Under the pieces are notes generated by a model that was not told the origin of the DNA, did not search any database, and saw only the letters and a list, made by a program, of their open reading frames with translations. 64,000 nucleotides of DNA. It comes from Polyangia bacterium (lineage in GTDB: Bacteria > Myxococcota_A > Polyangia > Nannocystales > Nannocystaceae). Positions 1 through 64,000 of the stretch are shown in pieces (position 1 is the first letter of the stretch; each line of letters begins with the position of its first letter). The stretch is taken from positions 47,225 to 111,224 of the forward strand of contig JAUIKS010000008.1 in the NCBI GenBank assembly GCA_030430565.1. The letters are read 5' to 3'. A program made the position numbers and the translations under genes.

Positions 1-3000
1 CGCGCGCGCGGATCAAGCACTCAAAAAAGCGCAGGTCCGCGATGATGGCGCTGCCGAAGGCGACCTTGGTGCGCTGCAGCGCCTCCTCGAGCGAGCGGGC
101 CGCGGCGTCGTCCTCACCGCTCAGGTACCGCGTGATCGCGCGGTACAGGTGGTAATAGAACATCGTGAGCGGGGTCGCCTCGTCGTCGATCCCGCGGACG
201 AAGTCTTCCTCGTCGAAGGGCTCCTGCTCAGCCGAGTCGCCGCGCAGCGCCCCGAACGCGTGGAGCATGTAGGTCAAGGTCGCGATCTGATCGGCCAGCC
301 CGCGTCGCGTGACGAACTGCCGCACCGCCGCGCAGCGCTCGTGCAGCAGCTCGAGCGAGTCGCCCGCGATGACCATGATGAACACCTCGGTGACCGAGCT
401 GTACACGGCGTAGATCAGGTCGCCGTTCTCGACGCCGAGCTGGCTCGCCTCGCGCAGCGCCTCCTTGACCTCCGCGAACGGGCGCGTCCAGACCATCATG
501 AAGGTCGCCCAGAACAGCGAGATCTTGGTGCGCAGCGCGACGTTGGCGAAGCGGTCGTTCATGTCGCGCGCCAGCTGGCCGTACTCGTCGGCGGACTCGT
601 AGCGCCCGAACGCGCCGGAGAGCACGAGGCCGACGCCGATGATCCCGTAGGCGGAGACCTCGGTGAGGCCGCGCTTGACCGACTCGCTGGCGACCCGCAG
701 CAGCAGCAGCGAGGCGAGCTCGGTGTCGATGAAGTACGCCGCCGCGGTCATCGAGACCATGACGCGCTGCGCGGCCCGAGCTGTCTCATCGGTCATCTCC
801 GGAAGCGCGAGCAGCTCGTCGGCGCTGGCGCCCTTGCGCAGCGCCTGGAACCGGACGAACTCCCGCAGCACCGAGAGCGTCGTGACCTTGCGGGGCAGCC
901 GGACGCCGAGCGCCGAGAGCCCGGCGCGCCCGGCCGCGATCGCGGTGTGCAGCTCGCCGCGGTTCGTCTCGAGCGTCGCTCGCAGCGCGAAGAGATCGGC
1001 GCGCTCGATCGGCGCGGCGGTGTGCTCGAGCAGCGGCTCGAAGAACGTCAGCGCCCGCGCCGGCGCGCCCGCGAGGTACTCGATCTCGACCCGCTCGCGG
1101 TGCAGCGCGCGCGTGCTCTGCTCCGCGCGCCGCCACGGGTCCTCGGGCAGCAGCCCCGTCGCGACCTCGAGGTAGGCGCGCGCCGATCGGTACGCGGTCG
1201 AGCGCTTGGCCCGACGCGCCGCGCCCAGGTTGAGCGCGACGACGCGCTCGCGCTCGGCCGTCGTCGTGAGCAGGGCCGCGGCGCGATTGAAGTGCCCGAC
1301 GAGCTCGAACAGCGCCTGATCGCGGCTCGCCTCGGGCTCCGACGCCAGCGCGTCGCGCCCGAGCGTGAGGTGCACGCGCGCGCGCGCTTCCTCCGTGAGC
1401 AGCGAGTACGCCGACTCCTGCACGCGATCGTGCGCGAAGTCGAAGTAGACCGGGGCGCCGTCCTCGGACAGGTACTTGTAGGCGTCGTCGATCGGCCGGA
1501 CCAGGCCCAGGCGAACCGCCGGCCACAGGTCCTCGAGCGCGCGGGCGGGGCTCGAGTCCAGCAGCGCGGCGAGCCGCTGCAGCGCGAAGCGGTTGCCGAT
1601 GCACGCGGCGAAGCGCAGCGCGCCCTGGGTCGCGTCCTCGAGCGTCGCTAGCTGACCCACCACGAGGCCCACCACGTCGTCAGGCAGCTCGGCCCGCTGG
1701 ACCTCCGCGAGCTCCCACCGCCACCCGGCGCCCGGCGAGAAGCTGATCTGCCCCTGCTCGTGCAGCGACGACAGCAAGGTCCGGACGTAGAGCGGGTTGC
1801 CGCCGGTCTTGTCGAGGATGAAGCCCGCGAGCGCCCGCGTCTCAGAGCGCGGCTGGTGGATCGTGTCCGCCAGCAGCTCGGCGATGAGCGGCTCGTCGAG
1901 CGGCGAGAGCGAGAGCTCGCAGAGCGCGGCGCCCTCCGACCGCAGCGCGTCGATCGTCTGGGCCAGCGGGTGCTCGGGCAAGACCTCGTCGTCTCGGTAC
2001 GCGCCGACCCACAGCGCGTGCCCGACCTCCGGATCGCGCATGAGCTGCTCGATCAACGTCAAGCTCGCCAGGTCCGCCCACTGCAGGTCGTCGAGGAACA
2101 CCACGAGCGGGCTGCGCTCGCTCGCGAGCGTCTGGAACAGCGCGCCGATCGTCGTGACGAAGCGGTTCGCCGTCTCGGCGAGCGGCAGCGCGGTCGCCGG
2201 CGGCTGCGGACCGATCACGCGCTCAAACTCGGGGACGAGATCGATGACGACCGCGGCGTTCTGCTTCAGGGCCGCGAGCAGCGCCTCCCTGCGCGCCTGG
2301 AGGCGCCCCTCGGGCTCGAGCAGCACGTAGAGCACGAGCTCGCGCAGCGCCTGCGAGAGCGCGGAGTACGGCCGATCGCGTTCATACTGTTCGAACTTGC
2401 CGCGCACGAGGTAGCCGCGCCGCCGGCTCATCGGCCGATTCAGCTCGTGGATGAGCGCTGACTTCCCGATCCCCGAGGGCCCCGCGAGCAGCAGCAGCTC
2501 GTGGCCGCCGGCGCACACGCGATCGAGCGCCGCGAACACGGCCGCGACGCTGTCCTCGCGGCCGTAGAGCTTCGCCGGCAGCGTGAACGCGCTGTGCGAC
2601 TCGTGGGCCGCGAGCTCGAAGCTGGTGCTCGCGCCGCGCTCCGCCCACTCCCGCTTGATCCGCTCGAGGTCGAAGCGCAGCGCCGCCGCGCTCTGGTAGC
2701 GGTCCTCAGCGTTCTTCGCCAGCAGCAGCATCACGAGCTCCGAGAGCACCCCGGGGAGCTCCGGCCGAATCGTCGCGGGCGAGACGGGCAGGCGGGCGAC
2801 GTGCGCGTGCACGAGCTCGATCGGCTCGGCGGAGACGAATGGGAGCTGCCCGGTGGCGAGCTCGTAGAGCGTGACGCCCAGCGAGTAGAGGTCGGAGCGA
2901 TGATCCACCGGGCGGTTCATCCGCCCCGTCTGCTCCGGCGCGATGTAGGCGAGCGTGCCCTCGAAGGACTCCGCCGCGAGCGCGCTCGCGCGCTCGGCCG

Positions 3001-3463
3001 CCAGCGTCGAGGCGATGCTGAAGTCGGAGAGCACGACGCGCCGCAGGTCCGGGGTCACGATGACGTTCGCCGGCTTGATGTCCTTGTGCAGCACGTGCTC
3101 GCCGTGCACGACCTCCAGCGCGCGCGCGAGCGCGACGGCGACGTCCAGCGCGACCGCGGGCTCGAGGCCCCCGCTCGGGATCAGCTCGCGCAGCGCGACG
3201 CCGCCGAAGTCCTCGAGGATCAGCGCCGAGCGAGGGCCGCGCTCCACGAACTCGAGCGCGCGCAGGACCCGATCATCGGCGAAACGCGAGAGGATGCGGT
3301 GCTCGTGACGAAGCCGCGCCACGCCGCGCGGAGAGCCGCACTCGCCGCGCAGCGTCTTGACGATCACGCGGGCGCCGTCGGCGAGGCGACGCCCGCGGAG
3401 CAGCACCGTGCGCCGCCCCTCGTGAACCCGAGTCGAGAGCTCGTATCCCGGCAGCGACTGCAT
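1..3463 (-). CDS. Ser/Thr protein kinase fused to a large AAA/STAND-like ATPase and helical repeat region. 3' end of gene runs beyond window start.
   Basis: Reverse-complement translation from ATG (complement of 3461-3463) gives MQSLPGYELSTRVHEGRRTVLL, then HKDIKPANVI and TLAYIAPEQ kinase motifs. A Walker-A-like LLLAGPSGIGKSALIHEL follows, then a long helical region. No stop codon before position 1. Not in the ORF track because it is open-ended. Confidence 0.8.
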   Translation of the reverse strand, partial: MQSLPGYELSTRVHEGRRTVLLRGRRLADGARVIVKTLRGECGSPRGVARLRHEHRILSRFADDRVLRALEFVERGPRSALILEDFGGVALRELIPSGGLEPAVALDVAVALARALEVVHGEHVLHKDIKPANVIVTPDLRRVVLSDFSIASTLAAERASALAAESFEGTLAYIAPEQTGRMNRPVDHRSDLYSLGVTLYELATGQLPFVSAEPIELVHAHVARLPVSPATIRPELPGVLSELVMLLLAKNAEDRYQSAAALRFDLERIKREWAERGASTSFELAAHESHSAFTLPAKLYGREDSVAAVFAALDRVCAGGHELLLLAGPSGIGKSALIHELNRPMSRRRGYLVRGKFEQYERDRPYSALSQALRELVLYVLLEPEGRLQARREALLAALKQNAAVVIDLVPEFERVIGPQPPATALPLAETANRFVTTIGALFQTLASERSPLVVFLDDLQWADLASLTLIEQLMRDPEVGHALWVGAYRDDEVLPEHPLAQTIDALRSEGAALCELSLSPLDEPLIAELLADTIHQPRSETRALAGFILDKTGGNPLYVRTLLSSLHEQGQISFSPGAGWRWELAEVQRAELPDDVVGLVVGQLATLEDATQGALRFAACIGNRFALQRLAALLDSSPARALEDLWPAVRLGLVRPIDDAYKYLSEDGAPVYFDFAHDRVQESAYSLLTEEARARVHLTLGRDALASEPEASRDQALFELVGHFNRAAALLTTTAERERVVALNLGAARRAKRSTAYRSARAYLEVATGLLPEDPWRRAEQSTRALHRERVEIEYLAGAPARALTFFEPLLEHTAAPIERADLFALRATLETNRGELHTAIAAGRAGLSALGVRLPRKVTTLSVLREFVRFQALRKGASADELLALPEMTDETARAAQRVMVSMTAAAYFIDTELASLLLLRVASESVKRGLTEVSAYGIIGVGLVLSGAFGRYESADEYGQLARDMNDRFANVALRTKISLFWATFMMVWTRPFAEVKEALREASQLGVENGDLIYAVYSSVTEVFIMVIAGDSLELLHERCAAVRQFVTRRGLADQIATLTYMLHAFGALRGDSAEQEPFDEEDFVRGIDDEATPLTMFYYHLYRAITRYLSGEDDAAARSLEEALQRTKVAFGSAIIADLRFFECLIRAR

Positions 3464-3725
3464 CGGCCTCGATCATCCTGTCGCGCGCGCCAGCGCTGCG
3501 GATCCGCGGGCATATCCTCGCTTCATCGCGTACCCACGTTTGCACCGCGGGATCATTCAGACAAGCGTTGATAACAGTTGCCCGCGCGGGCGATTGTGCA
3601 CGAGCGCCCCCGCGAACGCGGACGGCGCGATGGCGCGCGGCGCGTCATCACGCCCCGCGAACTCGATGATCAACGCGTTGTCGAAGCCCGCTCGCGCGGC
3701 GTAGAGCGCGTGCTACAGCAAGCGC

Positions 3726-4517
3726 GTGCTCCTGTACTGGCTCCGAAACAGGCGGCGGCGGAAGCTGCTCGAGCGGCCCTTCCCCGCGCGCTGGACCGAC
3801 TACTTGACGGCCAACATGGGCCACTACGCGGCGCTCGACGAGCGCGAGCGCGCCGCGCTGCATCAGCTGGTCCAGGTCTTCGTCGCCGAGAAGCACTGGG
3901 AGGGCTGCGGCGGCCTCGAGCTGACCGACGAGATGCGCGTGACGATCGCCGGCCAGGCCTGCCTGCTGATCCTCGGTCACGACCACGACCTCTATCGGCG
4001 GGTCGAGACGATCCTCGTCTACCCGTCGACGGTCGTGCCCACGCGGCCCACGCTCGCCCTCGGCGCCCACGACTACAGCCCGATGCCGGTGCTGGGCGAG
4101 GCGCACCTGCAGGGCCCCGTGATCCTGGCCTGGGACGCGGCGCTGCGCGGCGGGCTCAACCCCCGCGACGGCCGCAACCTCGTCTACCACGAGTTCGCGC
4201 ACAAGCTCGACATGCTCGATGGGTCAGCTGACGGCGCGCCCGCGCTGGCGAGCCACGAGCAGTACCGGCGCTGGGCCGAGGTCTGCGCGCGCGAGTACGA
4301 CGCGCTGCAGCGAGCGGTCGCCCGCGGGCGACGGACCTTCCTGCGCGACTACGGCGCGACCAACGAGGCCGAGTTCTTCGCCGTCGCGACCGAGCACTTC
4401 TTCGAGCAGCCGCGGGCGATGCGACGCAAGCACGCCGCGCTCTACGATCTCCTCCGTGACTTCTACCGCCAGGACCCGGCGACGCGAGACCTCCGCCGAC
4501 GCGCGACGAGACGATGA
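3726..4517 (+). CDS. mtfA: MtfA-like zinc metallopeptidase (peptidase M90 family)
   Basis: HEFAHKLD (HExxH) motif; EAEFFAVATEHFFEQP and DFYRQDP blocks resemble E. coli MtfA (IIHEVAHKLD, ECFAVLSEYFF, FYQQDP). GTG start at 3726. Confidence 0.75.
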   Translation: MLLYWLRNRRRRKLLERPFPARWTDYLTANMGHYAALDERERAALHQLVQVFVAEKHWEGCGGLELTDEMRVTIAGQACLLILGHDHDLYRRVETILVYPSTVVPTRPTLALGAHDYSPMPVLGEAHLQGPVILAWDAALRGGLNPRDGRNLVYHEFAHKLDMLDGSADGAPALASHEQYRRWAEVCAREYDALQRAVARGRRTFLRDYGATNEAEFFAVATEHFFEQPRAMRRKHAALYDLLRDFYRQDPATRDLRRRATRR

Positions 4518-4741
4518 GCACGCGACGACGCGCCGGCGCACGGAGCACGCGGTCGCGCGACAACGCGCCGACACCGTCCGAGTTGAGATCGACCCGTTCG
4601 CGACCGAGGCTCATTTTTGTTCACCGCGAGCCGCGGCCCGGCGCTCGATCCCAGATAAACAATGTACGTCGACTGTTTGGGCACGCGCGATCTCAATCTA
4701 TTTTACTTGCTAGCAGCAAGCAAGTTCGATAAGCCGAGATT

Positions 4742-6349
4742 ATGAACGCTCGGTACGTCGCCCCATCGTTGCTCGTCTGCTCGCTCGTCCTGGGTTGTTC
4801 GGCTGGAGATAACGATCGCGAGACCGACGCGTCGGGCTCGAGCAGCGGCCTCAGCGATGATTCGACTGGCTCTGAGGACATGTCGTCAACCGACGCCTCC
4901 GGCGGCGAGACGATGGGCGCGAGCACGAGCTCGGGCTCCAGCACCACGGGCGACACGAACGACCCCACGACCGGCGCGCCGCTCGAGTGCTGGGAGCAGC
5001 CCGGCCCCTGGCACCTCGGGTGGGCGATCCCCGAGCCGGCGCCGATCGACGGGGACCCGGTCGAGGGCGAGTGGGCGCTGCTGCACGAGGACTACGTCAG
5101 CTGCGGGGTCCCGCTGAGCATCTTCAACCTCGGCAAGGCCTTCCTCGGGACCTACGCCGACGGCGAGTCGCTCCCCTGGCGCGACGGCGAGAACGCCAAC
5201 CTCCCCTACAACTGGACCGCGGTGACCTCGGAGGGCGGCACCGAGCTCGCGGCCATGAACTGCCTGACCTGTCACGCGGGCAAGTTCAACGGCGAGCTGA
5301 TCATCGGCCTGGGCCGCCACGACGCCGACTACACCGAGAGCTTCACCTCGCTGCTCTCGCTGTTCCCCGAGCTGCCCGAGTTCACCGACGCGGGCAAGGA
5401 GATCAACAAGTTCATCAGCCGCTACGACGCGCTGGGGCCCTACATCCAGACCGAGACGATCGGGACCAACCCGGCCGACAACGTCGCGGTGATCCTGGCC
5501 TCGCACCGCGACCCGCAGACCCTCGCCTGGTCGGACGAGCAGCTGATCCCCGTCGACCCGCCGGTCGTCCCGGTCGACACGCCGCCGTGGTGGCGCGTCA
5601 AGAAGAAGGGCGGTCACTTCTACAACGGCATGTCACGCGGCGATCACCGCGGCACGATGATGTTCGCCTCGTCGCTGTGCGTGGACACGACGGAGAAAGC
5701 CGAGGAGATGCTCGGCTACTTCAACCACATCCGCGCGTTCCTCGAGAGCATCGAGGCGCCCGCCTACCCGTGGGCGATCAACGAGGAGCTGGCGGCCGAG
5801 GGCGAAGAGATCTTCGAGTGCGCCTGCGCGGGCTGTCACGGGACCTACGACGACGACCCGGAGCTCGAGACCTTCCCGAACCTCCTGATCCCGCTCGAGG
5901 TGATCGGCACCGACTCGCTGCTCGGCGACGCGGCCGCGGACGACCTCGGCACCCTCGTCGAGTGGTTCAACAGCTCGTGGTACGGCGACGTCACCCAGCT
6001 GACGGTCGACGAGCCGTTCATCGGCTACACCGCCCCGCCGCTCGACGGCGTCTGGGCGACCGCGCCGTATCTGCACAACGCGTCGGTTCCGACCCTCGAG
6101 CTGGTCCTCGACTCGACCAAGCGCCCCGACTTCTGGCGGCGCGTCGACTACGACAGCACCAACTACGACCGCGACGCGCTCGGCTGGCCATGGGAGGCGA
6201 CGGGCGGGCAGGACACCGTGCCGCCGAGCGAGCGCCGGCATATCTACGACACGACGAATCTCGGGTATGACAACGGCGGGCACACCTTCGGCGACCACCT
6301 CACCGCCAGCGAGCGCGAGGCGTTGCTCGAGTACCTCAAGACGATCTGA
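4742..6349 (+). CDS. Lipoprotein di-haem c-type cytochrome, cytochrome-c-peroxidase/MauG/RoxA-superfamily-like (paralog 1 of 3)
   Basis: Signal peptide with lipobox LVLGC, then an S/T/G/D-rich linker. Two CxxCH motifs (NCLTCHAG, CAGCHG). C-terminal block PPLDGVWATAPYLHNASVPTLE resembles the CCP/MauG PYFHNGS region. Ends EYLKTI. Confidence 0.7.
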   Translation: MNARYVAPSLLVCSLVLGCSAGDNDRETDASGSSSGLSDDSTGSEDMSSTDASGGETMGASTSSGSSTTGDTNDPTTGAPLECWEQPGPWHLGWAIPEPAPIDGDPVEGEWALLHEDYVSCGVPLSIFNLGKAFLGTYADGESLPWRDGENANLPYNWTAVTSEGGTELAAMNCLTCHAGKFNGELIIGLGRHDADYTESFTSLLSLFPELPEFTDAGKEINKFISRYDALGPYIQTETIGTNPADNVAVILASHRDPQTLAWSDEQLIPVDPPVVPVDTPPWWRVKKKGGHFYNGMSRGDHRGTMMFASSLCVDTTEKAEEMLGYFNHIRAFLESIEAPAYPWAINEELAAEGEEIFECACAGCHGTYDDDPELETFPNLLIPLEVIGTDSLLGDAAADDLGTLVEWFNSSWYGDVTQLTVDEPFIGYTAPPLDGVWATAPYLHNASVPTLELVLDSTKRPDFWRRVDYDSTNYDRDALGWPWEATGGQDTVPPSERRHIYDTTNLGYDNGGHTFGDHLTASEREALLEYLKTI

Positions 6350-6367
6350 TCAGCAGGAGCGCGAACC

Positions 6368-7798
6368 GTGACCAATCATCAGAAGTTCTACATTGACGGA
6401 CAGTGGGTCGACCCCCAGCGCGAGGGGACGCTCGACGTGATCAACCCGGCGACCGAGGAGTCGATCGCGACCATCGCCGCGGGGTCGCCCGACGACGTCG
6501 ACCGCGCGGTGTCGGCGGCCCGCCGCGCGTTCGAGAGCTACTCGCGGACGAGCGCGCGGGAGCGCGGCGAGCTGCTCGCGCGGGTGATCGGCGCCTACGA
6601 GGCGCGCCTCCCTGAGCTCGCGGCCGCGATCTCCAGCGAGATGGGGGCGCCGATGGGCCTGGCGACGAGCCTGCAGGCGCCCTGCGGCCTCGCCCACCTC
6701 GCGAACGCGCGGGCGGCCCTCGAGACCTTCAGCTTTGAGGAGCGCGTCGGCGGTCACCTGATCGCGCGCGAGCCGGTCGGGGTGTGCGGCCTGATCACGC
6801 CGTGGAACTGGCCGATGAACCAGCTCGCGGCGAAGCTCGGCCCGGCGCTGGCGACCGGCTGCACGGTCGTGGTCAAGCCGTCGGAGGTCTCGCCGCTCAG
6901 CGCGTTGATCCTCGCCGAGGTCATGCACGACGCCGGCGTGCCGGCGGGCGTGTTCAACATGATCAACGGCGACGGGCCGACGGTCGGCACCGCGATCGCG
7001 GCGCACCCCGGCGTCGACATGGTCTCGATCACCGGCTCGACGCGCGCCGGCGTGTCGGTCGCCGAGCACGCGGCGAAGACGGTCAAGCGCGTGGCCCAGG
7101 AGCTCGGCGGCAAGTCGCCGAACATCATCCTCGACGACGCCGATCTCGCGGCGGCTGTCGCCCGCGACACCTTCCTCCTGTGCATGAACTCGGGGCAGTC
7201 CTGCAACGCGCCGAGCCGCATGCTGGTCCCGCGCGCGCGCGTGGACGAGGCCGCGGCGATCGCCCGCGCGACCGCGGAGCAGATCAAGGTCGGCGCCCCG
7301 GGCGACGCGGCCACGCAGATCGGCCCCGTCGCCTCGCGCGCGCAGTTCGAGAAGATCCAGGGCCTGATCAAGCAGGGGATCGAGGCGGGCGCGAAGCTCG
7401 AGTGCGGCGGCCTCGGCCGCCCCGAGGGCCTCGCGCGCGGCTTCTACGTCAAGCCCACCGTGTTCTCCCACGTGTCGAACGACATGGTCATCGCGCAGAC
7501 CGAGATCTTCGGCCCGGTGCTGTGCATCATCGGCTACGACGACGAGGACGACGCGGTGCGCATCGCGAACGAGACGGAGTACGGCCTGTGCGCCTACGTC
7601 AGCGCCGGCACGCTCGAGCGCGCGGCCGCGATCGCGCGACGCGTCCGCGCCGGCACCGTGCACCTCAACGGCGCGAGCGTCGATCTCGGCGCGCCCTTCG
7701 GCGGCTACAAGCGCTCGGGGAACGGGCGCGAGTTTGGGCGGTGGGGCTTCGAGGATTACCTCGAGACCAAGTCGATGCTCGGCTACAGCGCGTCGTGA
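6368..7798 (+). CDS. NAD(P)+-dependent aldehyde dehydrogenase
   Basis: Full-length ALDH-family pattern: GLITPWNWP, ELGGKSP, catalytic Cys region MNSGQSCNAPSR, EIFGPVL. GTG start. Confidence 0.9.
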   Translation: MTNHQKFYIDGQWVDPQREGTLDVINPATEESIATIAAGSPDDVDRAVSAARRAFESYSRTSARERGELLARVIGAYEARLPELAAAISSEMGAPMGLATSLQAPCGLAHLANARAALETFSFEERVGGHLIAREPVGVCGLITPWNWPMNQLAAKLGPALATGCTVVVKPSEVSPLSALILAEVMHDAGVPAGVFNMINGDGPTVGTAIAAHPGVDMVSITGSTRAGVSVAEHAAKTVKRVAQELGGKSPNIILDDADLAAAVARDTFLLCMNSGQSCNAPSRMLVPRARVDEAAAIARATAEQIKVGAPGDAATQIGPVASRAQFEKIQGLIKQGIEAGAKLECGGLGRPEGLARGFYVKPTVFSHVSNDMVIAQTEIFGPVLCIIGYDDEDDAVRIANETEYGLCAYVSAGTLERAAAIARRVRAGTVHLNGASVDLGAPFGGYKRSGNGREFGRWGFEDYLETKSMLGYSAS

Positions 7799-7858
7799 CG
7801 CGAGCGCGCCTCGAGTGCGCGCGTGAGCGGGTTGTAGGCGCTGCAGCTTCGCTGTAGA

Positions 7859-8527
7859 TTGTGCAGTCTGGCGACCCAGAACGAACGCAAGCGCAAGCGC
7901 TCCTCGAGCTCCGCGACACGCCGGCGAACGCAGGAGGAGCGCACGGCGCTCTCAGAGCAGCGCATGATCGACGCGGCCGTGAGCCTGCTGGTCGAGCGCG
8001 GCATCGCCGGGATGACGCTGGCGAGCATCGGCGAGCGCTCGGGCTACTCGCGCGGGCTCGTGACGCACCGCTTCGGCTCAAAAGCCGGTCTCTTGGGACA
8101 TGTCCACGACAGCGTCGCGGCCGAGTGGCTGCGGCGCGTGCAGGCCGTAGTCGGCGACGCGACCGGCGTCGTCGCGCTGCAGCGCGTCACGGACGCGCTG
8201 CTCCAGTTCATGGAGGAAGAGCCCGACGACCTGCGCGCGATGTACCTGCTGCGCTACGCGAGCATCGATCCCAGCGCCGAGTACCGCGCGAACGTGTCAC
8301 GGGTGAACCGCGCGCACATCCGCGCGCTCGCGGCCTGGGTCGAGGAGGGTCAGGCCAAGGGCGAGATCGCGGATGACGTCGACGCCGACCTCGCCGCCGA
8401 GCTGTTCGCCAGCGTGATCGACGGCCTGCTCTACCGCTGGCTGGTGACGCCGAGCATCCCGGTTCGGCAGCTGCAGGCGATCCTGCGCGAGAACGTCGGG
8501 CAGGCGCTGAAGAGCGCGCAGGGCTAA
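7859..8527 (+). CDS. TetR/AcrR-family transcriptional regulator
   Basis: N-terminal TetR HTH (RMIDAAVSLLVERGIAGMTLASIGERSGYSRGLVTHRFGSKAGLL). Likely TTG start at 7859; start not certain. Confidence 0.75.
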   Translation: MCSLATQNERKRKRSSSSATRRRTQEERTALSEQRMIDAAVSLLVERGIAGMTLASIGERSGYSRGLVTHRFGSKAGLLGHVHDSVAAEWLRRVQAVVGDATGVVALQRVTDALLQFMEEEPDDLRAMYLLRYASIDPSAEYRANVSRVNRAHIRALAAWVEEGQAKGEIADDVDADLAAELFASVIDGLLYRWLVTPSIPVRQLQAILRENVGQALKSAQG

Positions 8528-8580
8528 TCAACCCGTGACGAGTTTTCGCGCTTGACCACGGCGCTCGCATATGTAATTTG

Positions 8581-8595
8581 CTTGTTGCCAACAAG
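8581..8595. promoter_or_regulatory. Perfect 15-bp palindrome CTTGTTG-C-CAACAAG just upstream of the ACAD gene, preceded by AT-rich TATGTAAT. Putative TetR operator.
   Basis: Read directly in the sequence. The same motif recurs at 24401-24415 and, with one mismatch, at 24530-24544. Confidence 0.5.
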
Positions 8596-8615
8596 TTTAA
8601 AGCAGCGGGCCCCCC

Positions 8616-9782
8616 ATGACGCCGAGAACGATCTTCGATCCTGACCACGAGCTGTTCCGAAGCTCCGTGCGTCGCTTCTTCCAGTCCGAGGTCACGCCGC
8701 ACGTCGACCGCTGGCGCGAGGCGGGCGTCGTCGACCGCGAGGTGTTCGAAAAGGCAGGTGAGCAGGGCTACCTGCTGATGTGGGCGGACGAGCGCTTCGG
8801 CGGCCTGGGGATCACCGACATGCGCTACGAGCAGATCCTGCAAGAGGAGAACTTCCGCAGCGGGGACCCCGGCCTGTGCCTGACGCTGCACTCCCGCGTG
8901 GTCGCGCCCTACATCGGCGACCACGGGACCGAGGAGCAGAAGCAGCGCTGGCTCCCGCCGGCGATCCGCGGCGAGGCGATCCTCGCGGTCGCGATGTCAG
9001 AGCCCTCCGCCGGCTCCGACCTCGGCGCGATGAAGACCCGCGCCGAGCGACGCGGCGACCACTGGGTGCTGCGCGGCTCGAAGACCTACATCTCCAACGG
9101 GCTGCTGGCGGACCTCGTGATCGTCGCGGCGCGCACCCAGAGCGACTCGCGGCACTCGATGGGGCTGTTCGTCGTCGAGGCCGACAGGCCGGGCTTCAAG
9201 CGCGGCCGCAAGCTGCACAAGCTCGGCCTCAACGCCCAGGACACCGCCGAGATGTTCTTCGACGAGCTCGTGTTGCCGGCGGAGAACGTGCTCGGCGATC
9301 CCAGCCAGGGCTTTCGCTACTTGATGCAGGCGCTCGCGGTCGAGCGCCTGCAGATCGCGATCGGGGCGATCGCCCACGCCCAGGTCGCCTTCGACCTCAC
9401 GCTCGACTTCGTCAAGGAGCGCACCGCCTTCGGGCGCCCCGTGGGCACCTTCCAGAGCCCGCGCTTTCGCCTCGCCCGCATGCGCGCCGAGCTCGACGCG
9501 CTGCAGAGCCACATCGACCACTGCGTCATGCTGGCCAACGACGGCGCGCTCTCGGCCGAGGTCGCGAGCGGCGCGAAGATGCTGGCGACCGAGCTGGAGG
9601 GGCGCGTGATCGACGACTGCCTGCAGCTGCACGGCGGCGCCGGCTACATGGAGGAGTACCGGATCAGCCGGATGTACCGCGACGCTCGCGTGACGCGGAT
9701 CTTCGGCGGGACCAACGAGATCATGGCCGAGATCATCGGCCGGAAGCTGGGGCTGGATGGACGGCAATACGCTCGCGGTTGA
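8616..9782 (+). CDS. Acyl-CoA dehydrogenase
   Basis: ACAD family: AMSEPSAGSDLGAMKT, YISNG, C-terminal GGAGYMEEYRISRMYRDARVTRIFGGTNEI. Confidence 0.9.
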   Translation: MTPRTIFDPDHELFRSSVRRFFQSEVTPHVDRWREAGVVDREVFEKAGEQGYLLMWADERFGGLGITDMRYEQILQEENFRSGDPGLCLTLHSRVVAPYIGDHGTEEQKQRWLPPAIRGEAILAVAMSEPSAGSDLGAMKTRAERRGDHWVLRGSKTYISNGLLADLVIVAARTQSDSRHSMGLFVVEADRPGFKRGRKLHKLGLNAQDTAEMFFDELVLPAENVLGDPSQGFRYLMQALAVERLQIAIGAIAHAQVAFDLTLDFVKERTAFGRPVGTFQSPRFRLARMRAELDALQSHIDHCVMLANDGALSAEVASGAKMLATELEGRVIDDCLQLHGGAGYMEEYRISRMYRDARVTRIFGGTNEIMAEIIGRKLGLDGRQYARG

Positions 9783-11010
9783 TCCCGCAGGGGCAGGCGA
9801 GATGACGCAGGAGGCCTCCGAGCGAGTCGCGTTTCGCGCGCGCTGCCGATCCTGGCTCTCGGGCAATGTCCCGGCGACGCCGGACTTCGAGCTGCCGCTC
9901 GGGCCGATCGAGATCTCGACGCCGCAGCAGCTCGAGCACCTGCGCGCGTGGCAGCGCGCGGCCTACCGCGCGGGCCTGGTCGGCTGCGACTACCCGACCG
10001 AGTACGGCGGCGGCGGGCGAGCGGGCTTTCAGCGGATCGCGAACGAGGAGATGCAGGCCGCCGACGCGCCGTTCTTCCCCAACATCGTGGGGCTAGGGAT
10101 GGCGGGGCCGGCGATCTTCCACCACGGCACCGAGGCGCAGAAGCGGCGCTACCTGCCGCCGCTGCTCTCGGGCGCGGAGATCTGGTGCCAGGGCTTCAGC
10201 GAGCCCGGCGCCGGCTCCGACCTGGCGAACGTCCAGACCTTCGCGCGCCGCGTCGGCGATCGCTGGGTGATCAGCGGGCACAAGGTCTGGACCTCGCTCG
10301 CGCAATTCGCCGACTGGATGATCCTGCTGTGCCGCACCGATCGCGGGCACAAGCACCGCGGGCTCTCGTACTTCATCGTCCCGATCGCGTCGGCGCGCGG
10401 CCGCGGCGTCACCGTCCGCCCCCTCGTCAAGATGACTGGAGGGACAGGTTTTAACGAGGTCCTGCTGGACGAGCTCGAGGTCGGCGACGACGCGCGCCTC
10501 GACGAGGTCGGCCGCGGCTGGAGCGTCGCCATGACGACCCTGCTGCACGAGCGCGGCGCCGGCTCGCTCGTGACCCCCACGGCCCGCTCGAGCCGCAGCG
10601 AGGCGCTGAGCCCGGCCCGGCTCATCGCGCTCGCGCGCGCGTGTCGACGCGGCGATCGGGCGGCGGCCGACGACCCCGTGCTCCGCGACAGGCTCGTCCA
10701 GCTGATGATCCGCCAGCGCGCGCTCGAGCAGAGCGAGCGGCGCGCCGCCGTGGCGGCGCTCACCGATCATCCGCAGCGGCTCCCGCTCCAGCGCAAGCTG
10801 CTGCGCTCGGAGCTCCAGCAGGACACGGCGCGGCTGGCGTGCGAGCTCGAGGGTATGGCGAGCACGCTGCGCGGGTCGCAGGCGCCGGCGGGCGGGCGGT
10901 GGCCGCTCGCGTACATGAACTCCTACGGCTTCACGATCGCCGCCGGCACCAGCGAGGTCCAGCGCAACATCCTGGGTGAGCGCGTGCTCGGCCTGGCGAA
11001 GTCGAAGTAA
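9757..11010 (+). CDS. Acyl-CoA dehydrogenase (second of cluster). Start may be the ATG at 9802 rather than 9757.
   Basis: GFSEPGAGSDLANVQT and ACAD-like N- and C-terminal domains. 9757 start overlaps the previous gene by 26 nt. ATG at 9802 is preceded by GGGGCAGG. Confidence 0.8.
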   Translation: MDGNTLAVDPAGAGEMTQEASERVAFRARCRSWLSGNVPATPDFELPLGPIEISTPQQLEHLRAWQRAAYRAGLVGCDYPTEYGGGGRAGFQRIANEEMQAADAPFFPNIVGLGMAGPAIFHHGTEAQKRRYLPPLLSGAEIWCQGFSEPGAGSDLANVQTFARRVGDRWVISGHKVWTSLAQFADWMILLCRTDRGHKHRGLSYFIVPIASARGRGVTVRPLVKMTGGTGFNEVLLDELEVGDDARLDEVGRGWSVAMTTLLHERGAGSLVTPTARSSRSEALSPARLIALARACRRGDRAAADDPVLRDRLVQLMIRQRALEQSERRAAVAALTDHPQRLPLQRKLLRSELQQDTARLACELEGMASTLRGSQAPAGGRWPLAYMNSYGFTIAAGTSEVQRNILGERVLGLAKSK

Positions 11011-11032
11011 CCCGAGCTGACGAGGAGCCCGC

Positions 11033-12217
11033 GTGAACGCGCAACCAGACGACTTCGGTTTTGACGACGAGGCCCAGCTGCTGAAGCAGACCGCGCGCCG
11101 CCTGCTCGCCGAGCGGCTCCCGACCGCGGCGCTGCACCAGCTCGTGGCCGCGAGCTACGACCCGACGCGCGCGCGCGCGTGCGTCTGGGACCAGGCGCTG
11201 TGGCGCGAGCTCGTCGAGCTCGGGTGGACCGCCGTCGCGGTCCCGGCGGAGCTCGGCGGCTTCGGCATGGGGCTCGCCGCGGTCGCGGGGCTCGTCGAGG
11301 AGCTCGGCCGCGCCGCCCTGCCCTCGCCGCTGATCCCCACCCTGTGCGCGACCTACGTGCTGCGCGCGTGCGCCAGCGAGGGCGCCGATATGTTGCTCGC
11401 GCGGATCGCCGAGGGCGCCGCAGTCAGCCTGGCGACCACCGATCAGCACGGCTCGTGGGACGTCGAGGCCTGTGATGTCTCGGTCGTCGAGGGCGAGGGC
11501 GGCGAGGTAATCCTCGACGGCGTCGCGCACTACGTCCAGGACGCCATGAAGGCCGACGTGTTCCTCGTCAAGGCGAGCGCGCGGCGCGGCGGCGTCGGCC
11601 TGTACGTCGTCGAGCGCGACGCGCCCGGCGTCACCGTCGCGCCCGACGCGATCGTCGACCTGACCCGCGATCAGGCGCGCGTCGAGCTCCGCGGCGTCAA
11701 GCTCTCCGCCCGCGCGATCGCGGCCTCGCCCCGCGACGGCGCGCGCGCGCTGAGCTCGGCCGAGGCCGCGCTGCTGGTGCTCGTCACCGCCGACATGGTG
11801 GGCGCCGCCGAGTGGCAGCTGCAGACCACCGCCGAGTACGCGCGAACCCGCGTGCAGTTCGACCGCCCGCTCGGCTTCTTCCAGGCGGTCAAGCACCCGA
11901 TCGTCAACATGATGATCAAGATCGACGAGGCCCGCTCGCTGCTCTACGACGCGGCCTGCTCCTTTGACCATGAACCAGATCACGCCGAGCGACGCGCGCG
12001 CATGGCGAAGTCGGCGGCGAGCGACGCGGCGGCGTTCTGCTCGAGCCGCTCGGTGCAGCTGCACGGCGGCATCGGCTTCACCTGGGAGTGCTTCGTGCAC
12101 CTGTACTTCAAGCGCCAGAAGCACAACGAGGTGCTCTACGGCGACGGCGCGCACCAGCGAGCGAGGCTCGCGGAGCTGATGATCGGCCCGATCAGGGGGA
12201 CGCGCGCGTGCGCGTGA
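11033..12217 (+). CDS. Acyl-CoA dehydrogenase family protein (third of cluster)
   Basis: ACAD C-terminal domain pattern (QFDRPLGFFQAVKHPIVNMMIKIDEARSLL ... QLHGGIGFTWE). Confidence 0.8.
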   Translation: MNAQPDDFGFDDEAQLLKQTARRLLAERLPTAALHQLVAASYDPTRARACVWDQALWRELVELGWTAVAVPAELGGFGMGLAAVAGLVEELGRAALPSPLIPTLCATYVLRACASEGADMLLARIAEGAAVSLATTDQHGSWDVEACDVSVVEGEGGEVILDGVAHYVQDAMKADVFLVKASARRGGVGLYVVERDAPGVTVAPDAIVDLTRDQARVELRGVKLSARAIAASPRDGARALSSAEAALLVLVTADMVGAAEWQLQTTAEYARTRVQFDRPLGFFQAVKHPIVNMMIKIDEARSLLYDAACSFDHEPDHAERRARMAKSAASDAAAFCSSRSVQLHGGIGFTWECFVHLYFKRQKHNEVLYGDGAHQRARLAELMIGPIRGTRACA

Positions 12218-12242
12218 CGAGCGTGATGAGCGTGAGAGAAGA

Positions 12243-13352
12243 GTGGTCCCCGCGATGAAGATCGTCGCCGCCGTCGCGCGCCCGCGCGAGCCCTTCGCGC
12301 TCGCGGAGTGCGAGCTCGCGGAGCCCGGGCCGCGCGAGCTCCGAGTCAAGGTCGAGGCCTGCGGGCTGTGCCGCACCGACCTCTCGGCCAAGGACCACGA
12401 CTACGGGACGCCGCTGCCCGCGGTGCTCGGCCACGAGGGCGTGGGCCGCGTCGAGGCGCTCGGCGACGAGGTCGACGGCTTCGCGATCGGCCAACGCGTG
12501 CTCATGAGCTTCGGCGCGTGCGGACGCTGCGGCGAGTGCCGCCAGCGGATGCCCGCCTACTGCGCGCGGGCCATGGACTTCAACGTGTTCGGGCGCCGAC
12601 CGGACGGGACCGGACCGATCACCCTCGAGGGCCAGGCGATCACCGGGCACTTCTTCGGTCAGTCGTCCTTTGCGAGCCACGCGGTCGTCTCGACCACCAA
12701 CCTCGTGCCGCTCGCCGACGACCTTCCGCCGACCTTGATGTGCGGGCTCGCGTGCGGCGTCCAGACGGGCGTGGGCGCCGCGCTGAACGTGCTGCGCGTC
12801 GAGCCCCGTGATGTCCTCGTGGTCGCCGGCTGCGGCACCGTGGGCCTGTCCGCCGTGATGGGGGCCGTGATCGCCGGCTGCGCCTCGATCATCGCGATCG
12901 ACCGCAGCGACGCGCGGCTCGAGGTCGCGCGCTCGCTCGGGGCCACGCGCGTGATCAACAACCGCGGGCTCGACCGTGACGCGCTCAAGCGCCAGCTCCG
13001 GCAGCTGGGGCCCACGCGCGCCGTCGACAGCACCGGCGCTCCCGAGGTCATCGAGGCCGTGTTCGCGGCGCTGCGACGACGCGGCGTGCTCGCGCTGGCC
13101 GGCTTGAGCCGCGCGCGGACGCGGATCTCGATCGACGCCAACCGGCTGATGTCGAGCGGACGGGTCATCCGCGGGACCGTCGAGGGCGACGCCGACCCGC
13201 GCGTGTTCATCCCGCAGATGATCGCGTGGTACCGACGCGGCCAGCTGCCGCTGGAGGCGCTCGTGACGAGCTATCCCTTCGTGCAGATCAACCGCGCCGC
13301 GGAGGCGCTCGACCGGGGTCGCGCGATCAAGCCGGTGCTGTTCATGGACTGA
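12243..13352 (+). CDS. Zinc-dependent alcohol dehydrogenase (MDR superfamily)
   Basis: GLCRTDL, GHEGVGRVEALG, structural-zinc CGRCGECRQRMPAYC, GxGxxG Rossmann motif VAGCGTVGL. Confidence 0.85.
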   Translation: MVPAMKIVAAVARPREPFALAECELAEPGPRELRVKVEACGLCRTDLSAKDHDYGTPLPAVLGHEGVGRVEALGDEVDGFAIGQRVLMSFGACGRCGECRQRMPAYCARAMDFNVFGRRPDGTGPITLEGQAITGHFFGQSSFASHAVVSTTNLVPLADDLPPTLMCGLACGVQTGVGAALNVLRVEPRDVLVVAGCGTVGLSAVMGAVIAGCASIIAIDRSDARLEVARSLGATRVINNRGLDRDALKRQLRQLGPTRAVDSTGAPEVIEAVFAALRRRGVLALAGLSRARTRISIDANRLMSSGRVIRGTVEGDADPRVFIPQMIAWYRRGQLPLEALVTSYPFVQINRAAEALDRGRAIKPVLFMD

Positions 13353-13370
13353 GGACGAGGAGCCGAGACG

Positions 13371-13841
13371 ATGAACCCGACACAGCAGCTCAACGAATTC
13401 TTGGCGCGGAGCGAGGCCCGCGAGGCGGCGCTCTCCGTCGCCGCGCTCCACGAGTTCTTCGACCAGCTCGACGTCATCGAGACCTCGTTCCTCCACGGGG
13501 GCTGGACCGGCGCGGTGCTGCGCACTGGGCACCCCGGCGAGGGGCAGCTCGGCGCGATCCGCTGGGACGGCAAGCGCTTCCACGACGACAACGACGTCGA
13601 CCCGATCATCTCGCGGGACCCAAGCGGCGCGCGCGTGGCCAACCCGGTATTGGGCAAAGCCGCGCTGCGGATGGTCCGCTACCGCGGCGCGGTCACGGCG
13701 ACGATGATCTACGACAAGCACCCGATCTTCGATCACTTCCGCCGAGTCGACGACGACACGGCGCTCGGCGTCATGGACCGCAAGGGGGAGGCGGCGCCGC
13801 TGTTCTTCTGCCTGCGGCGGCTCCCCGGCGACCTTTCCTAG
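13371..13841 (+). CDS. DUF4334/GXWXG-domain protein
   Basis: GGWTG motif and the size and composition typical of GXWXG-DUF4334 proteins. Sits inside the beta-oxidation cluster. Confidence 0.55.
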   Translation: MNPTQQLNEFLARSEAREAALSVAALHEFFDQLDVIETSFLHGGWTGAVLRTGHPGEGQLGAIRWDGKRFHDDNDVDPIISRDPSGARVANPVLGKAALRMVRYRGAVTATMIYDKHPIFDHFRRVDDDTALGVMDRKGEAAPLFFCLRRLPGDLS

Positions 13842-13934
13842 GATCTGTTCACAAAGACATCTTTAAGAACCCGGCGCGCGCGCCGGGCCGCGAACGCTCG
13901 CGGACGACTCACAGCGATAGAGAGGCTCAACACG

Positions 13935-15146
13935 ATGCAACAGAGCGCGTTCATCTACGACGCGCTCCGCACCCCGCGTGGCAAGAACCGGGGCGGAGCG
14001 CTGCACGGCACCAAGCCAGTCGACCTCGTCGTCGGGCTGCTCGACTCGCTCGAGCCCCGCAACCAGGGCCTCGACCTGGCGCGCGTCGACGACATCGTGC
14101 TGGGCGTGGTCTCGCCGGTCGGCGAGCAGGGCGGCGACATCGCGCGCACGGCCGCGCTCGTCTCGGGCCTGCCGCAGAGCGTCCCCGGGGTGCAGATCAA
14201 CCGCTTCTGCGCCTCCGGGCTCGAGGCGGTCAACCTCGCCGCGGCGAAGGTCGCCTCGGGCTCCGACGAGCTCGTGATCGCCGGCGGCGTCGAGTCCATG
14301 TCGAGGATCCCGCTGGGCTCCGACGGCGGCGCCTACGTCCAGGACCCGACCACCGTCTACGACGCCTACTTCGTGCCCCAGGGGATCAGCGCCGATCTGG
14401 TCGCGACGATCGAGGGCTTCGGCCGCGGGGACGTCGACGCCTACGCGGTCGCCTCGCAGCAGCGCGCGGAGCGAGCCTGGACGAGCGGCTACTTCGCGCG
14501 CTCGGTCGTGCCGGTTAAAGACCTCAACGGCCTGACGATCCTCGACCACGACGAGCACCGGCGCCCGCGCTCGACGGTCGAGTCGCTCGCGGGGCTGCGC
14601 CCGGCCTTCGTCAAGATGGGCGAGCTCGGGGGCTTCGACGCCGTCGCGCTGCAGAAGTACCACCACGTCGAGCGGATCAACCACGTGCACACGGCCGCGA
14701 ACTCCTCGGGGATCGTCGACGGCGCCGCGCTGATGCTGCTGGGCAGCGAGCGCGTCGGCGCCGAGCTGGGGCTGCGGCCGCGCGCGCGCGTGGTCTCGAT
14801 GGCGGCGGTCGGCAGCGAGCCGACCATCATGCTCACCGGGCCGACGCCCGCGACCGAGAGAGTGCTCACGCGCGCGGGCCTGAAGCTCGCCGACATCGAC
14901 CTGTTCGAGGTCAACGAGGCCTTCGCGTCGGTGGTGCTCAAGTGGATGCGCGACCTGGATGTCCCGCTGGACAGGGTCAACGTCAACGGCGGCGCGATCG
15001 CCATGGGTCACCCGCTGGGCGCGACCGGGGCCATCATCCTCGGCACGCTGCTCGACGAGCTCGAGCGCCGAGGGCTGCGCTACGGGCTCGCCACGCTCTG
15101 CGTGGGCGCGGGCATGGGGATCGCCACCATCATCGAGCGCTTGTAG
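13935..15146 (+). CDS. fadA: Acetyl-CoA C-acyltransferase (3-ketoacyl-CoA thiolase)
   Basis: Thiolase motifs [22 protein letters not shown]-terminal [17 protein letters not shown] and CVGAGMG. Confidence 0.9.
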
Positions 15147-15172
15147 GCGACGGACGCGAGGAGGACGAACAG

Positions 15173-17344
15173 ATGAGCCAGTCAACCAGCACCGCGATTC
15201 ACTGGAGCCGTGACGACGACGGGGTCGTGACCCTGACGATGGACGACCCGTCGTCGAGCGTGAACACGATGAACGCCGCCTACATCAATTCAATGGAGGT
15301 GAGCGTCGCGCGGCTCGAGGCCGAGCGCGAGACGATCACGGGCGTGATCCTCTGCAGCGCCAAGCGCAGCTTCTTCGCCGGCGGCGACCTCAACGCGCTG
15401 CGCCAGAGCAGCCTCGACAACGCCGCCGAGCAGACCGCCCGCATCGACCTCATGAAGGAGCAGTTCCGGCGGCTGGAGAAGCTCGGTCGCCCGGTCGTCG
15501 CCGCGATCAACGGCAGCGCGCTCGGCGGGGGTCTCGAGGTCGCGCTCGCGGCCCACCACCGCGTCGTCGCCGATGTCCCTGGCTGCCAGCTCGGCGCCCC
15601 CGAGGTCACGCTGGGGCTGCTCCCCGGCGGCGGCGGCGTCACCCGGCTCGTGCGCATGCTCGGCCTGCAGACCGCGCTGACCAAGGTGATCCTGCGCGGG
15701 CAGAAGTACGGCCCGCGCGACGCGCTCGAGCTCGGCCTCGTCGACGAGGTGGTCGAGAGTACAGATGACCTGGTCGCGCGCGCGAAGGCGTGGATCACCG
15801 CCAACCCCGCGCCCGTCAAGCCGTGGGACGTCAAGGGCTTCAAGATCCCCGGCGGCTCGGCCGCGCATCCGAAGGTCGCGTACATGCTCCCGGCGATGAC
15901 CGCGAACCTCCGCAAGCAGCTCAAGGGCGCCCCGCTGCCGGCGCCCCGGGCCGCGCTCGCGGCCGCGGTCGAGGGCTCGCTGGTCGACTTCGACACCGCC
16001 TCGCGGATCGAGACGCGCTACCTCGTCCACCTCGCCTGCGGACAGGTCGCCAAGAACATGATCAAGGCGTTCTTCTTCGACCTGCGCGAGCTCAACGCGG
16101 GCGCCAGCCGCCCCGCGGGCTTCTCGAAGTACGCGGCGCGCAAGCTCGGGGTGCTCGGCGCCGGCATGATGGGCGCCGGGATCGCCTACGTCGCCGCCAA
16201 GGCCGGCGTCGAGGTTGTCTTAAAAGACACCTCGATCGAGCGCGCGCGCGCCGGCAAGGCCTACGCCGCGAAGGTCGAGGCCAAGCAGCAACAGCGCGGC
16301 CGGACCACGCCGGAGCGCTCGGCCGAGCTGCTCGCGCGCATCCACCCCACCGACGACGCGGCGGACTTTGAGGGCGTCGACCTGGTGGTCGAGGCCGTGT
16401 TCGAAGACGTCGCGGTCAAGCAGAAGGTGTTTCAGCAGATCCAGGACATCGCCAGCCCCGAGGCGCTGCTGGCCTCGAACACCTCGACGCTCCCGATCAA
16501 GACGCTGTCGGAGGGGGTGAAGCGCCCCGCGGACTTCATCGGCCTGCACTTCTTCTCGCCGGTCGACAAGATGCGGCTCGTCGAGATCGTCCGGGGCGAG
16601 AACACCTCGGACGCCGCGCTCGCGCGCGCCTTCGACTTCGTCCTGCAGATCGGCAAGACGCCGATCGTGGTCAACGACGCGCGCGGCTTCTTCACCTCGC
16701 GGGTCATCGGGCGCTTCACCGCCGAGGCCGTCGCCGCCGTCGGCGAGGGGATCGAGCCGGCGTCGATCGAGCAGGCGGCGCTGCAGGCCGGCTACCCCAC
16801 GGGCGCGCTGCAGCTGCTCGACGAGCTGACGCTGACCTTGACGCAGAAGATCCAGCGCGAGAACCGAAAGGCCGCCGAGGCAGCGGGCGAGACGTACACG
16901 CCGCACCCGGCGGAGGCCGTGTTCGACCGGATGATCGACGAGCTCGGTCGCACGAGCCGCAAGGACGGCGGCGGCTTCTACGACTACGACGAGAGCGGCA
17001 AGCGCGTCGGCATCTGGCCGGGGCTGCGCGAGGCGTTTAACTCGGGTTCGAAGACGATCCCGCTGATTGATCTCCAGGAGCGCATGCTGTTCGCCGAGGC
17101 GATCGACACGGTGCGCTGCCTCGACGACAACGTGCTCACCTCGGCTGCGGACGCCAACATCGGCTCGATCTACGGCATCGGCTTCCCGGCCTGGACCGGC
17201 GGCGTCCTGCAGTACATCAACCAGTACAAAGGCGGGCTGAAGGGCTTCGTCGCGCGCGCGCGCGCGCTCGCGTCGTCGTATGGTCCACACTTCGAGCCGC
17301 CGGCGTCGCTGGTCGCCAAGGCCGAGGCCGGCGAGACCTACTGA
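15173..17344 (+). CDS. fadB: Fatty-acid oxidation multifunctional enzyme (enoyl-CoA hydratase + 3-hydroxyacyl-CoA dehydrogenase)
   Basis: ATG after GGAGGACGAACAG gives MSQSTSTAIHWSRDDDGVVTLTMDDP. Crotonase fold, then NAD-binding VLGAGMMGAGIAYV and a 3HCDH C-terminal domain. The longer ORF-track start (14942) lies inside fadA and was rejected. Confidence 0.9.
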   Translation: MSQSTSTAIHWSRDDDGVVTLTMDDPSSSVNTMNAAYINSMEVSVARLEAERETITGVILCSAKRSFFAGGDLNALRQSSLDNAAEQTARIDLMKEQFRRLEKLGRPVVAAINGSALGGGLEVALAAHHRVVADVPGCQLGAPEVTLGLLPGGGGVTRLVRMLGLQTALTKVILRGQKYGPRDALELGLVDEVVESTDDLVARAKAWITANPAPVKPWDVKGFKIPGGSAAHPKVAYMLPAMTANLRKQLKGAPLPAPRAALAAAVEGSLVDFDTASRIETRYLVHLACGQVAKNMIKAFFFDLRELNAGASRPAGFSKYAARKLGVLGAGMMGAGIAYVAAKAGVEVVLKDTSIERARAGKAYAAKVEAKQQQRGRTTPERSAELLARIHPTDDAADFEGVDLVVEAVFEDVAVKQKVFQQIQDIASPEALLASNTSTLPIKTLSEGVKRPADFIGLHFFSPVDKMRLVEIVRGENTSDAALARAFDFVLQIGKTPIVVNDARGFFTSRVIGRFTAEAVAAVGEGIEPASIEQAALQAGYPTGALQLLDELTLTLTQKIQRENRKAAEAAGETYTPHPAEAVFDRMIDELGRTSRKDGGGFYDYDESGKRVGIWPGLREAFNSGSKTIPLIDLQERMLFAEAIDTVRCLDDNVLTSAADANIGSIYGIGFPAWTGGVLQYINQYKGGLKGFVARARALASSYGPHFEPPASLVAKAEAGETY

Positions 17345-17387
17345 GGCCTACGGAGGCCTACTGAGACCCCACCGACGACAGGACCCC

Positions 17388-18568
<1,181 letters not shown>

Positions 18569-18572
<4 letters not shown>

Positions 18573-19621
18573 GCTCGAGCGGCGGCGACACCCAGGACTG
18601 GGCGCGCGCGCGCGCGTACCTGGCGGGGCGCGGGCTCGAGCTCGAGCTCGAGCCCGCGCCCCGGCGACTCTCGGGCGGCTTCGCCAACCTCAACTTCCTC
18701 GTCCGCGTGAACGGGGCGCCCATGGTCCTGCGGCGCCCGCCGCCCGGGGAGCTGCCGCCGGGCGCCTACGACATGGGCCGCGAGCACCGGATCCTCTCGC
18801 GCCTGTGGACCGCGTTCCCGCTCGCGCCGCGCGGGCTGCTGCTGTGCGACGACCCCTCGGTCCTCGGCGCGCCCTTTCAGCTGCTCGAGTACCGCGAGGG
18901 CGTCACGATCCGCGACGAGCTCCCCGCCGCGCGCGCCGATGACGAGGCCCTCGCCGCGCGGCTCGGGGCGATGATGATCGAGCGCCTCGCCGAGCTGCAC
19001 CGCGTGGACCCGGACGCGGTCGGCCTCGACACGCTGGGCCGCCCCGCCGGCTTCCTCGCGCGCGCGGTCCGGGGCTGGACCAAGCGCGCGCGGCTCTGCT
19101 TCGCGACCTTCGCGCGCGGGCTGCCGCCCCTGGCGAACGAGCTCGCTACCTGGCTCGACGAGCACCTCGTGCCCGACGCCGCGGTCAACCTGCTGCACAA
19201 CGACTTCAAGCTCGACAACATCGTGCTCGACCCCGCCAGCTTCGAGCCGGTCGCGCTGCTCGACTGGGACCAGGGGACGCGCGGCGACGGCCTGTTCGAC
19301 CTGGCGACGCTGCTCTCGTACTGGACCGAGGCGGGCGACCCGGCGCCGATGCACGACATGCGGCAGATGCCGACCGCGCGCGCCGGCTTCCCCACGCGCG
19401 AGCGCGCCGCCGCTCACTACGCGTCGATCACGGGCCGCGACCTCTCGGGCTTCCGCTTCCACCGCGTGCTCGGGCAGTTCAAGACCGCGGTGATCTTCGC
19501 GCAGCTGCACGCGCGCTGGCGGGCGGGCGACACCGACGACCCGCGCTACGCGGAGTTCGGCCCGCTCGCGCTCGGCCTGCTCGAGGTCGCGCACGAGATC
19601 GCGCGCGGCCGGCAATTCTGA
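18569..19621 (+). CDS. Aminoglycoside-phosphotransferase/choline-kinase-family (APH-like) kinase
   Basis: GTG start overlaps the ACAD stop (GTGA). Brenner motif HNDFKLDNIVL and LLDWDQGTRGD. N-terminal nucleotide-binding lobe FLVRVNGAPMVLRRPP. Confidence 0.8.
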
Positions 19622-19673
19622 GCGTCCCCAACAAGCTGGCCAAAAGGCCACAAGAACCACAACGCGAGATCGA

Positions 19674-20510
19674 GTGACCATGAAGACAGGGAGCCTCGAG
19701 GGCAAGACGCTCTTTATCACCGGCGCGAGCCGAGGGATCGGCAAGGCGATCGCGCTGCGAGCCGCCCAGGACGGAGCCAACGTCGCGGTCGTCGCCAAGA
19801 CGGCCGCGCCGCACCCGCGGCTCCCCGGGACGGTCTACACTGCGGTCGAGGAGCTCGAGGCGGCGGGCGGCCGCGCGATCGGGCTCATCACTGATATCCG
19901 CTTTGAGGAGCAGGTCGAGGCCGCGGTTGCGAAGACGGTCGAGACCTTCGGGGGGATCGACATCCTCGTCAACAACGCCAGCGCGATCAGCCTGACGGGG
20001 ACCTTGGAGACGACGATGAAGCGCTTTGACCTGATGCACCAGGTCAACGCGCGCGGCGCCTTCCTGTGCTCCAAGACCTGCCTGCCGCACCTCAAGCGGG
20101 CCCAAAACCCGCACATCCTCACGCTCTCGCCGCCGCTGAGCATGCGGCCGCGTTGGTTCGAGCCGCACTGCGCCTACACCATGGCGAAGTTCGGCATGAG
20201 CATGTGCGTGCTCGGGATGGCCGCGGAGTTTCGGCGCGACCGCGTCGCCGTCAACGCGCTGTGGCCGAGGACGATGATCGCGACGGCCGCGGTCCGCAAC
20301 CTGCTCGGCGGCGAGCAGGCCGTCGCCGCCTCCCGGCGCCCCGAGATCGTCGCCGACGCGGCGCACGTGCTCCTGACGCGCGCGAGCGACGAGGTGACCG
20401 GTCAATTCTTCACGGACGAGCAGGTCCTGAAGGAAGCGGGCGTGACGGAGTTTTCAAAGTACGCGCTCCGGCCGGACGTCGAGCTGATCCCGGATCTGTT
20501 CTTGGACTGA
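19674..20510 (+). CDS. Short-chain dehydrogenase/reductase (SDR)
   Basis: TGASRGIGKAIA cofactor-binding motif, NNASAI, catalytic YTMAKFG (YxxxK). Confidence 0.85.
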   Translation: MTMKTGSLEGKTLFITGASRGIGKAIALRAAQDGANVAVVAKTAAPHPRLPGTVYTAVEELEAAGGRAIGLITDIRFEEQVEAAVAKTVETFGGIDILVNNASAISLTGTLETTMKRFDLMHQVNARGAFLCSKTCLPHLKRAQNPHILTLSPPLSMRPRWFEPHCAYTMAKFGMSMCVLGMAAEFRRDRVAVNALWPRTMIATAAVRNLLGGEQAVAASRRPEIVADAAHVLLTRASDEVTGQFFTDEQVLKEAGVTEFSKYALRPDVELIPDLFLD

Positions 20511-20517
20511 GAACCGC

Positions 20518-22086
20518 TCACGCCCCTGGGTCAGCGCGCCGGAGCGCGCCCTTAACGACCTTGCCGCCGGCGTTACGCGGGAGCGCCTCCATCACGATCA
20601 TCGCCTTGGGCTGCTTGAAGCGGGCGAGGTGATCGCCGAGATAGCTCCGCAGCGCGTCGAGCTCGAGCGTCGAGCCCGGCGCCAGCACGACCGCCGCGAC
20701 CGGGATCTCGCCCCACGTGGGATCCGGACGCCCGTAGACCGCGGCGTCGAGGATCTCGGGGTGGGACGCGAGCGCGTTCTCGACCTCGGCGCAGTAGATG
20801 TTCTCGCCGCCCGAGATGATCATGTCTTTCTTGCGGTCGACGACCCAGACGTAGCCCTCGTCGTCCTGCCGCACGAGGTCGCCGGAGTGAAACCACCCGC
20901 CCGCGAAGGCGGCGGCGGTCTCCTCGGGCTTGCGCCAATAACCCTGCATCAGCGTCGGCCCGCGGTAGACGATCTCGCCGACCTGTCCCCGGGGGACGTC
21001 GCGCATGTCGTCGTCGACGACGCGGACCTGGATGGTCGGGATCGGGAGGCCGACCGAGCCGAGCTTGCGCAGCGAGTCCTCGCCCCGGAGCACGCAGGTG
21101 ATCGGCGACATCTCGGTCTGCCCGAACACCGCGATGTTGAGCGCGCTCGGGAAGGTCTCCTCCATCTGTCGGAGCAGCGTCTCGGAGGCGGGCGCCGCCC
21201 CCCAGCTGATGACCCGCAGGCCCCGCCCCTTCTCGCGGGCCTGCGGGTGGGCGCAGATCGCCTTCCACTGGGCCGGGACGTTGAAGACGATCGTCGCGCC
21301 CTCGCGCTCGTAGGCGTCGAGCAGCGCGCCGGCGTCGAAGCCCCCGAGCGGGTGGATGACCGTCGTGATCCCCAGCAGGAAGTTGGGCGCGATCGAGCCC
21401 AGCCCGGCGATGTGGAACAGCGGCGCGGTCATGAAGCCGATGTCGTCCTCCTTGAAGATCTCCATCGCGCGGATGCAGGTCAGCGCCTGCCCGACCATGT
21501 TGACGTGGTCGAGCATCGCGCCCTTGGGCCTGCCGGTCGTGCCCGAGGTGTACATGATGAGCGCGGGGGTGTCCTCGGGGACATCCGGCGCCACGAAGCC
21601 CCCGGGGTCCTCGGCGACGAGCGCGTCGAAGGCCTCCGCCCCGTCCGGCGCGCGCCCGAGGACGATCACCCGCTTGACGCGATCGGTGCTGCGCGCGACC
21701 GCGGCGACCAGCGGGACCAGGGGCTCGTCGACGATCAGCACGTCGGCGTCGGCGTCGTCGACGATGTAGGCGATCTCCGGCGGCGCGAGCCGGACGTTGA
21801 TGGGCACGGCCATCGCCCCCAGCGTGTTGACGCCCATCACCGCCTCGATCACCTCGGTGCGGTTGAGGACGAGCATGAGCACGCGATCGCCGAGCTTCAC
21901 GCCGCGCCGCTGCAGCGCGGCCGCGAACGCGGTGACGCGATCGTGGGCCTGCCTCCAGGTCGTCGCGGCGCCGCGGTAGCGGAACGCGACGGCGTCGGGT
22001 CGCATCTCGGCGTGCCCGGCGATGTGGTTCATCCAGTGGTTGCGGCGCTGGGCGGGGGGGATGACTCGCGGCTCGGTGATGGTCAT
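20518..22086 (-). CDS. fadD: Long-chain-fatty-acid--CoA ligase (AMP-dependent synthetase)
   Basis: YTSGTTGRPKGAML AMP-binding motif, TEMSPIT, C-terminal GEIPVAAVV and PRNAGGKVVK. Confidence 0.9.
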   Translation of the reverse strand: MTITEPRVIPPAQRRNHWMNHIAGHAEMRPDAVAFRYRGAATTWRQAHDRVTAFAAALQRRGVKLGDRVLMLVLNRTEVIEAVMGVNTLGAMAVPINVRLAPPEIAYIVDDADADVLIVDEPLVPLVAAVARSTDRVKRVIVLGRAPDGAEAFDALVAEDPGGFVAPDVPEDTPALIMYTSGTTGRPKGAMLDHVNMVGQALTCIRAMEIFKEDDIGFMTAPLFHIAGLGSIAPNFLLGITTVIHPLGGFDAGALLDAYEREGATIVFNVPAQWKAICAHPQAREKGRGLRVISWGAAPASETLLRQMEETFPSALNIAVFGQTEMSPITCVLRGEDSLRKLGSVGLPIPTIQVRVVDDDMRDVPRGQVGEIVYRGPTLMQGYWRKPEETAAAFAGGWFHSGDLVRQDDEGYVWVVDRKKDMIISGGENIYCAEVENALASHPEILDAAVYGRPDPTWGEIPVAAVVLAPGSTLELDALRSYLGDHLARFKQPKAMIVMEALPRNAGGKVVKGALRRADPGA

Positions 22087-22122
22087 GGGCTCGTGCTCCG
22101 TGCCTGGGGGGTCAGGGGCTGA

Positions 22123-24372
22123 CTACAGCGTCTTGAGGTACTCGATGATCGCCGCGCGCTCACCGTCGGTGAGCACCGAGGTGAACTCGTGACCCGAGTT
22201 GCCCTGCCCGAACATGTGCGTGTTGTAGATCTTGCGGTTCTCCATCTGCTGGGGCGTCAAGACCGGCGGCGCGAGGATATTCCAGACGGCGATGAAGTTG
22301 GTGTACAGCTGCGCGAGCAAGATCTGCACCAGCGGGTCGTTCTCGTTGGAGGGGTTGCAGTTGATGTAGGGGCTCACGCCGTTGCCGAGCTCGCACTCGA
22401 TGTCGTTGTACCGCCAGCCGACCCGCTCGGTGTCGTAGGCGCGCACGAGGTCGGTGTCGTGGCCCATGATCACGTCTTGACCGGGGGGCTTGGGCGTCGA
22501 GTAGCGCTTCCAGATGTCCTTGCGATCCTCGTGCTTGAGCACCTCCCACAGATTGGGCACGGAGCCGTTGTGGAAGTAGGGCGCGGTCGCCCACACGCCG
22601 AACAGCGGCGGCGCGAGGTAGCCCGGCTCGCGATCGCCGGCGAGGTCGGGGCGGTTCTGCGGGCCGCAGTCGTTCTCGGTCCCGTAGGTCTGCGGGTAGC
22701 CGAAGAAGCTCGACGCGCCGGCCTGCTGCACCGCCTCGTTGTTGGTCTCGAGGCGCACCGGGTCGGTGTTGATGATGTCGATCGGCGTGATGTAGCTGGC
22801 GATCCCCTCCATGCGCGGCGACGCGAGGAACGCGGGGTCGTTGAAGAACGCGGGCGCGTAGGCGCCGTGGCACGAGGCGCACGAGCCGTTGCCGGCCTCG
22901 GGGTCGGGGACCGGGTTGTCGCGCGCCGGGGCCCACAGGTCGAGGGTGTGGAACAGGATCGCGCCCGACTCCGCGAGCGTCTCGTCGACCGCGTAGGGAT
23001 AGGGCGGCGCCTTGAGGACGGTCGCCCAGTCGTTGAGCGGCGGGCCGTGCTCGCGCATCCAGTCCAGCGCCATCTCGCTGATCGGCCCGGCGAGGCCGCC
23101 GAACAGCCCGAAGAACGGGGTGAAGAACACCATGTCGACGCGCGGCGAGTCCATGGGGAACACGCCGTCGACGAACTTGAGCGCGCGGTGCCCCATGTTC
23201 CACCAGGCCGGCGTGTCCATGCCGGCCGTCGAGCCCGAGCTGATGAGCCCGAGCAGCGTCTCGAAGTCGTAGCCGTAGCCGGCCTCGGGGAAGAAGAACG
23301 CGAGGTTGATGTCGCTGGCGTTGTTGACCCCGCGGGTCTTGTTGAGGTTGAGCAGCGTCGCCGCCGAGGCGAGGTAGCCGAGCGGCAGCATGTCGCGCAA
23401 AAACAGGTGGTGATCGGCGAGCGGGCTGCCGCTCCCGAGCATCAGGCCCGGCGCGTCGTCCCCCGTGATCGCGCCGCTGTGGCAGCCGTGGCAGGTGATG
23501 CCGATGGTGCCGGTCCAGGTCCCGTCGGGCTCGCGCAGCTGCGTGAAGAAGTACGGGAGCGTGCCCGAGCCGCCGTTGGTCTGGTTGGGGTCCTCGCCGA
23601 TCAGCGGGTACGGGTTGGGCTCGGGGCCGAAGGCCGAGCCGACCCGCTCGGCCACGAGCTCGTCGAAGTTCTCCGGGCGCGTGAGCATGCCCCAGCTGAG
23701 GTACATCAGGTTGTACGAGCTCGCCGGGAAGGTGGCGGCGCCGAAGCCCGCCTCGATCTCCTGGTGGCTCGTCCCCGAGAACATGGCCCCTGCGCCAGGT
23801 CCGCTCGGCTGGATCAGCTCGCCGCCCCGCTCGACGCGCTCGCGCAGCTCGCCGCAGGTCTCGGCCGGGCCGTCCTCGCCGACCGCCTCGGGGTTGACGT
23901 GGCAGTCCTTCCAGAACGCGTTGAAGGCGACCGCGCGGCCGTCCGAGACGCCGGGCTGGACCAGCGAGCGCGGGTCGGTGGGCACCGGCGCGTCGTCCGG
24001 GCGGCACAGGCAGTAGTCCCACACCGCCCAGCCGCCGCGGCTGCTCCACAACAAGGCCTCCGGGTCAGGCTCCTCGATGCTCCCGTACTCCGGGTGCTCG
24101 CCGTCGCCGCAGTAGAACGGCTCTTCGTCACCGTCCGTGACGGCGCCCGTGCTCGTGCCGGAGTCGGAGTCGGAGTCAGACTCCGCGCCGTCGTCGGTCG
24201 CGGCCGCGTCGGAGCCGGCGCTGTCGGGGCCGGCGGTGGTGCCGACGTCGCCGCCGACCTCGGAGGTCGCGGGCGCGTCGGTCTCGCCGCCTTCGTCGTC
24301 GCCGCAGGCCACGGGGCCGAGGCTGAGCAGCGCGAGGAACGGGACGACGGGAGCAGTGCGGAGCCGAGTCAT
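22123..24372 (-). CDS. Lipoprotein di-haem c-type cytochrome, CCP/MauG/RoxA-superfamily-like (paralog 2, larger, with a Cys-rich N-terminal extension)
   Basis: Start MTRLRTAPVVPFLALLSLGPVACG (complement of 24370-24372). Haem motifs ITCHGCHSG and CASCHGAY. Conserved C-terminal block APPLFGVWATAPYFHNGSVPNLWEVL ... IIEYLKTL shared with paralogs 1 and 3. Extra N-terminal region of about 200 aa with several Cys residues. Confidence 0.7.
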   Translation of the reverse strand: MTRLRTAPVVPFLALLSLGPVACGDDEGGETDAPATSEVGGDVGTTAGPDSAGSDAAATDDGAESDSDSDSGTSTGAVTDGDEEPFYCGDGEHPEYGSIEEPDPEALLWSSRGGWAVWDYCLCRPDDAPVPTDPRSLVQPGVSDGRAVAFNAFWKDCHVNPEAVGEDGPAETCGELRERVERGGELIQPSGPGAGAMFSGTSHQEIEAGFGAATFPASSYNLMYLSWGMLTRPENFDELVAERVGSAFGPEPNPYPLIGEDPNQTNGGSGTLPYFFTQLREPDGTWTGTIGITCHGCHSGAITGDDAPGLMLGSGSPLADHHLFLRDMLPLGYLASAATLLNLNKTRGVNNASDINLAFFFPEAGYGYDFETLLGLISSGSTAGMDTPAWWNMGHRALKFVDGVFPMDSPRVDMVFFTPFFGLFGGLAGPISEMALDWMREHGPPLNDWATVLKAPPYPYAVDETLAESGAILFHTLDLWAPARDNPVPDPEAGNGSCASCHGAYAPAFFNDPAFLASPRMEGIASYITPIDIINTDPVRLETNNEAVQQAGASSFFGYPQTYGTENDCGPQNRPDLAGDREPGYLAPPLFGVWATAPYFHNGSVPNLWEVLKHEDRKDIWKRYSTPKPPGQDVIMGHDTDLVRAYDTERVGWRYNDIECELGNGVSPYINCNPSNENDPLVQILLAQLYTNFIAVWNILAPPVLTPQQMENRKIYNTHMFGQGNSGHEFTSVLTDGERAAIIEYLKTL

Positions 24373-24400
24373 GGGGATTCTCGCTTTCGTTGCCGAAAAA

Positions 24401-24415
24401 CTTGTTGGCAACAAG
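24401..24415. promoter_or_regulatory. Palindrome CTTGTTG-G-CAACAAG in the divergent promoter region between the di-haem gene and the DUF2236 gene. A one-mismatch copy sits at 24530-24544 (CTTGTTGGCAACTAG).
   Basis: Read directly in the sequence; reverse complement of the 8581-8595 motif. Confidence 0.5.
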
Positions 24416-24623
24416 CAAATACACAGGAAGCGGACAGCCGGTCAAGTGACGCGCTCGAACACCGTACGATGACCGTTTGGTCGGTTTTGGGGGAAATCGA
24501 GCGTCGCTCCGCGCGGCACGGGCAACTTACTTGTTGGCAACTAGCAAATTTAAACGCATCCTCGACAGCATCAAGCGACATGCCGAGCCCCACCACGAGA
24601 CGAACGCTCCTGTCCCCCAGAAC

Positions 24624-25577
24624 ATGCGCGAAAGCGAGACGCTCGCCGGGTCGCGCGGCGGGAGCACCCGAGCATTGAGACCGACGATGCAGCCTCACGA
24701 TTCGCGCGACCAGCCCCGCGCCGCCGCCTCGTCATGGCCGAAGGTCGACTACCTCAACCCGCCCGGGGCGCGCTCGCTCTACGCCCCCGACTCGATCTCG
24801 TGGCACGTGTTTAAAAACCCGGTCGCGCTGTTCGTCGGCGGGGTCGCGGCCGTGCTGCTCGAGCTCGGCGAGCCGCGTGTGCGCACAGGCGTCTGGGAGC
24901 ACTCGAGCTTCCGCAGCGATCCGATCGCGCGGATGAAGCGAACCGGGCACGTTACCCACGTCTGCGCGTACGCCCCGCGCGAGGTCGCGGAGCAGGTCGT
25001 GGCCCGCGTCGTGAAGATGCACGCGCGCGTGCGCGGGGAGACGCCCGCGGGGACGCGCTACCACGCGAACGATCCCGAGCTCTTGAATTGGGTGCAGGCG
25101 ACGGTCGACTTCGGTTTCATGGAGGCCTACGCGGCCTACTGCCACCCGCTCTCCGACGCCCAGCGCGATCGCTTCTACGCGGAGTCGATCGCCGCAGCCG
25201 CGCTGTTCGGAGCGACCGGCGCGCCAACCACGCTGGACGAGCAGCGCGAGCACTTCGCGGCGATGCGCTCGGCGCTCGAGCCCCACCCGATCGTGCTCGA
25301 GTTCCTCGAGATCATCACGCGAACGCCCGCGGTCCCGCGCCCCCTCGCGGGTCTGCAAGCGATCATGATCCGCGCCGGCGTCGACCTGCTCCCCGATTGG
25401 GTCATCGCGCGCCTCGAGCTCCAGGCGTTCCGAATCACGCGCCGCGAGCGGCTGCTGCTGATGGCGGCGGGCCGGCTGTTCGACCGAATCCCGCTCCCGG
25501 GGAGCCCTCCGTCCCTCGCCTCGAGGCGCCTCGGGCTTCCGAGCCACTACCTCTACTGGGGCCGCGGGCGGCTGTGA
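24624..25577 (+). CDS. DUF2236-family oxygenase (MpaB / Lcp-type haem-dependent oxygenase family). Alternative start 24687.
   Basis: ISWHVFKNPVALFVGGVAAVLLELGEPRV and the downstream pattern are typical of DUF2236 (PF09995). No signal peptide. ORF-track start 24477 was rejected because the protein family begins further in. Confidence 0.65.
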   Translation: MRESETLAGSRGGSTRALRPTMQPHDSRDQPRAAASSWPKVDYLNPPGARSLYAPDSISWHVFKNPVALFVGGVAAVLLELGEPRVRTGVWEHSSFRSDPIARMKRTGHVTHVCAYAPREVAEQVVARVVKMHARVRGETPAGTRYHANDPELLNWVQATVDFGFMEAYAAYCHPLSDAQRDRFYAESIAAAALFGATGAPTTLDEQREHFAAMRSALEPHPIVLEFLEIITRTPAVPRPLAGLQAIMIRAGVDLLPDWVIARLELQAFRITRRERLLLMAAGRLFDRIPLPGSPPSLASRRLGLPSHYLYWGRGRL

Positions 25578-25685
25578 CGGCGGGGCTCGCGGGCCTCGCG
25601 CTCGTCGTCCTCCGCAGCAGGGTCGTGGTGACGATACGCCCTAGGACGCGATACATGGCTCATCGGCCATGACGCGCTCGCCCCG

Positions 25686-27422
25686 TCACGGGAGCAGCCG
25701 GGCGAGGAAGGTGCGCGCGAGCTCGCCATCCGCGACGAGCGCGGGCCCGGCGATCTCCATGGTCCCGTAGTAGTCACCGGCCCAGAGCAGCGCGACCGGG
25801 TCGCTCTCGCCGTCGAAGGCGAGCTGACGGCCGCTCTCAGGCTGCTTGTTGCTGCTGCCGCCGAAGCGCTCGCTCCACAGGTGCGCGCCGGTCGCGAGCT
25901 CATAGCGCGCGAGGCAGGCGTCGTCGGGCCCGCTGATCACGAGCGGGCCGCCGCCGAGGTCGAGGCCTTCGAAGCACGGACCGGAGACGAACACGTGCCC
26001 GTGCTCGGCGTCGACGGCGACGCCGCGGGCGATGTCGTCGACCGCGGGCGCGCCGAAGCGCTGCGCCCAGCTCACGTCGCCGGTCGTCGCGTTCATGTTG
26101 ACCAGGAAGATGTCGTGGTTCACGTCCGATCCGCTGTCGAGCTCGAGCGCCGAGATCGTCGACGTGAAGTCGCCCACCACGACCATCTCGTCGTCACCGT
26201 CATAGGCGAGCCCGCGGACCGATGTCTCCCCGTCGCTGACGAAGGAGTCGCTCCAGCTGAACGCGCCGTCGGCCACGGCGAGGCGCGCGACGAAGCTGTC
26301 ACGCGGCCCGGCGCTGGTGTGCTCGTCGCTGCCCAGCACGATCGAGTTCGCGAAGGTGCCCGCGATCAGGACCGAGCCAGGGCTGCCGTTGATCACCGTG
26401 TTGACGGCCTCGTAGCCCCCCAGCCCGCCGAGCTGCTGCGCCCAGTGAACTTGGAGGCTCGAGTCGAGGCCGGCGATGAACCCGGTCGCCTGCCCGAAGG
26501 CGAAGCCCTCGCTCTCGAGCGGCCCGACGCCGAGGTCGAGCTGCCCCTGGTAGCCGCCGCCGAGGATGAGGCGATCGAAGCTCGCGTCGTAGGCGAGCCC
26601 GGACCCGAACTGCGTGCCGTTCGTCGGGAAGGCGACGACCTTCCCGCACTGCCCGTTGTTCGCGTCGAGCTGCGCGACGAACAGGTCCGGGTCGGTCGAC
26701 TCACCCCCGAGGTCCACCTCGCACAGAAACAACGGGCCAGTGTAGTCGCCGGTGATAAACAGCGAGCCGGACTCGGTGACGATCAGGTCGCGCAGCGTCT
26801 CGTGACCGCCGCCCTCTTTGCCGTCGCCTAGGTCGCTGATCCACTGGAGCGATCCGTCAGGCGCGAACTTCATGACGTGCATCTTGAAGATCGTGGAGGA
26901 CCCCTCGACGTCATGCTGGGCGTGCGAGATCCCGAGCTTGTAGATGCCGCCGAGGTAGATGTTGCCCGCGGCGTCGACCACCAGCCCCTCGTTGAGGATC
27001 TCGCCGTCGCCGAAGCCGACGGACCAGTTCGGCCCGGGCGCGCAGTCGAACTGGTCACACGCCCCCGGCTCGCCCGTGCTGCTGCCGCTGCTCGAGTCGG
27101 GAGCGCCGGTGCTCGTCGAGGCGCCTTCGGTCGCGTCGGCGGTCGTCGCCGCGCTCGTCTCCGCCGCGCCCGTCGAGCCGCTGAGCTCCCCGCTCGAGGA
27201 CACGGTCGTCATCGCGTCGGTCTGCGCGTTTGGATCGCTGCACGCTCCGTCGACGCAGCGCTGCCCCGCGTCGCACTCGCTGTCCGCGGTGCACGGCAGG
27301 CCCTGCGTCCCCGGCTGCTTCCAACACCCAGCGGGCCCGGGGAGCGCGAGCGCGAGCGCGAGCCAGCCCGCGAGCGAGCGAGCGCGCGAGCGCGGCCGCT
27401 GGTCGTCTCGATCAGACACCAC
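25686..27422 (-). CDS. Secreted/lipoprotein beta-propeller repeat protein (SBBP-like), Cys-rich N-terminal module
   Basis: Signal peptide ending PGPAGC. A C-rich segment (CTADSECDAGQRCVDGACSD), an S/T/G linker, then repeated G..Y.G/D..G strands typical of myxobacterial beta-propeller proteins. Confidence 0.55.
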   Translation of the reverse strand: MVSDRDDQRPRSRARSLAGWLALALALPGPAGCWKQPGTQGLPCTADSECDAGQRCVDGACSDPNAQTDAMTTVSSSGELSGSTGAAETSAATTADATEGASTSTGAPDSSSGSSTGEPGACDQFDCAPGPNWSVGFGDGEILNEGLVVDAAGNIYLGGIYKLGISHAQHDVEGSSTIFKMHVMKFAPDGSLQWISDLGDGKEGGGHETLRDLIVTESGSLFITGDYTGPLFLCEVDLGGESTDPDLFVAQLDANNGQCGKVVAFPTNGTQFGSGLAYDASFDRLILGGGYQGQLDLGVGPLESEGFAFGQATGFIAGLDSSLQVHWAQQLGGLGGYEAVNTVINGSPGSVLIAGTFANSIVLGSDEHTSAGPRDSFVARLAVADGAFSWSDSFVSDGETSVRGLAYDGDDEMVVVGDFTSTISALELDSGSDVNHDIFLVNMNATTGDVSWAQRFGAPAVDDIARGVAVDAEHGHVFVSGPCFEGLDLGGGPLVISGPDDACLARYELATGAHLWSERFGGSSNKQPESGRQLAFDGESDPVALLWAGDYYGTMEIAGPALVADGELARTFLARLLP

Positions 27423-27485
27423 CCCCCACCCTACTGCACTCCGCGAGGATCGAAACCGGCCGCGCGGCTCGCTCCTAGCGGGTGC

Positions 27486-28385
27486 TTAGAACTCGCCGCG
27501 CAGCAGGAGGCCCGCGAAGCCGGGCGCGAGCGCGGGCGCGAGCGCGAGGCCGTCCGCGCGCTGCCGCGACTTGCCGACGATGATCAGCGCCGCGCCTGTG
27601 GCGAGCAACGCCCCGCCGAGGACGCCGCCGGCGATCGCCAGGGAGTTGCCCCGCTCTCCGCGGTTGATCGCGGCCGTCCGCTCGGCGCCGTTGCTCGCCC
27701 CTAGGAACTCGTCGACCGCGTTGTCGCCGATCACGAGCCCGCCGGCCATGAGGCCGAAGCCGACGAGCGAGGCGCCCGCGACCACGGCTCCGCCGATCAC
27801 CAAGCCCGCGCCCGGCTTGCGCGGGCTCGTCGGCTCAGGCGGCGACGACGGCTCGACCGGCGTGGCCGGCTCGACCGGCGCTGGCGCTGGATCCTCCTCG
27901 ACCTCCGAGACCTCGGCGAGCAGCTTGTCGACGACCGCGAGCAGCTCGTCCGCAGCGACGCGCTCCTCCTCGCTGAACGCCTCGCGCTCGCGGTACTGCA
28001 GGAGCAGCGCGCGCGCTTGGCCGAGATGCTTGGGGTCGTCGTTGATCTCGTAGGCCTTGATGTGCGCGCCGGCGAGGTTGAATTGCAGGGTCGCCGAGAC
28101 GACCGCGCGGAACTGCGTATCCTCGATCCGGATCGCCTCCTCGTACGCGCGCGTGAAGCTCTCGATCGCGCCCTCGTAGTCCGCGGTCTCGAACTGCGCC
28201 TGGCCGCGCTCAAACAGCGCCTTCGCCCGGGCCTCGGCGTTGTCGCGCGCGGCCGAGCTCGCCGCGCTCGCGCCGGCGCGACTCGAGCTGAGCGCGACGC
28301 CGAGGAGCGCGACCCACAGCGCCAGACCGCCGCGTCGGCGAGACCGGCGCGCGTTCCTCGTGGGCGCAGAGAGAGGACGCTGCAT
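27486..28385 (-). CDS. Secreted TPR-like protein with a Gly/Ala-rich C-terminal hydrophobic segment
   Basis: Start MQRPLSAPTRNARRSRRRGGLALWVALLGVALSSS (signal peptide). TPR-like helices (ADYEGAIESFTRAYEEA). C-terminal GLVIGGAVVAGASLVGFGLMAGGLVIG resembles a membrane anchor. 28427 is an alternative start. Confidence 0.5.
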   Translation of the reverse strand: MQRPLSAPTRNARRSRRRGGLALWVALLGVALSSSRAGASAASSAARDNAEARAKALFERGQAQFETADYEGAIESFTRAYEEAIRIEDTQFRAVVSATLQFNLAGAHIKAYEINDDPKHLGQARALLLQYREREAFSEEERVAADELLAVVDKLLAEVSEVEEDPAPAPVEPATPVEPSSPPEPTSPRKPGAGLVIGGAVVAGASLVGFGLMAGGLVIGDNAVDEFLGASNGAERTAAINRGERGNSLAIAGGVLGGALLATGAALIIVGKSRQRADGLALAPALAPGFAGLLLRGEF

Positions 28386-28688
28386 CCGCGACACTATACA
28401 AGCAAGCCGCGCAATAACGACGTCCACGTTCCCGCGCCGCGCCGCGCCTTGCTACTGTCGTGGGCCGCAGCTCGCGCGCGAGCGGACGCGCCCTGTCTGT
28501 TCATGGAGGAACGCATGACGCCTAGACACCGACCCCTCTGGCCCGCCCTCGCAGCCCGTGGCGAACGTCCACGCGCCGGCACACGTGATCCCTCCGCCGC
28601 CGACTTCGTTGGCGAAACGAGCAGTACGCCCGAAACAACTTCGTTTCACCGCCTCGCCCGCGACGAGAACTCCGGCGCGAGCCGACAC

Positions 28689-30299
28689 GTGGACGTTCGC
28701 CGCGGGCTGCTCGCCCTGATCGCCGCCAGCGCTGCGATCGCGCTCCCGGCCTGCGGCGACGCAGTCGACACCGAGACGACCGCCGATCCCAGCGACGCCG
28801 GCACGACCGGCGACGCGCCGGGGGACTCCGCCGACGGCGCGACCACGAGCGCGGGCGCGAGCGCGACCGGGGCGACGACGACCAGCGCGAGCGAGACGAG
28901 TGAGACCAGCGGGACCAGCGAGGGCATGGAGGACACCTTCGGCCCGGGCCCGTGGGACCACGGCTATCCGATCCCGCACGAGGATCAGGTCCCCGGCGAT
29001 CCCGAGGCGGGCTACGAGGCGCTGCTGACCCGCGGCTACGTCAGCTGTGGTGTCCCCTACGCCATGTTCCAGCTGGCGAAGGGCCTGCTCGGTCCCTACG
29101 CGGACGGGCCCGCGCTGCCGGGCCGCGAGGGCAAAAACGCGCTCGTCCCCTTCAACTGGACGGTCCACAGCGAGACCAAGAGCGGGGCCGAGGTCGCCGC
29201 GCTCAACTGCCTCACCTGCCACGCGGGCTACGTCAACGGCGAGCTGATGGTCGGGGCCGGGCGCGCCGACGGTGACTTCACGGCCGACATGGGCGCGCTC
29301 GTCGGCGCGATCCCGATCCCCGATCTCCCGATCCTCGGGCTCAGCGAGCTCGCGGCGATGCAGAGCCGCTACGAGGCGCTCGGGCCCTACACCCAGATGC
29401 ACACCATCGGCTCCAACCCCGCCGACATGATCGCGGTGGTGCTCGCGGCCCACCGCGACCCCGTGACGCTCAATTGGAGCGACGAGCCGCTCGAGCCGAT
29501 CGCGGCCGAGCCGATCCCCATCGACACGCCGCCGTGGTGGCGCTCGAGCAAGAAGAGCAGCCTGTTCCACAACGGCATGGCCCGCGGCGACAAGCGCGGG
29601 ACGATGATGTTCGCCTCGTCGCTGTGCACCGACTCGGTCGCCGAGGCCGAGCTGATCATGTCGTACTTCAACGACGTCAACGCGTACATCCAGTCCATCG
29701 AGCCGCCGCCCTACCCCTTCACGATCGACGCCGCGCTCGCCGACGAGGGCGAGCTGCTGTTCATCGACAGCTGCGCCGGCTGCCACGGCACCTACGCCGA
29801 CGATCCCGCGGACGACTGGTACCCCAACCTGATCATCCCGACCGAGATCATCGGCACCGATCCGTCGCTCGCGGACTACGGCGTCGACGACGTCGCGCAC
29901 ATGGTCGACTGGTACAACAGCTCGTTCTACGGCGCGTACACGCGGCTCGAGCCGGGCGACCCGGTCGCCGGCTACACGGCGCCGCCGCTCGACGGCGTGT
30001 GGGCGACGGCGCCCTTCTTTCACAACGGCTCCGTGCCGACAATCGAGGGCGTGCTCAACAGCGCGGCCCGCCCGCCCTACTGGAAGCGCGTCGACTACGA
30101 CAGCAGCAACCTCGACCAAGACGCGCTCGGCTGGCCCTACGTCGAGACCCCCTACGGTCAGCAGGACGCGCCCGAGGACGAGAAGATCCACGTCTTCGAC
30201 ACGACCCTGCACGGCCACAAGAACGCAGGCCACCCGTTCGGAGACGCGCTCTCGCCGGGCGAGCGCCGGGCGGTCATCGAGTATCTCAAGACGCTGTAG
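28689..30299 (+). CDS. Lipoprotein di-haem c-type cytochrome, CCP/MauG/RoxA-superfamily-like (paralog 3; closest to paralog 1)
   Basis: GTG start gives (M)DVRRGLLALIAASAAIALPACGD (lipobox LPAC), then an S/T/G/D linker. NCLTCHAG and CAGCHGTY; PPLDGVWATAPFFHNGSVPTIEGVL; VIEYLKTL. The ORF-track 5' extension back to 28017 overlaps the opposite-strand TPR gene and was rejected. ATG at 28503 is an alternative start but would place the signal peptide about 60 aa inside the protein. Confidence 0.65.
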   Translation: MDVRRGLLALIAASAAIALPACGDAVDTETTADPSDAGTTGDAPGDSADGATTSAGASATGATTTSASETSETSGTSEGMEDTFGPGPWDHGYPIPHEDQVPGDPEAGYEALLTRGYVSCGVPYAMFQLAKGLLGPYADGPALPGREGKNALVPFNWTVHSETKSGAEVAALNCLTCHAGYVNGELMVGAGRADGDFTADMGALVGAIPIPDLPILGLSELAAMQSRYEALGPYTQMHTIGSNPADMIAVVLAAHRDPVTLNWSDEPLEPIAAEPIPIDTPPWWRSSKKSSLFHNGMARGDKRGTMMFASSLCTDSVAEAELIMSYFNDVNAYIQSIEPPPYPFTIDAALADEGELLFIDSCAGCHGTYADDPADDWYPNLIIPTEIIGTDPSLADYGVDDVAHMVDWYNSSFYGAYTRLEPGDPVAGYTAPPLDGVWATAPFFHNGSVPTIEGVLNSAARPPYWKRVDYDSSNLDQDALGWPYVETPYGQQDAPEDEKIHVFDTTLHGHKNAGHPFGDALSPGERRAVIEYLKTL

Positions 30300-30407
30300 T
30301 CACGCGCGAGCCGTCGCGCGCGAACGCGCGAGCGCGGCCGACGTGACCCGCGGCTTACTGTCAAGGTCCATGTCCGACCGCAACAATTCGGAGGCCTGTG
30401 GAGTCTC

Positions 30408-32591
30408 TCAGGAAAAGCGGCTCCGAATACCAGGCATCACTGGTAAAATCCACACGGGAGATTCACCATGTGTAGCGATTGTTCGTAGCTCTTTGCGCTC
30501 CTCTTCGGCCAGCATATCTGCACACCGCCTAGCAACATTCTCCGCTTTCCGCCAACCTTTTGTGCTCGATCTCCGGTAGACTCTTTCGAGCGACACTGCA
30601 TCCTTCTCAGAGTATAGTAATATATCAAAAGAACAGGCCAGAAAGTACTCGCGCGATCGAAGGATCTCGTGGATGTAGTACCGTCCTGAAGATCCTATCC
30701 GAACTCGATCTTCGCTGGCCCACGGCGCTTCGAGTCGGTCGTAGGAAACGATGAGGCGCTCTCGCCCTAGAAAATTGACTGTACGCTCGACGACCCCGGG
30801 CTCATAACCGATTTGCTTCATGGTATCGACAATTGCACTGACACTTGCATCAGTCATGCAACTGGCATTCTGGGATGCCCAGTCTAAATATTGGAGCACA
30901 CGAACGGAGGCAAAGCGTGCCTCCATCGTATTCTTGGCACCGCGCAGGAGGTTAACAATCGGTGCTCGAGCTTCGTTGTAAACCCAGTTCTCGCCTTTCA
31001 TAACGGACCGAAGAAAGCTATCGAGCGTAATTGGGGAAGACCAGCCTCTCCCCTGAGACGCATCGTAGTCTCGGAACAACTTGTTGATATCAGTATGTGC
31101 ACTTGTTGAGTACCTCTCAACCAGCTTCAGAGCCTCTCTTATATTCCCACCCCCAAGAGCCGAGATGCACTCTCTTGCAGGCGGCCGATTCAGAACTGTC
31201 CCCGCAAGAATCTCTACAAAGTCTAATACACGCTCGTGATCAAAGCCGCGCATATCTCTGACAAACTGCGCTCCGAGGTGCTTGTCGCCGCGAAGCTCAT
31301 TGCGAATATATTCGACTCTTGCGGTAGCGACCTCCGCGAACGGAGGAGGATCTATCTGGAGAACCGTTGGTAACCGAACGTCTAGAAACCCCCCTGTCAC
31401 TCCACGTTCAAAAGTTGTTCCGCGCATGGAAATGGCTATGCTCGCATCAGTTTTGTGCGCTAAGTCGGCGGCGAGTTGATAAATCACCTTCTCAAACGCC
31501 ACTGTTCCTTGGTCTACGTTGTCGAGCACCACAATCGCTGAGCCGACCTCGCGTGCGACAAAGCCCAGCCATGCCTTGAGGTGCTCTTTGCGACGATCGA
31601 GGTGTTTCAGGATAATCTCGTCCTCGTCCTGCGGCGAGGGAGGCGGGCTATCAGGAGACCTAGCCGAACGGAAGCGTCGCAATTCTCCAGCAAACACTTT
31701 TCGCAGTACGGAGTTCTGAAAAGGAGACATCTTTGAATAATGAGTCTCGGCTTGATCAAGAAGATCTTTACAGATGGCGTCGATTAGACGATCATGATCG
31801 AAATTACTGGAGTGAAGCTGTGTATTATTAATAAGATCGACGTGCAAATATATTGCCTTATGCTCTTCTGGGCGACGTTCAACTTGTAACTTAAGCATTG
31901 CGAAGAAGGTTGATTTTCCACTCCCGGGTGGTCCGACCACCAGTGACACCCCTTTGCGAGGTTCGCCGTGGAATATTGCGTCAACAGGATCAACAGACGT
32001 TCGGTCTACTGGGTCTACTTCATCACCGTCCCGCAGCGCGCTTGGAAGCGTACTTGCGCTGAAGGGCTCAAGTTCCGCGAGATGCGTGTCCGTAGCGCTT
32101 GATCTGACATAGCATGCCCGCAGCATATCCTGGTGGCGTTCGTCCGTGAGATCATGAAAGCAGAGGCGCATCAATCGACGAATAGGACGAGTCAAGTAGT
32201 TCTTAGAACTTGAAGTGTCGACTTTCGTCATTGACAAAAGCTGGTGAAGACTTCTTGCGTAACTTGGCGTGCGGGACTTTCGCTCTGCGACTGCCAATTG
32301 TTGAGTCGGTACAGAAGTCCATAGCAACGCAACAGCTTCAATGTCCTCACGCCGGCGCGGCCGCTCTCCTACAAGGGCGGCGAAAAACTCGTGGTCGACG
32401 AGGCCGTGCCGTTTGAGCATGGCGATCGCGTTCTCGATCAAGACGGCCAGTGATGCAGGTGTACTCGGCAAACTAGAGAGAAGCTCGTCTGCTTGAGGAA
32501 ATCGTCCGAGAAAGCGGCGGAACTCCCTGTCGATGAAGAGCGACTGGAGAAGTGCTTCAAGGGCTCGCTCCTTGCTAGTCGGCAAGTTCAT
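30408..32591 (-). CDS. P-loop NTPase with NACHT/STAND-like motifs and an N-terminal alpha-helical effector-associated (EAD/Death-like) domain. Candidate anti-phage defence protein carried on a low-GC island.
   Basis: 727 aa. Walker A GPPGSGKST. Walker B-like IVVLDNVDQG (hhhhDxhD, NACHT-type). The N-terminal ~95 aa (ERALEALLQSLFIDREFRRFLGRFPQ ... LAVLIENAIAMLKRHGLVDHEFFAALVGERP) has the helical pattern of EAD/Death-like adaptor domains. Long helical C-terminal region. Gene body GC is about 40-45% against about 70% in the flanks. Confidence 0.75.
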   Translation of the reverse strand: MNLPTSKERALEALLQSLFIDREFRRFLGRFPQADELLSSLPSTPASLAVLIENAIAMLKRHGLVDHEFFAALVGERPRRREDIEAVALLWTSVPTQQLAVAERKSRTPSYARSLHQLLSMTKVDTSSSKNYLTRPIRRLMRLCFHDLTDERHQDMLRACYVRSSATDTHLAELEPFSASTLPSALRDGDEVDPVDRTSVDPVDAIFHGEPRKGVSLVVGPPGSGKSTFFAMLKLQVERRPEEHKAIYLHVDLINNTQLHSSNFDHDRLIDAICKDLLDQAETHYSKMSPFQNSVLRKVFAGELRRFRSARSPDSPPPSPQDEDEIILKHLDRRKEHLKAWLGFVAREVGSAIVVLDNVDQGTVAFEKVIYQLAADLAHKTDASIAISMRGTTFERGVTGGFLDVRLPTVLQIDPPPFAEVATARVEYIRNELRGDKHLGAQFVRDMRGFDHERVLDFVEILAGTVLNRPPARECISALGGGNIREALKLVERYSTSAHTDINKLFRDYDASQGRGWSSPITLDSFLRSVMKGENWVYNEARAPIVNLLRGAKNTMEARFASVRVLQYLDWASQNASCMTDASVSAIVDTMKQIGYEPGVVERTVNFLGRERLIVSYDRLEAPWASEDRVRIGSSGRYYIHEILRSREYFLACSFDILLYSEKDAVSLERVYRRSSTKGWRKAENVARRCADMLAEEERKELRTIATHGESPVWILPVMPGIRSRFS

Positions 32592-32679
32592 TGCTGACGA
32601 CTATGTTAGGTGCTTTCGCCATGGAGGACCAGTCCTCGCTAGGCAAGGGCTCGTCGCGCGGCCGCGGGGCGCCGTGTCG

Positions 32680-33384
32680 CTAGCGCGCGGCCTGGGCCGA
32701 CCACGCGCGCGCGTCGAGCCCCTTGACGAGCAGCCAGACGCACAGCGCCGTCTCGGCGAGCAGCGGGATGACGTACGCCGGCGCGAAGGCGGCCGCGAAC
32801 TCGGGGGCGACGAAGCGCGCCGCGCTGCCGACGAGGTAGACGACCCCCGAGCACCCGATCGCGTAGCCGATGATCCGGGGCAGGAACTCCGCGCGCGCGA
32901 CCAGGACGCCGACGAGCAGGCAGTTGAAGGCGAAGAACACGAGCCCGAGGTCGTAGCCGGCCGCGTGGGCGTCGAGCAGCGAGACCACCCACGCGTCGCG
33001 GTGACCCGCCTCGAGGCCCGTGGACGTCGCGATCGTGACGGCCTGGTAGAGGTTGACGAGGTTGAGCCCGAGCGCCGCCGCCTGGACGAGCCGGAAGGCC
33101 ATCGCCGCGAGCGAGAGCGTTCGGCTGACCGGCGCGAGCAGGACGTAGAGCAGCACGCCGAGGCCGACATCGGCGATCACCATCGCCATGTCCGCGAGGA
33201 CGCTGAGGCGAAACGGCAGCTCGGCGGCGACGAGGTTGGCCACGGTCTGCGCGGCGCTCTCGGCGAGCAGCGGCTCGCGGATCAAGCCCTGCCCGCCCAC
33301 GCCGCAGACGATGATGACGAGGTAGAGCAGCCCCGCGAGGCGGGCGAGACGGCGGGGCGATTTGATGTGGTCAAGCTCGAGCAT
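32680..33384 (-). CDS. Integral membrane protein (DUF4386-like, 4-5 TM helices)
   Basis: Hydrophobic helices throughout. N-terminal RRLARLAGLLYLVIIVCG is typical of DUF4386. High GC, host-like composition. Confidence 0.55.
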   Translation of the reverse strand: MLELDHIKSPRRLARLAGLLYLVIIVCGVGGQGLIREPLLAESAAQTVANLVAAELPFRLSVLADMAMVIADVGLGVLLYVLLAPVSRTLSLAAMAFRLVQAAALGLNLVNLYQAVTIATSTGLEAGHRDAWVVSLLDAHAAGYDLGLVFFAFNCLLVGVLVARAEFLPRIIGYAIGCSGVVYLVGSAARFVAPEFAAAFAPAYVIPLLAETALCVWLLVKGLDARAWSAQAAR

Positions 33385-33416
33385 GTTCGTGTCCTCTCTG
33401 CCGCTGCGGGCTCGCG

Positions 33417-34097
<681 letters not shown>

Positions 34098-34214
34098 GCC
34101 GATTCCTCCCGTTCGCGCCGGGTTCATCGCCGGCGCCACATATGGGATACCCATGCACGAACGTGCGAACCATTCCCCAGGCTCGCACTTCATATATGCA
34201 ATCATGCATACAAT

Positions 34215-34245
34215 GCGCGAAAGCGCGCGAAAGCGCGCGCTTTCG
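34215..34245. promoter_or_regulatory. GC-rich tandem and palindromic element GCGCGAAAGCGCGCGAAAGCGCGCGCTTTCG inside an AT-rich intergenic region. It includes a perfect 18-bp palindrome at 34228-34245.
   Basis: Read directly in the sequence. Lies between the NmrA-like gene start and the downstream end of the spermidine-synthase-like gene. Confidence 0.4.
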
Positions 34246-34428
34246 TCAGCGCCGACGCGGGCGCGAGCGGGCGCCGTGAGCCGTCGGCGAAACGCACGGT
34301 GTTGAGGCAGTCGAGCACCACCAGCGCGCGCGTGAGTGAACGGGGACAGCGATTCGAAGAACGCGCGCGACTCGAGGCTCGCGATCTGCATCGAGTCGAT
34401 CACCTCGGCCTCGGGTCGAGCGCCGCGG

Positions 34429-35460
34429 TCATGACCCCGAGTCCCCCGCGCAGCGCGGCGTGCAGCTCTCGTTGTGACGATCGATGCCGGCCTCGCGCGC
34501 GTCGGCCTCGAAGTCGTCCTCGAGCACGCGCCCGCCGGCCGGCGGCGGGTTGCTGGCGGGCTCGAGACGCGCGAGCAGCTCGGCGGTGTCGAGGCCGTAC
34601 TCGGCGCGCAGGCGCTCGGCGTTCGCGGACAGCTCGGCGTCGCCGAGGCGCCGGGGCGCGTTGCTGGCGACCAGCGAGGCCTCGAGCGCGGTCGCGCTGT
34701 GGAACAGGTAGATCTGCGGGAACACGGCCGCGAAGGTCGCCCGGTCATCGGGGTAGCGGCGCGAGCGGCTGTGCAGGTTCGCGAGCACGACGCCCCCCTC
34801 GGCGAGGCGCGCGGCGCAGGCCTCGAGATACTGGCGCGAGCGCAGGTGCAGCGGCACGGTCGCGCCGCGGTAGGCGTCGAGGATGATCACGTCCCAGCGG
34901 CGCGCGGCGTCGCTGCGCTCGATGAAGCGCCGGCCGTCGGCCACGTGCGTGCGGTAGCGGGGGTCGTCGGGGATGCCGAAGTGCGCGCGCGCGAGCTCGA
35001 CGACCGCGGGGCAGATGTCGACCGCGTCGATCTCGATCCCCGGCACGTGCGCGAACAGATGATTGGTGACCTGCCCGCCGCCGAGGCCGATCATCAGCAG
35101 CCGGCGCGGGCGCGGGTGCACGAGCAAGGCCGACACCATGGCCGAGAAGACAGGTAACTGGAGACCGTCGGGATCGCGAGTGTCGTGGACCGACTCGATC
35201 ACGCGCGCGCCGTCGACCACGAAGTACATCGTCCGGATCGTGCCGCGCTCGGTCACGACGACGTGGTTGTAGCGCGAGCGCTGCTCCCCGATCACGCGCT
35301 CCGCCGCGGGCTCGCGGCGGAGCGCGTGATCGGCTCGATCCGACCCGCGCGCGACGACCGGCTTCGGGCTCGCGCCTTGGCTCCGACGCGCGGCGCAGCC
35401 GAGCAGCCAGGGCGACGCGGCCACACAGCCACGGAGCAGGTCTCGACGGCGCAGCGGCAT
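34429..35460 (-). CDS. Spermidine/spermine-synthase-like (class I methyltransferase fold) protein with a Tat/Sec-type N-terminal signal
   Basis: Start MPLRRRDLLRGCVAASPWLLGCAA (RR-motif signal, possible lipobox). Core LLMIGLGGGQVTNHL ... VDICPAVVELARAHFG ... VIILDAY matches the spermidine synthase / aminopropyltransferase fold. ORF-track extension to 36498 was rejected. Confidence 0.6.
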   Translation of the reverse strand: MPLRRRDLLRGCVAASPWLLGCAARRSQGASPKPVVARGSDRADHALRREPAAERVIGEQRSRYNHVVVTERGTIRTMYFVVDGARVIESVHDTRDPDGLQLPVFSAMVSALLVHPRPRRLLMIGLGGGQVTNHLFAHVPGIEIDAVDICPAVVELARAHFGIPDDPRYRTHVADGRRFIERSDAARRWDVIILDAYRGATVPLHLRSRQYLEACAARLAEGGVVLANLHSRSRRYPDDRATFAAVFPQIYLFHSATALEASLVASNAPRRLGDAELSANAERLRAEYGLDTAELLARLEPASNPPPAGGRVLEDDFEADAREAGIDRHNESCTPRCAGDSGS

Positions 35461-35489
35461 GCCCGACAGTTGTACCGCGGCGCCGTCGC

Positions 35490-36272
35490 TCACGGCGTCG
35501 CGCCCGACCCCAGCGCCGCGACGTGCTCGCGCACCAGCGCCGCGAAGGCCTCGGGCGCGTCGAGCTGCACGCAGTGCCCGGCGCCCACAACGACCTCGAG
35601 GCGGCTGCCCGGCGCGCGCGCGTGCCAGCGCCGCGCCGCCCGCTCGAGCGCCTCGAGCTCGCGCGCGCCGATCACGATCCACAGCGGGCAGCGCAGCGCG
35701 TCGTCGCGCTCCTCGGAGAGGATCCGATCGCCGCCGCGCAGCGCCAGCAGACCGCGTCGGGAGAAGCCCGCGACCAGCCGGGTCATCGCCGCGCGCCCGC
35801 GGGGCGTCGCCGCCGACCGCCGGACGATGAAGCGGCGCAGCAGCGCCATCACGGGCAGGCGGATCAGCCAGCGCAGCGACTCGCGCCGCTGCGCGCGGAT
35901 GAGCGTCGCGTCGGTGACCTCGAAGCCGCCCACCGCGATCAGCGAGCGCGCCCGCGCCGGGAACCGGCGGGCGAGTTCCTGGGCGACCAGCGAGCCCAGC
36001 GAGACGCCGACGAGGACCGCCGCGTCCACGCCCTCGCGCGCCAGGATCGCGTCGAGCCGCGGCGCGACGTCGCCGAGGGTCGCGGACGAGCCGAGGCTCC
36101 CGCCGTGCCCGGGCAGATCGACGCACACGATGCGGTGCGCGCCCGAGAGCGCGTCGACCAGCTCCGCGAACGCGCCCGCGTGGGTGAACGCGGGGTGCAG
36201 CAAGAGCAGCGTCGGCTCGCCGGCGCCGTGAACCTCGTAGCGCAGCCCCTCGTGAACGCGCGCGCTCGTCAC
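35490..36272 (-). CDS. Alpha/beta-fold hydrolase
   Basis: HPAFTHAG, nucleophile elbow GVSLGS, C-terminal GAGHCVQLDAPEAF (catalytic His). Confidence 0.75.
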   Translation of the reverse strand: MTSARVHEGLRYEVHGAGEPTLLLLHPAFTHAGAFAELVDALSGAHRIVCVDLPGHGGSLGSSATLGDVAPRLDAILAREGVDAAVLVGVSLGSLVAQELARRFPARARSLIAVGGFEVTDATLIRAQRRESLRWLIRLPVMALLRRFIVRRSAATPRGRAAMTRLVAGFSRRGLLALRGGDRILSEERDDALRCPLWIVIGARELEALERAARRWHARAPGSRLEVVVGAGHCVQLDAPEAFAALVREHVAALGSGATP

Positions 36273-36424
36273 GACCGCTGGGTATCACAGCGCGCGGCGG
36301 CCCGCTCGGCCCGCCAGCCGCGGACCGACGGGAGTGATTGCCCAATGACGCGACCGCGGTAGACTCACGCGCGCCGCCGCGCGGCCGCCACGTCGACTCG
36401 CGCGCCCGAGGCGACGAGCACACC

Positions 36425-37504
36425 ATGACGACCCAGGCCCCACCGGCGCTCACCGGAAACCGCGCCGCGCCGCGCCGTCGGTCGCGGCTCGCCGGCAAAG
36501 CCGTGCTCGCGCTCGCGCTCGCGCTCGCCAGCTCGCTGGGCTGCGGCTTCGGCTACGACAAGGGGACCGCGGACTGGGTCCCCCCGGATTACTGGGAGAC
36601 CGAGCGCTACGCGGAGGTCGCGGGCCTGCGGCTCTGCTACCTCGAGAGCGGGCCGCTGGACCCCGACGCGGCCGCGGCCGAACCTGTCCCGACGATCGTG
36701 TTCGTGCACGGCTGGAGCGGTAACCTGCAGAACTGGTGGGATCAGTACGAGTACTTTCGCCAGCGCTACCGGGTCGTCGTCTTCGACCTCCCCGGCCACG
36801 GCAAGTCCGAGCGCGGGCCGCATATCGAGCACACCATGGACCTGTACGATCAGGCGCTGCTCGAGCTACTCGACACCCTCGAGATCGAGCGGGCGATCAT
36901 CGCCGGCAACTCCGCGGGCGGCTGGATCGCGACCCGCTTCGCGCTCGATCACCCGGGCCGCGTCGAGCGGCTCATCCTCGCCGACCCGACGGGGACGCGC
37001 TTTCGCGGGAAGATCGGCACGATCCTGCCGATCTTAAACGCGCGCCGGCTCCACATGGTCGGCATGACCGACGGCAAGCACTACCCCGCCGTCGACCCCA
37101 AGAGCCTCGAGCGACGCGCCTTCATCGAGAGCTTCAACGGCACCGCCGAGCTCAAGATCTACCTCGAGACGCTCGCGGAGGTGCTGCCCCAGACCTACGT
37201 CCGCCTCGACGGGCGATTCTCGGAGCTCGAGGCGCCCACGCTGCTGCTGTGGGGCGACGACGATCCCGTCGTCCCGAAGCGGGCGCGCAAGGTCTACGAG
37301 CGCGAGGTCGACGACCTCACGACCTACTTGGTGCAGCTCGGCGGTCACGCGCCGATGATGGCCTCGCCGGCCGAGGTCACCTGCGCGATGGATGCCTTCC
37401 TCAACGGGCGCGCGCTCGAGCCGTGCACGCGCTACGCGATCGACGAGACGATCGCGAAGAAGCGCGAGGCCGGCGAGCCCGTCGCGCTCCCCCGCTACCC
37501 GTGA
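36425..37504 (+). CDS. Alpha/beta-fold hydrolase lipoprotein
   Basis: Start MTTQAPPALTGNRAAPRRRSRLAGKAVLALALALASSLGCG (lipobox). VFVHGWSGN, nucleophile GNSAGG, GGHAPMM (catalytic His). Confidence 0.75.
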   Translation: MTTQAPPALTGNRAAPRRRSRLAGKAVLALALALASSLGCGFGYDKGTADWVPPDYWETERYAEVAGLRLCYLESGPLDPDAAAAEPVPTIVFVHGWSGNLQNWWDQYEYFRQRYRVVVFDLPGHGKSERGPHIEHTMDLYDQALLELLDTLEIERAIIAGNSAGGWIATRFALDHPGRVERLILADPTGTRFRGKIGTILPILNARRLHMVGMTDGKHYPAVDPKSLERRAFIESFNGTAELKIYLETLAEVLPQTYVRLDGRFSELEAPTLLLWGDDDPVVPKRARKVYEREVDDLTTYLVQLGGHAPMMASPAEVTCAMDAFLNGRALEPCTRYAIDETIAKKREAGEPVALPRYP

Positions 37505-38290
37505 TCACTCGACCCCGAGCACGCGGCGCAGCGCCGCCTCGCGCAGCGAGGTCGGCAGCGCACGCGCGAGCCTCGTGAGCGCCGCGAGCGGCCCCGGGAA
37601 CCGCGTCTGCGCCCGCTCGCGCTCCATCGCGCGGATGACCTCACGGGCAGCTCGCGCCTCGCTCAACTCGAACGGGCGACGGAGCTCCGCGTCGCGCCCG
37701 GTGCCGGTCTTGATGAAGCCGGGGCACAACGTCACGGTGCGGATCCCGTGGGCGCGCAGCTCGAGGTGCGCCGTCTCCATCAGCACGCGCGCGGCCGCCT
37801 TCGCGGCGGAGTACGGGCCCTGCAGCGGCAAGCCGACGAAGCCGGCGAGCGAATTCGTGTGGGCGATCAAGCCGCCCTCCTGCTGCCGCTTCATCGCGGC
37901 CGCGGCCGGGATCAAGAAGTGCACCAGCGTGTCGTAGTTGAGCCGCATGACGCGGAGCACGTCCTCGACCTCGACCGCGCGCAGGTCCTGGGTCGGACCG
38001 CTGCCGATGTTGAGCAGGCAGGCGTCGAGCCGCCCCCAGCGCGCGACGACCTCCGCCACCGAGTCCCGCGCGAACGCGGGGTCGAGCGCGTCCCCGGGCA
38101 GCGCGAGCGCCTCGGCCCCCGCGCGCTCGAGCTCCTCCTTGAGCGTCTCGAGCAGGCCCGCGCGCCGGGCGAGCACCGCGATCCTCGTGCCGCTCTTGGG
38201 CCCCCCGCGCGCGGCGAGCCGCGTCGCTACGGCTCTGCCCAAGCCCGAGGAGGCGCCGGTGATGAGGATGACTCGACCGCGCAGACGCAT
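37505..38290 (-). CDS. Short-chain dehydrogenase/reductase (SDR)
   Basis: Start MRLRGRVILITGASSGLGRAVA (TGxxxGxG), NIGSG, YSAAKAA (YxxxK). Extension to 38803 was rejected. Confidence 0.8.
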   Translation of the reverse strand: MRLRGRVILITGASSGLGRAVATRLAARGGPKSGTRIAVLARRAGLLETLKEELERAGAEALALPGDALDPAFARDSVAEVVARWGRLDACLLNIGSGPTQDLRAVEVEDVLRVMRLNYDTLVHFLIPAAAAMKRQQEGGLIAHTNSLAGFVGLPLQGPYSAAKAAARVLMETAHLELRAHGIRTVTLCPGFIKTGTGRDAELRRPFELSEARAAREVIRAMERERAQTRFPGPLAALTRLARALPTSLREAALRRVLGVE

Positions 38291-38417
38291 CGCGCGGACC
38301 GTACACGAAGCTCGCCGTCGTCGCGCGCACCGTCGCGCGACGCTGGACCGCGCGCGGCGTCGCGCAGACGATTTTTTTTGTCGCGGCGCGTTGGTTCGCG
38401 GAGCCCGGCGCATACGG

Positions 38418-39350
38418 ATGGGCGTCATGCGTACCGCAATCACCGTATCGCTCATCACCGCCTCTATGTTCCTCTCCACCGCCGGGGTGGCGCACGCCAA
38501 CGGCGCCAGCTCGTGCCAGTCGGAGTGGGTCAAGTTCAAGAGCTTCTTCGACAAGAACGGGCCCAAGATCGCCAAGGGAGTCTGCCAGCTGTTCGCCGGC
38601 GACGACGCCGCCAAGGCCCAGAAGTGCGTCGACGACTTCGAAAAGAACAAGGCGAAGGTCGACCAGATCATCAACAAGTACAACAACACCGCCGGCGACT
38701 CGGCCTGGAAGACCGGCCCGCGCGGGCTCGGCGAGGACCGCTGGAAGTCCGGCACGCTGATCGCCCAGCGCACCTTCGCCGGCGCGCCGGTCATGTCGGA
38801 CACCTACCGCCTCGAGCTCATCCGCACCGGCGGCAAGGCCAAGAAGGCGATGCGCGGCACCGTCTGCTTCCTCGACGAGAACGGCCACGCGGCGGCCTCG
38901 ACCGACTTCACCATCGACAAGCGGCGCACGAGCTTCAACCGCACCTTCAACAACGTCGCCGGCCTGACGCCGGTGATCCTGCTCTCGAAGCCCCTCGGCA
39001 CCGACGGCCACAAGTACAAGATCAAGGGCGCCTCGGGCGGCGAGCCCGAGGTCGTGAAGAAGGCCCGCAAGCGCGCCCAGGCGGGCGGCGCCAACAACTC
39101 CAACACCTGCAACAACCCCTGCCCGAAGGGCGGGAAGTACGACGGCGCGAACTGCTACATCGGGAGCGCCCCGGGCGGCACCAAGGCGTTCATCTATCAC
39201 AACAACTACTACTACACGCCCCTGCCGGGGAACCGCTGCCCGCTGCCCGGGAGCGGCTTCGACGGCGCGAACTGCTACGTGAAACCTGCTCCAAAGGGCA
39301 CGAAGCCGTTCATCTACGCGAACAACTGGTACTACAAGTCCTGCCCGTAG
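38418..39350 (+). CDS. Secreted Lys-rich protein with a C-terminal tandem Cys-containing repeat (unknown function)
   Basis: Signal peptide MGVMRTAITVSLITASMFLSTAGVAHA. Two copies of about 35 aa: CPKGGKYDGANCYIGSAPGGTKAFIYHNNYYYTP and CPLPGSGFDGANCYVKPAPKGTKPFIYANNWYYKSCP. Somewhat lower GC than neighbouring genes. Confidence 0.6.
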   Translation: MGVMRTAITVSLITASMFLSTAGVAHANGASSCQSEWVKFKSFFDKNGPKIAKGVCQLFAGDDAAKAQKCVDDFEKNKAKVDQIINKYNNTAGDSAWKTGPRGLGEDRWKSGTLIAQRTFAGAPVMSDTYRLELIRTGGKAKKAMRGTVCFLDENGHAAASTDFTIDKRRTSFNRTFNNVAGLTPVILLSKPLGTDGHKYKIKGASGGEPEVVKKARKRAQAGGANNSNTCNNPCPKGGKYDGANCYIGSAPGGTKAFIYHNNYYYTPLPGNRCPLPGSGFDGANCYVKPAPKGTKPFIYANNWYYKSCP

Positions 39351-39649
39351 CGTACCCGCGGGGGCGCGCGCGGACGCGTGCCCCCGCGTCACTCAGTCGG
39401 CCGCGAGGTCTCGACGCACCGCGAGCGTCGTCGGGTGGTCGGGGCCGAGCGCGGCGGTGGCCTCCATGACCGCGCGACCGACTCGATCGCTTTCTCGTGC
39501 CGCTCGAGGAGCGACTCTTCGGGCTGACCGAGCACGACGTCGACACCGTCGATGTCGACGCGAAACGTGTCGGTCTCCCGGTCGCTGGGCATGAAGGGTG
39601 AGTCTACACGCCTGCGCCCGAGGACGGCGCGCGCTGCCTCAACCCGCGC

Positions 39650-40450
39650 TCATCGACGGGCCCACACCACCGGGCGGCGCGGCTCCGCCGTGACGGGCAC
39701 GCGCGGGGCCTCGACGACCACCACCGAGATGTTGTCGGCGCCGCCCGCCGTGTTGGCGAAGTCGACCAGCGCGTCGGCGGATCCCTCGAGCGTCCCGGGG
39801 ACCAGGTCGGTCAGCGCGTCGTCGTTGGCGAGGTAGTTCGAGAGGCCGTCCGAGCAGAGCACGTAGCGATCGCCGGGCGCGACGGCGAGCGCGAGCGCGT
39901 CGATGTCGACCGTGGGCGTGGTGCCGAGCGCGCGCGTGAGCGAGTGGCGGAAGGGGTGGGTCTTGGCGCGCTCCTCGCTGAGGATGCCCGCGCGCACCAT
40001 GTCCTCGGCGAGGGTGTGATCGCGGCTGAGTCGCGTCGTCATGCCGCGCCGGATCCGGTACAGCCGCGAGTCGCCGACGTGCGCCATCACGGCGTGCGCG
40101 CCGGCGGTCAGCAGCACCGTCAAGGTGCTGCCCATCCCCTGCAGCTTCGGGTCACGGCGGGCGCGCTCGAACACGACCCCGCAGGCGACGAGCGTTGACC
40201 ACTCGGCCAGGTTGATGAGCTCGCCGATGGGCGCGCGCCCGCTGGCGACCGCGACGCGGATCCCCTGCCCGTCCGCGACGCACCGGCGCACCTGCTCGAT
40301 CGCGAGCCGCGACGCGAGCTCACCAGCCGCGCAGCCGCCCATGCCGTCGGCGACCGCGTAGACGCCGAGCTGGTCGTCGACGAGGAGGCTGTCCTCATTG
40401 TTCGCGCGAAGTTGTCCGCGGTGCGTGGAACCGGTCCCGGTGAAATTCAT
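39650..40450 (-). CDS. PP2C-family Ser/Thr protein phosphatase
   Basis: Start MNFTGTGSTHRGQLRANNEDS. AVADGMGG, CSDGL, GGADNISVVVV motifs. Confidence 0.85.
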   Translation of the reverse strand: MNFTGTGSTHRGQLRANNEDSLLVDDQLGVYAVADGMGGCAAGELASRLAIEQVRRCVADGQGIRVAVASGRAPIGELINLAEWSTLVACGVVFERARRDPKLQGMGSTLTVLLTAGAHAVMAHVGDSRLYRIRRGMTTRLSRDHTLAEDMVRAGILSEERAKTHPFRHSLTRALGTTPTVDIDALALAVAPGDRYVLCSDGLSNYLANDDALTDLVPGTLEGSADALVDFANTAGGADNISVVVVEAPRVPVTAEPRRPVVWARR

Positions 40451-40647
40451 CGCTCCGCTCCTGTGTTCGTTAGTTGGAGCCGCGGGCGCGGAGAAGGGTG
40501 CACGGCGCGAGCGCACGCCCGCGCGCGCCCGCGCGGGGCGAGTTTCGTGGGTTCGCGGGCGTGCACCCTCTGGCGCCCGCGCTGCCTCCAACGATCGAGG
40601 CATCGAGAGCCGGGGCCGCGACGCGGCCACCGCGAGGGAGGGGCAGC

Positions 40648-41448
40648 ATGCGTCAGTCCGTCCACAGCACCTACACGCCACCCAGCGCGCCGCGAACGCG
40701 CTGGGTCGGCGAGTACCAGCTCATCCGCCGGATCGCCGACGGCGGCTTCGGCGAGGTCCACCAAGCCCTCGCGCCGTCACGCGGCATCGTCGCGCTCAAG
40801 CTCCCGCTCGAGAACAACGAGCGGGCGATCGAGGACTTCGAGCGCGAGGCGACGGTGCTCCGCGAGCTCGACCACCCCAACATCGTGCCGCTGCTGGCCG
40901 CCGAGTGGATCGACGGGCTCCCGGTCTTGGTGTTCCCGCTCGCTGACACCTCCCTCGACACGCTCGTCGAGGACGGCGTCGGCACCGACGCGGCGCTCGA
41001 CTACGCCGAGCAGCTGCTGAGCGGGCTCGCGTACATGCACCGACGCGGCTTCCTCCACTGCGACCTCAAGCCCGGCAACCTGCTCCTGCTCCCGGACGAC
41101 ACCCTCGTGCTCGCGGACTTCGGCCTCGCGCGCCCGATCGGGGACGAGCACGCGCACACGACCTCGGGGACCGCCGAGTACATGGCCCCCGAGCACCGCG
41201 ACGGCGTCGTCTCGACCCGCTCCGACGTGTACGAGGCCGCGGTCGTGATCGTCGAGTTGCTCTCGGGCTGGCTCGTCGAGAACCCCGAGGAGGTCTCCGT
41301 GCGCGAGGTCCTGCCCCGCTCGAGTCGATGCCGGGCGCTCGCGTGCGTGCTCCAGCGCGCACTCGACCCGAACCCGAACGCGCGCTACCCCGACGGCGCC
41401 GCGTTCGCGCGCGCGTTCCGTCACGCGCTGCGCCGCCGCCTTCACTGA
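40648..41448 (+). CDS. Ser/Thr protein kinase (catalytic domain only, about 266 aa)
   Basis: ATG preceded by GAGGGAGGGG. GGFGEVHQA, VALK, HCDLKPGNLLL, DFGLAR, AEYMAPE motifs. Divergent from the PP2C gene. ORF-track 5' extensions were rejected. Confidence 0.85.
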   Translation: MRQSVHSTYTPPSAPRTRWVGEYQLIRRIADGGFGEVHQALAPSRGIVALKLPLENNERAIEDFEREATVLRELDHPNIVPLLAAEWIDGLPVLVFPLADTSLDTLVEDGVGTDAALDYAEQLLSGLAYMHRRGFLHCDLKPGNLLLLPDDTLVLADFGLARPIGDEHAHTTSGTAEYMAPEHRDGVVSTRSDVYEAAVVIVELLSGWLVENPEEVSVREVLPRSSRCRALACVLQRALDPNPNARYPDGAAFARAFRHALRRRLH

Positions 41449-41482
41449 CCTCGGGCTTCGAACAACGCGACCGGGACCGCCC

Positions 41483-41995
41483 TCAAGTCTCGTCGCGCCC
41501 GGGCGCCTCGGCGAAGAACTCCTTGAACGCCTCAGCGAGCGCCCCGTAACGATCGTGAGGGGCCGCCCCGGCGTCCGTGACCCACTCTGCGCTGTTTCGC
41601 CGCCCGCACTCGTTCTCGATCGTGAACGTGTAGAAAACGGGGTGGAGGATGAATTGCGGGGACTCGCGCGAGAGCACCCCATAGGCGACGTGCTCGCGGA
41701 TCAACGTCTCGAGGAACGCCCGACGCGCCGCCGGCGAATAGCGCGAAGAGACGTCCTCGGCCTCAGCAGAGAAGCCGCGCGTTCGCAGGGTCCGCGCGCC
41801 CGAGATCTCGAACTTCTCCATGCTCCCGCCGTGCCCTGGGTCGTGGACGACGCTGAGCGCCACCTTCGTCGGTGGACAGACGTCAATCGAGAGCGAGCCG
41901 AGCTTGTCGTGGCTCGTGCACGCCACGAGCGTCACGGCGAGCGCCACGGAGTGGGCCGTCCACCAGCGCCTTGTACGAGGGAGCATTCGCATCAT
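41483..41995 (-). CDS. Hypothetical lipoprotein
   Basis: Start MMRMLPRTRRWWTAHSVALAVTLVACTS (lipobox LVAC). Non-shadow composition (F/Y/K/E-rich). This is the C-terminal third of the 41483..43006 ORF; the upstream part is antisense to gshB-like and was rejected. Confidence 0.5.
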   Translation of the reverse strand: MMRMLPRTRRWWTAHSVALAVTLVACTSHDKLGSLSIDVCPPTKVALSVVHDPGHGGSMEKFEISGARTLRTRGFSAEAEDVSSRYSPAARRAFLETLIREHVAYGVLSRESPQFILHPVFYTFTIENECGRRNSAEWVTDAGAAPHDRYGALAEAFKEFFAEAPGRDET

Positions 41996-42194
41996 CACGA
42001 CGCTCACCCGTCCATCGTACCCCGACGACGCGCACCCGGGCCGACAGCGCGGATGCGCCCGAAACCGCGCATTCACGCCCCTGGAGGCCGCTGGAGCCCA
42101 GTCCGGCGCGGCGGGCGAAGAAAACGCTGCACCGTTTCCCGCGGCGCGCGACTCCAATCGGGTAGAGCCTCCGCCCACGACCTGGAGCGAGCCG

Positions 42195-43235
42195 ATGACC
42201 CCGAGCACCGCCCCCTCACGCGCCGCGCAGACGCCCCGCGTCGGCGTGCTGATCAACGAGTTCGAGACGCTCTCGCCGAGCCAGGCGACCACCGCGATGA
42301 TCGGCGAGCTCACGCGCCGCCACGTCGACACCTGGGTGTTCGGGGTCGGCGACCTCGAGCTCGACGACCGCGGCCGGGTGATCGCGCGCGCGCGTCGGGC
42401 CAGCCTCAGCGGCCGCCCGGAGCGGATCGTCGTCGCGCTGCGATCCGCGGCGCCGGAGACCATCGTCGTCGACGCGCTCGCGGCCGTGCTCGTCCGCACC
42501 AACCCGCCGCGCGATCGAAGAGACAGCCTGCACACGCTCGCGCTGCAGCTGCTCCGCTTCGCGCGCGAGCGCGGCGTGCTCGTGCTCAACGACCCCGACG
42601 GCCTCGCGCTCGCGAGCTCCAAGCTGTTCCTCGGGATGCTCCCGGCGAGCGTCCGCCCGCGCACGATCGCGAGCGCCGACGCGGCGACGCTGCGCCGCTT
42701 CGTCCGCGAGGCCCGCGGGCCCTCGGTGCTCAAGCCCGCCGCCGGCACCCAGGGCCGGGGCGTCTTCCGCGTCGCGCCCGGCGAGCCGAACCTCAACCAG
42801 ATCATCGAGAGCCTGCTCGAGCGCGGCATGGTGATCGCCCAGGAGTTCGTCCCCGCGGCCGCGCGCGGCGACACCCGCGTCATCCTCGTCGACGGCGCGC
42901 TGCTGCGCTCCGGCGACGCGGTCGCGGCGGTCCAGCGCGTGCCCCAGGGCGGAGACTTCCGCAGCAACGTGCACGTCGGCGGGGTCCCGCGCCTCGGCGT
43001 GATCACGCCCGGGATCCAGCGCGTGATCGCGGAGGTCGGGCCGCTGCTCGCTGGTCACGGCCTGTTCCTCGTCGGCCTCGACCTCATCGGCGACCGCGTG
43101 TGCGAGATCAACGTGTTCAGCCCCGGCGGCCTCCCAGATCTCGAGCGCTTCACCGGCCAGCCGTTCACGCGCGCGCTGATCGATCGCGTGCTCGACAAGC
43201 TCGCCGGCGTCGACTCGCTCCGCGCGGCCAGCTGA
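42195..43235 (+). CDS. gshB: Glutathione synthetase-like ATP-grasp enzyme
   Basis: Colinear with E. coli GshB. [31 protein letters not shown] matches [41 protein letters not shown] ... [16 protein letters not shown] and [21 protein letters not shown] match IFVGLDIIGDRLTEINVTSP. ORF-track 5' extension rejected. Confidence 0.85.
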   Translation: [346 protein letters not shown]

Positions 43236-43738
43236 CCCGTCAATCACCGACGCCGAGGTCGTCCCACTCGGTCCGGCCGCGCGAGCGCCCCCGGCACGAC
43301 CCGCAGAACGGCACGTCGCCGCAGCGGGGATCGGGGCGCAGCGCGTCGCGCTCGCCACACGCCGCGCACCGCCGCGGCGCGCGGAGCTCCTCATCAAGGT
43401 CGCTCTTCTCGTGGTGAATTTTTAAATATCCAAAAGGACAGGTTACCCGCCTTTCCTCGCTCGAAAATTCCCGGCGCGAGGCCGCGGCGCGCTGAGCCGC
43501 GGCCTCGCGCCTGGCCTCATGACGCGGACGAAGCGCCCGGCAGCGGCACAGCTCGCTCCGAGCCGCGGCTCGTGCGTCGGTTTGCGTCGACGGTCGCGGG
43601 CCACCGACGCGACGCTCTCGATGTCCGAGCGCCACCGCGTCGTCGCTCGCGCGGCGCTCGCTACGGGCGAAAGCGGCCACGCCAGCGCGCCGGCGAGCGC
43701 CACCCGAAGAGGCGCTCACCGCGAAAGTCCTCCGCCGC

Positions 43739-44368
43739 GTGTCCGAGCCGCGTCACGCCGCGGCATTAACCAACCACGGGGCTCCGCGAAGGAGCGCGCC
43801 CGTCGAGCCCGGTATGATTCACCACCGGACAACGGCGACAGACGTGGACAGACGCGAAACGGAGCAGGCGGTGCGGGCGCTGAGCGATGCGGACTGGTAT
43901 CGCCTCCGCCAGGCGTCCCGCTTCCTCGCCTGGCGAGCCCACGATCTCGACGCCGACGCGCTGCTCGCCGAGGCCGTGGTGCGAACGCTCGACGGCCGCC
44001 GCGTGTGGCGGCGCGACGCGGTCGACTTCACCGGACACCTCATCGGCGTGATGCGCAGCGTCGCCTACCACGATCGCGTGGCGATCGGCATGACGAAGGT
44101 CGGCACGCCGTCGCGCCTCCCACAGCTGCGGGACGTCGACCCGGACGATCGCCTCGGCGCGCAGCAGCAGATCGCGCGGGTGCTCTCGTACTTTCAAGAG
44201 CGCGGCGACGACGAGGCGCTGCGTGTCCTCGGGGCCATGAAGCACGGAGCGCGCGGCGCCGAGATCCGCGCGCGCCTCGAGCTCTCGCGCCGCGAGCTCG
44301 AGACGATCATGCGCCGCATCCGTCGCGGCGCGCATCGAGTCGCGCTCGCGCAGGGCGGGCTCTCCTAG
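43739..44368 (+). CDS. Hypothetical regulatory protein with a C-terminal sigma-70-region-4-like HTH
   Basis: C-terminal ARGAEIRARLELSRRELETIMRRIRR resembles a region-4/LuxR-type HTH. The N-terminal region has no recognisable sigma region 2. Start uncertain (alternative MIHHR at 43814). Confidence 0.4.
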   Translation: MSEPRHAAALTNHGAPRRSAPVEPGMIHHRTTATDVDRRETEQAVRALSDADWYRLRQASRFLAWRAHDLDADALLAEAVVRTLDGRRVWRRDAVDFTGHLIGVMRSVAYHDRVAIGMTKVGTPSRLPQLRDVDPDDRLGAQQQIARVLSYFQERGDDEALRVLGAMKHGARGAEIRARLELSRRELETIMRRIRRGAHRVALAQGGLS

Positions 44369-44369
44369 C

Positions 44370-45569
44370 TCAGCGACCGATCCAGCCGCGGCGCACGAAG
44401 AACACGACCATGACGCCGGAGACCATCACCATCATCGCGAGCGCGACCGGGTAGCCGTAGTACCAGCGCGTCTCGGGCATGTTCAGCGGCGAGCTCCCGG
44501 GATCGAAGTTCATCCCGTAGACGCCGGCGATGAACGACAGCGGGATGAAGATCGTGGAGATGATCGTGAGCACCTTCATGACCTCGTTCATGCGGTGCGA
44601 GGCCAGCGACATGAACAGATCGATCGAGCTGCTCGTCAGCTCGCGCTGCAGCTCGACGGTCTCCGCGAGCCTGCTCGCGTGCTCGTAGACGTCGCGCAGA
44701 AAGGTGCGGGTCTCCTCGCGAATCACCTCGGAGTCGGCGTGAATCAGGCGGTCGGCGATCTCGCGCAGCGGCCGGATCAGTCGGCGCAGCGACGTGAGCT
44801 CGCGGCGGACCGTGTAGATATCGCGCAGCTGTGACTGCGCGGTGTGACGAAAGACGCGCGTCTCCAAGTTGTCGAGCAGGTCACCGTAGCGCTCGAGCAC
44901 GGGGACGCAGTGATCGACCAGCGCGTCGAGCAGCGCGTACAGCAAGAAGTCCGCCCCCGCCCGCCGCACGCGGGTCCCCTCGGTTCGGATTCGCGCGCGC
45001 ACAGGCTCCCAGATGTCGCCCGGGGTCTCTTGAAAGGTGATCAGGGTGTCGCCGCAGAGGAACAGGCTGACCTGCTCTGAGATGAGCGCGTCGTCGACCA
45101 GGCGGAGCATGCGCACGAAGACGACGAGGTGATCGGTGTATCGATCGACGCGCGGCCGCTGCGTAGCGTGCAGCGCGTCCTCGGCCGCGAGCGTGTGGAA
45201 GCCGTAGCGTCGCTGCATCTCGCGGATGACGAAGGGGTTGAGGCCGTCGATGTTGATCCAGCGCGCCCCGCCCTCGGGAGCCCGCTCGTCGGGCGGGAGC
45301 GCCTCGATCGTGTTCGCGCTCCCGTCGCTGTACGTGTCGTGGCTGTACTCCATCCACGAGACCTGGACGTCGCCGGGCGCCGCCGGCGTGTTCGCGCCGT
45401 GCACCGCGTCGATCCCCGGGGGCGCGCCGGGTGGCGCGCTCATTTGATCGCCGTCGAGATCCAGGCCGTGGAGATCGAGCAGCGATCCGAGCACGCGGCC
45501 GATCTGCCCGAGGATGCTGCGGCTCGCGTCGCTCTCGCTCGCGTCGTTGTTCGTGGTCTTGTCCGCCAT
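44370..45569 (-). CDS. corA: Magnesium/cobalt transporter CorA
   Basis: C-terminal two TM helices with the GMN motif (YGMNFDPG). Start MADKTTNNDASE preceded by GGAGAGGA. Confidence 0.9.
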   Translation of the reverse strand: MADKTTNNDASESDASRSILGQIGRVLGSLLDLHGLDLDGDQMSAPPGAPPGIDAVHGANTPAAPGDVQVSWMEYSHDTYSDGSANTIEALPPDERAPEGGARWINIDGLNPFVIREMQRRYGFHTLAAEDALHATQRPRVDRYTDHLVVFVRMLRLVDDALISEQVSLFLCGDTLITFQETPGDIWEPVRARIRTEGTRVRRAGADFLLYALLDALVDHCVPVLERYGDLLDNLETRVFRHTAQSQLRDIYTVRRELTSLRRLIRPLREIADRLIHADSEVIREETRTFLRDVYEHASRLAETVELQRELTSSSIDLFMSLASHRMNEVMKVLTIISTIFIPLSFIAGVYGMNFDPGSSPLNMPETRWYYGYPVALAMMVMVSGVMVVFFVRRGWIGR

Positions 45570-45626
45570 CAAAAGTCCTCTCCGCTGCGGTTCGCCGCCT
45601 CTCGATATGGACAGCGCGGATAATTT

Positions 45627-46535
45627 GTGCAAGCCATGGAATTAATGCCGTACACCATCGCGACCGCGCTGTTCTCCCATCTTGACCCCCTGATCGCCGC
45701 GATCGACTGGGCTGGCAAGATGCAGGAGTGGGTCGATAAGCACGGCCCAGGGATCATCGCGGGCGCCCTGAGCGGCGTCTTGGTGCTGCTCGTCGGCTTC
45801 GTCCTGATCCGCATCATCGTCGCGATGCTCGCCCGCGTGCTCCGGCGCCGAAAGGTGTCGACGCTGCTCGAGCGCTTCCTGCTCATGATCACGCGCCGCG
45901 CCCTCGGCGTCGTCGCGATCGTCGTCGCGCTCTCCGAGCTCGGCCTCGACGTGGCGCCGCTCATCGCCGGCCTCGGCATCGGCGGCTTCATCCTCGGCTT
46001 CGCGTTCCAGGAGACGCTCGGCAACCTCGCGGCCGGGCTCATGCTGCTGATCAACGAGCCGTTCAAAGAGGGCGACTGGATCGAGGCCGCCGGCACCTCG
46101 GGGACGGTCACGGACCTGACGATCATGGCGACGACGCTCGCGACCGGCGACAACAAGCTGGTGACGGTCCCGAACCGCAAGGTCTGGGGCGACAAGATCG
46201 TCAACTTCAACGCGCTCAAGACCCGCCGCGTCGACATGGTGTTCGGCGTCGCCTACAGCTCGGATATCGGGACCGTGATCGGGGTGATCAACGCGGTCGT
46301 CACCGCGCACCCGATGGTGCACAAGGAGCCGGCGCCGAAGATCGCGGTCGGCGAGCTGATGGACTCGTCGATCAACCTGGTCGTTCGGCCATGGTGCGAC
46401 ACGCCGAACTTCTGGGCGGTCAAGTTCGACCTGACGCGTCAGATCAAGGAGGCGCTCGATCGCGAGAACATCGAGATCCCCTTCCCGCAGATGGATCTTC
46501 ATGTCCGCGACATCGCCAACTCGCGCGTCGCCTAA
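45627..46535 (+). CDS. mscS: Small-conductance mechanosensitive channel (MscS family)
   Basis: TM helices followed by the conserved MscS beta domain (GDWIEAAGTSGTVTDLTIMATTLATGDNKLVTVPN). Confidence 0.85.
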   Translation: MQAMELMPYTIATALFSHLDPLIAAIDWAGKMQEWVDKHGPGIIAGALSGVLVLLVGFVLIRIIVAMLARVLRRRKVSTLLERFLLMITRRALGVVAIVVALSELGLDVAPLIAGLGIGGFILGFAFQETLGNLAAGLMLLINEPFKEGDWIEAAGTSGTVTDLTIMATTLATGDNKLVTVPNRKVWGDKIVNFNALKTRRVDMVFGVAYSSDIGTVIGVINAVVTAHPMVHKEPAPKIAVGELMDSSINLVVRPWCDTPNFWAVKFDLTRQIKEALDRENIEIPFPQMDLHVRDIANSRVA

Positions 46536-46544
46536 CGAGCAGGC

Positions 46545-48971
46545 ATGAAAGCGACCGGAGCGGCCCTGATCGCGGTCGCGGCGGTCGTGATGGTAGGTGG
46601 CGGCCTCGAGCCCGCGCCTGCGAGCACGACCCCCGCGGCGACCGCAGCGCCAGCCAGCGGCGAGGAGCTGCTGCCGGGGGCCCACGAGCTCGTCTCGCGC
46701 TCGCTGGACCTCGAGACCGAGGCGTCCCAGGCGCGGCAACAGCTCAGCCGCATCGCCACGACCCAGGCCAACGACGACGAGCTCGTGCTCACGCGCGCGC
46801 GGGTCGAGTCACTGCGAACCCAGCTCGACGCGCTCGAGCGCGAGACCTACCTCCGCCCCGAGCGCCTGACGCAGCTGCGTGAGCAGGCGCGGCTGCGACG
46901 CGGGGACCTGGAGAGCGAGCGTCAGCGGCTCGCGGAGCGCGTCGAGACCCTCGACGAGCTCCGCTCGGCGTGGGTCGAGCGCCGGCGCTTCTGGACCGAG
47001 TGGCGGAGCTCGCTCTCCAGCGACAAGGACGTCCCGCGCGACACCAACAAAGAGTTCTCCAGCGCGCTCCGGCAGATCGGCGAGGTGCTGACGAGCGCGC
47101 GCGAGCGCTACTCTGACGCGCTCGACCGACAGCGCCAGCTCGCGAGCCTCCAGCGCGAGCTGCTCTCGATCGAGAGCCACTCGTTCGAGCTGATCCGCCA
47201 GGGCCGCGCGCGACGCTGGCAGCGTGACGCGCCGACGCTGTTCTCGCGCGACTTCGGCTCACGCCTCGCCGCGGTGTCGGTCAACGAGATCCGCGAGGGG
47301 ATCGCGGGGACGCCGATCACGGACCTCGCGTTTCTGCGCCGCTCGAGCTGGGCGCTGCTGCTGCACGCGCTCGCGATCATCGGGGTCGCGATCGTCGCCC
47401 GGAGGCTCCACGCGCGCGCCGTGCCGTCGTCGGACGCGGCCGCCGCGTTCGCGCGCCCGTGGCTCACGGGCACCTTCGTCGCGACCGCCCTCGCGAGCGT
47501 GCTGTACCAGCCCATGCCGGCGCTGTGGGAGCTGCTGTTGATCCTCACGCTCGCGGTCACGGGCGCGCTGCAAGCGTCGCTGGTGTTCACCGCGCGCGGC
47601 GATCAGCGACTGATCCGCGGGCTCGCGATCGTCTACCCGCTGCTCTTCGCCCTCGAGATCACCGCGTTCCCGGCCCCGCTGTTCCGGCTCGTGTTTACCC
47701 TCGTCTGCTCGGTGGGCGCGCCGCTCTTGCTGCTCAACGCGCTGCGTCACGAGCAGACCTCCACGCTCGCGCGGCGCGTGCGGATCGGGACGTTCGTCGG
47801 CGCCGGCCTGCTGTTTATCGCGCTCGGCGGTCAGCTGATCGGCTTCGAAGCCTTCGCGCGCTGGCTGCTGCAGGCCACCGTGGCCACCGCCTTCGTCGCC
47901 TACATCATCGCGTACCTGATGCGCCTCGGCGGCACTGCGCTCGTCGTGCTCGCGGACGCGCCGCAGGGTCCCGAGGCGGGCTTCGTCGAGCGCGCCGGAC
48001 AAATGATCGCCTCGCACGCGCGCTGGATCGTTCGCACCGCGCTGATCGTGGCGGCGGCGATCTTCGTCGCGGACGTCTGGGGCCTCATCGGCTCCCTCGA
48101 GGACTTCTGGAATTCCCTGCGCGAGCTCGGCGTTCAGCTCGGTGAGACGCGGCTGACCCTCGGCCGCGCGCTCGTCGCGATCTTGGTGCTCTACGCGACC
48201 TTCGTGTGCTCGTGGGTCGTCCGGACCCTGCTCGACGTGCACGTGTTTGAGCGCCGCGAGGTCGAGCCAGGCGTCGGCGACTCGATCAAGGCCATCCTGC
48301 ACTACTGCATGGTGGTCCTCGGCGCGTTCTGGGCGCTCGCGTCCCTGGGCATCAGCCTGCAGAACTTCGCGTTGATCGCCGGAGCGCTCAGCGTCGGCAT
48401 CGGCTTCGGGCTGCAGAACATCGTCAACAACTTCGTCAGCGGGCTCATCCTGCTGTTCGAGCGACCCGTCCGGGTCGGCGACGCGGTGTTCATCGGCGGC
48501 GAGTGGGGCGTGGTCAGGCGGATCGGGCTGCGCTCGACCGTCGTGCAGTCCTTCGATCGCACGGAGCTGATCGTCCCCAACTCGGACCTCGTCTCCGAGA
48601 AGGTCTCCAACTGGACGCTCTCCGATCGCGTCACTCGAGTCGTCATCCCGGTCGGCGTCGCCTACGGCAGCCCGGTCGAGACGGTGATGGAGATCCTCAA
48701 ACGCGTCGCGCGGGAGCACCCGCAGACCCTCCCGGATCCGCCGGTCGAGATCCTGTTCATGGGCTTCGGCGACAGCTCGCTCGACTTCGAGATCCGCCTG
48801 TGGATCGGCGAGGCGCTGCAGAAGCTGATCGTGCGCAGCGACGTGCTCAAGGCGGTCGATCGCGAGTTCAGGATCCACGACATCGAGATCCCCTTCCCGC
48901 AACGCGACCTGCACCTTCGCTCCGTCGACCCCGACGTCGCGCTCCGCATCGACAGCGCGAAGCCCTCCTAG
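46545..48971 (+). CDS. Large MscS-family mechanosensitive channel (MscK/KefA-like) with an N-terminal periplasmic coiled-coil region
   Basis: Signal peptide, a long coiled-coil region, about 11 TM helices, then the MscS core (GFGLQNIVNNFVSGLILLFERPVRVGDAVFIGGEWGVVRRIGLRSTVVQSFDRTELIVPNS). Confidence 0.85.
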   Translation: MKATGAALIAVAAVVMVGGGLEPAPASTTPAATAAPASGEELLPGAHELVSRSLDLETEASQARQQLSRIATTQANDDELVLTRARVESLRTQLDALERETYLRPERLTQLREQARLRRGDLESERQRLAERVETLDELRSAWVERRRFWTEWRSSLSSDKDVPRDTNKEFSSALRQIGEVLTSARERYSDALDRQRQLASLQRELLSIESHSFELIRQGRARRWQRDAPTLFSRDFGSRLAAVSVNEIREGIAGTPITDLAFLRRSSWALLLHALAIIGVAIVARRLHARAVPSSDAAAAFARPWLTGTFVATALASVLYQPMPALWELLLILTLAVTGALQASLVFTARGDQRLIRGLAIVYPLLFALEITAFPAPLFRLVFTLVCSVGAPLLLLNALRHEQTSTLARRVRIGTFVGAGLLFIALGGQLIGFEAFARWLLQATVATAFVAYIIAYLMRLGGTALVVLADAPQGPEAGFVERAGQMIASHARWIVRTALIVAAAIFVADVWGLIGSLEDFWNSLRELGVQLGETRLTLGRALVAILVLYATFVCSWVVRTLLDVHVFERREVEPGVGDSIKAILHYCMVVLGAFWALASLGISLQNFALIAGALSVGIGFGLQNIVNNFVSGLILLFERPVRVGDAVFIGGEWGVVRRIGLRSTVVQSFDRTELIVPNSDLVSEKVSNWTLSDRVTRVVIPVGVAYGSPVETVMEILKRVAREHPQTLPDPPVEILFMGFGDSSLDFEIRLWIGEALQKLIVRSDVLKAVDREFRIHDIEIPFPQRDLHLRSVDPDVALRIDSAKPS

Positions 48972-49055
48972 CCCTCACCGCTCCATCAACGACGCCAGTC
49001 AGCTCCAGCCGGCCCGGCGACGCCGCGTGTGATTCGGTGGTATGATCAAAATCAG

Positions 49056-49526
49056 ATGAGTCAACGCGAGAGCGAGCTCGCTGGACGCCCGCTCGTGGGG
49101 ACGCACGAGTACGTTTCCTTCCCCGAGTGGGGCGTCGCGAAGCTCAAGGCGAAGGTCGACACGGGCGCCAAGAACAGCGCGCTGCACGTCGAGGAGATCA
49201 AGCTCCTCGACGCGCGGCGCGTCGGCTTCGCCGTCCGCCTCGATCGCGAGGACCGCGATCGAAGCGTCCGCGTGACCGCCCCGATCGCGCGACGGGGGCG
49301 CGTACGATCGAGCACGGGCGTGCTCGAGGAGCGAACCTTCGTGCGCGCCGTGGTCCGCGTCGGGGCGGCCGAGCTCGAGATCGAGCTGAGCCTCGTCGAC
49401 CGGGCCGAGATGCTGTATCGAATGCTGCTCGGGCGTGAGACGCTCAAGCGCGGGGATTTCCTCGTCGACGTGGGTCGCCGCTACGTACAGAAGCCGACCC
49501 CGCGCAGACGAAGACAGAAGGGCTGA
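49056..49526 (+). CDS. RimK-associated retropepsin-like aspartic protease ('ATP-dependent zinc protease' family)
   Basis: Small protein immediately upstream of rimK. VDTGAKNSALH (D-T/S-G aspartic protease motif). Start MSQRESELAGRP is inferred; ORF-track start 49029 is the alternative. Confidence 0.65.
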   Translation: MSQRESELAGRPLVGTHEYVSFPEWGVAKLKAKVDTGAKNSALHVEEIKLLDARRVGFAVRLDREDRDRSVRVTAPIARRGRVRSSTGVLEERTFVRAVVRVGAAELEIELSLVDRAEMLYRMLLGRETLKRGDFLVDVGRRYVQKPTPRRRRQKG

Positions 49527-49534
49527 TTCGAACG

Positions 49535-50698
49535 ATGAAGATCGGGATCCTTACACGTGAAGCGAAGAACTACAGCAGCCGACGGCTGATCGAGGCGTGC
49601 GAGCGCCGCGGGCACGAGGCCGCCGTGTTCGACACGCTCAAGTTCAACATGCTCGTCGAGCACGGCAAGCCGAGCCTGACCTACGAGAACGCGCCGATGC
49701 CCCACGTCGACGCGATCATCCCGCGCATCGGCGCGTCGATCACCTTCTACGGCCTCGCGGTGGTGCGTCAGCTCGAGCAGATGGGCGTGTACACGCTCAA
49801 CACCTCGCACGCGATCGGCGTCTCGCGCGACAAGCTGCGCGCGAGCCAGACCTTCAGCCGACACAACATCGGCATCCCGCCGACCGCGTTCGTGCGCGAC
49901 CGCGCCGGCGTCATCCCGGCGATCGAGGCGGTCGGCGGCACGCCGGTGATCATCAAGCTGCTCGAGGGCACCCAGGGCATCGGCGTGATCCTGGCGGACA
50001 CCGCGAAGATCGCCGAGGCGATCATCGAGACGCTGCAGAGCACGAAGCAGAACGTGCTGATCCAGAAGTTCGTCGCCGAGAGCAAGGGCAAGGACATCCG
50101 CGCGCTCGTGATCGGCGACCGCGTGATCGCGGCGATGCGCCGCAAGGCGACCGGCGACGAGTTCCGCAGCAACGTGCACCGCGGCGGGACCACGGAGCTC
50201 GTGAAGCTCAACGAGGAGTACGAGCGCACGGCGATCCACGCGGCGCAGATCATGGGCCTGACCGTCGCGGGCGTCGACATGCTCGAGGGCAAGGAGGGCC
50301 CGCTGGTCATGGAGGTCAACTCGTCCCCGGGCCTCGAGGGCATCGAGGGCGCGACCGGCATCGACATCGCGGGCCAGATCATCGAGTCGATCGAGGAGCA
50401 CGTCCAGTTCCCCGAGTTCGACCTGCGCCAGCGCCTGACGCTCGCCACGGGCTACGGCGTCGCCGAGCTGCCGATCCGGCCAGGCTCGCCCATGGCGGGT
50501 AAGACGATCGGCGAGCTCGACCTGCGCGACCGCGATGTCCTCGTCCTCAGCATCCAGCGCGGCAGCGTCATGATCCCGAACCCGGGCGGGTCGGAGCGGC
50601 TGCTCGCCGGCGACAAGGCGCTGTGCTACGGCAAGCGCATCGTCCTGCGGGACCTCGTCCCCCGCAAGGGGCAGGCCGAGGCCGCGAAGAAGTCATGA
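49535..50698 (+). CDS. rimK: RimK-type ATP-grasp ligase (ribosomal protein S6 glutamate ligase family) fused to a C-terminal TrkA-C/RCK_C-like domain
   Basis: MKIGIL start and ATP-grasp motifs (VIIKLLEGTQGIGV, FRSNVHRGG, EVNSSPGLEGIE). An extra C-terminal ~85 aa (PIRPGSPMAGKTIGELDLRDRDVLVLSIQRG) has the TrkA_C pattern. Confidence 0.85.
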   Translation: MKIGILTREAKNYSSRRLIEACERRGHEAAVFDTLKFNMLVEHGKPSLTYENAPMPHVDAIIPRIGASITFYGLAVVRQLEQMGVYTLNTSHAIGVSRDKLRASQTFSRHNIGIPPTAFVRDRAGVIPAIEAVGGTPVIIKLLEGTQGIGVILADTAKIAEAIIETLQSTKQNVLIQKFVAESKGKDIRALVIGDRVIAAMRRKATGDEFRSNVHRGGTTELVKLNEEYERTAIHAAQIMGLTVAGVDMLEGKEGPLVMEVNSSPGLEGIEGATGIDIAGQIIESIEEHVQFPEFDLRQRLTLATGYGVAELPIRPGSPMAGKTIGELDLRDRDVLVLSIQRGSVMIPNPGGSERLLAGDKALCYGKRIVLRDLVPRKGQAEAAKKS

Positions 50699-50724
50699 GC
50701 GCGCGCGCGAACATGTCTTAAGCA

Positions 50725-52197
50725 TCAGCCACGGTAGTCCTCCTTGCGGAGGCCGTGTCGCCGCATCTTCTCGAACAGCGAGCGCGGCGAGAGCCCGGCG
50801 TGCGCCGCGGTGACCCCGACCTTGCCGCCGTGACGCGTGAGCAGCCCGTCGAGGTAGCGGCGCTCGCCGGCGACCAGGAGCATGCCGCGGACCTCCTTCC
50901 ACGGCCGGTCGAGCCAGTCGTCGGGGAGCTCTCCGTCGGCGCGCGGGCGCTCGCTCGTCGTCGACGGGAGGCTGGCCTCGGGGCCCGGCGCGAGCGTGGC
51001 GACGATCGTGCTCGGGAGGTCCGCGAGCGTCACGGTGTCGCCGCTGCACAGCAGCGTCGCGCGCTCCAGCACGTTGACCAGCTCGCGGACGTTCCCGGGC
51101 CAGGCGTAGGCCATCAGCGCCTCCATGACCCTGGGCTCAAATTTTCGCACCCCCGTGTGGGTCTGCGTCTCGAGCAGCTGCAGGTAGGTCTCGACCAGCT
51201 CGGGGATGTCCTCCACGCGCTCGCGCAGCGGCGGGATCACGATCTCGATGACGCACAGCCGGTAGTACAGGTCCCGCCGAAACCGCTTGGCCTCGACCTC
51301 CTCGAGCAGGTCGCGGTTGGTCGCCGCGACGATGCGCACGTTGACCGAGACGGAGCGCTCGCTGCCGACCGGCTCGATCCGGCGCGTCTGCAGCACGCGC
51401 AGCAGCTTGGCCTGCAGGTTGAGCGGGACCTCGCCGACCTCATCGAGGAACAGCGTGCCTTGGTCCGCGAGTTCGAAGCGCCCGCGACGGGTCCGCGTCG
51501 CGCCCGTGAACGCGCCGCGCTCGTGCCCAAACAGCTCGCTCTCAAACAGCTCGGTGGGGATCGCCGCGCAGTTGACCGCGATGAAGGGTCCACGCGCCCG
51601 CGGACCCTCGGCGTGCAGCAGGCTCGCGACTCGCTCTTTGCCGACGCCGGTCTCGCCAAGGATGAGGACCGGGCTCGCCGTCCCCGCGAGCCGCCGGGCG
51701 GTCGCCACGACCTTTCGCATCGCCGGGCTCGAGGCCACGAGCGTCTCGGGCTCGGTGACGTGCTCCGGCGCGGCGGCGGCGAGATGGGCGAGCTGGAGCT
51801 CGCGCCTCCGATTGATGAACGACGACAACGCGCCGTCGAGCGCCTCGCCGGGGAGGTTGCGCTCGAGCGCCGCGAGGCAGCCCGCGCCGATCAGCTCGGC
51901 CTGGCGCTCGCTCGCGCGCTCGAGGAACACCACGACATCGGGCCGCTCGGGCAGCTTGCGCGCCCGCGCGAGCCGGCGATCGAGCTGCTGATCCTCCGGG
52001 AGCGCGTCAAACAGCGCGAGGTCGTGGCTCTCGATGTGCAAACGCTTCCAGCCGTCCTGCGCCGAGCGAGCGACGGTCACGAGCACGTGGGAAGGATCCA
52101 AGATCCCGCGCACACGCTCGCGGAGCTCGTCATCGTCGAGCGCGAGGAGGACACGGATCAGGAGCGGCGCGGACATCGCGTGGACGAACGAGTCCAT
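50725..52197 (-). CDS. Sigma-54-dependent Fis-family transcriptional activator (NtrC-type response regulator)
   Basis: N-terminal receiver-like region, AAA+ sigma54-activation domain (GETGVGKERVA, GAFTGA, ESELFGHERGAFTGA), C-terminal Fis-type HTH. Start 52197 (MDSF) or 52176 (MSAP). Confidence 0.85.
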   Translation of the reverse strand: MDSFVHAMSAPLLIRVLLALDDDELRERVRGILDPSHVLVTVARSAQDGWKRLHIESHDLALFDALPEDQQLDRRLARARKLPERPDVVVFLERASERQAELIGAGCLAALERNLPGEALDGALSSFINRRRELQLAHLAAAAPEHVTEPETLVASSPAMRKVVATARRLAGTASPVLILGETGVGKERVASLLHAEGPRARGPFIAVNCAAIPTELFESELFGHERGAFTGATRTRRGRFELADQGTLFLDEVGEVPLNLQAKLLRVLQTRRIEPVGSERSVSVNVRIVAATNRDLLEEVEAKRFRRDLYYRLCVIEIVIPPLRERVEDIPELVETYLQLLETQTHTGVRKFEPRVMEALMAYAWPGNVRELVNVLERATLLCSGDTVTLADLPSTIVATLAPGPEASLPSTTSERPRADGELPDDWLDRPWKEVRGMLLVAGERRYLDGLLTRHGGKVGVTAAHAGLSPRSLFEKMRRHGLRKEDYRG

Positions 52198-52324
52198 GCT
52201 ATCAGCTCGCTGAAACGCGTCGCGTGGTCGCCAGCGCGTCAACGGCGTCCGCCGCGAAGCCGAGACGAGGTTGATTCGGGCATGGTTGTTGGGGCAGCGA
52301 TGCGGTTATGAAGGCGTGGGCGCT

Positions 52325-53017
52325 TCAGCGCCGCGCTCGCGCGAGGCTCGAACGAGGCGAGGCGGTGATCGCCTCGCGGACCTGTCGACGCGCGCGGTGC
52401 AGCCGGGACTTGACCGCGCTGACGGTCAAGCCGGTCTGCTGCGCGACCTCTGGCGCCGTGCACCCCTCGACATCGCGGGCGACGAGCACCTCTCGATCAA
52501 GCGGCGCCAGACCCTCGAGCGCCGCTTGAAAGCGAACCGAGAGCCGCTGGCGATCGAGCCCGCGCTCGAGGCAAGCGTCGCCTGCACACTCCTGCGCGCT
52601 CATCGCCTCACGGAACCCGGCGCCGGTCCGGACGCGGGTACGCTCGCGGCGACGCTCGCGGTGGGCGAGGCTCCGCGTGATGGTGAACACCCACGTCATG
52701 AACGAGGCCTCACCGCGGAAGCTGCCGAGGTTGCGCACGATCCCCAGCATCGTCTCTTGAAACAGATCCTGGGCGTCCTCGGCGTCACGCGCCATGCGCT
52801 CACAAACACGCATGATGCGTCGCTCGTAGCGCCGAAGCAGCGCGTTGAGGGCCTCCCGATGCCCGTCGACGCCGCGCGTGATCAGCTCGTCGTCGCCGAG
52901 CTCGGACCACCGGGGCTCGGACGGGACGACGCGCAGCGCCGGGCGGGGCTCGCACTCAAGAACTCCGGCGCGGGGCGCGGACAGAACCTCAGCGGTCGCG
53001 GTAGGGGCTCCAAGCAT
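52325..53017 (-). CDS. ECF-subfamily RNA polymerase sigma-70 factor
   Basis: Region 2 (ALNALLRRYERRIMRVCERMARDAEDAQDLFQETMLGIVRNL) and region 4 (EVAQQTGLTVSAVKSRLHRARRQVRE). Confidence 0.8.
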   Translation of the reverse strand: MLGAPTATAEVLSAPRAGVLECEPRPALRVVPSEPRWSELGDDELITRGVDGHREALNALLRRYERRIMRVCERMARDAEDAQDLFQETMLGIVRNLGSFRGEASFMTWVFTITRSLAHRERRRERTRVRTGAGFREAMSAQECAGDACLERGLDRQRLSVRFQAALEGLAPLDREVLVARDVEGCTAPEVAQQTGLTVSAVKSRLHRARRQVREAITASPRSSLARARR

Positions 53018-53282
53018 CGGTCACCTCCGCATGTTTCTTGAGCAAGGGACGTTCCCCAAGGGTCGAGAGCGCACTCCGGCGAAACCTCAGCGCTTTTTCC
53101 TGGGGCCCCCAGACCGAATTGTTTTCGGAATCCCTAGATCCGGTTTTTTCGGAGTTTAAACATCCGAAAATTCGGATCTATAAGATCCGATTCTTGACTC
53201 CTGACGATTTGAAGAAGCCTGCACCCTTTCCTATTGCCAACGACTCGAAGGGGACAGAACCCCGAGATCCGAGGAGGGTGCT

Positions 53283-53633
53283 GTGGAATACCAACAACCG
53301 ATCGACGAGCTCCTGCGCCGGTTTACGACGTTTCGCGGGCGAGACCTCCGCAGACGGGGGCTTCAGAACCTGCAAGAAGTCATCGACCTCCTCCAAGAGT
53401 ACTTCGACGAGGCGGGCGTCAACGCGCTCGACATTCGACGGGACGCGCCGGGAGCCAAGCGACGCGGCGTGATCACGATCGAGCGCGCCGTGCAGTACCT
53501 CGACGACTTCGAGGACGACTACCTGATCCGGGTCATCGACGCCGACCGCGAGTTCATCCGTCGCGCCGAGCCCATCGTCCGCGGCTTCACCCGCTGGATC
53601 CGCGGGCAAGCGGTGCGGGTCGCCGCGGCCTGA
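53283..53633 (+). CDS. Small hypothetical protein (116 aa)
   Basis: GTG start 7 nt after GAGGAGGG. Non-shadow composition (MEYQQPIDELLRRFTTFRGRDLRRRGLQNLQEVIDLLQEYFDEAG...). Sits downstream of an AT-rich repeat-bearing region. Confidence 0.5.
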   Translation: MEYQQPIDELLRRFTTFRGRDLRRRGLQNLQEVIDLLQEYFDEAGVNALDIRRDAPGAKRRGVITIERAVQYLDDFEDDYLIRVIDADREFIRRAEPIVRGFTRWIRGQAVRVAAA

Positions 53634-53731
53634 TCCCGCGATACATCACGAGACCACCTCGAGGCCGGCGTCGACCTCTGTTGACGCCGCGCCGCTCAAT
53701 TCCGCGTACGCTGCCCCCTCCCCCTCAGCCC

Positions 53732-54751
53732 ATGTTCTCCTCAAGCTACCTCGACCGAAACATCCTCTGCGTCGACGCGCTCGACGTCAACGCGCTCCCC
53801 ATGGGTCGCAAGACCCGACTGCTCGTCGGCCTCGTGCACGACGGCCTCGGGCGCGCGCTCCGAATCCCCGTGATCGCGGTCCGCGGGACCCGTCCCGGGC
53901 CCGTGTTCGGCATCACCGCAGCGCTGCACGGCAACGAGCTCAACGGCATCCCCGTCGTCCACCGCCTCGTCGACTCGATCAACCCGGAGACGCTCCGCGG
54001 CACCCTCGTCGCGGTCCCGGTGCTCAACATCCCCGGGCTCGTGCGCCACGAGCGAGAGTTCCGCGACAGCACCGACCTCAACCACATCATGCCGGGCGTC
54101 CCCGACGGCAACGAGTCGCAGGTCTACGCCCACCGCCTGACCTCGCGCATCGTCGGCAGCTTCAACTACCTCGCCGATCTGCACACCGCGAGCTTCGGGC
54201 GCATCAACACGCTCTACGTCCGCGCCGATCTCGACGAGCCGACCACGGCGCGCATGGCCAAGCTGCAGCGGCCGGCGATCATCCTGCACAACCCGCCGCG
54301 CGACCACACCCTGCGGGGCTGGGCCTCGGCCGAGGGGGCCCCCGCGATCACGGTCGAGATCGGCGATCCGGGCGTGTTCCAGCCCAAGAAAGTCCGCCGC
54401 ACCATCGCCGGTCTGCGGGCCCTGCTGTCACAGATGAAGATGCTGCCGCGACGCTCCCAGCCGAAGCCGCCGCCGCCGCCGCTGCTCTGCGAGACCTCGC
54501 GCTGGATCTACACCGACCGCGGCGGGCTGCTGCGCGTGCTGCCTGAGCTGGGGGAACAGATCGAGGAGCAAGCGCTCATCGCCCAGCAGTTCGACATCTT
54601 CGGCGACCTCGTGCGGGAGTACCGAGCGCCCTACGCCGGCGTCATCATCGGCAAGAGCGTCGACCCGGTGAGCCCCACGGGCGCGCGGATCGTGCACCTG
54701 GGTCGACTCGCCAAGCCGGGGCGATTCCCCAACGCCGAGGCGGCGGGCTAG
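53732..54751 (+). CDS. Succinylglutamate desuccinylase / aspartoacylase (AstE/AspA) family zinc hydrolase
   Basis: Start [21 protein letters not shown] zinc-binding motif, [17 protein letters not shown]-track start 53234 is in frame but was rejected as a 5' extension through the promoter region. Confidence 0.75.
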
Positions 54752-54778
54752 CGCGACGGCGACGGCGAACGATGAAGC

Positions 54779-54851
54779 GCACCCGACAGGATTCGAACCT
54801 GTGACATTCGGTTTAGAAGACCGACGCTCTATCCAACTGAGCTACGGGTGC
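54779..54851 (-). tRNA. tRNA-Arg (anticodon TCT)
   Basis: Reverse complement GCACCCGTAGCTCAGTTGGATAGAGCGTCGGTCTTCTAAACCGAATGTCACAGGTTCGAATCCTGTCGGGTGCG folds as a cloverleaf. Anticodon loop CTTCTAA. TPsiC GGTTCGAATCC. Confidence 0.85.
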
Positions 54852-54879
54852 TCCGCGTCCCTGGGGGAGACGGATTGAG

Positions 54880-54953
54880 TCGGGGCGAGAGGATTTGAAC
54901 CTCCGACATCCTGCACCCAAAGCAGGCGCGCTACCAGGCTGCGCTACGCCCCG
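54880..54953 (-). tRNA. tRNA-Pro (anticodon TGG)
   Basis: Reverse complement CGGGGCGTAGCGCAGCCTGGTAGCGCGCCTGCTTTGGGTGCAGGATGTCGGAGGTTCAAATCCTCTCGCCCCGA. Anticodon loop TTTGGGT. Confidence 0.85.
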
Positions 54954-55016
54954 ATAAGGGAGGCGCACCATATCGGACCCGCGCGTCCAGGTCCAGCGGG
55001 CGCGACTCGGCCTCGC

Positions 55017-55688
55017 TCAGCTGTCTTGCCAGCGCGCCAGCGCCGACAGGAACGCGCGCATCGCCTGGCCGCGGTGGGACCGCGCGGCCTTCTCCTCGCG
55101 GCTGAGCTCGGCGACGGTTTTGCTCTGGTCGCCGGGCCCGTTCATCCAGATGTACGGGTCGTAACCGAAGCCGCCGTCGCCGCGTCGCTCGATCCGCGCG
55201 ACGCCGTCCCAGCGTCCGCGAAACAGCGCCACCGGCTCGCCGTCGAGCGGCTGGCCGTCGAGCCGGACGGCCGCGAGCACGCAGACGTAGTGGGCTGGCG
55301 ACTCGCTGCACCCGCGGGCCTGCAGCTCGGCGACCATCTTGGCGTTGTTGGCGTCATCGTCGCACTCGGGCCCCGCGAAGCGCGCGGAGTAGACCCCGGG
55401 CGCGCCGTCGAAGGCCTCGATCACCACGCCCGAGTCGTCGGCGACGACCAGGGTGTCGCCGGCCAACGAGCCGGTCGCGCGCAGCCACGCGGCGATCTCC
55501 GTGGCCTTCTTGGTGGCGTTGCCGACGAAGGTGTCCCGGTCCTCGACGACATCGGGCGCCGGGCCGTGCTCGCCCATCGCTGAGACCTCAACGGAGATCT
55601 CGCGCGCGGCCGCCATCGCGCGCAGCTCGATGATCTTGTGTTGGTTGCCGCTGGCGATCACCAGGTTTCGCACGCTCTTCGCGCTCAT
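55017..55688 (-). CDS. rdgB: Non-canonical purine NTP pyrophosphatase (dITP/XTP pyrophosphatase, Ham1/RdgB)
   Basis: VIASGNQHKIIEL start and the Ham1 family pattern. Overlaps rph by 4 nt (ATGA). Confidence 0.9.
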   Translation of the reverse strand: MSAKSVRNLVIASGNQHKIIELRAMAAAREISVEVSAMGEHGPAPDVVEDRDTFVGNATKKATEIAAWLRATGSLAGDTLVVADDSGVVIEAFDGAPGVYSARFAGPECDDDANNAKMVAELQARGCSESPAHYVCVLAAVRLDGQPLDGEPVALFRGRWDGVARIERRGDGGFGYDPYIWMNGPGDQSKTVAELSREEKAARSHRGQAMRAFLSALARWQDS

Positions 55689-56437
55689 GCCGCCCCCCCT
55701 GTCGCCGCCGCCGTCTGGATCGCGGCCGACTGCAACGCGAACAGATGATCACACCCGCCCCCGGCCAGCTCGAGCATGCGCGCGAGCTGAGCCGTTGAGA
55801 AGCTCCCACGCTCGCCTGTCCCTTGGACCTCAACGAGCCCGTCCGCGCCCTGCATGACGACGTTGACATCGGCGTGCGCGCGGCTGTCCTCCTCGTACGG
55901 GAGATCGAGGACCGGGATGACCTCGCCGGCGGTCTCGACGAGGCCGACCGAGACCGCCGAGACCGGCTCTCCCAGCGGGTCGCGGCGCAGTCGCCCCTGC
56001 CGCCGCAACGCCGTGACCGCGAGCACCAGCGCGACGTAGCCGCCGGTGATCGAGGCGGTGCGGGTCCCGCCGTCGGCCTCGATGACGTCGCAGTCGATCA
56101 TGATCGAGATCGGGGTCTCGTCGCGCGTGACGTCGACCAGCGCGGAGAGGTCCACGCCGGCCCGAAGCGACCGGCCGATGAGTCGCTGGATCTCCTTGCC
56201 GCGACCGCCCGAGTCGCGTCGCCCGCGGGGCTGCGTCGCCCCGGGCAACATCGCGTACTGGGCCGTCACCCACCCCCCAGAGCGCAGCCAGGACGGAGCC
56301 TTGGGCTCGACGTTGGCGGTGCAGATGACTCGAGTTCGCCCGGCGGTGATCAGCGCGGAGCCCAGCGAGGTGCGGATAAATCCAGGCTCGATGGCGTAGT
56401 GCCGGAGTTGATCGGGGGCGCGACCGTCGGCTCTCAT
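55685..56437 (-). CDS. rph: Ribonuclease PH
   Basis: MRADGRAPDQLR start. GSALITAGRTRVICTA, ADGGTRTASITG. ORF-track start 56476 is 13 codons upstream. Confidence 0.9.
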   Translation of the reverse strand: MRADGRAPDQLRHYAIEPGFIRTSLGSALITAGRTRVICTANVEPKAPSWLRSGGWVTAQYAMLPGATQPRGRRDSGGRGKEIQRLIGRSLRAGVDLSALVDVTRDETPISIMIDCDVIEADGGTRTASITGGYVALVLAVTALRRQGRLRRDPLGEPVSAVSVGLVETAGEVIPVLDLPYEEDSRAHADVNVVMQGADGLVEVQGTGERGSFSTAQLARMLELAGGGCDHLFALQSAAIQTAAATGGAA

Positions 56438-56613
56438 GGGGCGACGAGTACCACAGCGGGCCAGCCAGTCGGACACCCAACCCGTGAAAGCAGCTGCACA
56501 GGCACTGGTTAGAATTACAGATTTTTCACCAGTGCATTTTCAACCAACCAAAAAGCGAGACACCCACACGGGGTGCCTCGCAGTTTTGCTTGGTGACTTT
56601 CTAGGGACGCAGG

Positions 56614-56880
56614 CTACTCGGCGGCCTTCTCGTCGCCGCCCTCGGCCTTCTCGTCGCCGCCTTCGGCCTTCTCGTCGCCGGCCGCCTTCTCGTCGCCGGC
56701 CGCCTTCTCGTCAGCGCCCTTCTCGTCCTTGGCGTCGGCCTTCTTGTCGCCGTCCTTCTTGTCGCCGTCCTTCTTGGCGTCGGCGCCCTTCTTGTCCTCG
56801 GTCTTCTCACCGCCGCACGCCGGAGCCGTCATGGCAAAGGCGGTAAGGGCGGCGAGCACGAACTTGCTGTTGAGCTTCAT
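56614..56880 (-). CDS. Small low-complexity lipoprotein (K/D/E-rich GDKK / GDEKA repeats)
   Basis: AGGGAGA RBS before the ATG. Signal peptide MKLNSKFVLAALTAFAMTAPACGG (lipobox). The rest is KDGDKK and GDEKAAG/GDEKAEG repeats, encoded by a roughly 21-nt DNA tandem repeat. Confidence 0.5.
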   Translation of the reverse strand: MKLNSKFVLAALTAFAMTAPACGGEKTEDKKGADAKKDGDKKDGDKKADAKDEKGADEKAAGDEKAAGDEKAEGGDEKAEGGDEKAAE

Positions 56881-57126
56881 TGGCTGAATCTCCCTGTTTG
56901 GGTGGGTTCGAGTCGTGTTTGCGACTTTAAGCGATAGGCCAAGACAAGTTCAATCATCGCGTAGATCCGTCAGGCGCACACGGCGCGATCGCGCATTTGC
57001 TGCCGTCGGCTCAAACGACGCCTGCGGTTCTACCTGCACACGCACGACACACCCACCCGGTTCACACCGGCCCCCGGGTCGCTGCCCGCAGGACGCGTTG
57101 TGACCAGGTTCTGGGGCTCCTTCGGC

Positions 57127-60126
<3,000 letters not shown>

Positions 60127-60293
60127 TACGGTGCGTCAGGTTGTGCCATACAAGCCCGCCGGTGGCCACGATTGCGGAGGGATCGGGGATCGAGCCAGCG
60201 CACAAACCCAGCGGGCCTACGGAGGAATCTCAACGCGGGCGCTGGTTCGCGCAGGGCTTGCGCGGCACCCACGCCGACTTATTGTGACCGACG

Positions 60294-61274
60294 GTGAAGG
60301 ACCTCTATCAATCCCTCGGTGTCAAACGGGACGCCTCGAAGGCCGATGTTAAAAAAGCCTTCCGGAAGCTGACGCAGCAGTATCACCCCGATAAAAACCC
60401 GGGCGATAAGCAGGCGGAGGAGCGCTTCAAGGAGGTCTCGACGGCCTACGAAGTCCTCGGCGATGAGGACAAGCGCAAGCTCTACGACGAGTTCGGCGAG
60501 ATGAGCTTGACCCAGGGCTTCGACCCCAAGCGCGCCCGGGCCTACAAGCAGGCCCGCAGCGGCTTCGGCGGCGGGGCCGGCAGAGGCGGCTTCCCCGGCG
60601 GCAACTTCTCCAACTTCAACGACGCGCGCGGGACCAGCTTCGACGACCTGCTCTCACAGATGTTCGGCGGCGGCCAGGTCCGCGACGCCGACGACCTGCT
60701 CGGCAACGTCCGCGGTCGCCGGCGCGCGACGACCCACAACATCGAGGGCGAGATCACGGTCAACTTCACCGACGCGCTGTTCGGGACCACCGTCCCCCTG
60801 CAGGTCAGCTCGCGCGGCGGCACCAAGCGCACCCTCGATGTCCGCGTCCCCAAGGGCATGCGCGACGGCGGCAAGCTGCGCCTGCGCGGCCAGGGCGGCG
60901 GCAGCCCGCCCGGCGACATCCTCCTCACGGTCAAGGTCCGCGATCACCGGCTGCTGCGGCGCGAGGGTGACAACCTTCACATGGACCTGCCGGTGACCGC
61001 GCTCGAGGCCTACCGCGGCGGCAAGATCGATGTCCCGACGCCGTGGGGCGCCGTCACGCTCAAGCTGCCCGCAGGCGCCCAGAGCGGGCAGCAGGTCCGC
61101 CTCAAGGGCCGGGGCGTCAAGCAGGCCCGCAAGCCCGACGGCGACCTGATGCTGACGCTCTCGGTTAAGCTGCCCGACAAGGGTGATGAGGCGCTGCTCG
61201 AGGCGCTCGAGCGCCTGCAGAAGGACGAGGACGTGCGCACGAACCTGGTGCTCGAGCAAGCCCAGACGAGCTGA
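60294..61274 (+). CDS. DnaJ-family co-chaperone (J domain, G-rich linker and C-terminal substrate-binding domains, no zinc finger; CbpA-like)
   Basis: GTG start. DLYQSLGV ... YHPDKNPGD (HPD motif). GGFPGGNFSNF G/F region. C-terminal domains with GxxLRLRGQG. Confidence 0.85.
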   Translation: MKDLYQSLGVKRDASKADVKKAFRKLTQQYHPDKNPGDKQAEERFKEVSTAYEVLGDEDKRKLYDEFGEMSLTQGFDPKRARAYKQARSGFGGGAGRGGFPGGNFSNFNDARGTSFDDLLSQMFGGGQVRDADDLLGNVRGRRRATTHNIEGEITVNFTDALFGTTVPLQVSSRGGTKRTLDVRVPKGMRDGGKLRLRGQGGGSPPGDILLTVKVRDHRLLRREGDNLHMDLPVTALEAYRGGKIDVPTPWGAVTLKLPAGAQSGQQVRLKGRGVKQARKPDGDLMLTLSVKLPDKGDEALLEALERLQKDEDVRTNLVLEQAQTS

Positions 61275-61345
61275 CCCCTCGAACCTGCCGCCCGCGCAGC
61301 TTCGCCCGCGTCTGAAGCCGCCCCGCGCTGTGCTATGCCAGGGTC

Positions 61346-62323
<978 letters not shown>

Positions 62324-62595
62324 GCGACAGCGCCCGCGGGCGCGCGAAGTTGTAGTTGCACCCCCATATGGGGAGCGCGCAAATGAAACCTCGCTGGCGA
62401 CAGAGCGCGTATAGATAACAATTCGCTGTTGATATCCGTTGGTGTGATGCGTTCTAGATCGCTGAGTACATTCACATACTCGGCGAAATTGATCGTGACC
62501 CGGTCGACACGCAATCAGTGGAAGATGGTTTCGAAACCCCGGCTTAATCGATGAGCCGTCATCCTCCGCCCGGTCAGACCCCAACGGAATCGCCC

Positions 62596-64000
62596 ATGCT
62601 CATACACGCCCGCCGTCTCTCCCCTGCCCTCGCCCTGCTGTTCGCCGTCGCCGCGCTGCCGGCCTGCGATGAGGGCTCTCGCGACACCGCTGGCGACAGC
62701 GGCGACGGGATCGACATCGGCGACCAGGACGACGGCATCACGCCCGAGCCCGAGGATGACAGCGGCGAGCCGGGCGACGACGGCGCGGTCGAGGAGCCGA
62801 CCGAGACGCTGGATGACCTCTTCGACCTGGCCGCCGGCGAGTTCGATGTCCCGGCCGAGATCCTCAAGGCGATCTCGCTGGTCGAGACCCAGTGGCAGAT
62901 GCTCGAGACCAGCGTCGAGTTCGACGGTCAGGATCCGGCCTACGGCGTCATGGCGCTGCGCGGCTACTGGCTCGAAGAGGGCGCCGCGCGGGCGGGCGTG
63001 ACCCTCGAGGAGGCCAAGAACGACCCGCTCTCCAACATCCGCGCGGCCGCCTCGCTGCTCTCGGCCCTCGCCCTGCAAGAGGGCCTCGAGGACCGCAACC
63101 ACATCCCCGGCTGGGCGCCGATCGTCGCCATCATGAGCGGCATCACCGACCTCGAGGGCCAGTCCGAGTACATCCACAACGAGATCTACACCGCGCTCGC
63201 GGCCGGCTACGCGATCGAGAACGCCCACCTCTCGCCGGTCGTCGCGATCCCCGACTTCCAGTTCCCGCCCAAGCCCGCGGCCTCGCCCGACTACGGGCCC
63301 GCGGTCTGGAAGCCCTCGCCGAACTACAGCTCACGCCCCGGCGGCAGCATCGGCGACCCCTCGCACGTCATCATCCACACCTGTGAGGGCTCGTACAGCG
63401 GCTGCGTCAGCTGGCTGCGCAACGGCAACGCCGGCGTCAGCGCCCACTACGTCGTCAACGACAGCGGCAGCGAGATCTCGCAGCTGGTCGCCGAAGACAA
63501 GAAGGCGTGGCACATCGGCGCCAAGTACAAGTGCAACCTGAACGCCAACAAGGACTGCTGGCGCGACGGCTACAGCAACAACAACTTCACCATCGGCATC
63601 GAGCACGCCGGCTCCGCGAACCAGGCCTACTGGCAGCCCGGCCTGATCGACGCGTCGGCCAAGCTGGTCTGCAACATCACCCAGGACCACGGGATCCCGC
63701 GCGACAAGTACCACATCGTCGGTCACGGGCAGCTGCAGCCCTACAACCGCATCGACCCCGGCCCGAACTGGCCGTGGACCAAGTACATGGACCTGATCAA
63801 GGGCTACTGCGGCGACGTCGATCTGCCCGACGACCCGCAGCCCGACCCGGATCCCGATCCCGATCCCGATCCCGATCCCGATCCGCCCAACAACGGCGAG
63901 ATCTCGATCATCATCGACAGCAACAACTCGCAGAACGACGCGGGCTCGAAGATCGTGGTCTCGGGCAACTGGAACGCCGCGAACTCGACGCCGGGCTACT
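62596..64000 (+). CDS. N-acetylmuramoyl-L-alanine amidase (amidase_2/PGRP-like) lipoprotein with an acidic linker and a (DP)6 repeat. 3' end beyond window.
   Basis: Manual translation from ATG 62596: [27 protein letters not shown] (lipobox). [15 protein letters not shown] ... [27 protein letters not shown] ... IGIEHAG ... YHIVGHGQL ... DPGPNWPW matches the amidase_2 fold. Then [19 protein letters not shown]. No stop codon before 64000. Absent from the ORF track because it is open-ended. Confidence 0.7.

Follow-up and report, generated by a model that had tools for sequence, protein, structure and literature searches.

What three putative lipoprotein di-haem c-type cytochromes do, and why they lie close to genes for fatty acid degradation, is the question raised by a 64-kb stretch of Nannocystaceae (marine myxobacterium) DNA of ~70% GC, hereafter called the window.

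Three predicted di-haem lipoproteins in the window

The three ORFs named in a preliminary description of the window, designated P1, P2 and P3, were all confirmed (Table 1). P2 was counted from an ATG, with a TTG at 24414 as a possible earlier start, and P3 was counted from a GTG within a longer open frame; no further paralogue was detected in the 64-kb window by tblastn. Each has the lipoprotein signal ascribed to it, with a lipobox Cys ending the signal peptide (C19 in P1, C23 in P2 and C22 in P3), and the disordered S/T/G/D-rich tether, which is 63–80 aa long, 86–95% S/T/G/D/E/A/P, and contains 13–25 acidic and 0–1 basic residues. In the predicted structure of P1, the tether had pLDDT <50. 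Lipoprotein status and, likewise, surface location of the proteins are predicted from motif reading.

Exactly two CxxCH motifs were found in each protein, 188–204 aa apart (~180 aa had been given): CLTCH and CAGCH with the first Cys at 174 and 362, respectively, in both P1 and P3, and CHGCH and CASCH with the first Cys at 294 and 498 in P2. The C-terminal blocks PPL(D/F)GVWATAP(Y/F)(L/F)HN(A/G)SVP and EYLKT(I/L) are common to all three, as quoted earlier. In pairwise comparison, P1 and P3 were 52% identical (E = 0), and P2 was 26% identical to P1 (E = 2e-26, colinear across both haem motifs) and also to P3, a similarity far above chance.

Of the CCP/MauG/RoxA-like assignment made previously, the RoxA-like part held, PF21419 (RoxA-like_Cyt-c) being matched by all three at 76–77 bits, and the CCP/MauG part did not, PF03150 (CCP_MauG) having no match in P1–P3 at E ≤ 1. 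Scores for the MbnH/MXAN_0977 family, named as a candidate at the same time, were negligible (10–14 bits). Matches to PF00034 and PF13442 spanned only ~20–30 residues around the second CxxCH, and the best full-length relatives were RoxA, RoxB and RoxC, not electron-transfer cytochromes; the earlier reading as enzymes and not electron carriers fits the fold and conserved ligands. The three do not share one architecture, as had been supposed: P2 corresponds to a full-length RoxB, and P1 and P3 to a separate, shorter family.

Table 1. Features of the island in the window
Feature	Position	Strand	Remarks
Operator-like palindrome CTTGCTAGCAGCAAG	4706..4720	.	22 bp upstream of P1 start codon
P1, mini-Rox lipoprotein, di-haem, 535 aa	4742..6349	+	C19 lipobox, tether 20-85, CLTCH178, F293, F308, CAGCH366, H445, H514
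Aldehyde dehydrogenase (ALDH)	6368..7798	+	PF00171, 509 bits; no signal peptide; 18 bp downstream of P1
TetR-family regulator	7859..8527	+	PF00440 + TetR_C_6
Operator ACTTGTTGGCAACAAGCAAAT	8576..8596	.	Upstream of first acyl-CoA dehydrogenase gene
Three acyl-CoA dehydrogenases in a row	8616..12217	+	8616-9782, 9757-11010, 11033-12217; domain search
Zn-dependent alcohol dehydrogenase	12243..13352	+	Kept in Paraliomyxa and Pseudenhygromyxa
GXWXG/DUF4334 protein	13371..13841	+	Conserved within operon
Thiolase	13935..15146	+	
FadB-type enoyl-CoA hydratase/3-hydroxyacyl-CoA dehydrogenase	15158..17344	+	Start codon approximate
Fourth acyl-CoA dehydrogenase	17280..18572	+	Paired with next, kinase-like gene; pair kept in Paraliomyxa and Pseudenhygromyxa
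APH-family phosphotransferase	18311..19621	+	Pfam match from residue 118 of ORF
Short-chain dehydrogenase/reductase (SDR)	19674..20510	+	
FadD5-like long-chain acyl-CoA ligase	20518..22086	-	Directly downstream of roxB
P2, RoxB orthologue (by sequence), 749 aa	22123..24372	-	C23 lipobox, acidic tether 24-103, CHGCH298, F400, V401, F416, CASCH502, PYFH601NGSVP, H728
Operator, exact 21-mer	24400..24420	.	28 bp upstream of roxB start
Operator, 1 mismatch	24529..24549	.	Upstream of MpaB-like gene
MpaB/Lcp-superfamily (DUF2236) oxygenase, 296 aa	24687..25577	+	PF09995, 169 bits; no signal peptide
β-Propeller (SBBP-like) protein	25686..27422	-	Weak matches only; island link unproven
TPR protein	27486..28427	-	Weak match; island link unproven
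P3, second mini-Rox lipoprotein, 536 aa	28689..30299	+	Motifs as in P1; no operator upstream

P2 and RoxB

Judged from its sequence, P2 is an orthologue of RoxB, a rubber (polyisoprene) oxygenase like RoxA. It scored 993.8 bits against the NCBIfam RoxB equivalog (cut-off 900), model positions 1–652 aligning with residues 107–749. Its identity across the whole mature enzyme was 63% with the S. cummioxidans 35Y RoxB and 61% with RoxB (LatA) of R. gummiphilus. All RoxB signature residues are present, as are equivalents of F309, V294 and H627 and the motifs CH(A/G)CH, CASCH and PYxHNGSVP. Its top PDB sequence match was RoxA (4B2N, E 9e-107), and the earlier comparison of its CASCH with that of RoxA was correct. 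The "extra" Cys-rich N-terminal region of ~200 aa formerly attributed to P2 is what RoxA/RoxB normally have at the N terminus, and P1 and P3 are the proteins without it.

Where RoxB of 35Y has a plain Sec signal, P2 carries a lipobox and an acidic tether of 80 aa, by means of which the protein is expected to be lipid-anchored on the cell surface. Both features recur in its closest RoxB homologues, of which those with names are from Myxococcales or Paraliomyxa, and Rox lipoproteins have already been discussed as RoxC (PMC10837239). RoxB uses O2 to cut cis-1,4-polyisoprene internally, giving oligo-isoprenoids with aldehyde and methyl ketone ends (PMC10837239, PMC6311187). The suggestion that an expansion of this family beside β-oxidation genes was uncharacterised stands for P1 and P3 only, RoxB having been characterised biochemically and being covered by a curated NCBI model.

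P1 and P3 as shortened Rox relatives

Alignments and profile searches place P1 and P3 in an unnamed, widespread and unstudied family of shortened Rox relatives of ~450–530 aa, here called mini-Rox. They failed the cut-off of every RoxA, RoxB, RoxC and CCP model in NCBIfam; the highest-scoring model was RoxC (165–168 bits, cut-off 900), with 140 bits for RoxB (cut-off 900) and 87–110 bits for RoxA (cut-off 1000). Profile–profile comparison of mini-Rox with RoxB gave a probability of 100 and E 2.4e-45 over 368 columns, and RoxA was the sole significant Foldseek match in the PDB for the P1 model.

By alignment and model, P1 and P3 retain the RoxA/RoxB core: the N-terminal haem has a single His ligand and a hydrophobic distal pocket that contains two Phe, the C-terminal haem is bis-His, and the MauG-motif His is kept. 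No variation was seen among 32 Nannocystaceae homologues in either CxxCH motif, H445 (RoxA H517) or H514 (RoxA H641), and among 90 diverse mini-Rox representatives the conservation of these sites is at least 94%. F293 and F308 of P1 align with RoxA F301 and F317, which stabilise haem-bound O2 in a pocket without the acid–base residues of CCP and MauG (PMC6797691). The F317-equivalent column, where the alignment is uncertain, varies between F, L and Y in Nannocystaceae and lacks conservation across the whole family. The loop above haem 1 (residues 294–307; pLDDT <50 in the P1 model) contains the nearly invariant His302, which could be a sixth haem ligand.

P1 and P3 have the core fold of RoxB, its two haem sites and its distal Phe, but are ~26% identical to it and ~200 aa shorter, lacking a ~150-aa N-terminal region of RoxA/RoxB (RoxB residues ~34–183) and several inserts. 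Their identity to RoxA (PDB 4B2N), whose N-terminal region is likewise missing, is ~20–26%; W302 is replaced by Tyr in P1 and His in P3, and the first motif is CLTCH where RoxA has CSxCH. Like RoxC (putative rubber dioxygenase C; PMC10837239), they are strongly acidic putative lipoproteins that carry two CxxCH and the MauG motif, but they are of 55–56 kDa instead of 75–87 kDa and have Phe at the F317 position, whereas RoxC has Ala there, Phe at W302 and CFQCH.

From di-haem CCP, MauG, MbnH and BthA they differ in the absence of PF03150, in superposing over only ~200 of ~450 residues, and in having no partner-protein genes nearby. The P1 fold is twice as close to RoxA as to any peroxidase, the positions that correspond to the RoxA distal pocket hold hydrophobic residues (two Phe, not acid–base residues), and the match to NF040606 was below cut-off and spanned only the C-terminal ~100 residues. 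It is hence a minor possibility that P1 and P3 work as peroxidases, either CCP-like or with lipid or polyisoprene hydroperoxides as substrates, and protect surface Rox or process auto-oxidised polymer instead of splitting C=C bonds with O2; the adjacent ALDH would be better explained by an aldehyde-forming enzyme. The peroxidase reading is kept in view by the name of their nearest non-Rox NCBIfam model, "di-heme-cytochrome C peroxidase" (120–140 bits), by the spread of mini-Rox outside rox clusters, which would suit a general function, and by the destruction of the RoxA active haem by H2O2 (PMC6797691), owing to which a protective partner would be useful. A protein- or peptide-modifying enzyme of the MauG/MbnH type is highly improbable: the scores of the weak matches to MbnH and MauG-like models (10–14 bits) and to 6E1C are far under cut-offs, no mauA- or mbnA/P-like substrate-protein gene is nearby, and the MauG motif that P1 and P3 carry is present in RoxA and RoxB too (PMC6311187).

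A recent duplication had been proposed for P1 and P3. This is wrong, because they are 52% identical, belong to different clades of the tree and have closer relatives in other genera (77–79% identity for P1 and 60–64% for P3).

Island, operator and proposed pathway

The β-oxidation cluster reported beside the haem proteins was borne out by gene content, acyl-CoA dehydrogenases, FadB and thiolase lying between P1 and roxB. Related islands were found in three other Nannocystaceae genomes (Paraliomyxa miuraensis, Pseudenhygromyxa sp. WMMC2535 and one Nannocystaceae MAG), and the conserved P1 island comprises ALDH, TetR, β-oxidation genes, acyl-CoA ligase, RoxB and the MpaB/Lcp-fold oxygenase. The P1-like/ALDH adjacency recurs in Pseudenhygromyxa and the MAG, the acyl-CoA dehydrogenase triplet in all three, and the TetR gene in three further clusters; the β-propeller gene was not seen in the other clusters. 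In Pseudenhygromyxa the Rox protein is RoxA (1261 bits), P1-like genes lying alongside either RoxA or RoxB. The FadD5-like ligase scored 719 bits with NF005857, just under the cut-off of 733, and 498 bits against 476 with NF004837. The true start of the APH-family ORF is probably near 18560, its orthologues being 335–357 aa long.

A palindromic operator lies in front of each of P1, the β-oxidation operon, roxB and mpaB. The 21-mer at the second and third of these is identical (0 copies expected by chance), and the pattern CTTGYTRGCARCAAG gave 8 strand matches in the 64-kb window versus 0.22 expected, all 4 of its sites falling in island promoter regions. The TetR-family protein is presumed to bind the palindrome. 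The same motif occurs in Paraliomyxa upstream of roxB, TetR-P1-like, fadD and the acyl-CoA dehydrogenase operon, and in Pseudenhygromyxa upstream of roxA and mpaB. The link of P1 to the regulon is firm. A motif scan of the window revealed no operator upstream of P3, whose only links to the island are its position 4.3 kb from roxB and its clade, from which the Paraliomyxa cluster has its member.

With rather more confidence than doubt, we interpret the window as a TetR-controlled polyisoprenoid catabolic island with three haem oxygenase types. Homology, fold and ligand conservation are established, as are the common operator and the order of genes in four genomes, and all catalytic activities and the substrate are deduced from these. 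The function is most likely to cleave C=C bonds of (oligo)isoprenoids at the cell surface with O2. P1 and P3 would be tethered haem dioxygenases whose substrates are oligo-isoprenoids, some other isoprenoid or an unsaturated lipid, the C=C bonds of which they would cut to give keto-aldehydes small enough for import. The ALDH adjoining P1 would convert aldehydes to acids and the FadD-like ligase acids to CoA esters, for β-oxidation by the four acyl-CoA dehydrogenases, FadB and thiolase. SDR and the APH-kinase/acyl-CoA dehydrogenase pair may deal with the 4-oxo/4-hydroxy end that stems from the methyl ketone, in parallel with LvaD/LvaA/LvaC and ACAD10/11; a 4-hydroxyacyl-CoA route via kinase and acyl-CoA dehydrogenase has been described (PMC11342911, PMC10802472). 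P1 is part of the regulated island itself, in which the cleavage products would be burnt as fatty acids.

The active haem of RoxA/RoxB must be ferrous for O2 binding, RoxB was isolated as Fe3+/Fe3+ and oxidised RoxA needs initial reduction (PMC6797691, PMC10837239). P1 and P3 might therefore be redox partners, tethered di-haem cytochromes passing an electron to reduce or re-activate RoxA or RoxB, as P1-like genes accompany either and both partners are predicted lipoproteins with alike tethers. We regard this as quite unlikely: characterised RoxA and RoxB are active in vitro without a partner (PMC10837239), most mini-Rox members have no nearby Rox, and a simple electron carrier would need no ~450-aa RoxA-like catalytic fold, MauG motif or conserved hydrophobic distal pocket.

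Mini-Rox proteins extend far beyond the island, to Bacteroidota, Alpha- and Gammaproteobacteria and Phycisphaerae. Beside mini-Rox in 80 other loci no Rox gene was found, and ALDH (3), acyl-CoA dehydrogenase (1) and FadD (2) were rare; therefore, the ancestral role need not be rubber catabolism. The closest relatives of P3 are located in unrelated gene contexts, and at ~12 proteobacterial loci mini-Rox is accompanied by a conserved CrtC/AttH-like lipocalin and not by β-oxidation genes. Such variation would suit proteins with degenerate catalysis or a substrate other than isoprenoids, as could be the case for RoxC, their place in the island reflecting shared regulation or history; two RoxC lipoproteins with intact haem motifs showed no rubber oxygenase activity (PMC10837239), a warning against reading activity from homology. 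This is nevertheless unlikely, given that P1-like genes are kept in the island in four genomes despite rearrangements, with the island operator, that the cofactor ligands are all invariant, and that the CrtC-like partner has an isoprenoid-related fold (PF07143).

In the polyisoprenoid island favoured here, the cytoplasmic MpaB/Lcp-fold oxygenase may cut leftover internal double bonds. Its longest ORF starts at 24477, and the gene start was taken from P0390. It, and not P1–P3, resembles the DUF2236/PF09995 haem b, alkene-cleaving oxygenases Lcp (latex clearing protein), MpaB' and t-anethole oxygenase, and is unrelated in fold to Rox proteins. It had no sequence-level match to Lcp, than which it is ~100 aa shorter and from which it differs in having no secretion signal; the top PDB matches of its model (pLDDT 91.7) were LcpK30 and t-anethole oxygenase.

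The three predicted di-haem lipoproteins and assignment of P2 to RoxB

The three open reading frames claimed in the preliminary description, here called P1, P2 and P3, proved to be real and to lie where they had been placed (see the table of features below). Each encodes exactly two CxxCH motifs and a signal peptide closed by a lipobox Cys (C19, C23 and C22, respectively), followed by a tether of 63–80 aa in which S/T/G/D/E/A/P account for 86–95% of the residues and basic residues are almost nil; from this motif reading, all three are predicted lipoproteins. P1 and P3 were 52% identical over 514 residues. P1 and P2 were 26% identical (E 2e-26), colinear across both haem motifs and the C-terminal block. 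A recent duplication giving rise to P1 and P3, suggested earlier from their similar length and sequence, was rejected on the basis of the 52% identity and their placement in different clades of a neighbour-joining tree. A search for a further paralogue within the window found none. The window has a GC content of about 70% throughout, except for a stretch of about 55% at 30–32 kb.

Features in the window and in loci retrieved from other genomes (ACAD, acyl-CoA dehydrogenase)
Feature	Locus	Position	Strand	Remark
P1	window	4742-6349	+	535 aa
P2	window	22123-24372	-	749 aa
P3	window	28689-30299	+	536 aa, GTG start
Palindrome ACTTGTTGGCAACAAGCAAAT	window	8576-8596		21 bp; upstream of first ACAD gene
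Palindrome, identical copy	window	24400-24420		upstream of roxB
Palindrome, one mismatch	window	24529-24549		upstream of MpaB-like gene
Related site CTTGCTAGCAGCAAG	window	4706-4720		22 bp upstream of P1
PF09995 (MpaB-like) oxygenase gene	window	24687-25577	+	
PF09995 oxygenase gene	L082	12265-13197		
PF09995 oxygenase gene	L086 (Pseudenhygromyxa sp. WMMC2535)	19735-20595		
PF09995 oxygenase gene	L089	10001-10918		
ACAD and APH-family kinase genes	window	17280-18572, ~18560-19621	+	adjacent
ACAD and APH-family kinase genes	L084	2314-4604		adjacent
ACAD and APH-family kinase genes	L086	17508-19708		adjacent
GXWXG/DUF4334 protein gene	window	13371-13841	+	
β-propeller (SBBP-like) and TPR protein genes	window	25686-28427	-	between MpaB-like gene and P3
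AAA_16/AAA_22 ATPase gene	window	30408-32591	-	727 aa; directly downstream of P3
Ser/Thr protein kinase-AAA_16 ATPase fusion gene	window	2-3472	-	runs off window start; 1157 aa seen
Radical SAM-DUF2344 fusion gene	window	57127-60135	-	1002 aa

[quoted passage not shown] P2 scored 993.8 bits against the NCBIfam RoxB model NF050034 (cut-off 900), covering model positions 1–652 of 652; its scores against the RoxC and RoxA models were 600 and 427 bits, both below the RoxB score. Its identity was 63% with RoxB of Steroidobacter cummioxidans 35Y, which has been characterised biochemically, and 61% with RoxB/LatA of Rhizobacter (Piscinibacter) gummiphilus; its top PDB sequence match was the RoxA crystal structure 4B2N (E 9e-107). 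The published signatures of RoxB are CH(A/G)CH, CASCH, the PYxHNGSVP MauG motif, the equivalents of F309 and V294, and the distal His H627 (PMC6311187, PMC10837239). P2 carries every one of these, in columns invariant or near-invariant in an alignment of 16 RoxBs: the first haem motif C294HGCH298, F400 and V401 at the positions of RoxA F301 and W302 (V294 in RoxB), F416 as the equivalent of RoxB F309 and RoxA F317, the second haem motif C498ASCH502, the MauG motif P598YFH601NGSVP, and H728 as the distal His of the C-terminal haem. Sequence comparison places P2 among the RoxB orthologues, as an additional member of an established enzyme family and as a predicted lipoprotein variant.

RoxB is expected to be a secreted soluble protein of about 70 kDa with an ordinary Sec signal peptide, whereas P2 has the lipobox Cys23, an 80-aa acidic tether and a mature mass of 78 kDa. 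This departure leaves the catalytic domain unaffected and is common to the closest RoxB homologues (Myxococcales or Paraliomyxa where named); lipobox and tether were present in all ten closest ones (66–82% identical), one of them missed by the regular expression, which matched 28 of the 120 RoxBs listed. Homology to the mature RoxB of strain 35Y starts at P2 residue ~104, and the additional N-terminal part therefore consists of lipobox and tether. The Cys-rich segment that had been taken as extra turned out to be the ordinary N-terminal region of RoxA/RoxB, since P2 aligns with the whole RoxB model.

P1 and P3 as members of a compact Rox-type family

The 39-residue motif of Pfam PF21419 (RoxA-like_Cyt-c) was found in P1, P2 and P3. 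Against the RoxB model, P1 and P3 reached 140.1 and 143.3 bits (cut-off 900), so neither is a RoxB member; scores were 168 and 165 bits against the RoxC model NF051462 (cut-off 900), and 87 and 110 bits against the RoxA model NF050033 (cut-off 1000). The CCP/MauG part of the family assignment proposed earlier did not hold for P1 and P3. PF03150 (CCP_MauG) gave no match at E<=1 in any of the three proteins, the MbnH and MauG-like models (TIGR04039, TIGR03981) gave 10–17 bits only, and NF040606, named "di-heme cytochrome c peroxidase", gave 99–124 bits (123–124 for P1 and P3) against a cut-off of 150, with the C-terminal ~100 model positions as the best-scoring stretch. Seven further members of the family to which P1 and P3 belong, referred to here as mini-Rox, were likewise below every cut-off; NF040606 was rejected as the family's own model because all nine members fell below its cut-off with a C-terminal match only. 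Membership among the electron-transfer class I cytochromes c was also considered. PF00034/PF13442 matches were obtained, spanning only 20–30 residues around the second CxxCH, and the haem bound there has its sixth ligand some 150 residues further downstream, at the position of RoxA H641; a domain-length match and a Met or His sixth ligand inside the ~80–100 aa domain are both missing, and this assignment was rejected. The observation made in the preliminary description stood, and its interpretation stood in part, the exclusion of electron-transfer cytochromes being upheld and the CCP/MauG placement not.

Database searches returned more than 100 mini-Rox homologues at 50–79% identity, nearly all from Nannocystaceae (Enhygromyxa, Nannocystis, Pseudenhygromyxa, Paraliomyxa) with annotations that do not go beyond "hypothetical", "c-type cytochrome" or "mono/diheme cytochrome c family protein". 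When 1.84 billion representatives were searched, 262 clusters were returned at E<=1e-30, mostly of 450–530 aa; in a scan of species genomes, matches came from Myxococcota, Gamma- and Alphaproteobacteria, Bacteroidota (Chitinophagaceae, Saprospiraceae and others) and Phycisphaerae, always covering P1 residues ~96–535. The lipobox Cys column was kept in 31 of 32 aligned Nannocystaceae homologues; in the wider family, about one member in two shows a loose lipobox-like pattern by motif reading. In the database, P1 (P0001, 489 aa) starts at 4880, 46 codons downstream of 4742, and has therefore lost this conserved lipoprotein signal.

Profile–profile comparison of the P1 family with RoxB gave a probability of 100 (E 2.4e-45) and aligned P1 143–535 with RoxB 184–681, indicating that mini-Rox proteins are without the first ~150 mature residues and several inserts of RoxB. 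The AlphaFold2 model of P1 had a mean pLDDT of 72 (domain mostly 75–90, tether below 50), and its sole significant Foldseek match in the PDB was RoxA (E 1.7e-16). P1 combines the PF21419 motif with global similarity to 4B2N, the two features that define a RoxA-like fold. The residue equivalences listed below were taken from a HMMER alignment to 4B2N and the profile alignment.

Residues of P1 and their equivalents in RoxA
P1	RoxA	Role
H178, H366	H195, H394	proximal His of the two CxxCH motifs
H514	H641	second axial ligand of C-terminal haem
H445	H517	MauG motif
F293	F301	distal pocket
Y294 (His in P3)	W302	distal region
F308	F317	distal pocket

Both CxxCH motifs, H445, H514, W284 and W438 were invariant in the 32 Nannocystaceae sequences, and in a set of 90 diverse representatives their conservation was 94% or higher; the haem motifs thereby withstood the challenge that they might not be conserved in orthologues. 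In RoxA, the distance to the haem-bound O2 is 4.1 Å for F301 and 3.7 Å for F317, activity needs both, and the distal pocket is without the acid-base residues of peroxidases and MauG (PMC6797691). Oxy-ferrous RoxA has bands at 540 and 573 nm, with one at 549 nm once pyridine is added. Expression of MauG-motif cytochromes in E. coli fails (PMC6311187). The F301-equivalent column held F or Y in 96% of the 90-sequence set. The F317-equivalent column held F, L or Y in Nannocystaceae and was not conserved in the wide alignment, where the loop is poorly aligned; this haem-1 distal loop was also modelled at low confidence. A near-invariant His302 within it could serve as sixth ligand.

RoxA has CSxCH as first motif, W302 and F317, whereas P1 and P3 have CLTCH and Tyr or His at the W302 position, with an F317 equivalent present. 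RoxC proteins are lipoproteins of 75–87 kDa, so far found inactive on rubber; in these, the F317 position is occupied by Ala (PMC10837239) and the W302 position by Phe. P1 and P3, with 55–56 kDa and Phe at the F317 position, share with them only the predicted lipoprotein character. From these alignments, P1 and P3 are a separate, unnamed and compact variant of the Rox kind.

Genomic context of mini-Rox genes and the rox/β-oxidation island

Gene order was annotated from Pfam and NCBIfam. In the window, the order is P1, an aldehyde dehydrogenase (ALDH) gene 18 bp after P1, TetR, three acyl-CoA dehydrogenases and a Zn-dependent alcohol dehydrogenase (ADH), next a GXWXG/DUF4334 protein, thiolase, a FadB-type enzyme, acyl-CoA dehydrogenase, an APH-like kinase and a short-chain dehydrogenase (SDR), and then a FadD5-like ligase (-), RoxB (-), an MpaB/Lcp-family oxygenase, β-propeller (-), TPR (-) and P3. 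Three related clusters were retrieved. That of Paraliomyxa miuraensis runs in one direction (FadD, TetR, mini-Rox, ACAD x3, ADH, DUF4334, thiolase, FadB, SDR, RoxB, MpaB), with ALDH, APH and ACAD nearby. Pseudenhygromyxa sp. WMMC2535 has Rox, ACAD x3, ADH, DUF4334, FadD, SDR, mini-Rox, ALDH and TetR, then thiolase, ACAD, APH and MpaB; its Rox is RoxA (1261 bits, cut-off 1000). A Nannocystaceae MAG has FadD, mini-Rox, ALDH, TetR and ACAD x3, then thiolase and FadB, with no large Rox within the contig stretch retrieved. A mini-Rox gene is thus present in 4 of 4 clusters, be the large Rox that accompanies it RoxA or RoxB. The ACAD and APH-family kinase genes are always adjacent in these clusters (window, L084, L086). 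The DUF4334 gene lies inside the β-oxidation operon in three clusters and is reduced to a 64-aa fragment in the fourth, that of the MAG. The β-propeller and TPR genes had no counterparts in the other clusters.

Of the palindromic sites, termed the operator, none was expected by chance; four were found, all upstream of island genes, and the 64-kb window held no others. The motif was also found upstream of roxB, TetR-mini-Rox, fadD and the ACAD operon in Paraliomyxa, and upstream of roxA and mpaB in Pseudenhygromyxa, and it was absent from stand-alone paralogue loci and from Steroidobacter. With its variants, the palindrome marks island promoters in three genera (window, L082, L084, L086). From the shared operator, we conclude that a single regulon comprises P1, roxB, mpaB and the genes of β-oxidation; P1 is embedded in this conserved rox/β-oxidation regulon, and the island TetR is probably the regulator that binds the predicted operator. 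Scans for consensus promoters and terminators around P1-ALDH-TetR and in the roxB/mpaB intergenic region, uninformative in a myxobacterial genome of 70% GC, returned nothing.

No operator was found upstream of P3, which is 4.3 kb from roxB and has its closest relatives in unrelated genomic contexts. In the neighbour-joining tree, the Paraliomyxa cluster member fell in the clade of P3, and P1 fell in the other clade with the cluster members from Pseudenhygromyxa and the MAG, so that rox islands have drawn on both clades. A link of P3 to the pathway is plausible but weak.

The MpaB-like protein was modelled with a pLDDT of 91.7, and its top PDB matches were LcpK30 and t-anethole oxygenase, which are alkene-cleaving haem b enzymes. 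With neither the single sequence nor a 30-sequence profile was a sequence-level match to solved structures obtained; it is therefore not called an Lcp, the resemblance being at the level of fold only. Homologues at 56–64% identity occur in Steroidobacter, Povalibacter and Sphingomonas kyeonggiensis. Three Nannocystaceae genomes encode a PF09995/DUF2236 oxygenase without signal peptide beside or near roxA or roxB; Steroidobacter flavus does so too, in the gene order RoxB, TonB receptor, LuxR, MpaB, FadD. The S. cummioxidans genome paper makes no mention of a PF09995/MpaB-like oxygenase. The public gene call in the window is 296 aa (start 24687), not the 366 aa of the longest ORF (24477).

Among 80 other mini-Rox loci from a scan of a genome collection, ALDH was found in 3, ACAD in 1, FadD in 2, and Rox or the operator in none. 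A link to ALDH or β-oxidation as a family-wide trait was rejected on this rarity. About 12 loci of gamma- and alphaproteobacteria have, directly upstream of mini-Rox and often overlapping it, a gene for a CrtC/AttH-like double-lipocalin protein (PF07143 + PF17186); no other conserved partner was seen around this pair. Such loci include L018, L019, L021, L023-L026, L028, L030, L032 and L048, from Thiocapsa marina, Granulosicoccus, Marivita, Methylococcaceae and others. CrtC has the carotenoid hydratase fold, and this neighbour may hint, as a second and independent pointer, at hydrophobic or isoprenoid substrates. In Chitinophagaceae, representative sequences read by eye placed an Lhr-like helicase, DNA ligase and GMP synthase next to mini-Rox; these conserved neighbours, being at least partly housekeeping synteny, were dropped as functional evidence.

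Proposed polyisoprenoid pathway and remaining genes of the window

Homology and fold, conservation of the ligands, synteny and a common operator are what the data establish; on that footing we infer the following route. RoxB would act at the cell surface and break polyisoprene into oligo-isoprenoids bearing terminal aldehyde and methyl-ketone groups, the cleavage chemistry described for this enzyme (PMC10837239), and the tethered mini-Rox may cleave such oligomers further, or a related isoprenoid. The adjacent dehydrogenase would turn the aldehydes into acids, which the ligase would activate for β-oxidation, and internal double bonds may be cut by the MpaB-like protein in the cytoplasm. The methyl-ketone end of the Rox product would become a 4-oxo/4-hydroxy terminus. 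LvaD/LvaA/LvaC and ACAD10/11 phosphorylate 4-hydroxyacyl-CoAs and eliminate phosphate for entry into β-oxidation (PMC11342911, PMC10802472). The SDR with the APH-kinase/ACAD pair may mirror these systems, the adjacent ACAD and kinase looking like LvaC/LvaA and the fused mammalian ACAD10/11 in split form; by domain content and literature, the pair would fit catabolism of the methyl-ketone end.

To our knowledge, RoxA, RoxB and Lcp are the only proven rubber oxygenases, with no activity so far for the third Rox branch, RoxC, and marine Nannocystaceae have never been shown to degrade rubber. RoxC serves as a warning that intact motifs are no guarantee of rubber cleavage, and the natural substrate in marine myxobacteria need not be rubber. 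We tentatively propose, as a possibility that we rate less likely than not, that mini-Rox proteins (450–530 aa) constitute a fourth class of Rox-type haem dioxygenases, and a functionally active one, lipid-anchored at the surface, cleaving C=C bonds of isoprenoids or other alkenes and spread over Myxococcota, Proteobacteria, Bacteroidota and Planctomycetota, and that in marine Nannocystaceae they form, within a single TetR regulon, a three-oxygenase pathway of polyisoprenoid turnover with RoxA/RoxB outside the cell and the Lcp-fold oxygenase inside. This compact Rox relative, in which the O2-binding pocket of RoxA is retained, would if active widen the enzyme repertoire for cleavage of polyisoprene and isoprenoids, and its smaller size might ease engineering. 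In the island, the route from polymer to β-oxidation can be seen for the first time in a Gram-negative lineage as a tight gene cluster defined by its regulator; the island also suggests that natural polyisoprenoids are recycled by marine myxobacteria. In the strain 35Y genome paper, this route was reconstructed by comparative genomics, not from one cluster.

The AAA_16/AAA_22 ATPase gene downstream of P3 coincides with the ~55% GC stretch and was probably acquired horizontally; PADLOC gave only a marginal match (mad8, 21 bits). The PADLOC matches of the kinase-AAA_16 protein at the window start were to kinase domains (PD-T4-6) and are probably generic. The radical SAM-DUF2344 protein appears unrelated to the island.

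Follow-up and report, generated by a model that had tools for sequence, protein, structure and literature searches.

Gene content and predicted transcription units

The locus lies within a 64-kb stretch of DNA, referred to here as the window, and its genes can be arranged into a small number of predicted transcription units on the basis of domain content, strand and spacing. Predicted operon A (4742-8527, plus strand; Pfam assignments) carries the genes for a RoxA-like di-haem protein (paralog 1, 4742-6349), an aldehyde dehydrogenase (6368-7798) and a TetR-family regulator (7859-8527), with gaps of 18 and 60 nt, and folding of the spacer between the aldehyde dehydrogenase gene and tetR is not significant (z = 0.58). 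Three orthologous loci (L002, L003 and L007) have these genes in the same order. Predicted operon B (8616-20510, plus strand) is likewise defined by Pfam domains, a single strand and short gaps; it encodes three ACADs, a Zn-ADH, a GXWXG/DUF4334 protein, a thiolase, a FadB-type hydratase/dehydrogenase, a fourth ACAD, an APH-family kinase and an SDR, in an order kept in four other loci (L002, L003, L014 and L122). Predicted operon C (20518-24372, minus strand; NCBIfam and AMP-binding domain matches) consists of roxB (paralog 2, 22123-24372) and an acyl-CoA synthetase gene (20518-22086), and in L121 the synthetase gene likewise comes after roxB. Divergent from roxB lies a gene of the MPAB_Lcp_cat (DUF2236) family (24624-25577, plus strand; Pfam PF09995, 168.8 bits), for which ATG 24624 is the first in-frame start after the nearest palindromic site (site 3 below) and ATG 24687 is an alternative. 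Near roxB elsewhere, the same Pfam family is represented by an adjacent gene in L122 and, in L121, by a gene two positions upstream. A gene for an ECF sigma factor is also present in the window (52325-53017).

The first-pass annotation described three paralogs in the window as di-haem oxygenases; one of them is a true RoxB equivalog and two are RoxA-like. Paralog 2 is a RoxB equivalog of the rubber dioxygenase family as judged from its sequence, with a score of 993.8 bits against the NCBIfam model NF050034 (cut-off 900); its sequence is 63% identical to the RoxB of S. cummioxidans 35Y and 61% to that of P. gummiphilus. Paralogs 1 and 3 score 87-168 bits against the RoxA, RoxB and RoxC models (cut-offs 900-1000) and 123 bits against the CytoC_perox subfamily model (cut-off 150); only the Pfam RoxA-like_Cyt-c domain passes, and they are better described as RoxA-like proteins below every family cut-off. 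The product of 24624-25577 has no NCBIfam match and no obvious signal peptide after ATG 24624 by eye, and is best called, from its Pfam domain, an MpaB/Lcp-family oxygenase-like protein.

The regulator encoded at 7859-8527 (plus strand), the presumed binder of the sites described below, matches the Pfam domains TetR_N (residues 37-80; 43.6 bits, cut-off 24) and TetR_C_6, and is the only TetR seen among the window ORFs scanned. Its AlphaFold2 model comprises nine helices in a TetR fold (pLDDT 80.9). A Foldseek search with this model returned 382 PDB matches at E ≤ 0.001, of which the best 50 are all TetR-family proteins with TM-scores of up to 0.85; KstR2 and FadR, both sensors of CoA thioesters, are among these fold neighbours with identities of 16-19%, but with all of the matches listed at ≤23% identity they do not discriminate between ligands. 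A PDB sequence search is similarly neutral on the ligand, its best match (4e-11) being to unrelated TetRs, with TtgR among the best. At E ≤ 1e-10 there are 508 homologues, and no NCBIfam model is passed, the highest scores being 42 bits for BetI (cut-off 118) and 28 bits for Bacillus FadR (cut-off 200).

A palindromic site at four positions in the window

The core palindrome CTTGTTGNCAACAAG occurs at 8581-8595 (CTTGTTGCCAACAAG), at 24401-24415 (CTTGTTGGCAACAAG) and, with one mismatch, at 24530-24544 (CTTGTTGGCAACTAG), so that the three copies listed in the first-pass annotation are borne out in both coordinates and sequence. The claim that this number exceeds chance is equally sound, since three matches to the 15-mer at ≤2 mismatches compare with 0.04 expected and were reached in none of 100 dinucleotide shuffles of the window. 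Furthermore, a 27-bp position weight matrix (PWM), trained on sites of other genomes only, identified four sites in the window and no others, with scores of 40.6-47.2 bits, while the next non-overlapping score was below 13 bits and the maximum over 100 shuffles was 13.1 bits. In 787 kb of control loci the same matrix gave no match (maximum 16.9 bits). All four sites are intergenic, in agreement with the promoter-proximal placement that had been proposed as a check on the motif. A literature search with the motif strings returned irrelevant primer and probe matches only.

Site 1 (AATTTGCTTGTTGCCAACAAGTTTAAA; 8575-8601, plus strand, core 8581-8595; 47.2 bits) contains the exact palindrome and is flanked by tetR and the first ACAD gene (ATG 8616), a position at which orthologous sites occur in four other loci (L002, L003, L004 and L007). 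Sites 2 and 3 share the intergenic region between roxB and the MPAB/Lcp-like gene, 129 bp apart. The former (TATTTGCTTGTTGCCAACAAGTTTTTC on the minus strand; 24395-24421, core 24401-24415; 40.6 bits) ends 22 nt upstream of the roxB ATG (24372, minus strand), its core 15-mer being 28 nt upstream, while the latter (AATTTGCTAGTTGCCAACAAGTAAGTT on the minus strand; 24524-24550, core 24530-24544 with one mismatch; 44.2 bits) lies 73 nt upstream of ATG 24624. A counterpart of site 3 can be seen in L121, where a site lies between divergent lcp-like and hydrolase genes. Site 4 (AACTTGCTTGCTGCTAGCAAGTAAAAT on the minus strand; 4700-4726) ends 16 nt upstream of the paralog 1 ATG (4742) and contains a 21-bp dyad, ACTTGCTAGC-A-GCAAGCAAGT, at 4705-4725 (in plain letters ACTTGCTAGCAGCAAGCAAGT); in L002, L003, L005 and L007 the roxA1-like gene is preceded by a site that has its reversed orientation and its distance from the start codon. 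The sequence at 4705-4725 had been recognised earlier as a looser relative of the 15-mer; its presence is confirmed, whereas with 43.0 bits, above the score of site 2, it is a full member and indeed the more canonical form. The absence of a copy upstream of paralog 3 also stands: no PWM site is found there within the window, and an isolated half-site (CTTGCTTGT, 28398-28406) is not significant, since 0.14 such matches are expected by chance.

Architecture of the conserved element

Alignment of the sites gives the consensus AACTTG-CTTGTyGCCAr-CAAGTaAA, an imperfect palindrome of 21-27 bp in which the outer half-sites ACTTG and CAAGT stand 11 bp apart and the inner dyad CTTGTTG-N-CAACAAG is shifted by 2 bp relative to the outer one. 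Conservation is confined to these 21-27 bp, and the flanking sequence diverges between orthologous loci. The 15-mer, which had been taken for the conserved element, is therefore only the inner dyad of a longer block, and the family-wide element is, on comparative sequence grounds, the outer dyad ACTTG-N11-CAAGT. This assignment follows from the Actinobacteria, in which TetRs with the same recognition helix have ACTTG-N12-CAAGT directly upstream of tetR in 26 of 40 loci, with differing neighbouring genes. The helix itself (GYSRGLVTHxFGSK) is retained in motif-carrying homologues of 36-45% identity. In Nocardia, however, the motif is absent for TetRs in which the recognition helix is identical, and thus identity of the helix does not by itself predict the site.

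Position of the sites on predicted promoters

Across the orthologous regions, 32 of 52 sites have a TTGAC -35 box whose offset from the 27-mer is fixed (-26 to -23), with TAAcTT following inside the left arm. Because of this fixed offset, the site is placed over the -10 box and the predicted transcription start, which is, as read from the promoter boxes, the geometry of a repressor; beyond the -10 box, the conserved block runs on downstream for some 20 bp. A strict sigma-70 consensus scan detected no promoter in three intergenic regions of the window, and the promoter boxes given below are accordingly derived from alignment with orthologues. A terminator scan of the same three regions detected no T-run or terminator-like site. 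A sigma-54 promoter (TGGCA...TTGC) was considered by eye and rejected, the GG-to-GC spacing being unsuitable.

The predicted promoter of the ACAD operon (8552-8579, plus strand) consists of TTGACC at 8552-8557, a 16-nt spacer and TAATTT at 8574-8579, the latter overlapping the left arm of site 1. The -10-like box TATGTAAT noted in the first-pass annotation was thus roughly right, although it is the orthologue comparison and not the consensus scan that places the boxes. For roxB, the predicted promoter (24416-24445, minus strand) has TTGACC from 24445 to 24440 (TTGAC offset -24), a spacer of 16-18 nt and a -10-like TGTATT/TATTTG hexamer that overlaps site 2. The putative promoter of the roxA1-like operon (4677-4704, plus strand), proposed from alignment with orthologous upstream regions, comprises a weak -35 box (TTGGGC, 4677-4682), a 16-nt spacer and TATTTT at 4699-4704, and abuts site 4. 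At site 3, no convincing -35 box or promoter for the lcp-like gene was found.

Association of the site with tetR across genomes

The earlier expectation that the motif should be conserved in orthologous loci is well supported: of 38 loci drawn from Myxococcota and Gammaproteobacteria, 36 have a site scoring 24 bits or more next to the TetR orthologue, regardless of gene order. These 38 loci include Nannocystis, Paraliomyxa, Chondromyces, Minicystis and Haliangium as well as Solimonas, Hydrocarboniphaga, Nevskia and Steroidobacteraceae. When metagenomes were scanned with the motif alone, 39 contigs were recovered, and a TetR homologue (36-63% identity) is directly adjacent to the site in 12 of them, with site, tetR, thiolase, fadB, ACAD as the usual arrangement. 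Ten sites in orthologous loci seemed to be intragenic; they lie within ORFs that a simple ORF caller had over-extended at the 5' end or placed antisense, and none falls in homology-supported coding sequence.

The target genes also recur. In related MAGs, the roxA1-like, ACAD1 and acyl-CoA synthetase genes are preceded by sites, and in three other myxobacterial loci (L121, L122 and L123) a site of 41-46 bits is found 35-55 nt upstream of the roxB orthologue. No site precedes roxB in S. cummioxidans 35Y or P. gummiphilus, both proven degraders of rubber, so that the link to the oxygenase is lineage-specific. Furthermore, in the gammaproteobacterial loci the thiolase, fadB and ACAD genes come after tetR and no RoxA-like gene is labelled within ~10 kb of it, and the oxygenase link therefore looks myxobacterial. 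The central proposal of the first-pass annotation, that the palindrome is an operator of the local TetR uniting the cluster, is supported by the 36 of 38 loci, the 12 of 39 metagenome contigs, the orthologous promoters, the overlap with the predicted -10 box and transcription start, and the clean 787-kb control.

Proposed mechanism and alternative explanations

From these comparisons, there is good reason to regard the four sites as operators of a TetR-family repressor encoded at 7859-8527, and the palindrome very probably joins roxB, two genes for related haem proteins and a full set of fatty-acid-breakdown genes into one switchable unit. TetR binding, the sign of regulation, the operon boundaries, the number of dimers and the ligand are inferred in the model that follows. 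A TetR dimer, or possibly two dimers, bound at each site would block RNA polymerase, sites 1, 2 and 4 overlapping a -10-like hexamer and the predicted transcription start. Four units would be held in this way: the roxA-like, aldehyde dehydrogenase and tetR genes, with autoregulation through site 4; the 11-gene beta-oxidation operon; roxB with the acyl-CoA synthetase gene; and the MPAB/Lcp-like oxygenase gene. The repressor would be released by an intermediate of the pathway, in all likelihood a fatty or oligo-isoprenoid acyl-CoA, which would allow joint induction of extracellular polyisoprenoid or unsaturated-lipid cleavage, aldehyde oxidation, CoA activation and beta-oxidation.

The palindrome might instead be bound by another factor, for example a global regulator of lipid or carbon metabolism whose gene lies elsewhere, with the tetR gene merely one of its targets. 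The assignment to TetR is a comparative one, and some sites do lie far from tetR: in Minicystis rosea roxB is at 6.38 Mb and tetR at 13.29 Mb, and in L107 two tandem sites precede an MlaA-like ORF with no TetR within 6 kb. Nevertheless, in two phyla and through many arrangements of the genes, the motif has tetR as its one constant neighbour, the loci share no other conserved regulator gene, the actinobacterial variant again lies on the tetR promoter despite different surroundings, and the length and half-site spacing of the palindrome suit TetR operators, all of which makes another binder unlikely. Still less probable is an origin of the copies as a dispersed short repeat (REP- or MITE-like) or as part of a promoter, for instance a target of an alternative sigma factor, with no dedicated repressor. 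Such a reading would account for the coincidence of the AT-rich arms with -10-like hexamers and could draw on the ECF sigma gene in the window; a mobile repeat, however, would not be expected at orthologous promoters in genera whose TetR proteins are 55-83% identical, with a conserved block of 21-27 bp in divergent flanks, and the separate TTGAC box at a fixed distance already explains the promoter while conservation extends well past the -10 box.

An action of the element as nucleic acid, either as a hairpin in the 5' leader RNA (attenuator or stability element) or as a DNA cruciform, is the most improbable of the alternatives and would be surprising, even though the element is palindromic and sites 1, 2 and 4 lie 16-28 nt from a start codon and are probably transcribed in part. 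Neither dyad covaries above shuffled controls, their paired cells (82.5% and 79.8%) equal the shuffled means, and the commonest site variants disrupt the inner pairs. Moreover, the full 15-mer dyad would fold into a hairpin with a loop of 1 nt, the terminator scan was negative, an Rfam search gave no match, and the element occurs in both orientations relative to the gene; on the missing covariation and Rfam match, the RNA-element reading was rejected.

Significance

The type of switch is ordinary, as TetR control of catabolic promoters is routine, while the repressor and its site have themselves not been described previously. TetR regulators in the literature searched are known only for lcp in Actinobacteria (PMC7413915, PMC8235351). 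The analysis offers a candidate regulator and an exact predicted operator for roxB and its companion genes, and this predicted operator groups the oxygenases, the aldehyde dehydrogenase, the acyl-CoA synthetase, four ACADs, the thiolase and FadB into a complete candidate myxobacterial pathway. It can be speculated, although the odds are somewhat against so broad a reading, that the regulator represents an unnamed TetR lineage across phyla, defined by the helix GYSRGLVTHxFGSK and the half-site ACTTG with a spacer of N11 in Myxococcota and Gammaproteobacteria and N12 in Actinobacteria, which would serve as the main tetR-thiolase-fadB-ACAD switch in Nevskiales/Steroidobacterales and would have been expanded in Nannocystineae-type myxobacteria to a master switch of a polyisoprenoid (rubber-type) pathway, sensing an oligo-isoprenoid acyl-CoA. 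If so, a rox gene would for the first time have a known regulator. Helix and half-site are paired over three phyla, with the spacer changed by 1 bp, which also provides a clean natural case of TetR-DNA recognition, and the predicted operator could serve as an inducible promoter part for high-GC hosts.

Comparison with known systems

The presence of two overlapping dyads in a block of 21-27 bp resembles the two-dimer operators of QacR and TtgR, as a single TetR dimer contacts ~15 bp, less than the block conserved here; the arrangement of the QacR operator nevertheless differs from two dyads offset by 2 bp. KstR2 of Mycobacterium tuberculosis, a CoA-thioester-responsive regulator of cholesterol ring C/D genes, offers a parallel as a TetR repressor of a beta-oxidation-like catabolic regulon, and its structure (4w97) is the third-ranked fold neighbour of the window TetR, at 18% identity. 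Its substrate is a steroid, however, and the half-sites of its operator, CAAG..CTTG, face inward across a short spacer, unlike the arrangement here.

Among regulators of rubber oxygenases, LcpRVH2 (Gordonia polyisoprenivorans), LcpRBA3(2) (Streptomyces coelicolor) and ACTI_59620 and ACTI_69510 (Actinoplanes OR16) are TetR-family proteins, and LcpR proteins bind palindromes in the rubber oxygenase promoter and control its induction (PMC7413915, PMC8235351). The likeness lies in a TetR-family protein and a palindrome at a rubber oxygenase promoter, binding by the window TetR being predicted. The LcpR proteins, in contrast, regulate lcp (b-type haem) in Actinobacteria and not roxB, and are described as acting locally on lcp and not on beta-oxidation genes. 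No half-site is common to their published operators (GATGTTACAACGTTACTCGCGTTGTTACATC; TATGTTAATGAAAAATCACA) and ACTTG-N11-CAAGT (PMC7413915). A 2024 review of Gram-negative rubber oxygenases is silent on regulation and names no rox regulator (PMC10837239).

A parallel may also be drawn with the TetR-family fad repressors (FadR/YsiA of Bacillus, FadR of Thermus and Sulfolobus, PsrA of Pseudomonas and Shewanella, FadP of Betaproteobacteria), which share with the present system a TetR-fold regulator, a palindromic operator (predicted here), sites on ACAD, thiolase, FadB and acyl-CoA synthetase promoters, and probable autoregulation. The Bacillus and Sulfolobus FadR proteins are among the fold neighbours of the window TetR, although orthology is lacking, given the NCBIfam score for Bacillus FadR and the distant PDB sequence matches noted above, and the PsrA consensus AAAC-N-GTTT is unlike ACTTG-N11-CAAGT. 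The regulons of PsrA and FadP, both TetR-family regulators of fatty-acid degradation, have been reconstructed by comparative genomics, and FadP was reported to be unique to Betaproteobacteria (PMC5343134), whereas the present family is found in Myxococcota, Gammaproteobacteria and, more distantly, Actinobacteria. A further difference is that the predicted regulon of the window also has genes for extracellular haem oxygenases.

Palindrome copies in the window and in orthologous loci

The 15-bp palindrome that the first-pass annotation proposed as operator of the local TetR is real. In the window (69.8% G+C) it occurs, at exactly the positions annotated, as CTTGTTGCCAACAAG (8581-8595), CTTGTTGGCAACAAG (24401-24415) and CTTGTTGGCAACTAG (24530-24544), and the claim that three copies are beyond chance is borne out (three matches with up to two mismatches vs 0.04 expected; three matches in 0/100 dinucleotide shuffles). 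A 27-bp matrix trained on 26 sites from orthologous TetR loci only, window sites excluded, calls exactly four sites: predicted operators 1 (8575-8601, +, 47.2 bits), 2 (24395-24421, -, 40.6 bits), 3 (24524-24550, -, 44.2 bits) and 4 (4700-4726, -, 43.0 bits). No further non-overlapping site exceeds 13 bits, and the shuffle maximum is 13.1 (n=100). Operator 4 contains the related element ACTTGCTAGCAGCAAGCAAGT (4705-4725), which had been described as a looser relative; its presence is confirmed in the window sequence, its looseness is not, since 43.0 bits against a shuffle maximum of 13.1 makes it a full motif member. The promoter of paralog 3 was correctly annotated as lacking a copy: the matrix finds no site there, and a lone half-site, CTTGCTTGT (28398-28406, -), in the short intergenic region between paralog 3 and a divergent TPR gene, is not significant (0.14 expected by chance).

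Conservation was assessed in 79 loci encoding TetR relatives (one genome per species), of which L001-L038 carry orthologues (38-83% identity; Myxococcota and Gammaproteobacteria). The 15-mer (up to two mismatches) is found beside the TetR gene in roughly two-thirds of these 38, and its flanks are also conserved (consensus AACTTG-CTTGTyGCCAr-CAAGTaAA); with the 27-bp matrix, a site adjoins the TetR gene in 36/38, gene order being variable. Coding sequence makes up 79% of these loci, yet 38/48 sites are clearly intergenic; the remaining 10 fall within 5' over-extended or antisense ORFs from a crude ORF caller. Across 787 kb of control DNA surrounding distant TetRs, the matrix score never exceeds 16.9 bits.

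MAGs related to the window show the order site, roxA1-like gene, aldehyde dehydrogenase gene, tetR, site, acyl-CoA dehydrogenase (ACAD) genes 1-3, thiolase, fadB and ACAD4, with an additional site ahead of an acyl-CoA synthetase gene. Chondromyces and Minicystis carry site, tetR, ACAD1, RoxA-like gene and ACAD2; Solimonas, Hydrocarboniphaga, Nevskia and Steroidobacteraceae carry site, tetR, thiolase, fadB and ACAD, with no RoxA-like gene labelled within ~10 kb. Nannocystis has site, tetR and paralog-3-like gene, the last directly behind a tetR under predicted operator control, and separately site, RoxA-like gene and ACAD1. All Nannocystis loci (L008-L013, ~9900-9960) also hold a doubled direct repeat, GGCTTTGACAA...GCTTTGACAAGAAAAAAA, between operator and tetR start, which may act as an additional regulatory element or represent tandem -35-like boxes.

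As an independent test, a metagenome collection was scanned with TTGCTTGTYGCCARCAAGT alone. A TetR homologue (36-63% identity) is directly adjacent in 12 of the 39 matches, in each case on a contig with 54% G+C or more; low-GC matches have no adjacent TetR homologue and look like chance or other systems. Two TARA ocean contigs (47-48% G+C; L084 846-963, L112 436-608), on which no TetR homologue could be detected, each contain a non-coding cluster of four related palindromes (ACTTGTTCCGAACAAG, ACTTGCTTGCGACAAGT, ACTTGTTCACGACAAGT, ACTTGTTGGCAACAAGCAAGT) that resembles an iteron or multi-operator region from some other element. A further contig (47% G+C; L107 842-901) has two tandem sites (51.4 and 45.9 bits) upstream of an ORF resembling, by eye, an MlaA/VacJ lipoprotein, with no TetR within 6 kb.

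Two dyads and the recognition helix

Alignment of 54 distinct sites gives invariant columns at T5 and C18-T22 (CAAGT) and nearly invariant ones at A2, T4, C7, T8, G10 and A16. Two dyads fit it about equally: an inner one, the annotated 15-mer (axis column 14; 82.5% of cells complementary), and an outer one, the 21-mer ACTTG-N11-CAAGT (axis column 12; 79.8%). Such complementarity might also be read as a selected hairpin; covariation above shuffles is absent in both dyads, which is expected of a protein site with independently constrained halves and argues against that reading. The Rfam scan of the window returned two tRNAs only and nothing at the palindromes.

The HTH segment IGExxGYSRGLxTHxFGSK hardly varies, even among motif-carrying homologues of 36-45% identity, whose ligand domains share only 26-36%. 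Actinobacterial TetRs were retrieved by the HTH peptide and so share the helix by selection. The 27-bp matrix finds no site in their loci; inspection revealed (A/T)ACTTG-N12-CAAGT(A/T), e.g. ATACTTGCTTGTCGACTGGCAAGTAT, directly upstream of tetR in 26/40 (L040-L079, ~9867-9904; L049 at 9867, L050 at 9873), including Amycolatopsis, Streptomyces and others. The half-sites are identical to those of the window family, the spacer is 1 bp longer, and the surrounding genes are not beta-oxidation genes. Because these tetR promoters keep the same half-sites, the outer dyad ACTTG/CAAGT is the predicted family-wide recognition element; 4705-4725 would then be its most canonical window copy, and the perfect 15-mer an inner dyad with a 2-bp offset. 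The helix by itself does not dictate a site: most Nocardia-group loci share it yet have none upstream of tetR.

Promoter geometry

Of 52 sites, 32 show an exact TTGAC at 23-26 nt ahead of the 27-mer; with a 16-17-nt spacer, the -10 hexamer (TAAcTT or TAAgTT) falls inside the left arm, and the core would be expected to cover the transcription start. Corresponding boxes are TTGACC (8552-8557), 16 nt and TAATTT (8574-8579) at operator 1, TTGACC (24445 to 24440, -) at operator 2, and TTGGGC, 16 nt and TATTTT (4677-4704) at operator 4, which runs opposite to its gene, like the sites in four orthologous roxA1-like promoters. A strict consensus promoter scan called none of these three, so the boxes are putative, placed by alignment. 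No convincing -35 box serves the lcp-like gene at operator 3. The arrangement is consistent with repression by occlusion, in which TetR bound at the sites would block promoters of oxygenase and beta-oxidation genes. As tetR starts 60 nt behind the aldehyde dehydrogenase gene and the intervening RNA fold is not significant (z = 0.58), autoregulation via operator 4 is plausible.

Genes of the window and the roxB link

The gene map (Pfam and NCBIfam) comprises, on the plus strand, a RoxA-like di-haem protein (paralog 1, 4742-6349), aldehyde dehydrogenase (6368-7798), TetR (7859-8527) and, at 8616-20510, three ACADs, Zn-ADH, GXWXG/DUF4334, thiolase, FadB-type enzyme, a fourth ACAD, an APH-family kinase and SDR; then acyl-CoA synthetase (20518-22086, -), paralog 2 (RoxB, 22123-24372, -), an MPAB_Lcp_cat (DUF2236) protein (24624-25577, +) and paralog 3 (about 28452-30299, +). 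Paralog 2 scores above the cut-off of the NCBIfam RoxB equivalog model (993.8 vs 900 bits) and shares 63% identity with characterised RoxB from Steroidobacter cummioxidans 35Y and 61% with its Piscinibacter (Rhizobacter) gummiphilus counterpart; neither paralog 1 nor paralog 3 reaches any NCBIfam Rox cut-off. No second TetR was found among GC3-supported ORFs scanned to ~56.5 kb.

The APH-family phosphotransferase gene (18611-19621, +) sits inside the predicted ACAD operon, a pairing that resembles the kinase-ACAD fusion of ACAD10/11. Elsewhere lie a Ser/Thr kinase with a fused AAA_16 domain (2-3463, -), a distinct AAA_16/AAA_22 ATPase in which no kinase domain was detected (30408-32591, -), a PP2C phosphatase adjoining another kinase (39650-41448), and genes for a sigma-54 activator (50725-52242) and an ECF sigma factor (52325-53017). 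Such content is typical of myxobacteria and agrees with the Nannocystaceae-like origin to which the TetR homologues point. The window also has two adjacent tRNA genes (54778-54851 and 54880-54953, -). Lipoprotein-type signals, each followed by an acidic low-complexity linker, begin RoxB (…LSLGPVAC-GDDEGG; 24304-24372, -) and paralog 1 (…LVLGC-SAGDND; 4742-4800, +); such a signal is typical of RoxC, not of strain 35Y RoxB (2024 review, PMC10837239).

Three other roxB orthologues, from a Nannocystaceae MAG (L121), Paraliomyxa miuraensis (L122) and Minicystis rosea (L123), likewise have a site 35-55 nt ahead of the gene. The MAG has more, between its lcp-like gene and a hydrolase gene and in front of an APH-family kinase gene (16497-17641; 39.2 bits), and P. 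miuraensis one more, upstream of a hydrolase gene. The roxB genes of S. cummioxidans 35Y and P. gummiphilus lack a site, the latter adjoining a LysR gene, and different TetRs occur at two further myxobacterial roxB loci. In the gammaproteobacterial loci, tetR and beta-oxidation genes are the only ones flanked by sites; in myxobacteria, sites also precede oxygenase genes. We infer an ancestral role in beta-oxidation, with oxygenases added in myxobacteria. The gene set matches the proposed Gram-negative rubber pathway of extracellular cleavage, aldehyde oxidation, CoA activation and beta-oxidation (PMC5979037); the substrate here may be polyisoprene or another unsaturated lipid.

Comparison with known systems

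Conservation beside orthologous tetR genes, the metagenome matches and promoter placement together support the first-pass reading of the palindrome as the probable operator of the local TetR, linking the cluster into a putative regulon. The AF2 model (pLDDT 80.9) has the canonical nine-helix TetR fold, with fold neighbours, all at 16-23% identity, that include KstR2, FadR, HapR and SmeT. KstR2 and FadR are CoA-thioester sensors, and the model is compatible with an acyl-CoA ligand. Neither an NCBIfam equivalog nor a close PDB sequence match exists for the protein; no relevant paper was found for the motif strings, and regulation is not discussed in the 2024 review of Gram-negative rubber oxygenases (PMC10837239). 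The closest systems are TetR repressors of beta-oxidation genes, such as Bacillus FadR, PsrA and FadP (PMC5343134), and the actinobacterial regulators of lcp, which are TetR-type too but whose published operators are unrelated to the window motif (PMC7413915, PMC8235351). The window TetR is not a member of any named system; the type of system is ordinary, while this regulator, its predicted operator and the roxB link appear undescribed.

Follow-up and report, generated by a model that had tools for sequence, protein, structure and literature searches.

A nuclease-less member of an unnamed nuclease-ATPase family with a predicted Death-fold-like N-terminal domain

What does a solitary low-GC gene encode when it lies among metabolic genes of quite different composition, and could its product act in defence? 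The question is raised by a gene near the middle of the window, i.e., the whole 64-kb stretch of DNA analysed here. The initial annotation read the product as a NACHT/STAND-like NTPase of the AVAST/bNACHT type, with an effector-associated or Death-like domain (EAD) at the N-terminus and a sensor at the C-terminus, carried on an island of foreign composition. The gene itself was confirmed as annotated: an ORF for 727 aa at 30408..32591 on the (-) strand, with the Walker A motif GPPGSGKST and the Walker B motif VVLDNVDQG. The features of the ORF and its product are summarized in Table 1.

The foreign composition is real, and it is confined to a single gene. The ORF is the sole low-GC gene of the window, with a GC3 of 0.53 versus 0.80–0.97 in the neighbouring genes, and the GC content is about 0.52 over positions 30300–32600 versus about 0.70 in both flanks. 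What had been called an island is thus exactly one gene among metabolic genes (DUF4386, RoxA-like cytochromes, an Lcp/MpaB-like oxygenase, and hydrolases), and not a defence island; no defence genes lie beside it. Public data hold an identical protein (P0001) and a second one with 84% identity to the window protein (P0002). L002, which is the only close homologue, is similar at the DNA level over 30431–32631 and nowhere beyond, and the intergenic gaps on the two sides of the ORF measure 108 and 88 bp. Flanking repeats, an adjacent tRNA, and an integrase were sought around the ORF and none was found; a promoter and terminator scan 5' of the ATG gave nothing usable. Matches of 8–9 bp, considered as borders of a mobile unit, were dismissed as chance matches between GC-rich sequences. 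Horizontal acquisition of the window gene, and its movement as a single ORF, are supported.

Table 1. Features of the window gene and its product (positions in the window; residues of the protein).
Feature	Position	Strand	Residues	Remarks
Whole ORF	30408..32591	(-)		727 aa + stop; ATG start at 32591
N-terminal six-helix domain, predicted Death-fold-like	32319..32576	(-)	6-91	
Junction	32280..32318	(-)	92-104	~215 aa absent here relative to L017
Helical middle region, family-specific	31977..32279	(-)	105-205	precedes ATPase core
AAA+/P-loop core	31347..31976	(-)	206-415	
Walker A GPPGSGKST	31908..31934	(-)	220-228	
Soluble helical insert between β2 and β3	31542..31835	(-)	253-350	~98 aa; from AF2 secondary structure
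Walker B region VVLDNVDQG	31506..31532	(-)	354-362	
AAA+ lid, helical bundle	31047..31346	(-)	416-515	
Winged helix-turn-helix (wHTH)	30693..30911	(-)	561-633	three helices + β-hairpin wing 614-616/629-632
C-terminal helical bundle	30411..30692	(-)	634-727	invariant Y649; no repeat array

The full-length AF2 model has a pLDDT of 83.7 and a pTM of 0.80. Cdc6/ORC, TnsC, and MuB head the structural matches, and the strands of the ATPase core fall at residues 214–220 (β1), 246–252 (β2), 351–357 (β3), 384–390 (β4), and 409–412 (β5). The protein keeps all ten residues that are invariant in its family: G220, G223, G225, and K226 of Walker A (invariant across 70 members), D357, N358, and D360 of Walker B (invariant family-wide), R425 and R485 of the lid, and Y649. 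The middle region in front of the core carries the motifs NYL (131–133), M141, C144-F145, and C160-Y161-V162, and family-wide it ranks among the least conserved regions. In the lid, R485 lies within the motif GGGNIREAL (480–488), for which the family consensus is S-x-G-N-x-R-x-A-L. Cdc6/RFC lids carry a 'GDxR' motif, and by analogy with them GGGNIREAL may be read as sensor-2-like. A linker joins the lid to the winged helix. The C-terminal part, which was proposed to be a sensor or repeat region of about 330 aa, resolves instead over its last ~310 aa into lid, linker, wHTH, and a helical bundle of about 95 aa, and no TPR, LRR, or WD40 repeats were found in the C-terminus by Pfam or in the AF2 model.

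These features place the protein near the Cdc6/ORC clade. As in Cdc6/Orc1, TnsC, MuB, BrxC/DUF499, and SspC, strand 2 of its AAA+ core is followed by a helical insert, and like the ATPases of this clade it has a conserved lid arginine in a G-N-x-R motif and a wHTH directly after the lid. The same arrangement of lid and wHTH is described for BrxC and ORC/Cdc6 (PMC12839542). The insert may occupy the place of the initiator-specific/HEH insert of Cdc6/ORC-clade ATPases, as judged from the position of the latter (PMC12839542). The protein differs from systems of this clade in lacking significant sequence similarity to them, in having a Walker B motif of the form D-N-x-D rather than D-E-x-D, in its insert of about 98 aa, in being a single-gene unit, unlike the BREX, Ssp, or transposon operons, and in what stands at its N-terminus: a nuclease in the family, and a Death-like domain in the window gene. 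The succession of P-loop core, helical lid, and winged-helix module is also that of STAND NTPases. A C-terminal repeat sensor is absent, and the bundle of about 95 aa alone follows the wHTH. The STAND class, attributed to Leipe et al. 2004, reportedly has a C-terminal superstructure sensor of TPR, WD40, or LRR type as a typical and not a universal feature. In agreement with the initial annotation, a nuclease, protease, or TIR domain could not be detected in cis. The evidence supports a place for the window protein among the P-loop switch ATPases of the Cdc6/ORC-STAND assemblage, and likewise the lack of a cis effector.

The proposed identity as an AVAST/bNACHT-type STAND receptor, in which the C-terminal 330 aa or so would sense a phage protein and the EAD would recruit a remote effector, appears distinctly unlikely on this evidence. 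The Walker B sequence D-N-V-D-Q does resemble the D-G-x-D-E pattern of NACHT, the N-terminal domain is Death-like, and the Pfam profiles nSTAND_NTPase5 and NACHT match below threshold in 20 and 13 of the 47 relatives, respectively. However, in the window protein NACHT (PF05729) reaches 17.2 bits versus a cut-off of 26.7, over residues 215–285 only, and the PADLOC models for Avs and bNACHT/NLR match neither this protein nor any of the 47 relatives. The wHTH and the small bundle replace the large TPR-like sensor of Avs2-4/bNACHT, and lid, wHTH, and bundle are far smaller than the sensors of defence STANDs, which typically have at least 400 aa (PMC13581612). The size of the whole protein differs as well (730–1000 aa in the window protein and its family versus 1500–2000 aa in Avs2-4/bNACHT). 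Finally, in structure the protein comes closest to Cdc6/ORC, TnsC, and MuB, and the usual output of the family is a nuclease in cis, which is HSDR_N-like and is missing from the window gene. The gene should therefore not carry a NACHT or AVAST annotation. No other named system emerged from Pfam, PADLOC, and NCBIfam scans of the window protein and 47 relatives. The PADLOC matches were weak and at P-loop level only (mad8 in 13 of 47 relatives, best 1.6e-8, and PDC-M54B), and searches of PDB by sequence, with a single sequence and with a profile, returned generic P-loop matches only. Matches to MAD2 in the PDB search were dismissed as chance (E>0.08 over 20 residues).

The family to which the protein belongs became apparent from a profile search of 1.84 billion representatives, which gave 2225 matches, 633 of them at E<=1e-30; the family thus comprises at least 633 clusters, clustered at 50% identity. 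Nearly all matches are 800–1000 aa long and are matched full length. The usual architecture is an HSDR_N-like PD-(D/E)xK nuclease, a helical middle, a Cdc6/ORC-STAND AAA+ core with insert, a lid, a wHTH, and a small bundle. The window protein is a member by homology of its middle region, ATPase, lid, wHTH, and C-terminal bundle. For example, relatives P0003-P0007 share 35–39% identity with it over residues ~100–727 (E 1e-104 to 1e-120), and in the alignment (A1) they have an N-terminal domain of about 200 aa that is absent from the window protein. This domain carries the motifs E-A-x-T-R, LGW, D-Y, E-A-K, Q-x-x-Y, and T-N-G-x-Q-W. The nuclease motifs were seen in 64–68 of 70 aligned members and are absent from the window protein and P0002, and Pfam HSDR_N or HSDR_N_2 matches 13 of 47 members. 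The family has no PADLOC or NCBIfam name, which makes it a candidate, cheap to test, for a new single-gene system with a restriction-like or abortive-infection action.

How the window protein came to differ from its family is suggested by its closest nuclease-bearing relative, L017, which lies on a metagenome contig with a GC content of about 0.62. The L017 ORF of 940 aa has N-domain, linker, nuclease, and core, in that order. Over the core it shares 70% identity with window residues 101–719, and the two N-domains share 32% identity (E 1e-9). Window residues 8–91 align with L017 residues 7–88, and residues 101–115 with 315–329; the missing stretch of about 215 aa corresponds to an Ala/Pro-rich linker and the HSDR_N-like nuclease. 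Given the order of domains in L017, the window protein appears to have lost this linker and nuclease. Judged from the same alignment, the Death-like domain is an add-on in front of the nuclease and not the result of a simple effector swap. The three arrangements form a series of steps, i.e., nuclease and core; Death-like domain, nuclease, and core (L017); and Death-like domain and core (window gene). Such a series allows one to ask what a bacterial Death-fold contributes to a switch ATPase, whether as an adaptor, an aid to oligomerisation, or an auto-inhibitor.

The loss could mean that the gene is a decaying remnant, a former single-protein restriction-like gene inactivated by deletion of its nuclease. 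The gene indeed lacks the family's catalytic effector domain, it stands alone among unrelated metabolic genes, and the window protein and P0002 are the only nuclease-less sequences known among billions of proteins. Against this, the ORF is intact, every invariant ATPase residue is kept, and between the window gene and P0002, at a dS of about 0.9, the dN/dS ratio amounts to 0.076 in the core and 0.24 in the N-domain. Purifying selection has acted on the nuclease-less gene, and the low dN/dS at this dS indicates that selection persisted long after the deletion and that the gene is maintained. Decay is therefore highly improbable.

The Death-like label of the N-terminal domain was retained in part. 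That the first 95 aa or so are all-helical was borne out: two independent AF2 runs agree on six helices within residues 6–91 (6–18, 21–28, 32–40, 48–61, 67–76, and 78–91). The predicted domain has the six-helix Greek-key bundle of the Death-like superfamily, and it resembles EADs in being small, mostly α-helical, and N-terminal on a core NTPase. A Death-fold-like structure is thus predicted; the call comes from an AF2 model built from two sequences, with pLDDT >80 in two of five models, and within the full-length model the pLDDT of the domain is 45–61 only. What the label loses is family membership. A Pfam scan of the isolated domains of the window protein and P0002 at E<=10 returned 0 families, so that neither belongs to a described EAD or Death family. 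A profile of three N-domains (A6) had no Death-fold match among PDB sequences, and Foldseek against PDB gave nothing significant, with PYD and DD domains solely among matches of E>2. Further copies of the domain were also sought. A tblastn search of the 64-kb window and all fetched loci detected no second copy, and scans with N-domain alignments were empty for metagenomes (A4) and viral contigs (A6). The sole homologue, L017, surfaced through the whole-protein metagenome scan. An N-domain search of 5.8 billion proteins likewise returned nothing, which is a weak negative, as the parent protein itself was not returned. No candidate partner was found in the 64 kb, the fetched loci, or the metagenome and viral scans.

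Small domains of this kind have precedents in bacteria. The families bDLD1-3 are reportedly due to Kaur et al. 2020/2021, and EAD1-12 are said to come from Kaur et al. 2020. CARD-like domains occur in gasdermin, CARD-NLR, and LypABC systems. The window protein would share with bDLD1-3 and CARD-like proteins a small six-helix terminal domain on a conflict-type switch ATPase, as far as the model is correct, and a host that is probably a myxobacterium. The differences are that its N-domain has no sequence or profile similarity to these domains, that the hallmark of EAD/bDLD and CARD systems, a neighbouring gene that joins another copy of the domain to an effector such as a protease, is missing, that its ATPase is Cdc6/ORC-like with a wHTH and not a repeat-bearing STAND, and that in L017 the domain precedes a nuclease in cis.

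The best explanation overall, to which we give an even chance, is that the window gene is a single-gene, nuclease-less derivative, acquired horizontally, of this large and mobile family, and that its product acts as an ATP switch with a Death-like output. The following course of events may be envisaged. In a small subclade (L017 and the ancestor of the window gene), a six-helix Death-fold-like domain would first have been placed ahead of the nuclease. The lineage that led to the window gene and P0002 would then have lost the linker and nuclease of about 215 aa by deletion, leaving the Death-like domain, the ATPase, and the wHTH. The protein would work as an ATP-controlled switch, as do Cdc6/ORC, TnsC, MuB, and STAND NTPases, and would oligomerise when the wHTH and the variable helical regions meet a trigger. 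The trigger would most plausibly be DNA that is foreign or unusual, or a factor bound to DNA; DNA is suggested here purely by analogy, from the wHTH and the resemblance to Cdc6, TnsC, and MuB. In ordinary family members the oligomer would license the N-terminal nuclease, with a restriction-like or abortive-infection output. In the window protein the Death-like domain would be the only output module left, and, clustered on the oligomer, it might draw in a partner, or switch one on, through homotypic contacts, possibly an unlinked effector with a Death-like domain or a nuclease-bearing paralogue. We infer the defence role and the Death-like-domain signalling of the window protein from these considerations, and a candidate role as an effector-less immune sensor is plausible.

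If the Death-like domain does recruit a partner, bacterial Death-fold signalling would reach beyond repeat-bearing NLR-like sensors and take in an ATPase of Cdc6/ORC type whose winged helix is of the DNA-binding type. A bolder and improbable version is a DNA-sensing Death-domain relay similar to the inflammasome or PIDDosome. Here the ORC-like ATPase would assemble on the DNA of an invader, or on an intermediate of replication or packaging, and its clustered Death-fold domains would nucleate and switch on an effector of the same fold encoded elsewhere, with L017 as an intermediate that has both outputs. Such a relay would rest on an origin-recognition-type ATPase and not on a repeat-bearing NLR.

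The loci of relatives support the view that family genes ride on mobile elements and sometimes adjoin restriction-modification (RM) or defence genes. Thus, in L011 the family gene lies directly 3' of HsdM-HsdS-RhuM-HsdR in the same direction; in L003 it has on one side an MmeI-type RM enzyme with a Schlafen/AlbA_2 protein and on the other an amidoligase with GGACT, an RT, and a methyltransferase; and a Shewanella plasmid member, WP_088587038, adjoins a type II RM system and IS30. RM or other defence neighbours were counted at 3 of about 15 inspected loci, a raw count. In most of the other inspected loci the gene has transposases or recombinases as neighbours or lies within plasmid accessory regions or prophages, and at several loci the neighbours are mobile-element genes alone. 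For example, a Phaeobacter plasmid member adjoins a RelE/ParE TA pair and a recombinase, a Pantoea member adjoins an integrase, a recombinase, and an ISNCY element, the So ce56 member, at 9401–11989 of L008 and like WP_088587038 a canonical one, forms a single-gene low-GC patch next to IS66, and the P0002 gene adjoins a mutator-type transposase. Scanned neighbours include prophage early-region genes, distant members occur on two IMG/VR viral contigs, and at no fewer than six loci the family gene has a higher AT content than the DNA around it.

This company also allows the protein to be seen as a modulator. It might co-assemble with nuclease-bearing paralogues or Death-like proteins and there regulate them, act as a decoy, or be a dominant-negative antidote; or it might, in the manner of TnsC and MuB, work for a mobile element and not for host defence, for example in choosing targets or in maintenance. 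TnsC and MuB both rank high among the structural matches, family genes often have transposases, recombinases, plasmid rep/par genes, or early genes of prophages beside them, and the presence in L017 of a Death-like domain together with a nuclease in cis would fit regulation. The window gene, however, moves as a single ORF, with no transposase or second family member adjoining it, and the near-invariant PD-(D/E)xK motifs and RM-adjacent loci favour restriction-like conflict over transposition; a modulator is therefore rather unlikely. Canonical family members may also be compared with McrBC-type (type IV) systems, which are ATP/GTP-dependent restriction enzymes. In both, an oligomerising AAA+ NTPase controls a PD-(D/E)xK nuclease, and both are mobile and RM-adjacent. 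Unlike McrBC, the family has an AAA+ domain of a different clade, is encoded as one polypeptide, and shows no PADLOC or Pfam similarity to McrB or McrC, and the window protein has no nuclease.

Two further assignments, which the initial annotation had named as cases that would speak against its proposal, were checked, and neither holds for the window protein. A KAP NTPase with TM segments was rejected: there is no KAP match, and the Kyte-Doolittle mean over 19 residues peaks at 1.39, i.e., no TM segment is present. A housekeeping AAA+ chaperone was rejected as well, as there is no match to Clp, FtsH, or MoxR and the fold neighbours are of the initiator clade and STAND. Among distant relatives of the window protein, 9 of 47 have a KAP match.

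The window protein is a member of a large, unnamed family of nuclease-ATPases, but one that lacks the hallmark nuclease. Direct family scans of the protein gave P-loop matches below threshold only (AAA_16 at 30.2 bits against a cut-off of 32.6, and AAA_22), NCBIfam gave no match, and PADLOC gave a weak match to mad8. The initial annotation had proposed a NACHT-like NTPase of the AVAST/bNACHT kind. This assignment was not borne out: the NACHT match scored 17 bits against a cut-off of 26.7, and the protein has no repeat sensor. It also has no transmembrane segment, which argues against KAP membership.

Among 5.8 billion proteins, a word-indexed search returned only nine relatives: an identical protein, an 84%-identical copy (P0002), five proteins at 35–39% and two KAP-annotated proteins at 26–27% identity. 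Close relatives were found by genome scan in Myxococcota only (Sorangium cellulosum So ce56, a Myxococcaceae MAG and Polyangiaceae MAGs), which, with a GC of 70%, points to a myxobacterial source for the window. Despite these low numbers the family is large, as an exhaustive profile search yielded 2225 representatives at E<=1e-3, of which 633 reach E<=1e-30; almost all are 800–1000 aa long and align over their full length. Members of 960–1000 aa (P0020-22, P0026-30, P0035, P0040 and others) exceed the norm by ~150 aa, and a few members have weak PADLOC matches to DrmMI, type IIG REase-MTase and MTase_II models; this hints at branches with extra C-terminal or methyltransferase-related modules. 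Proteins of ~606 aa at two loci (L020 7602-9425 and L021 5280-7100) match window residues ~77-233 only, i.e. the middle helical region and the P-loop, so this family-specific middle region may also occur in a shorter, different architecture.

A distinctive characteristic of the relatives in both family alignments is an N-terminal domain of ~200 aa with the motifs E-A-x-T-R, LGW, D-Y, (V)E-A-K, Q-A-x-x-Y and T-N-G-x-Q-W, present in 64–68 of 70 members. This domain is a restriction endonuclease domain of the PD-(D/E)xK type. Pfam HSDR_N or HSDR_N_2 is matched by 13 of 47 members, and two plasmid members are annotated in RefSeq as [quoted passage not shown] and "type I restriction endonuclease". 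It is the best-conserved part of the family, and it is missing from the window protein and P0002.

Features of the window gene and its protein
Feature	Position	Strand	Remarks
ORF encoding 727 aa	30408-32591	-	ATG start
AAA+ core	residues 206-415		
Walker A GPPGSGKST	residues 220-228		
Soluble helical insert, ~98 aa	residues 253-350		between strands 2 and 3
Walker B region VVLDNVDQG	residues 354-362		
Lid	residues 416-515		invariant R425; G-N-I-R485 motif (family consensus S-x-G-N-x-R-x-A-L)
wHTH	residues 561-633		fold matches to MarR/PadR-type winged helices, ~10-11
Helical bundle, ~95 aa	residues 634-727		

The AF2 model of the protein, built with a 70-sequence alignment, has a pLDDT of 83.7 and a pTM of 0.80, and values for residues 110–727 are mostly above 85–95. 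Its fold matches are Cdc6 (12.9), TnsC (12.3, 11.7), MuB (11.6), ORC1 (11.6), ORC4 (11.4), ORC5 (11.3), archaeal Orc/Cdc6 (11.2–11.5), archaeal ATPase_2 proteins (10.4–10.8), BrxC (10.2), NLRP4F (10.1), RdrA and WRR4A (both 9.8), NOD2 and Avs3 (both 9.7), and the Apaf-1-related Dark and CED-4 (both 9.6). The modelled fold is thus slightly nearer to initiator and transposition ATPases than to NLRs. N358 in the Walker B D-N-x-D is invariant; this motif has no AAA+ catalytic Glu and is similar to the NACHT pattern D-G-x-D-E. Based on the fold matches and the domain layout, the protein as modelled belongs to the Cdc6/ORC-STAND assemblage, STAND having been placed inside the Cdc6/Orc clade by the Aravind group (PMC8195603, PMC10853773). 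Candidate specificity regions are those conserved least among distant members: the middle region, insert, wHTH and C-terminal bundle.

The window protein begins with a predicted six-helix domain. In the full-length model its confidence is low (45–61) with six helices visible; modelled alone, from the window and P0002 sequences, it reaches a pLDDT of 81.4 and a pTM of 0.70, with helices at 6-18, 21-28, 32-40, 48-61, 67-76 and 78-91 and the same boundaries. Its top 34 structural matches, and ~55 of the top 60, are of the Death fold, ASC, CED-3, MAVS, MyD88 and BCL10 among them. Foldseek gave nothing significant, with PYD and DD domains at E>2 only. On the predicted structure, we regard a Death-like fold as reasonably probable. 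Membership of the described EAD or bDLD families, the former of which the domain had been likened to, found no support in Pfam (zero matches at E<=10), a collection that includes several nSTAND NTPase families from the EAD/bDLD authors (PF20703, PF20720, PF25199). A three-sequence profile of the domain matched no PDB sequence, and an HMM of three such domains matched no other protein among 156 fetched family members. The word-indexed search, which is weak for short queries, returned nothing at E<=10 for the 103-aa N-terminal fragment and missed even its identical parent protein.

The origin of this architecture is illuminated by a metagenome locus, L017 (Ga0075163_10016515), found by a scan with the whole-protein alignment. 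Its 940-aa ORF is 70% identical to window residues 101–719 and carries, in order, the N-terminal helical domain, an Ala/Pro-rich linker, an HSDR_N-like nuclease (EARTR...VLGW...WLDYHL...VVESKN...QALDYC...ATNGPQW) and the core. Window residues 8–91 align with its residues 7–88 (32% identity, E 1e-9), and window residues 101–115 with its residues 315–329. The most parsimonious order read from these alignments is that nuclease and core, common to the whole family, came first, that the helical domain was gained in a small subclade of the L017 type, and that ~215 aa (linker and nuclease) were then deleted in an ancestor shared by the window gene and P0002. Because helical domain and nuclease coexist in the intermediate, the former is not a straightforward effector swap, as had been assumed initially. 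The window ORF is intact and retains 10 of 10 family-invariant residues. Comparison of the window gene with P0002 (dS ~0.9) gave dN/dS values of 0.076 (core), 0.057 (NTPase), 0.084 (C-terminus) and 0.24 (N-terminal domain). By every sequence test, the nuclease-less form thus appears alive and under selection long after the deletion.

Canonical members would act as oligomerising nucleases gated by ATP, in which the wHTH and the variable helical regions engage a trigger. DNA would be the simplest such trigger, given the wHTH and the likeness to Cdc6/ORC, TnsC and MuB, which all assemble on DNA. The sole candidate output left to the window protein would be the predicted Death-like domain. Such domains, gathered on an oligomer, could recruit an unlinked Death-like effector by the EAD/CARD principle (PMC7159879; PMC10312443); no partner was found within the 64 kb. 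Alternatively, the domain could link the protein to nuclease-bearing paralogues. It is equally conceivable that it is regulatory or auto-inhibitory: a Lysobacter NLR-like protein has an auto-repressive C-terminal CARD (PMC10312443), and the L017 domain coexists with a nuclease in cis. With recruitment as its output, the window protein may be likened, in its mode of working, to a STAND/NLR-type switch with an adaptor. Proteins of this kind are already known, since bacterial conflict ATPases that carry Death-like or CARD-like domains have been described (Kaur et al. 2020, 2021; Wein et al.; LypABC). Three things are new: the predicted pairing of a Death-like domain with an ATPase that is Cdc6/ORC-like and bears a wHTH, the single-gene format, and the documented nuclease loss. 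Arguably, a more valuable lead than the window gene is its family as a whole, with 633 or more clusters.

The foreign composition noted initially is confirmed. GC is ~0.52 at ~30300-32600 and ~0.70 on both flanks, with sharp edges, and GC3 is 0.53 versus 0.80–0.97 in flanking genes, the sole such value in the 64-kb window. The supposed island, however, is a single gene among metabolic neighbours (DUF4386, three RoxA-like cytochrome c proteins, an Lcp/MpaB-type oxygenase, hydrolases and dehydrogenases). DNA similarity with the only close homologue is confined to 30431-32631, the gaps to the adjacent genes measure 108 and 88 bp, and no flanking repeats, integrase or adjacent tRNA were found around the gene. 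It is inserted at the edge of a RoxA/Lcp-type cluster (20518-30299), which looks like a polyisoprene (rubber)-type oxygenase cluster. This comprises three RoxA-like di-haem cytochrome c genes (22123-24414, minus strand; ~28518-30299, plus strand; another further on by L001), alongside an Lcp/MpaB-type oxygenase (24477-25577), a beta-propeller protein (25686-27422) and a TPR protein (27486-28427). Adjacent tRNA-Arg(TCT) and tRNA-Pro(TGG) genes at 54777-54953, with a mildly lowered GC of 0.64–0.65 on either side (53000-54000, 56000-57000), may mark another integration hotspot, unrelated to the window gene.

The loci inspected are typical of mobile accessory cargo, and a link to restriction and defence genes is clear among them but not universal. 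For example, in a Polyangiaceae MAG (L011) the family gene lies directly 3' of HsdM-HsdS-RhuM-HsdR in the same direction, and at L003 it is surrounded by an MmeI-type RM enzyme, a Schlafen/AlbA_2 protein, amidoligase and GGACT genes, a reverse transcriptase and a methyltransferase. On plasmids it adjoins a type II RM pair and IS30 (Shewanella), a RelE/ParE pair and a recombinase (Phaeobacter), or an integrase, a recombinase and an ISNCY element (Pantoea), or lies between rep and par genes (Desulfocapsa). In So ce56 it forms a one-gene low-GC patch adjoining IS66, and P0002 adjoins a mutator-type transposase. Two IMG/VR viral contigs carry distant members, with an S24 repressor, Cro/CII/Rha-type regulators, RecT and replication protein O among the scanned neighbours; deposited phage genomes gave no match. 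At no fewer than six loci the family gene has a higher AT content than the DNA around it. Such members lie at L008 (So ce56, NC_010162; 9401-11989), L009 (883-3417), L017 (925-3747), L018, L022 and L023. One-gene low-GC patches recur in high-GC myxobacterial genomes (in So ce56, GC3 0.54 versus ~0.9), and on the viral contigs GC3 of the family gene is 0.36–0.39 versus ~0.7. Recent transfer, selection for AT-rich sequence and xenogeneic silencing are possible reasons for low GC across so many hosts. At L003, three genes directly 3' of the P0004 homologue (12677-14406; Amidoligase_2, GGACT and the gamma-glutamyl cyclotransferase-like AH_C/GGACT) are followed by genes for a 669-aa reverse transcriptase and a 436-aa partner; the region resembles an island densely packed with poorly characterised conflict genes.
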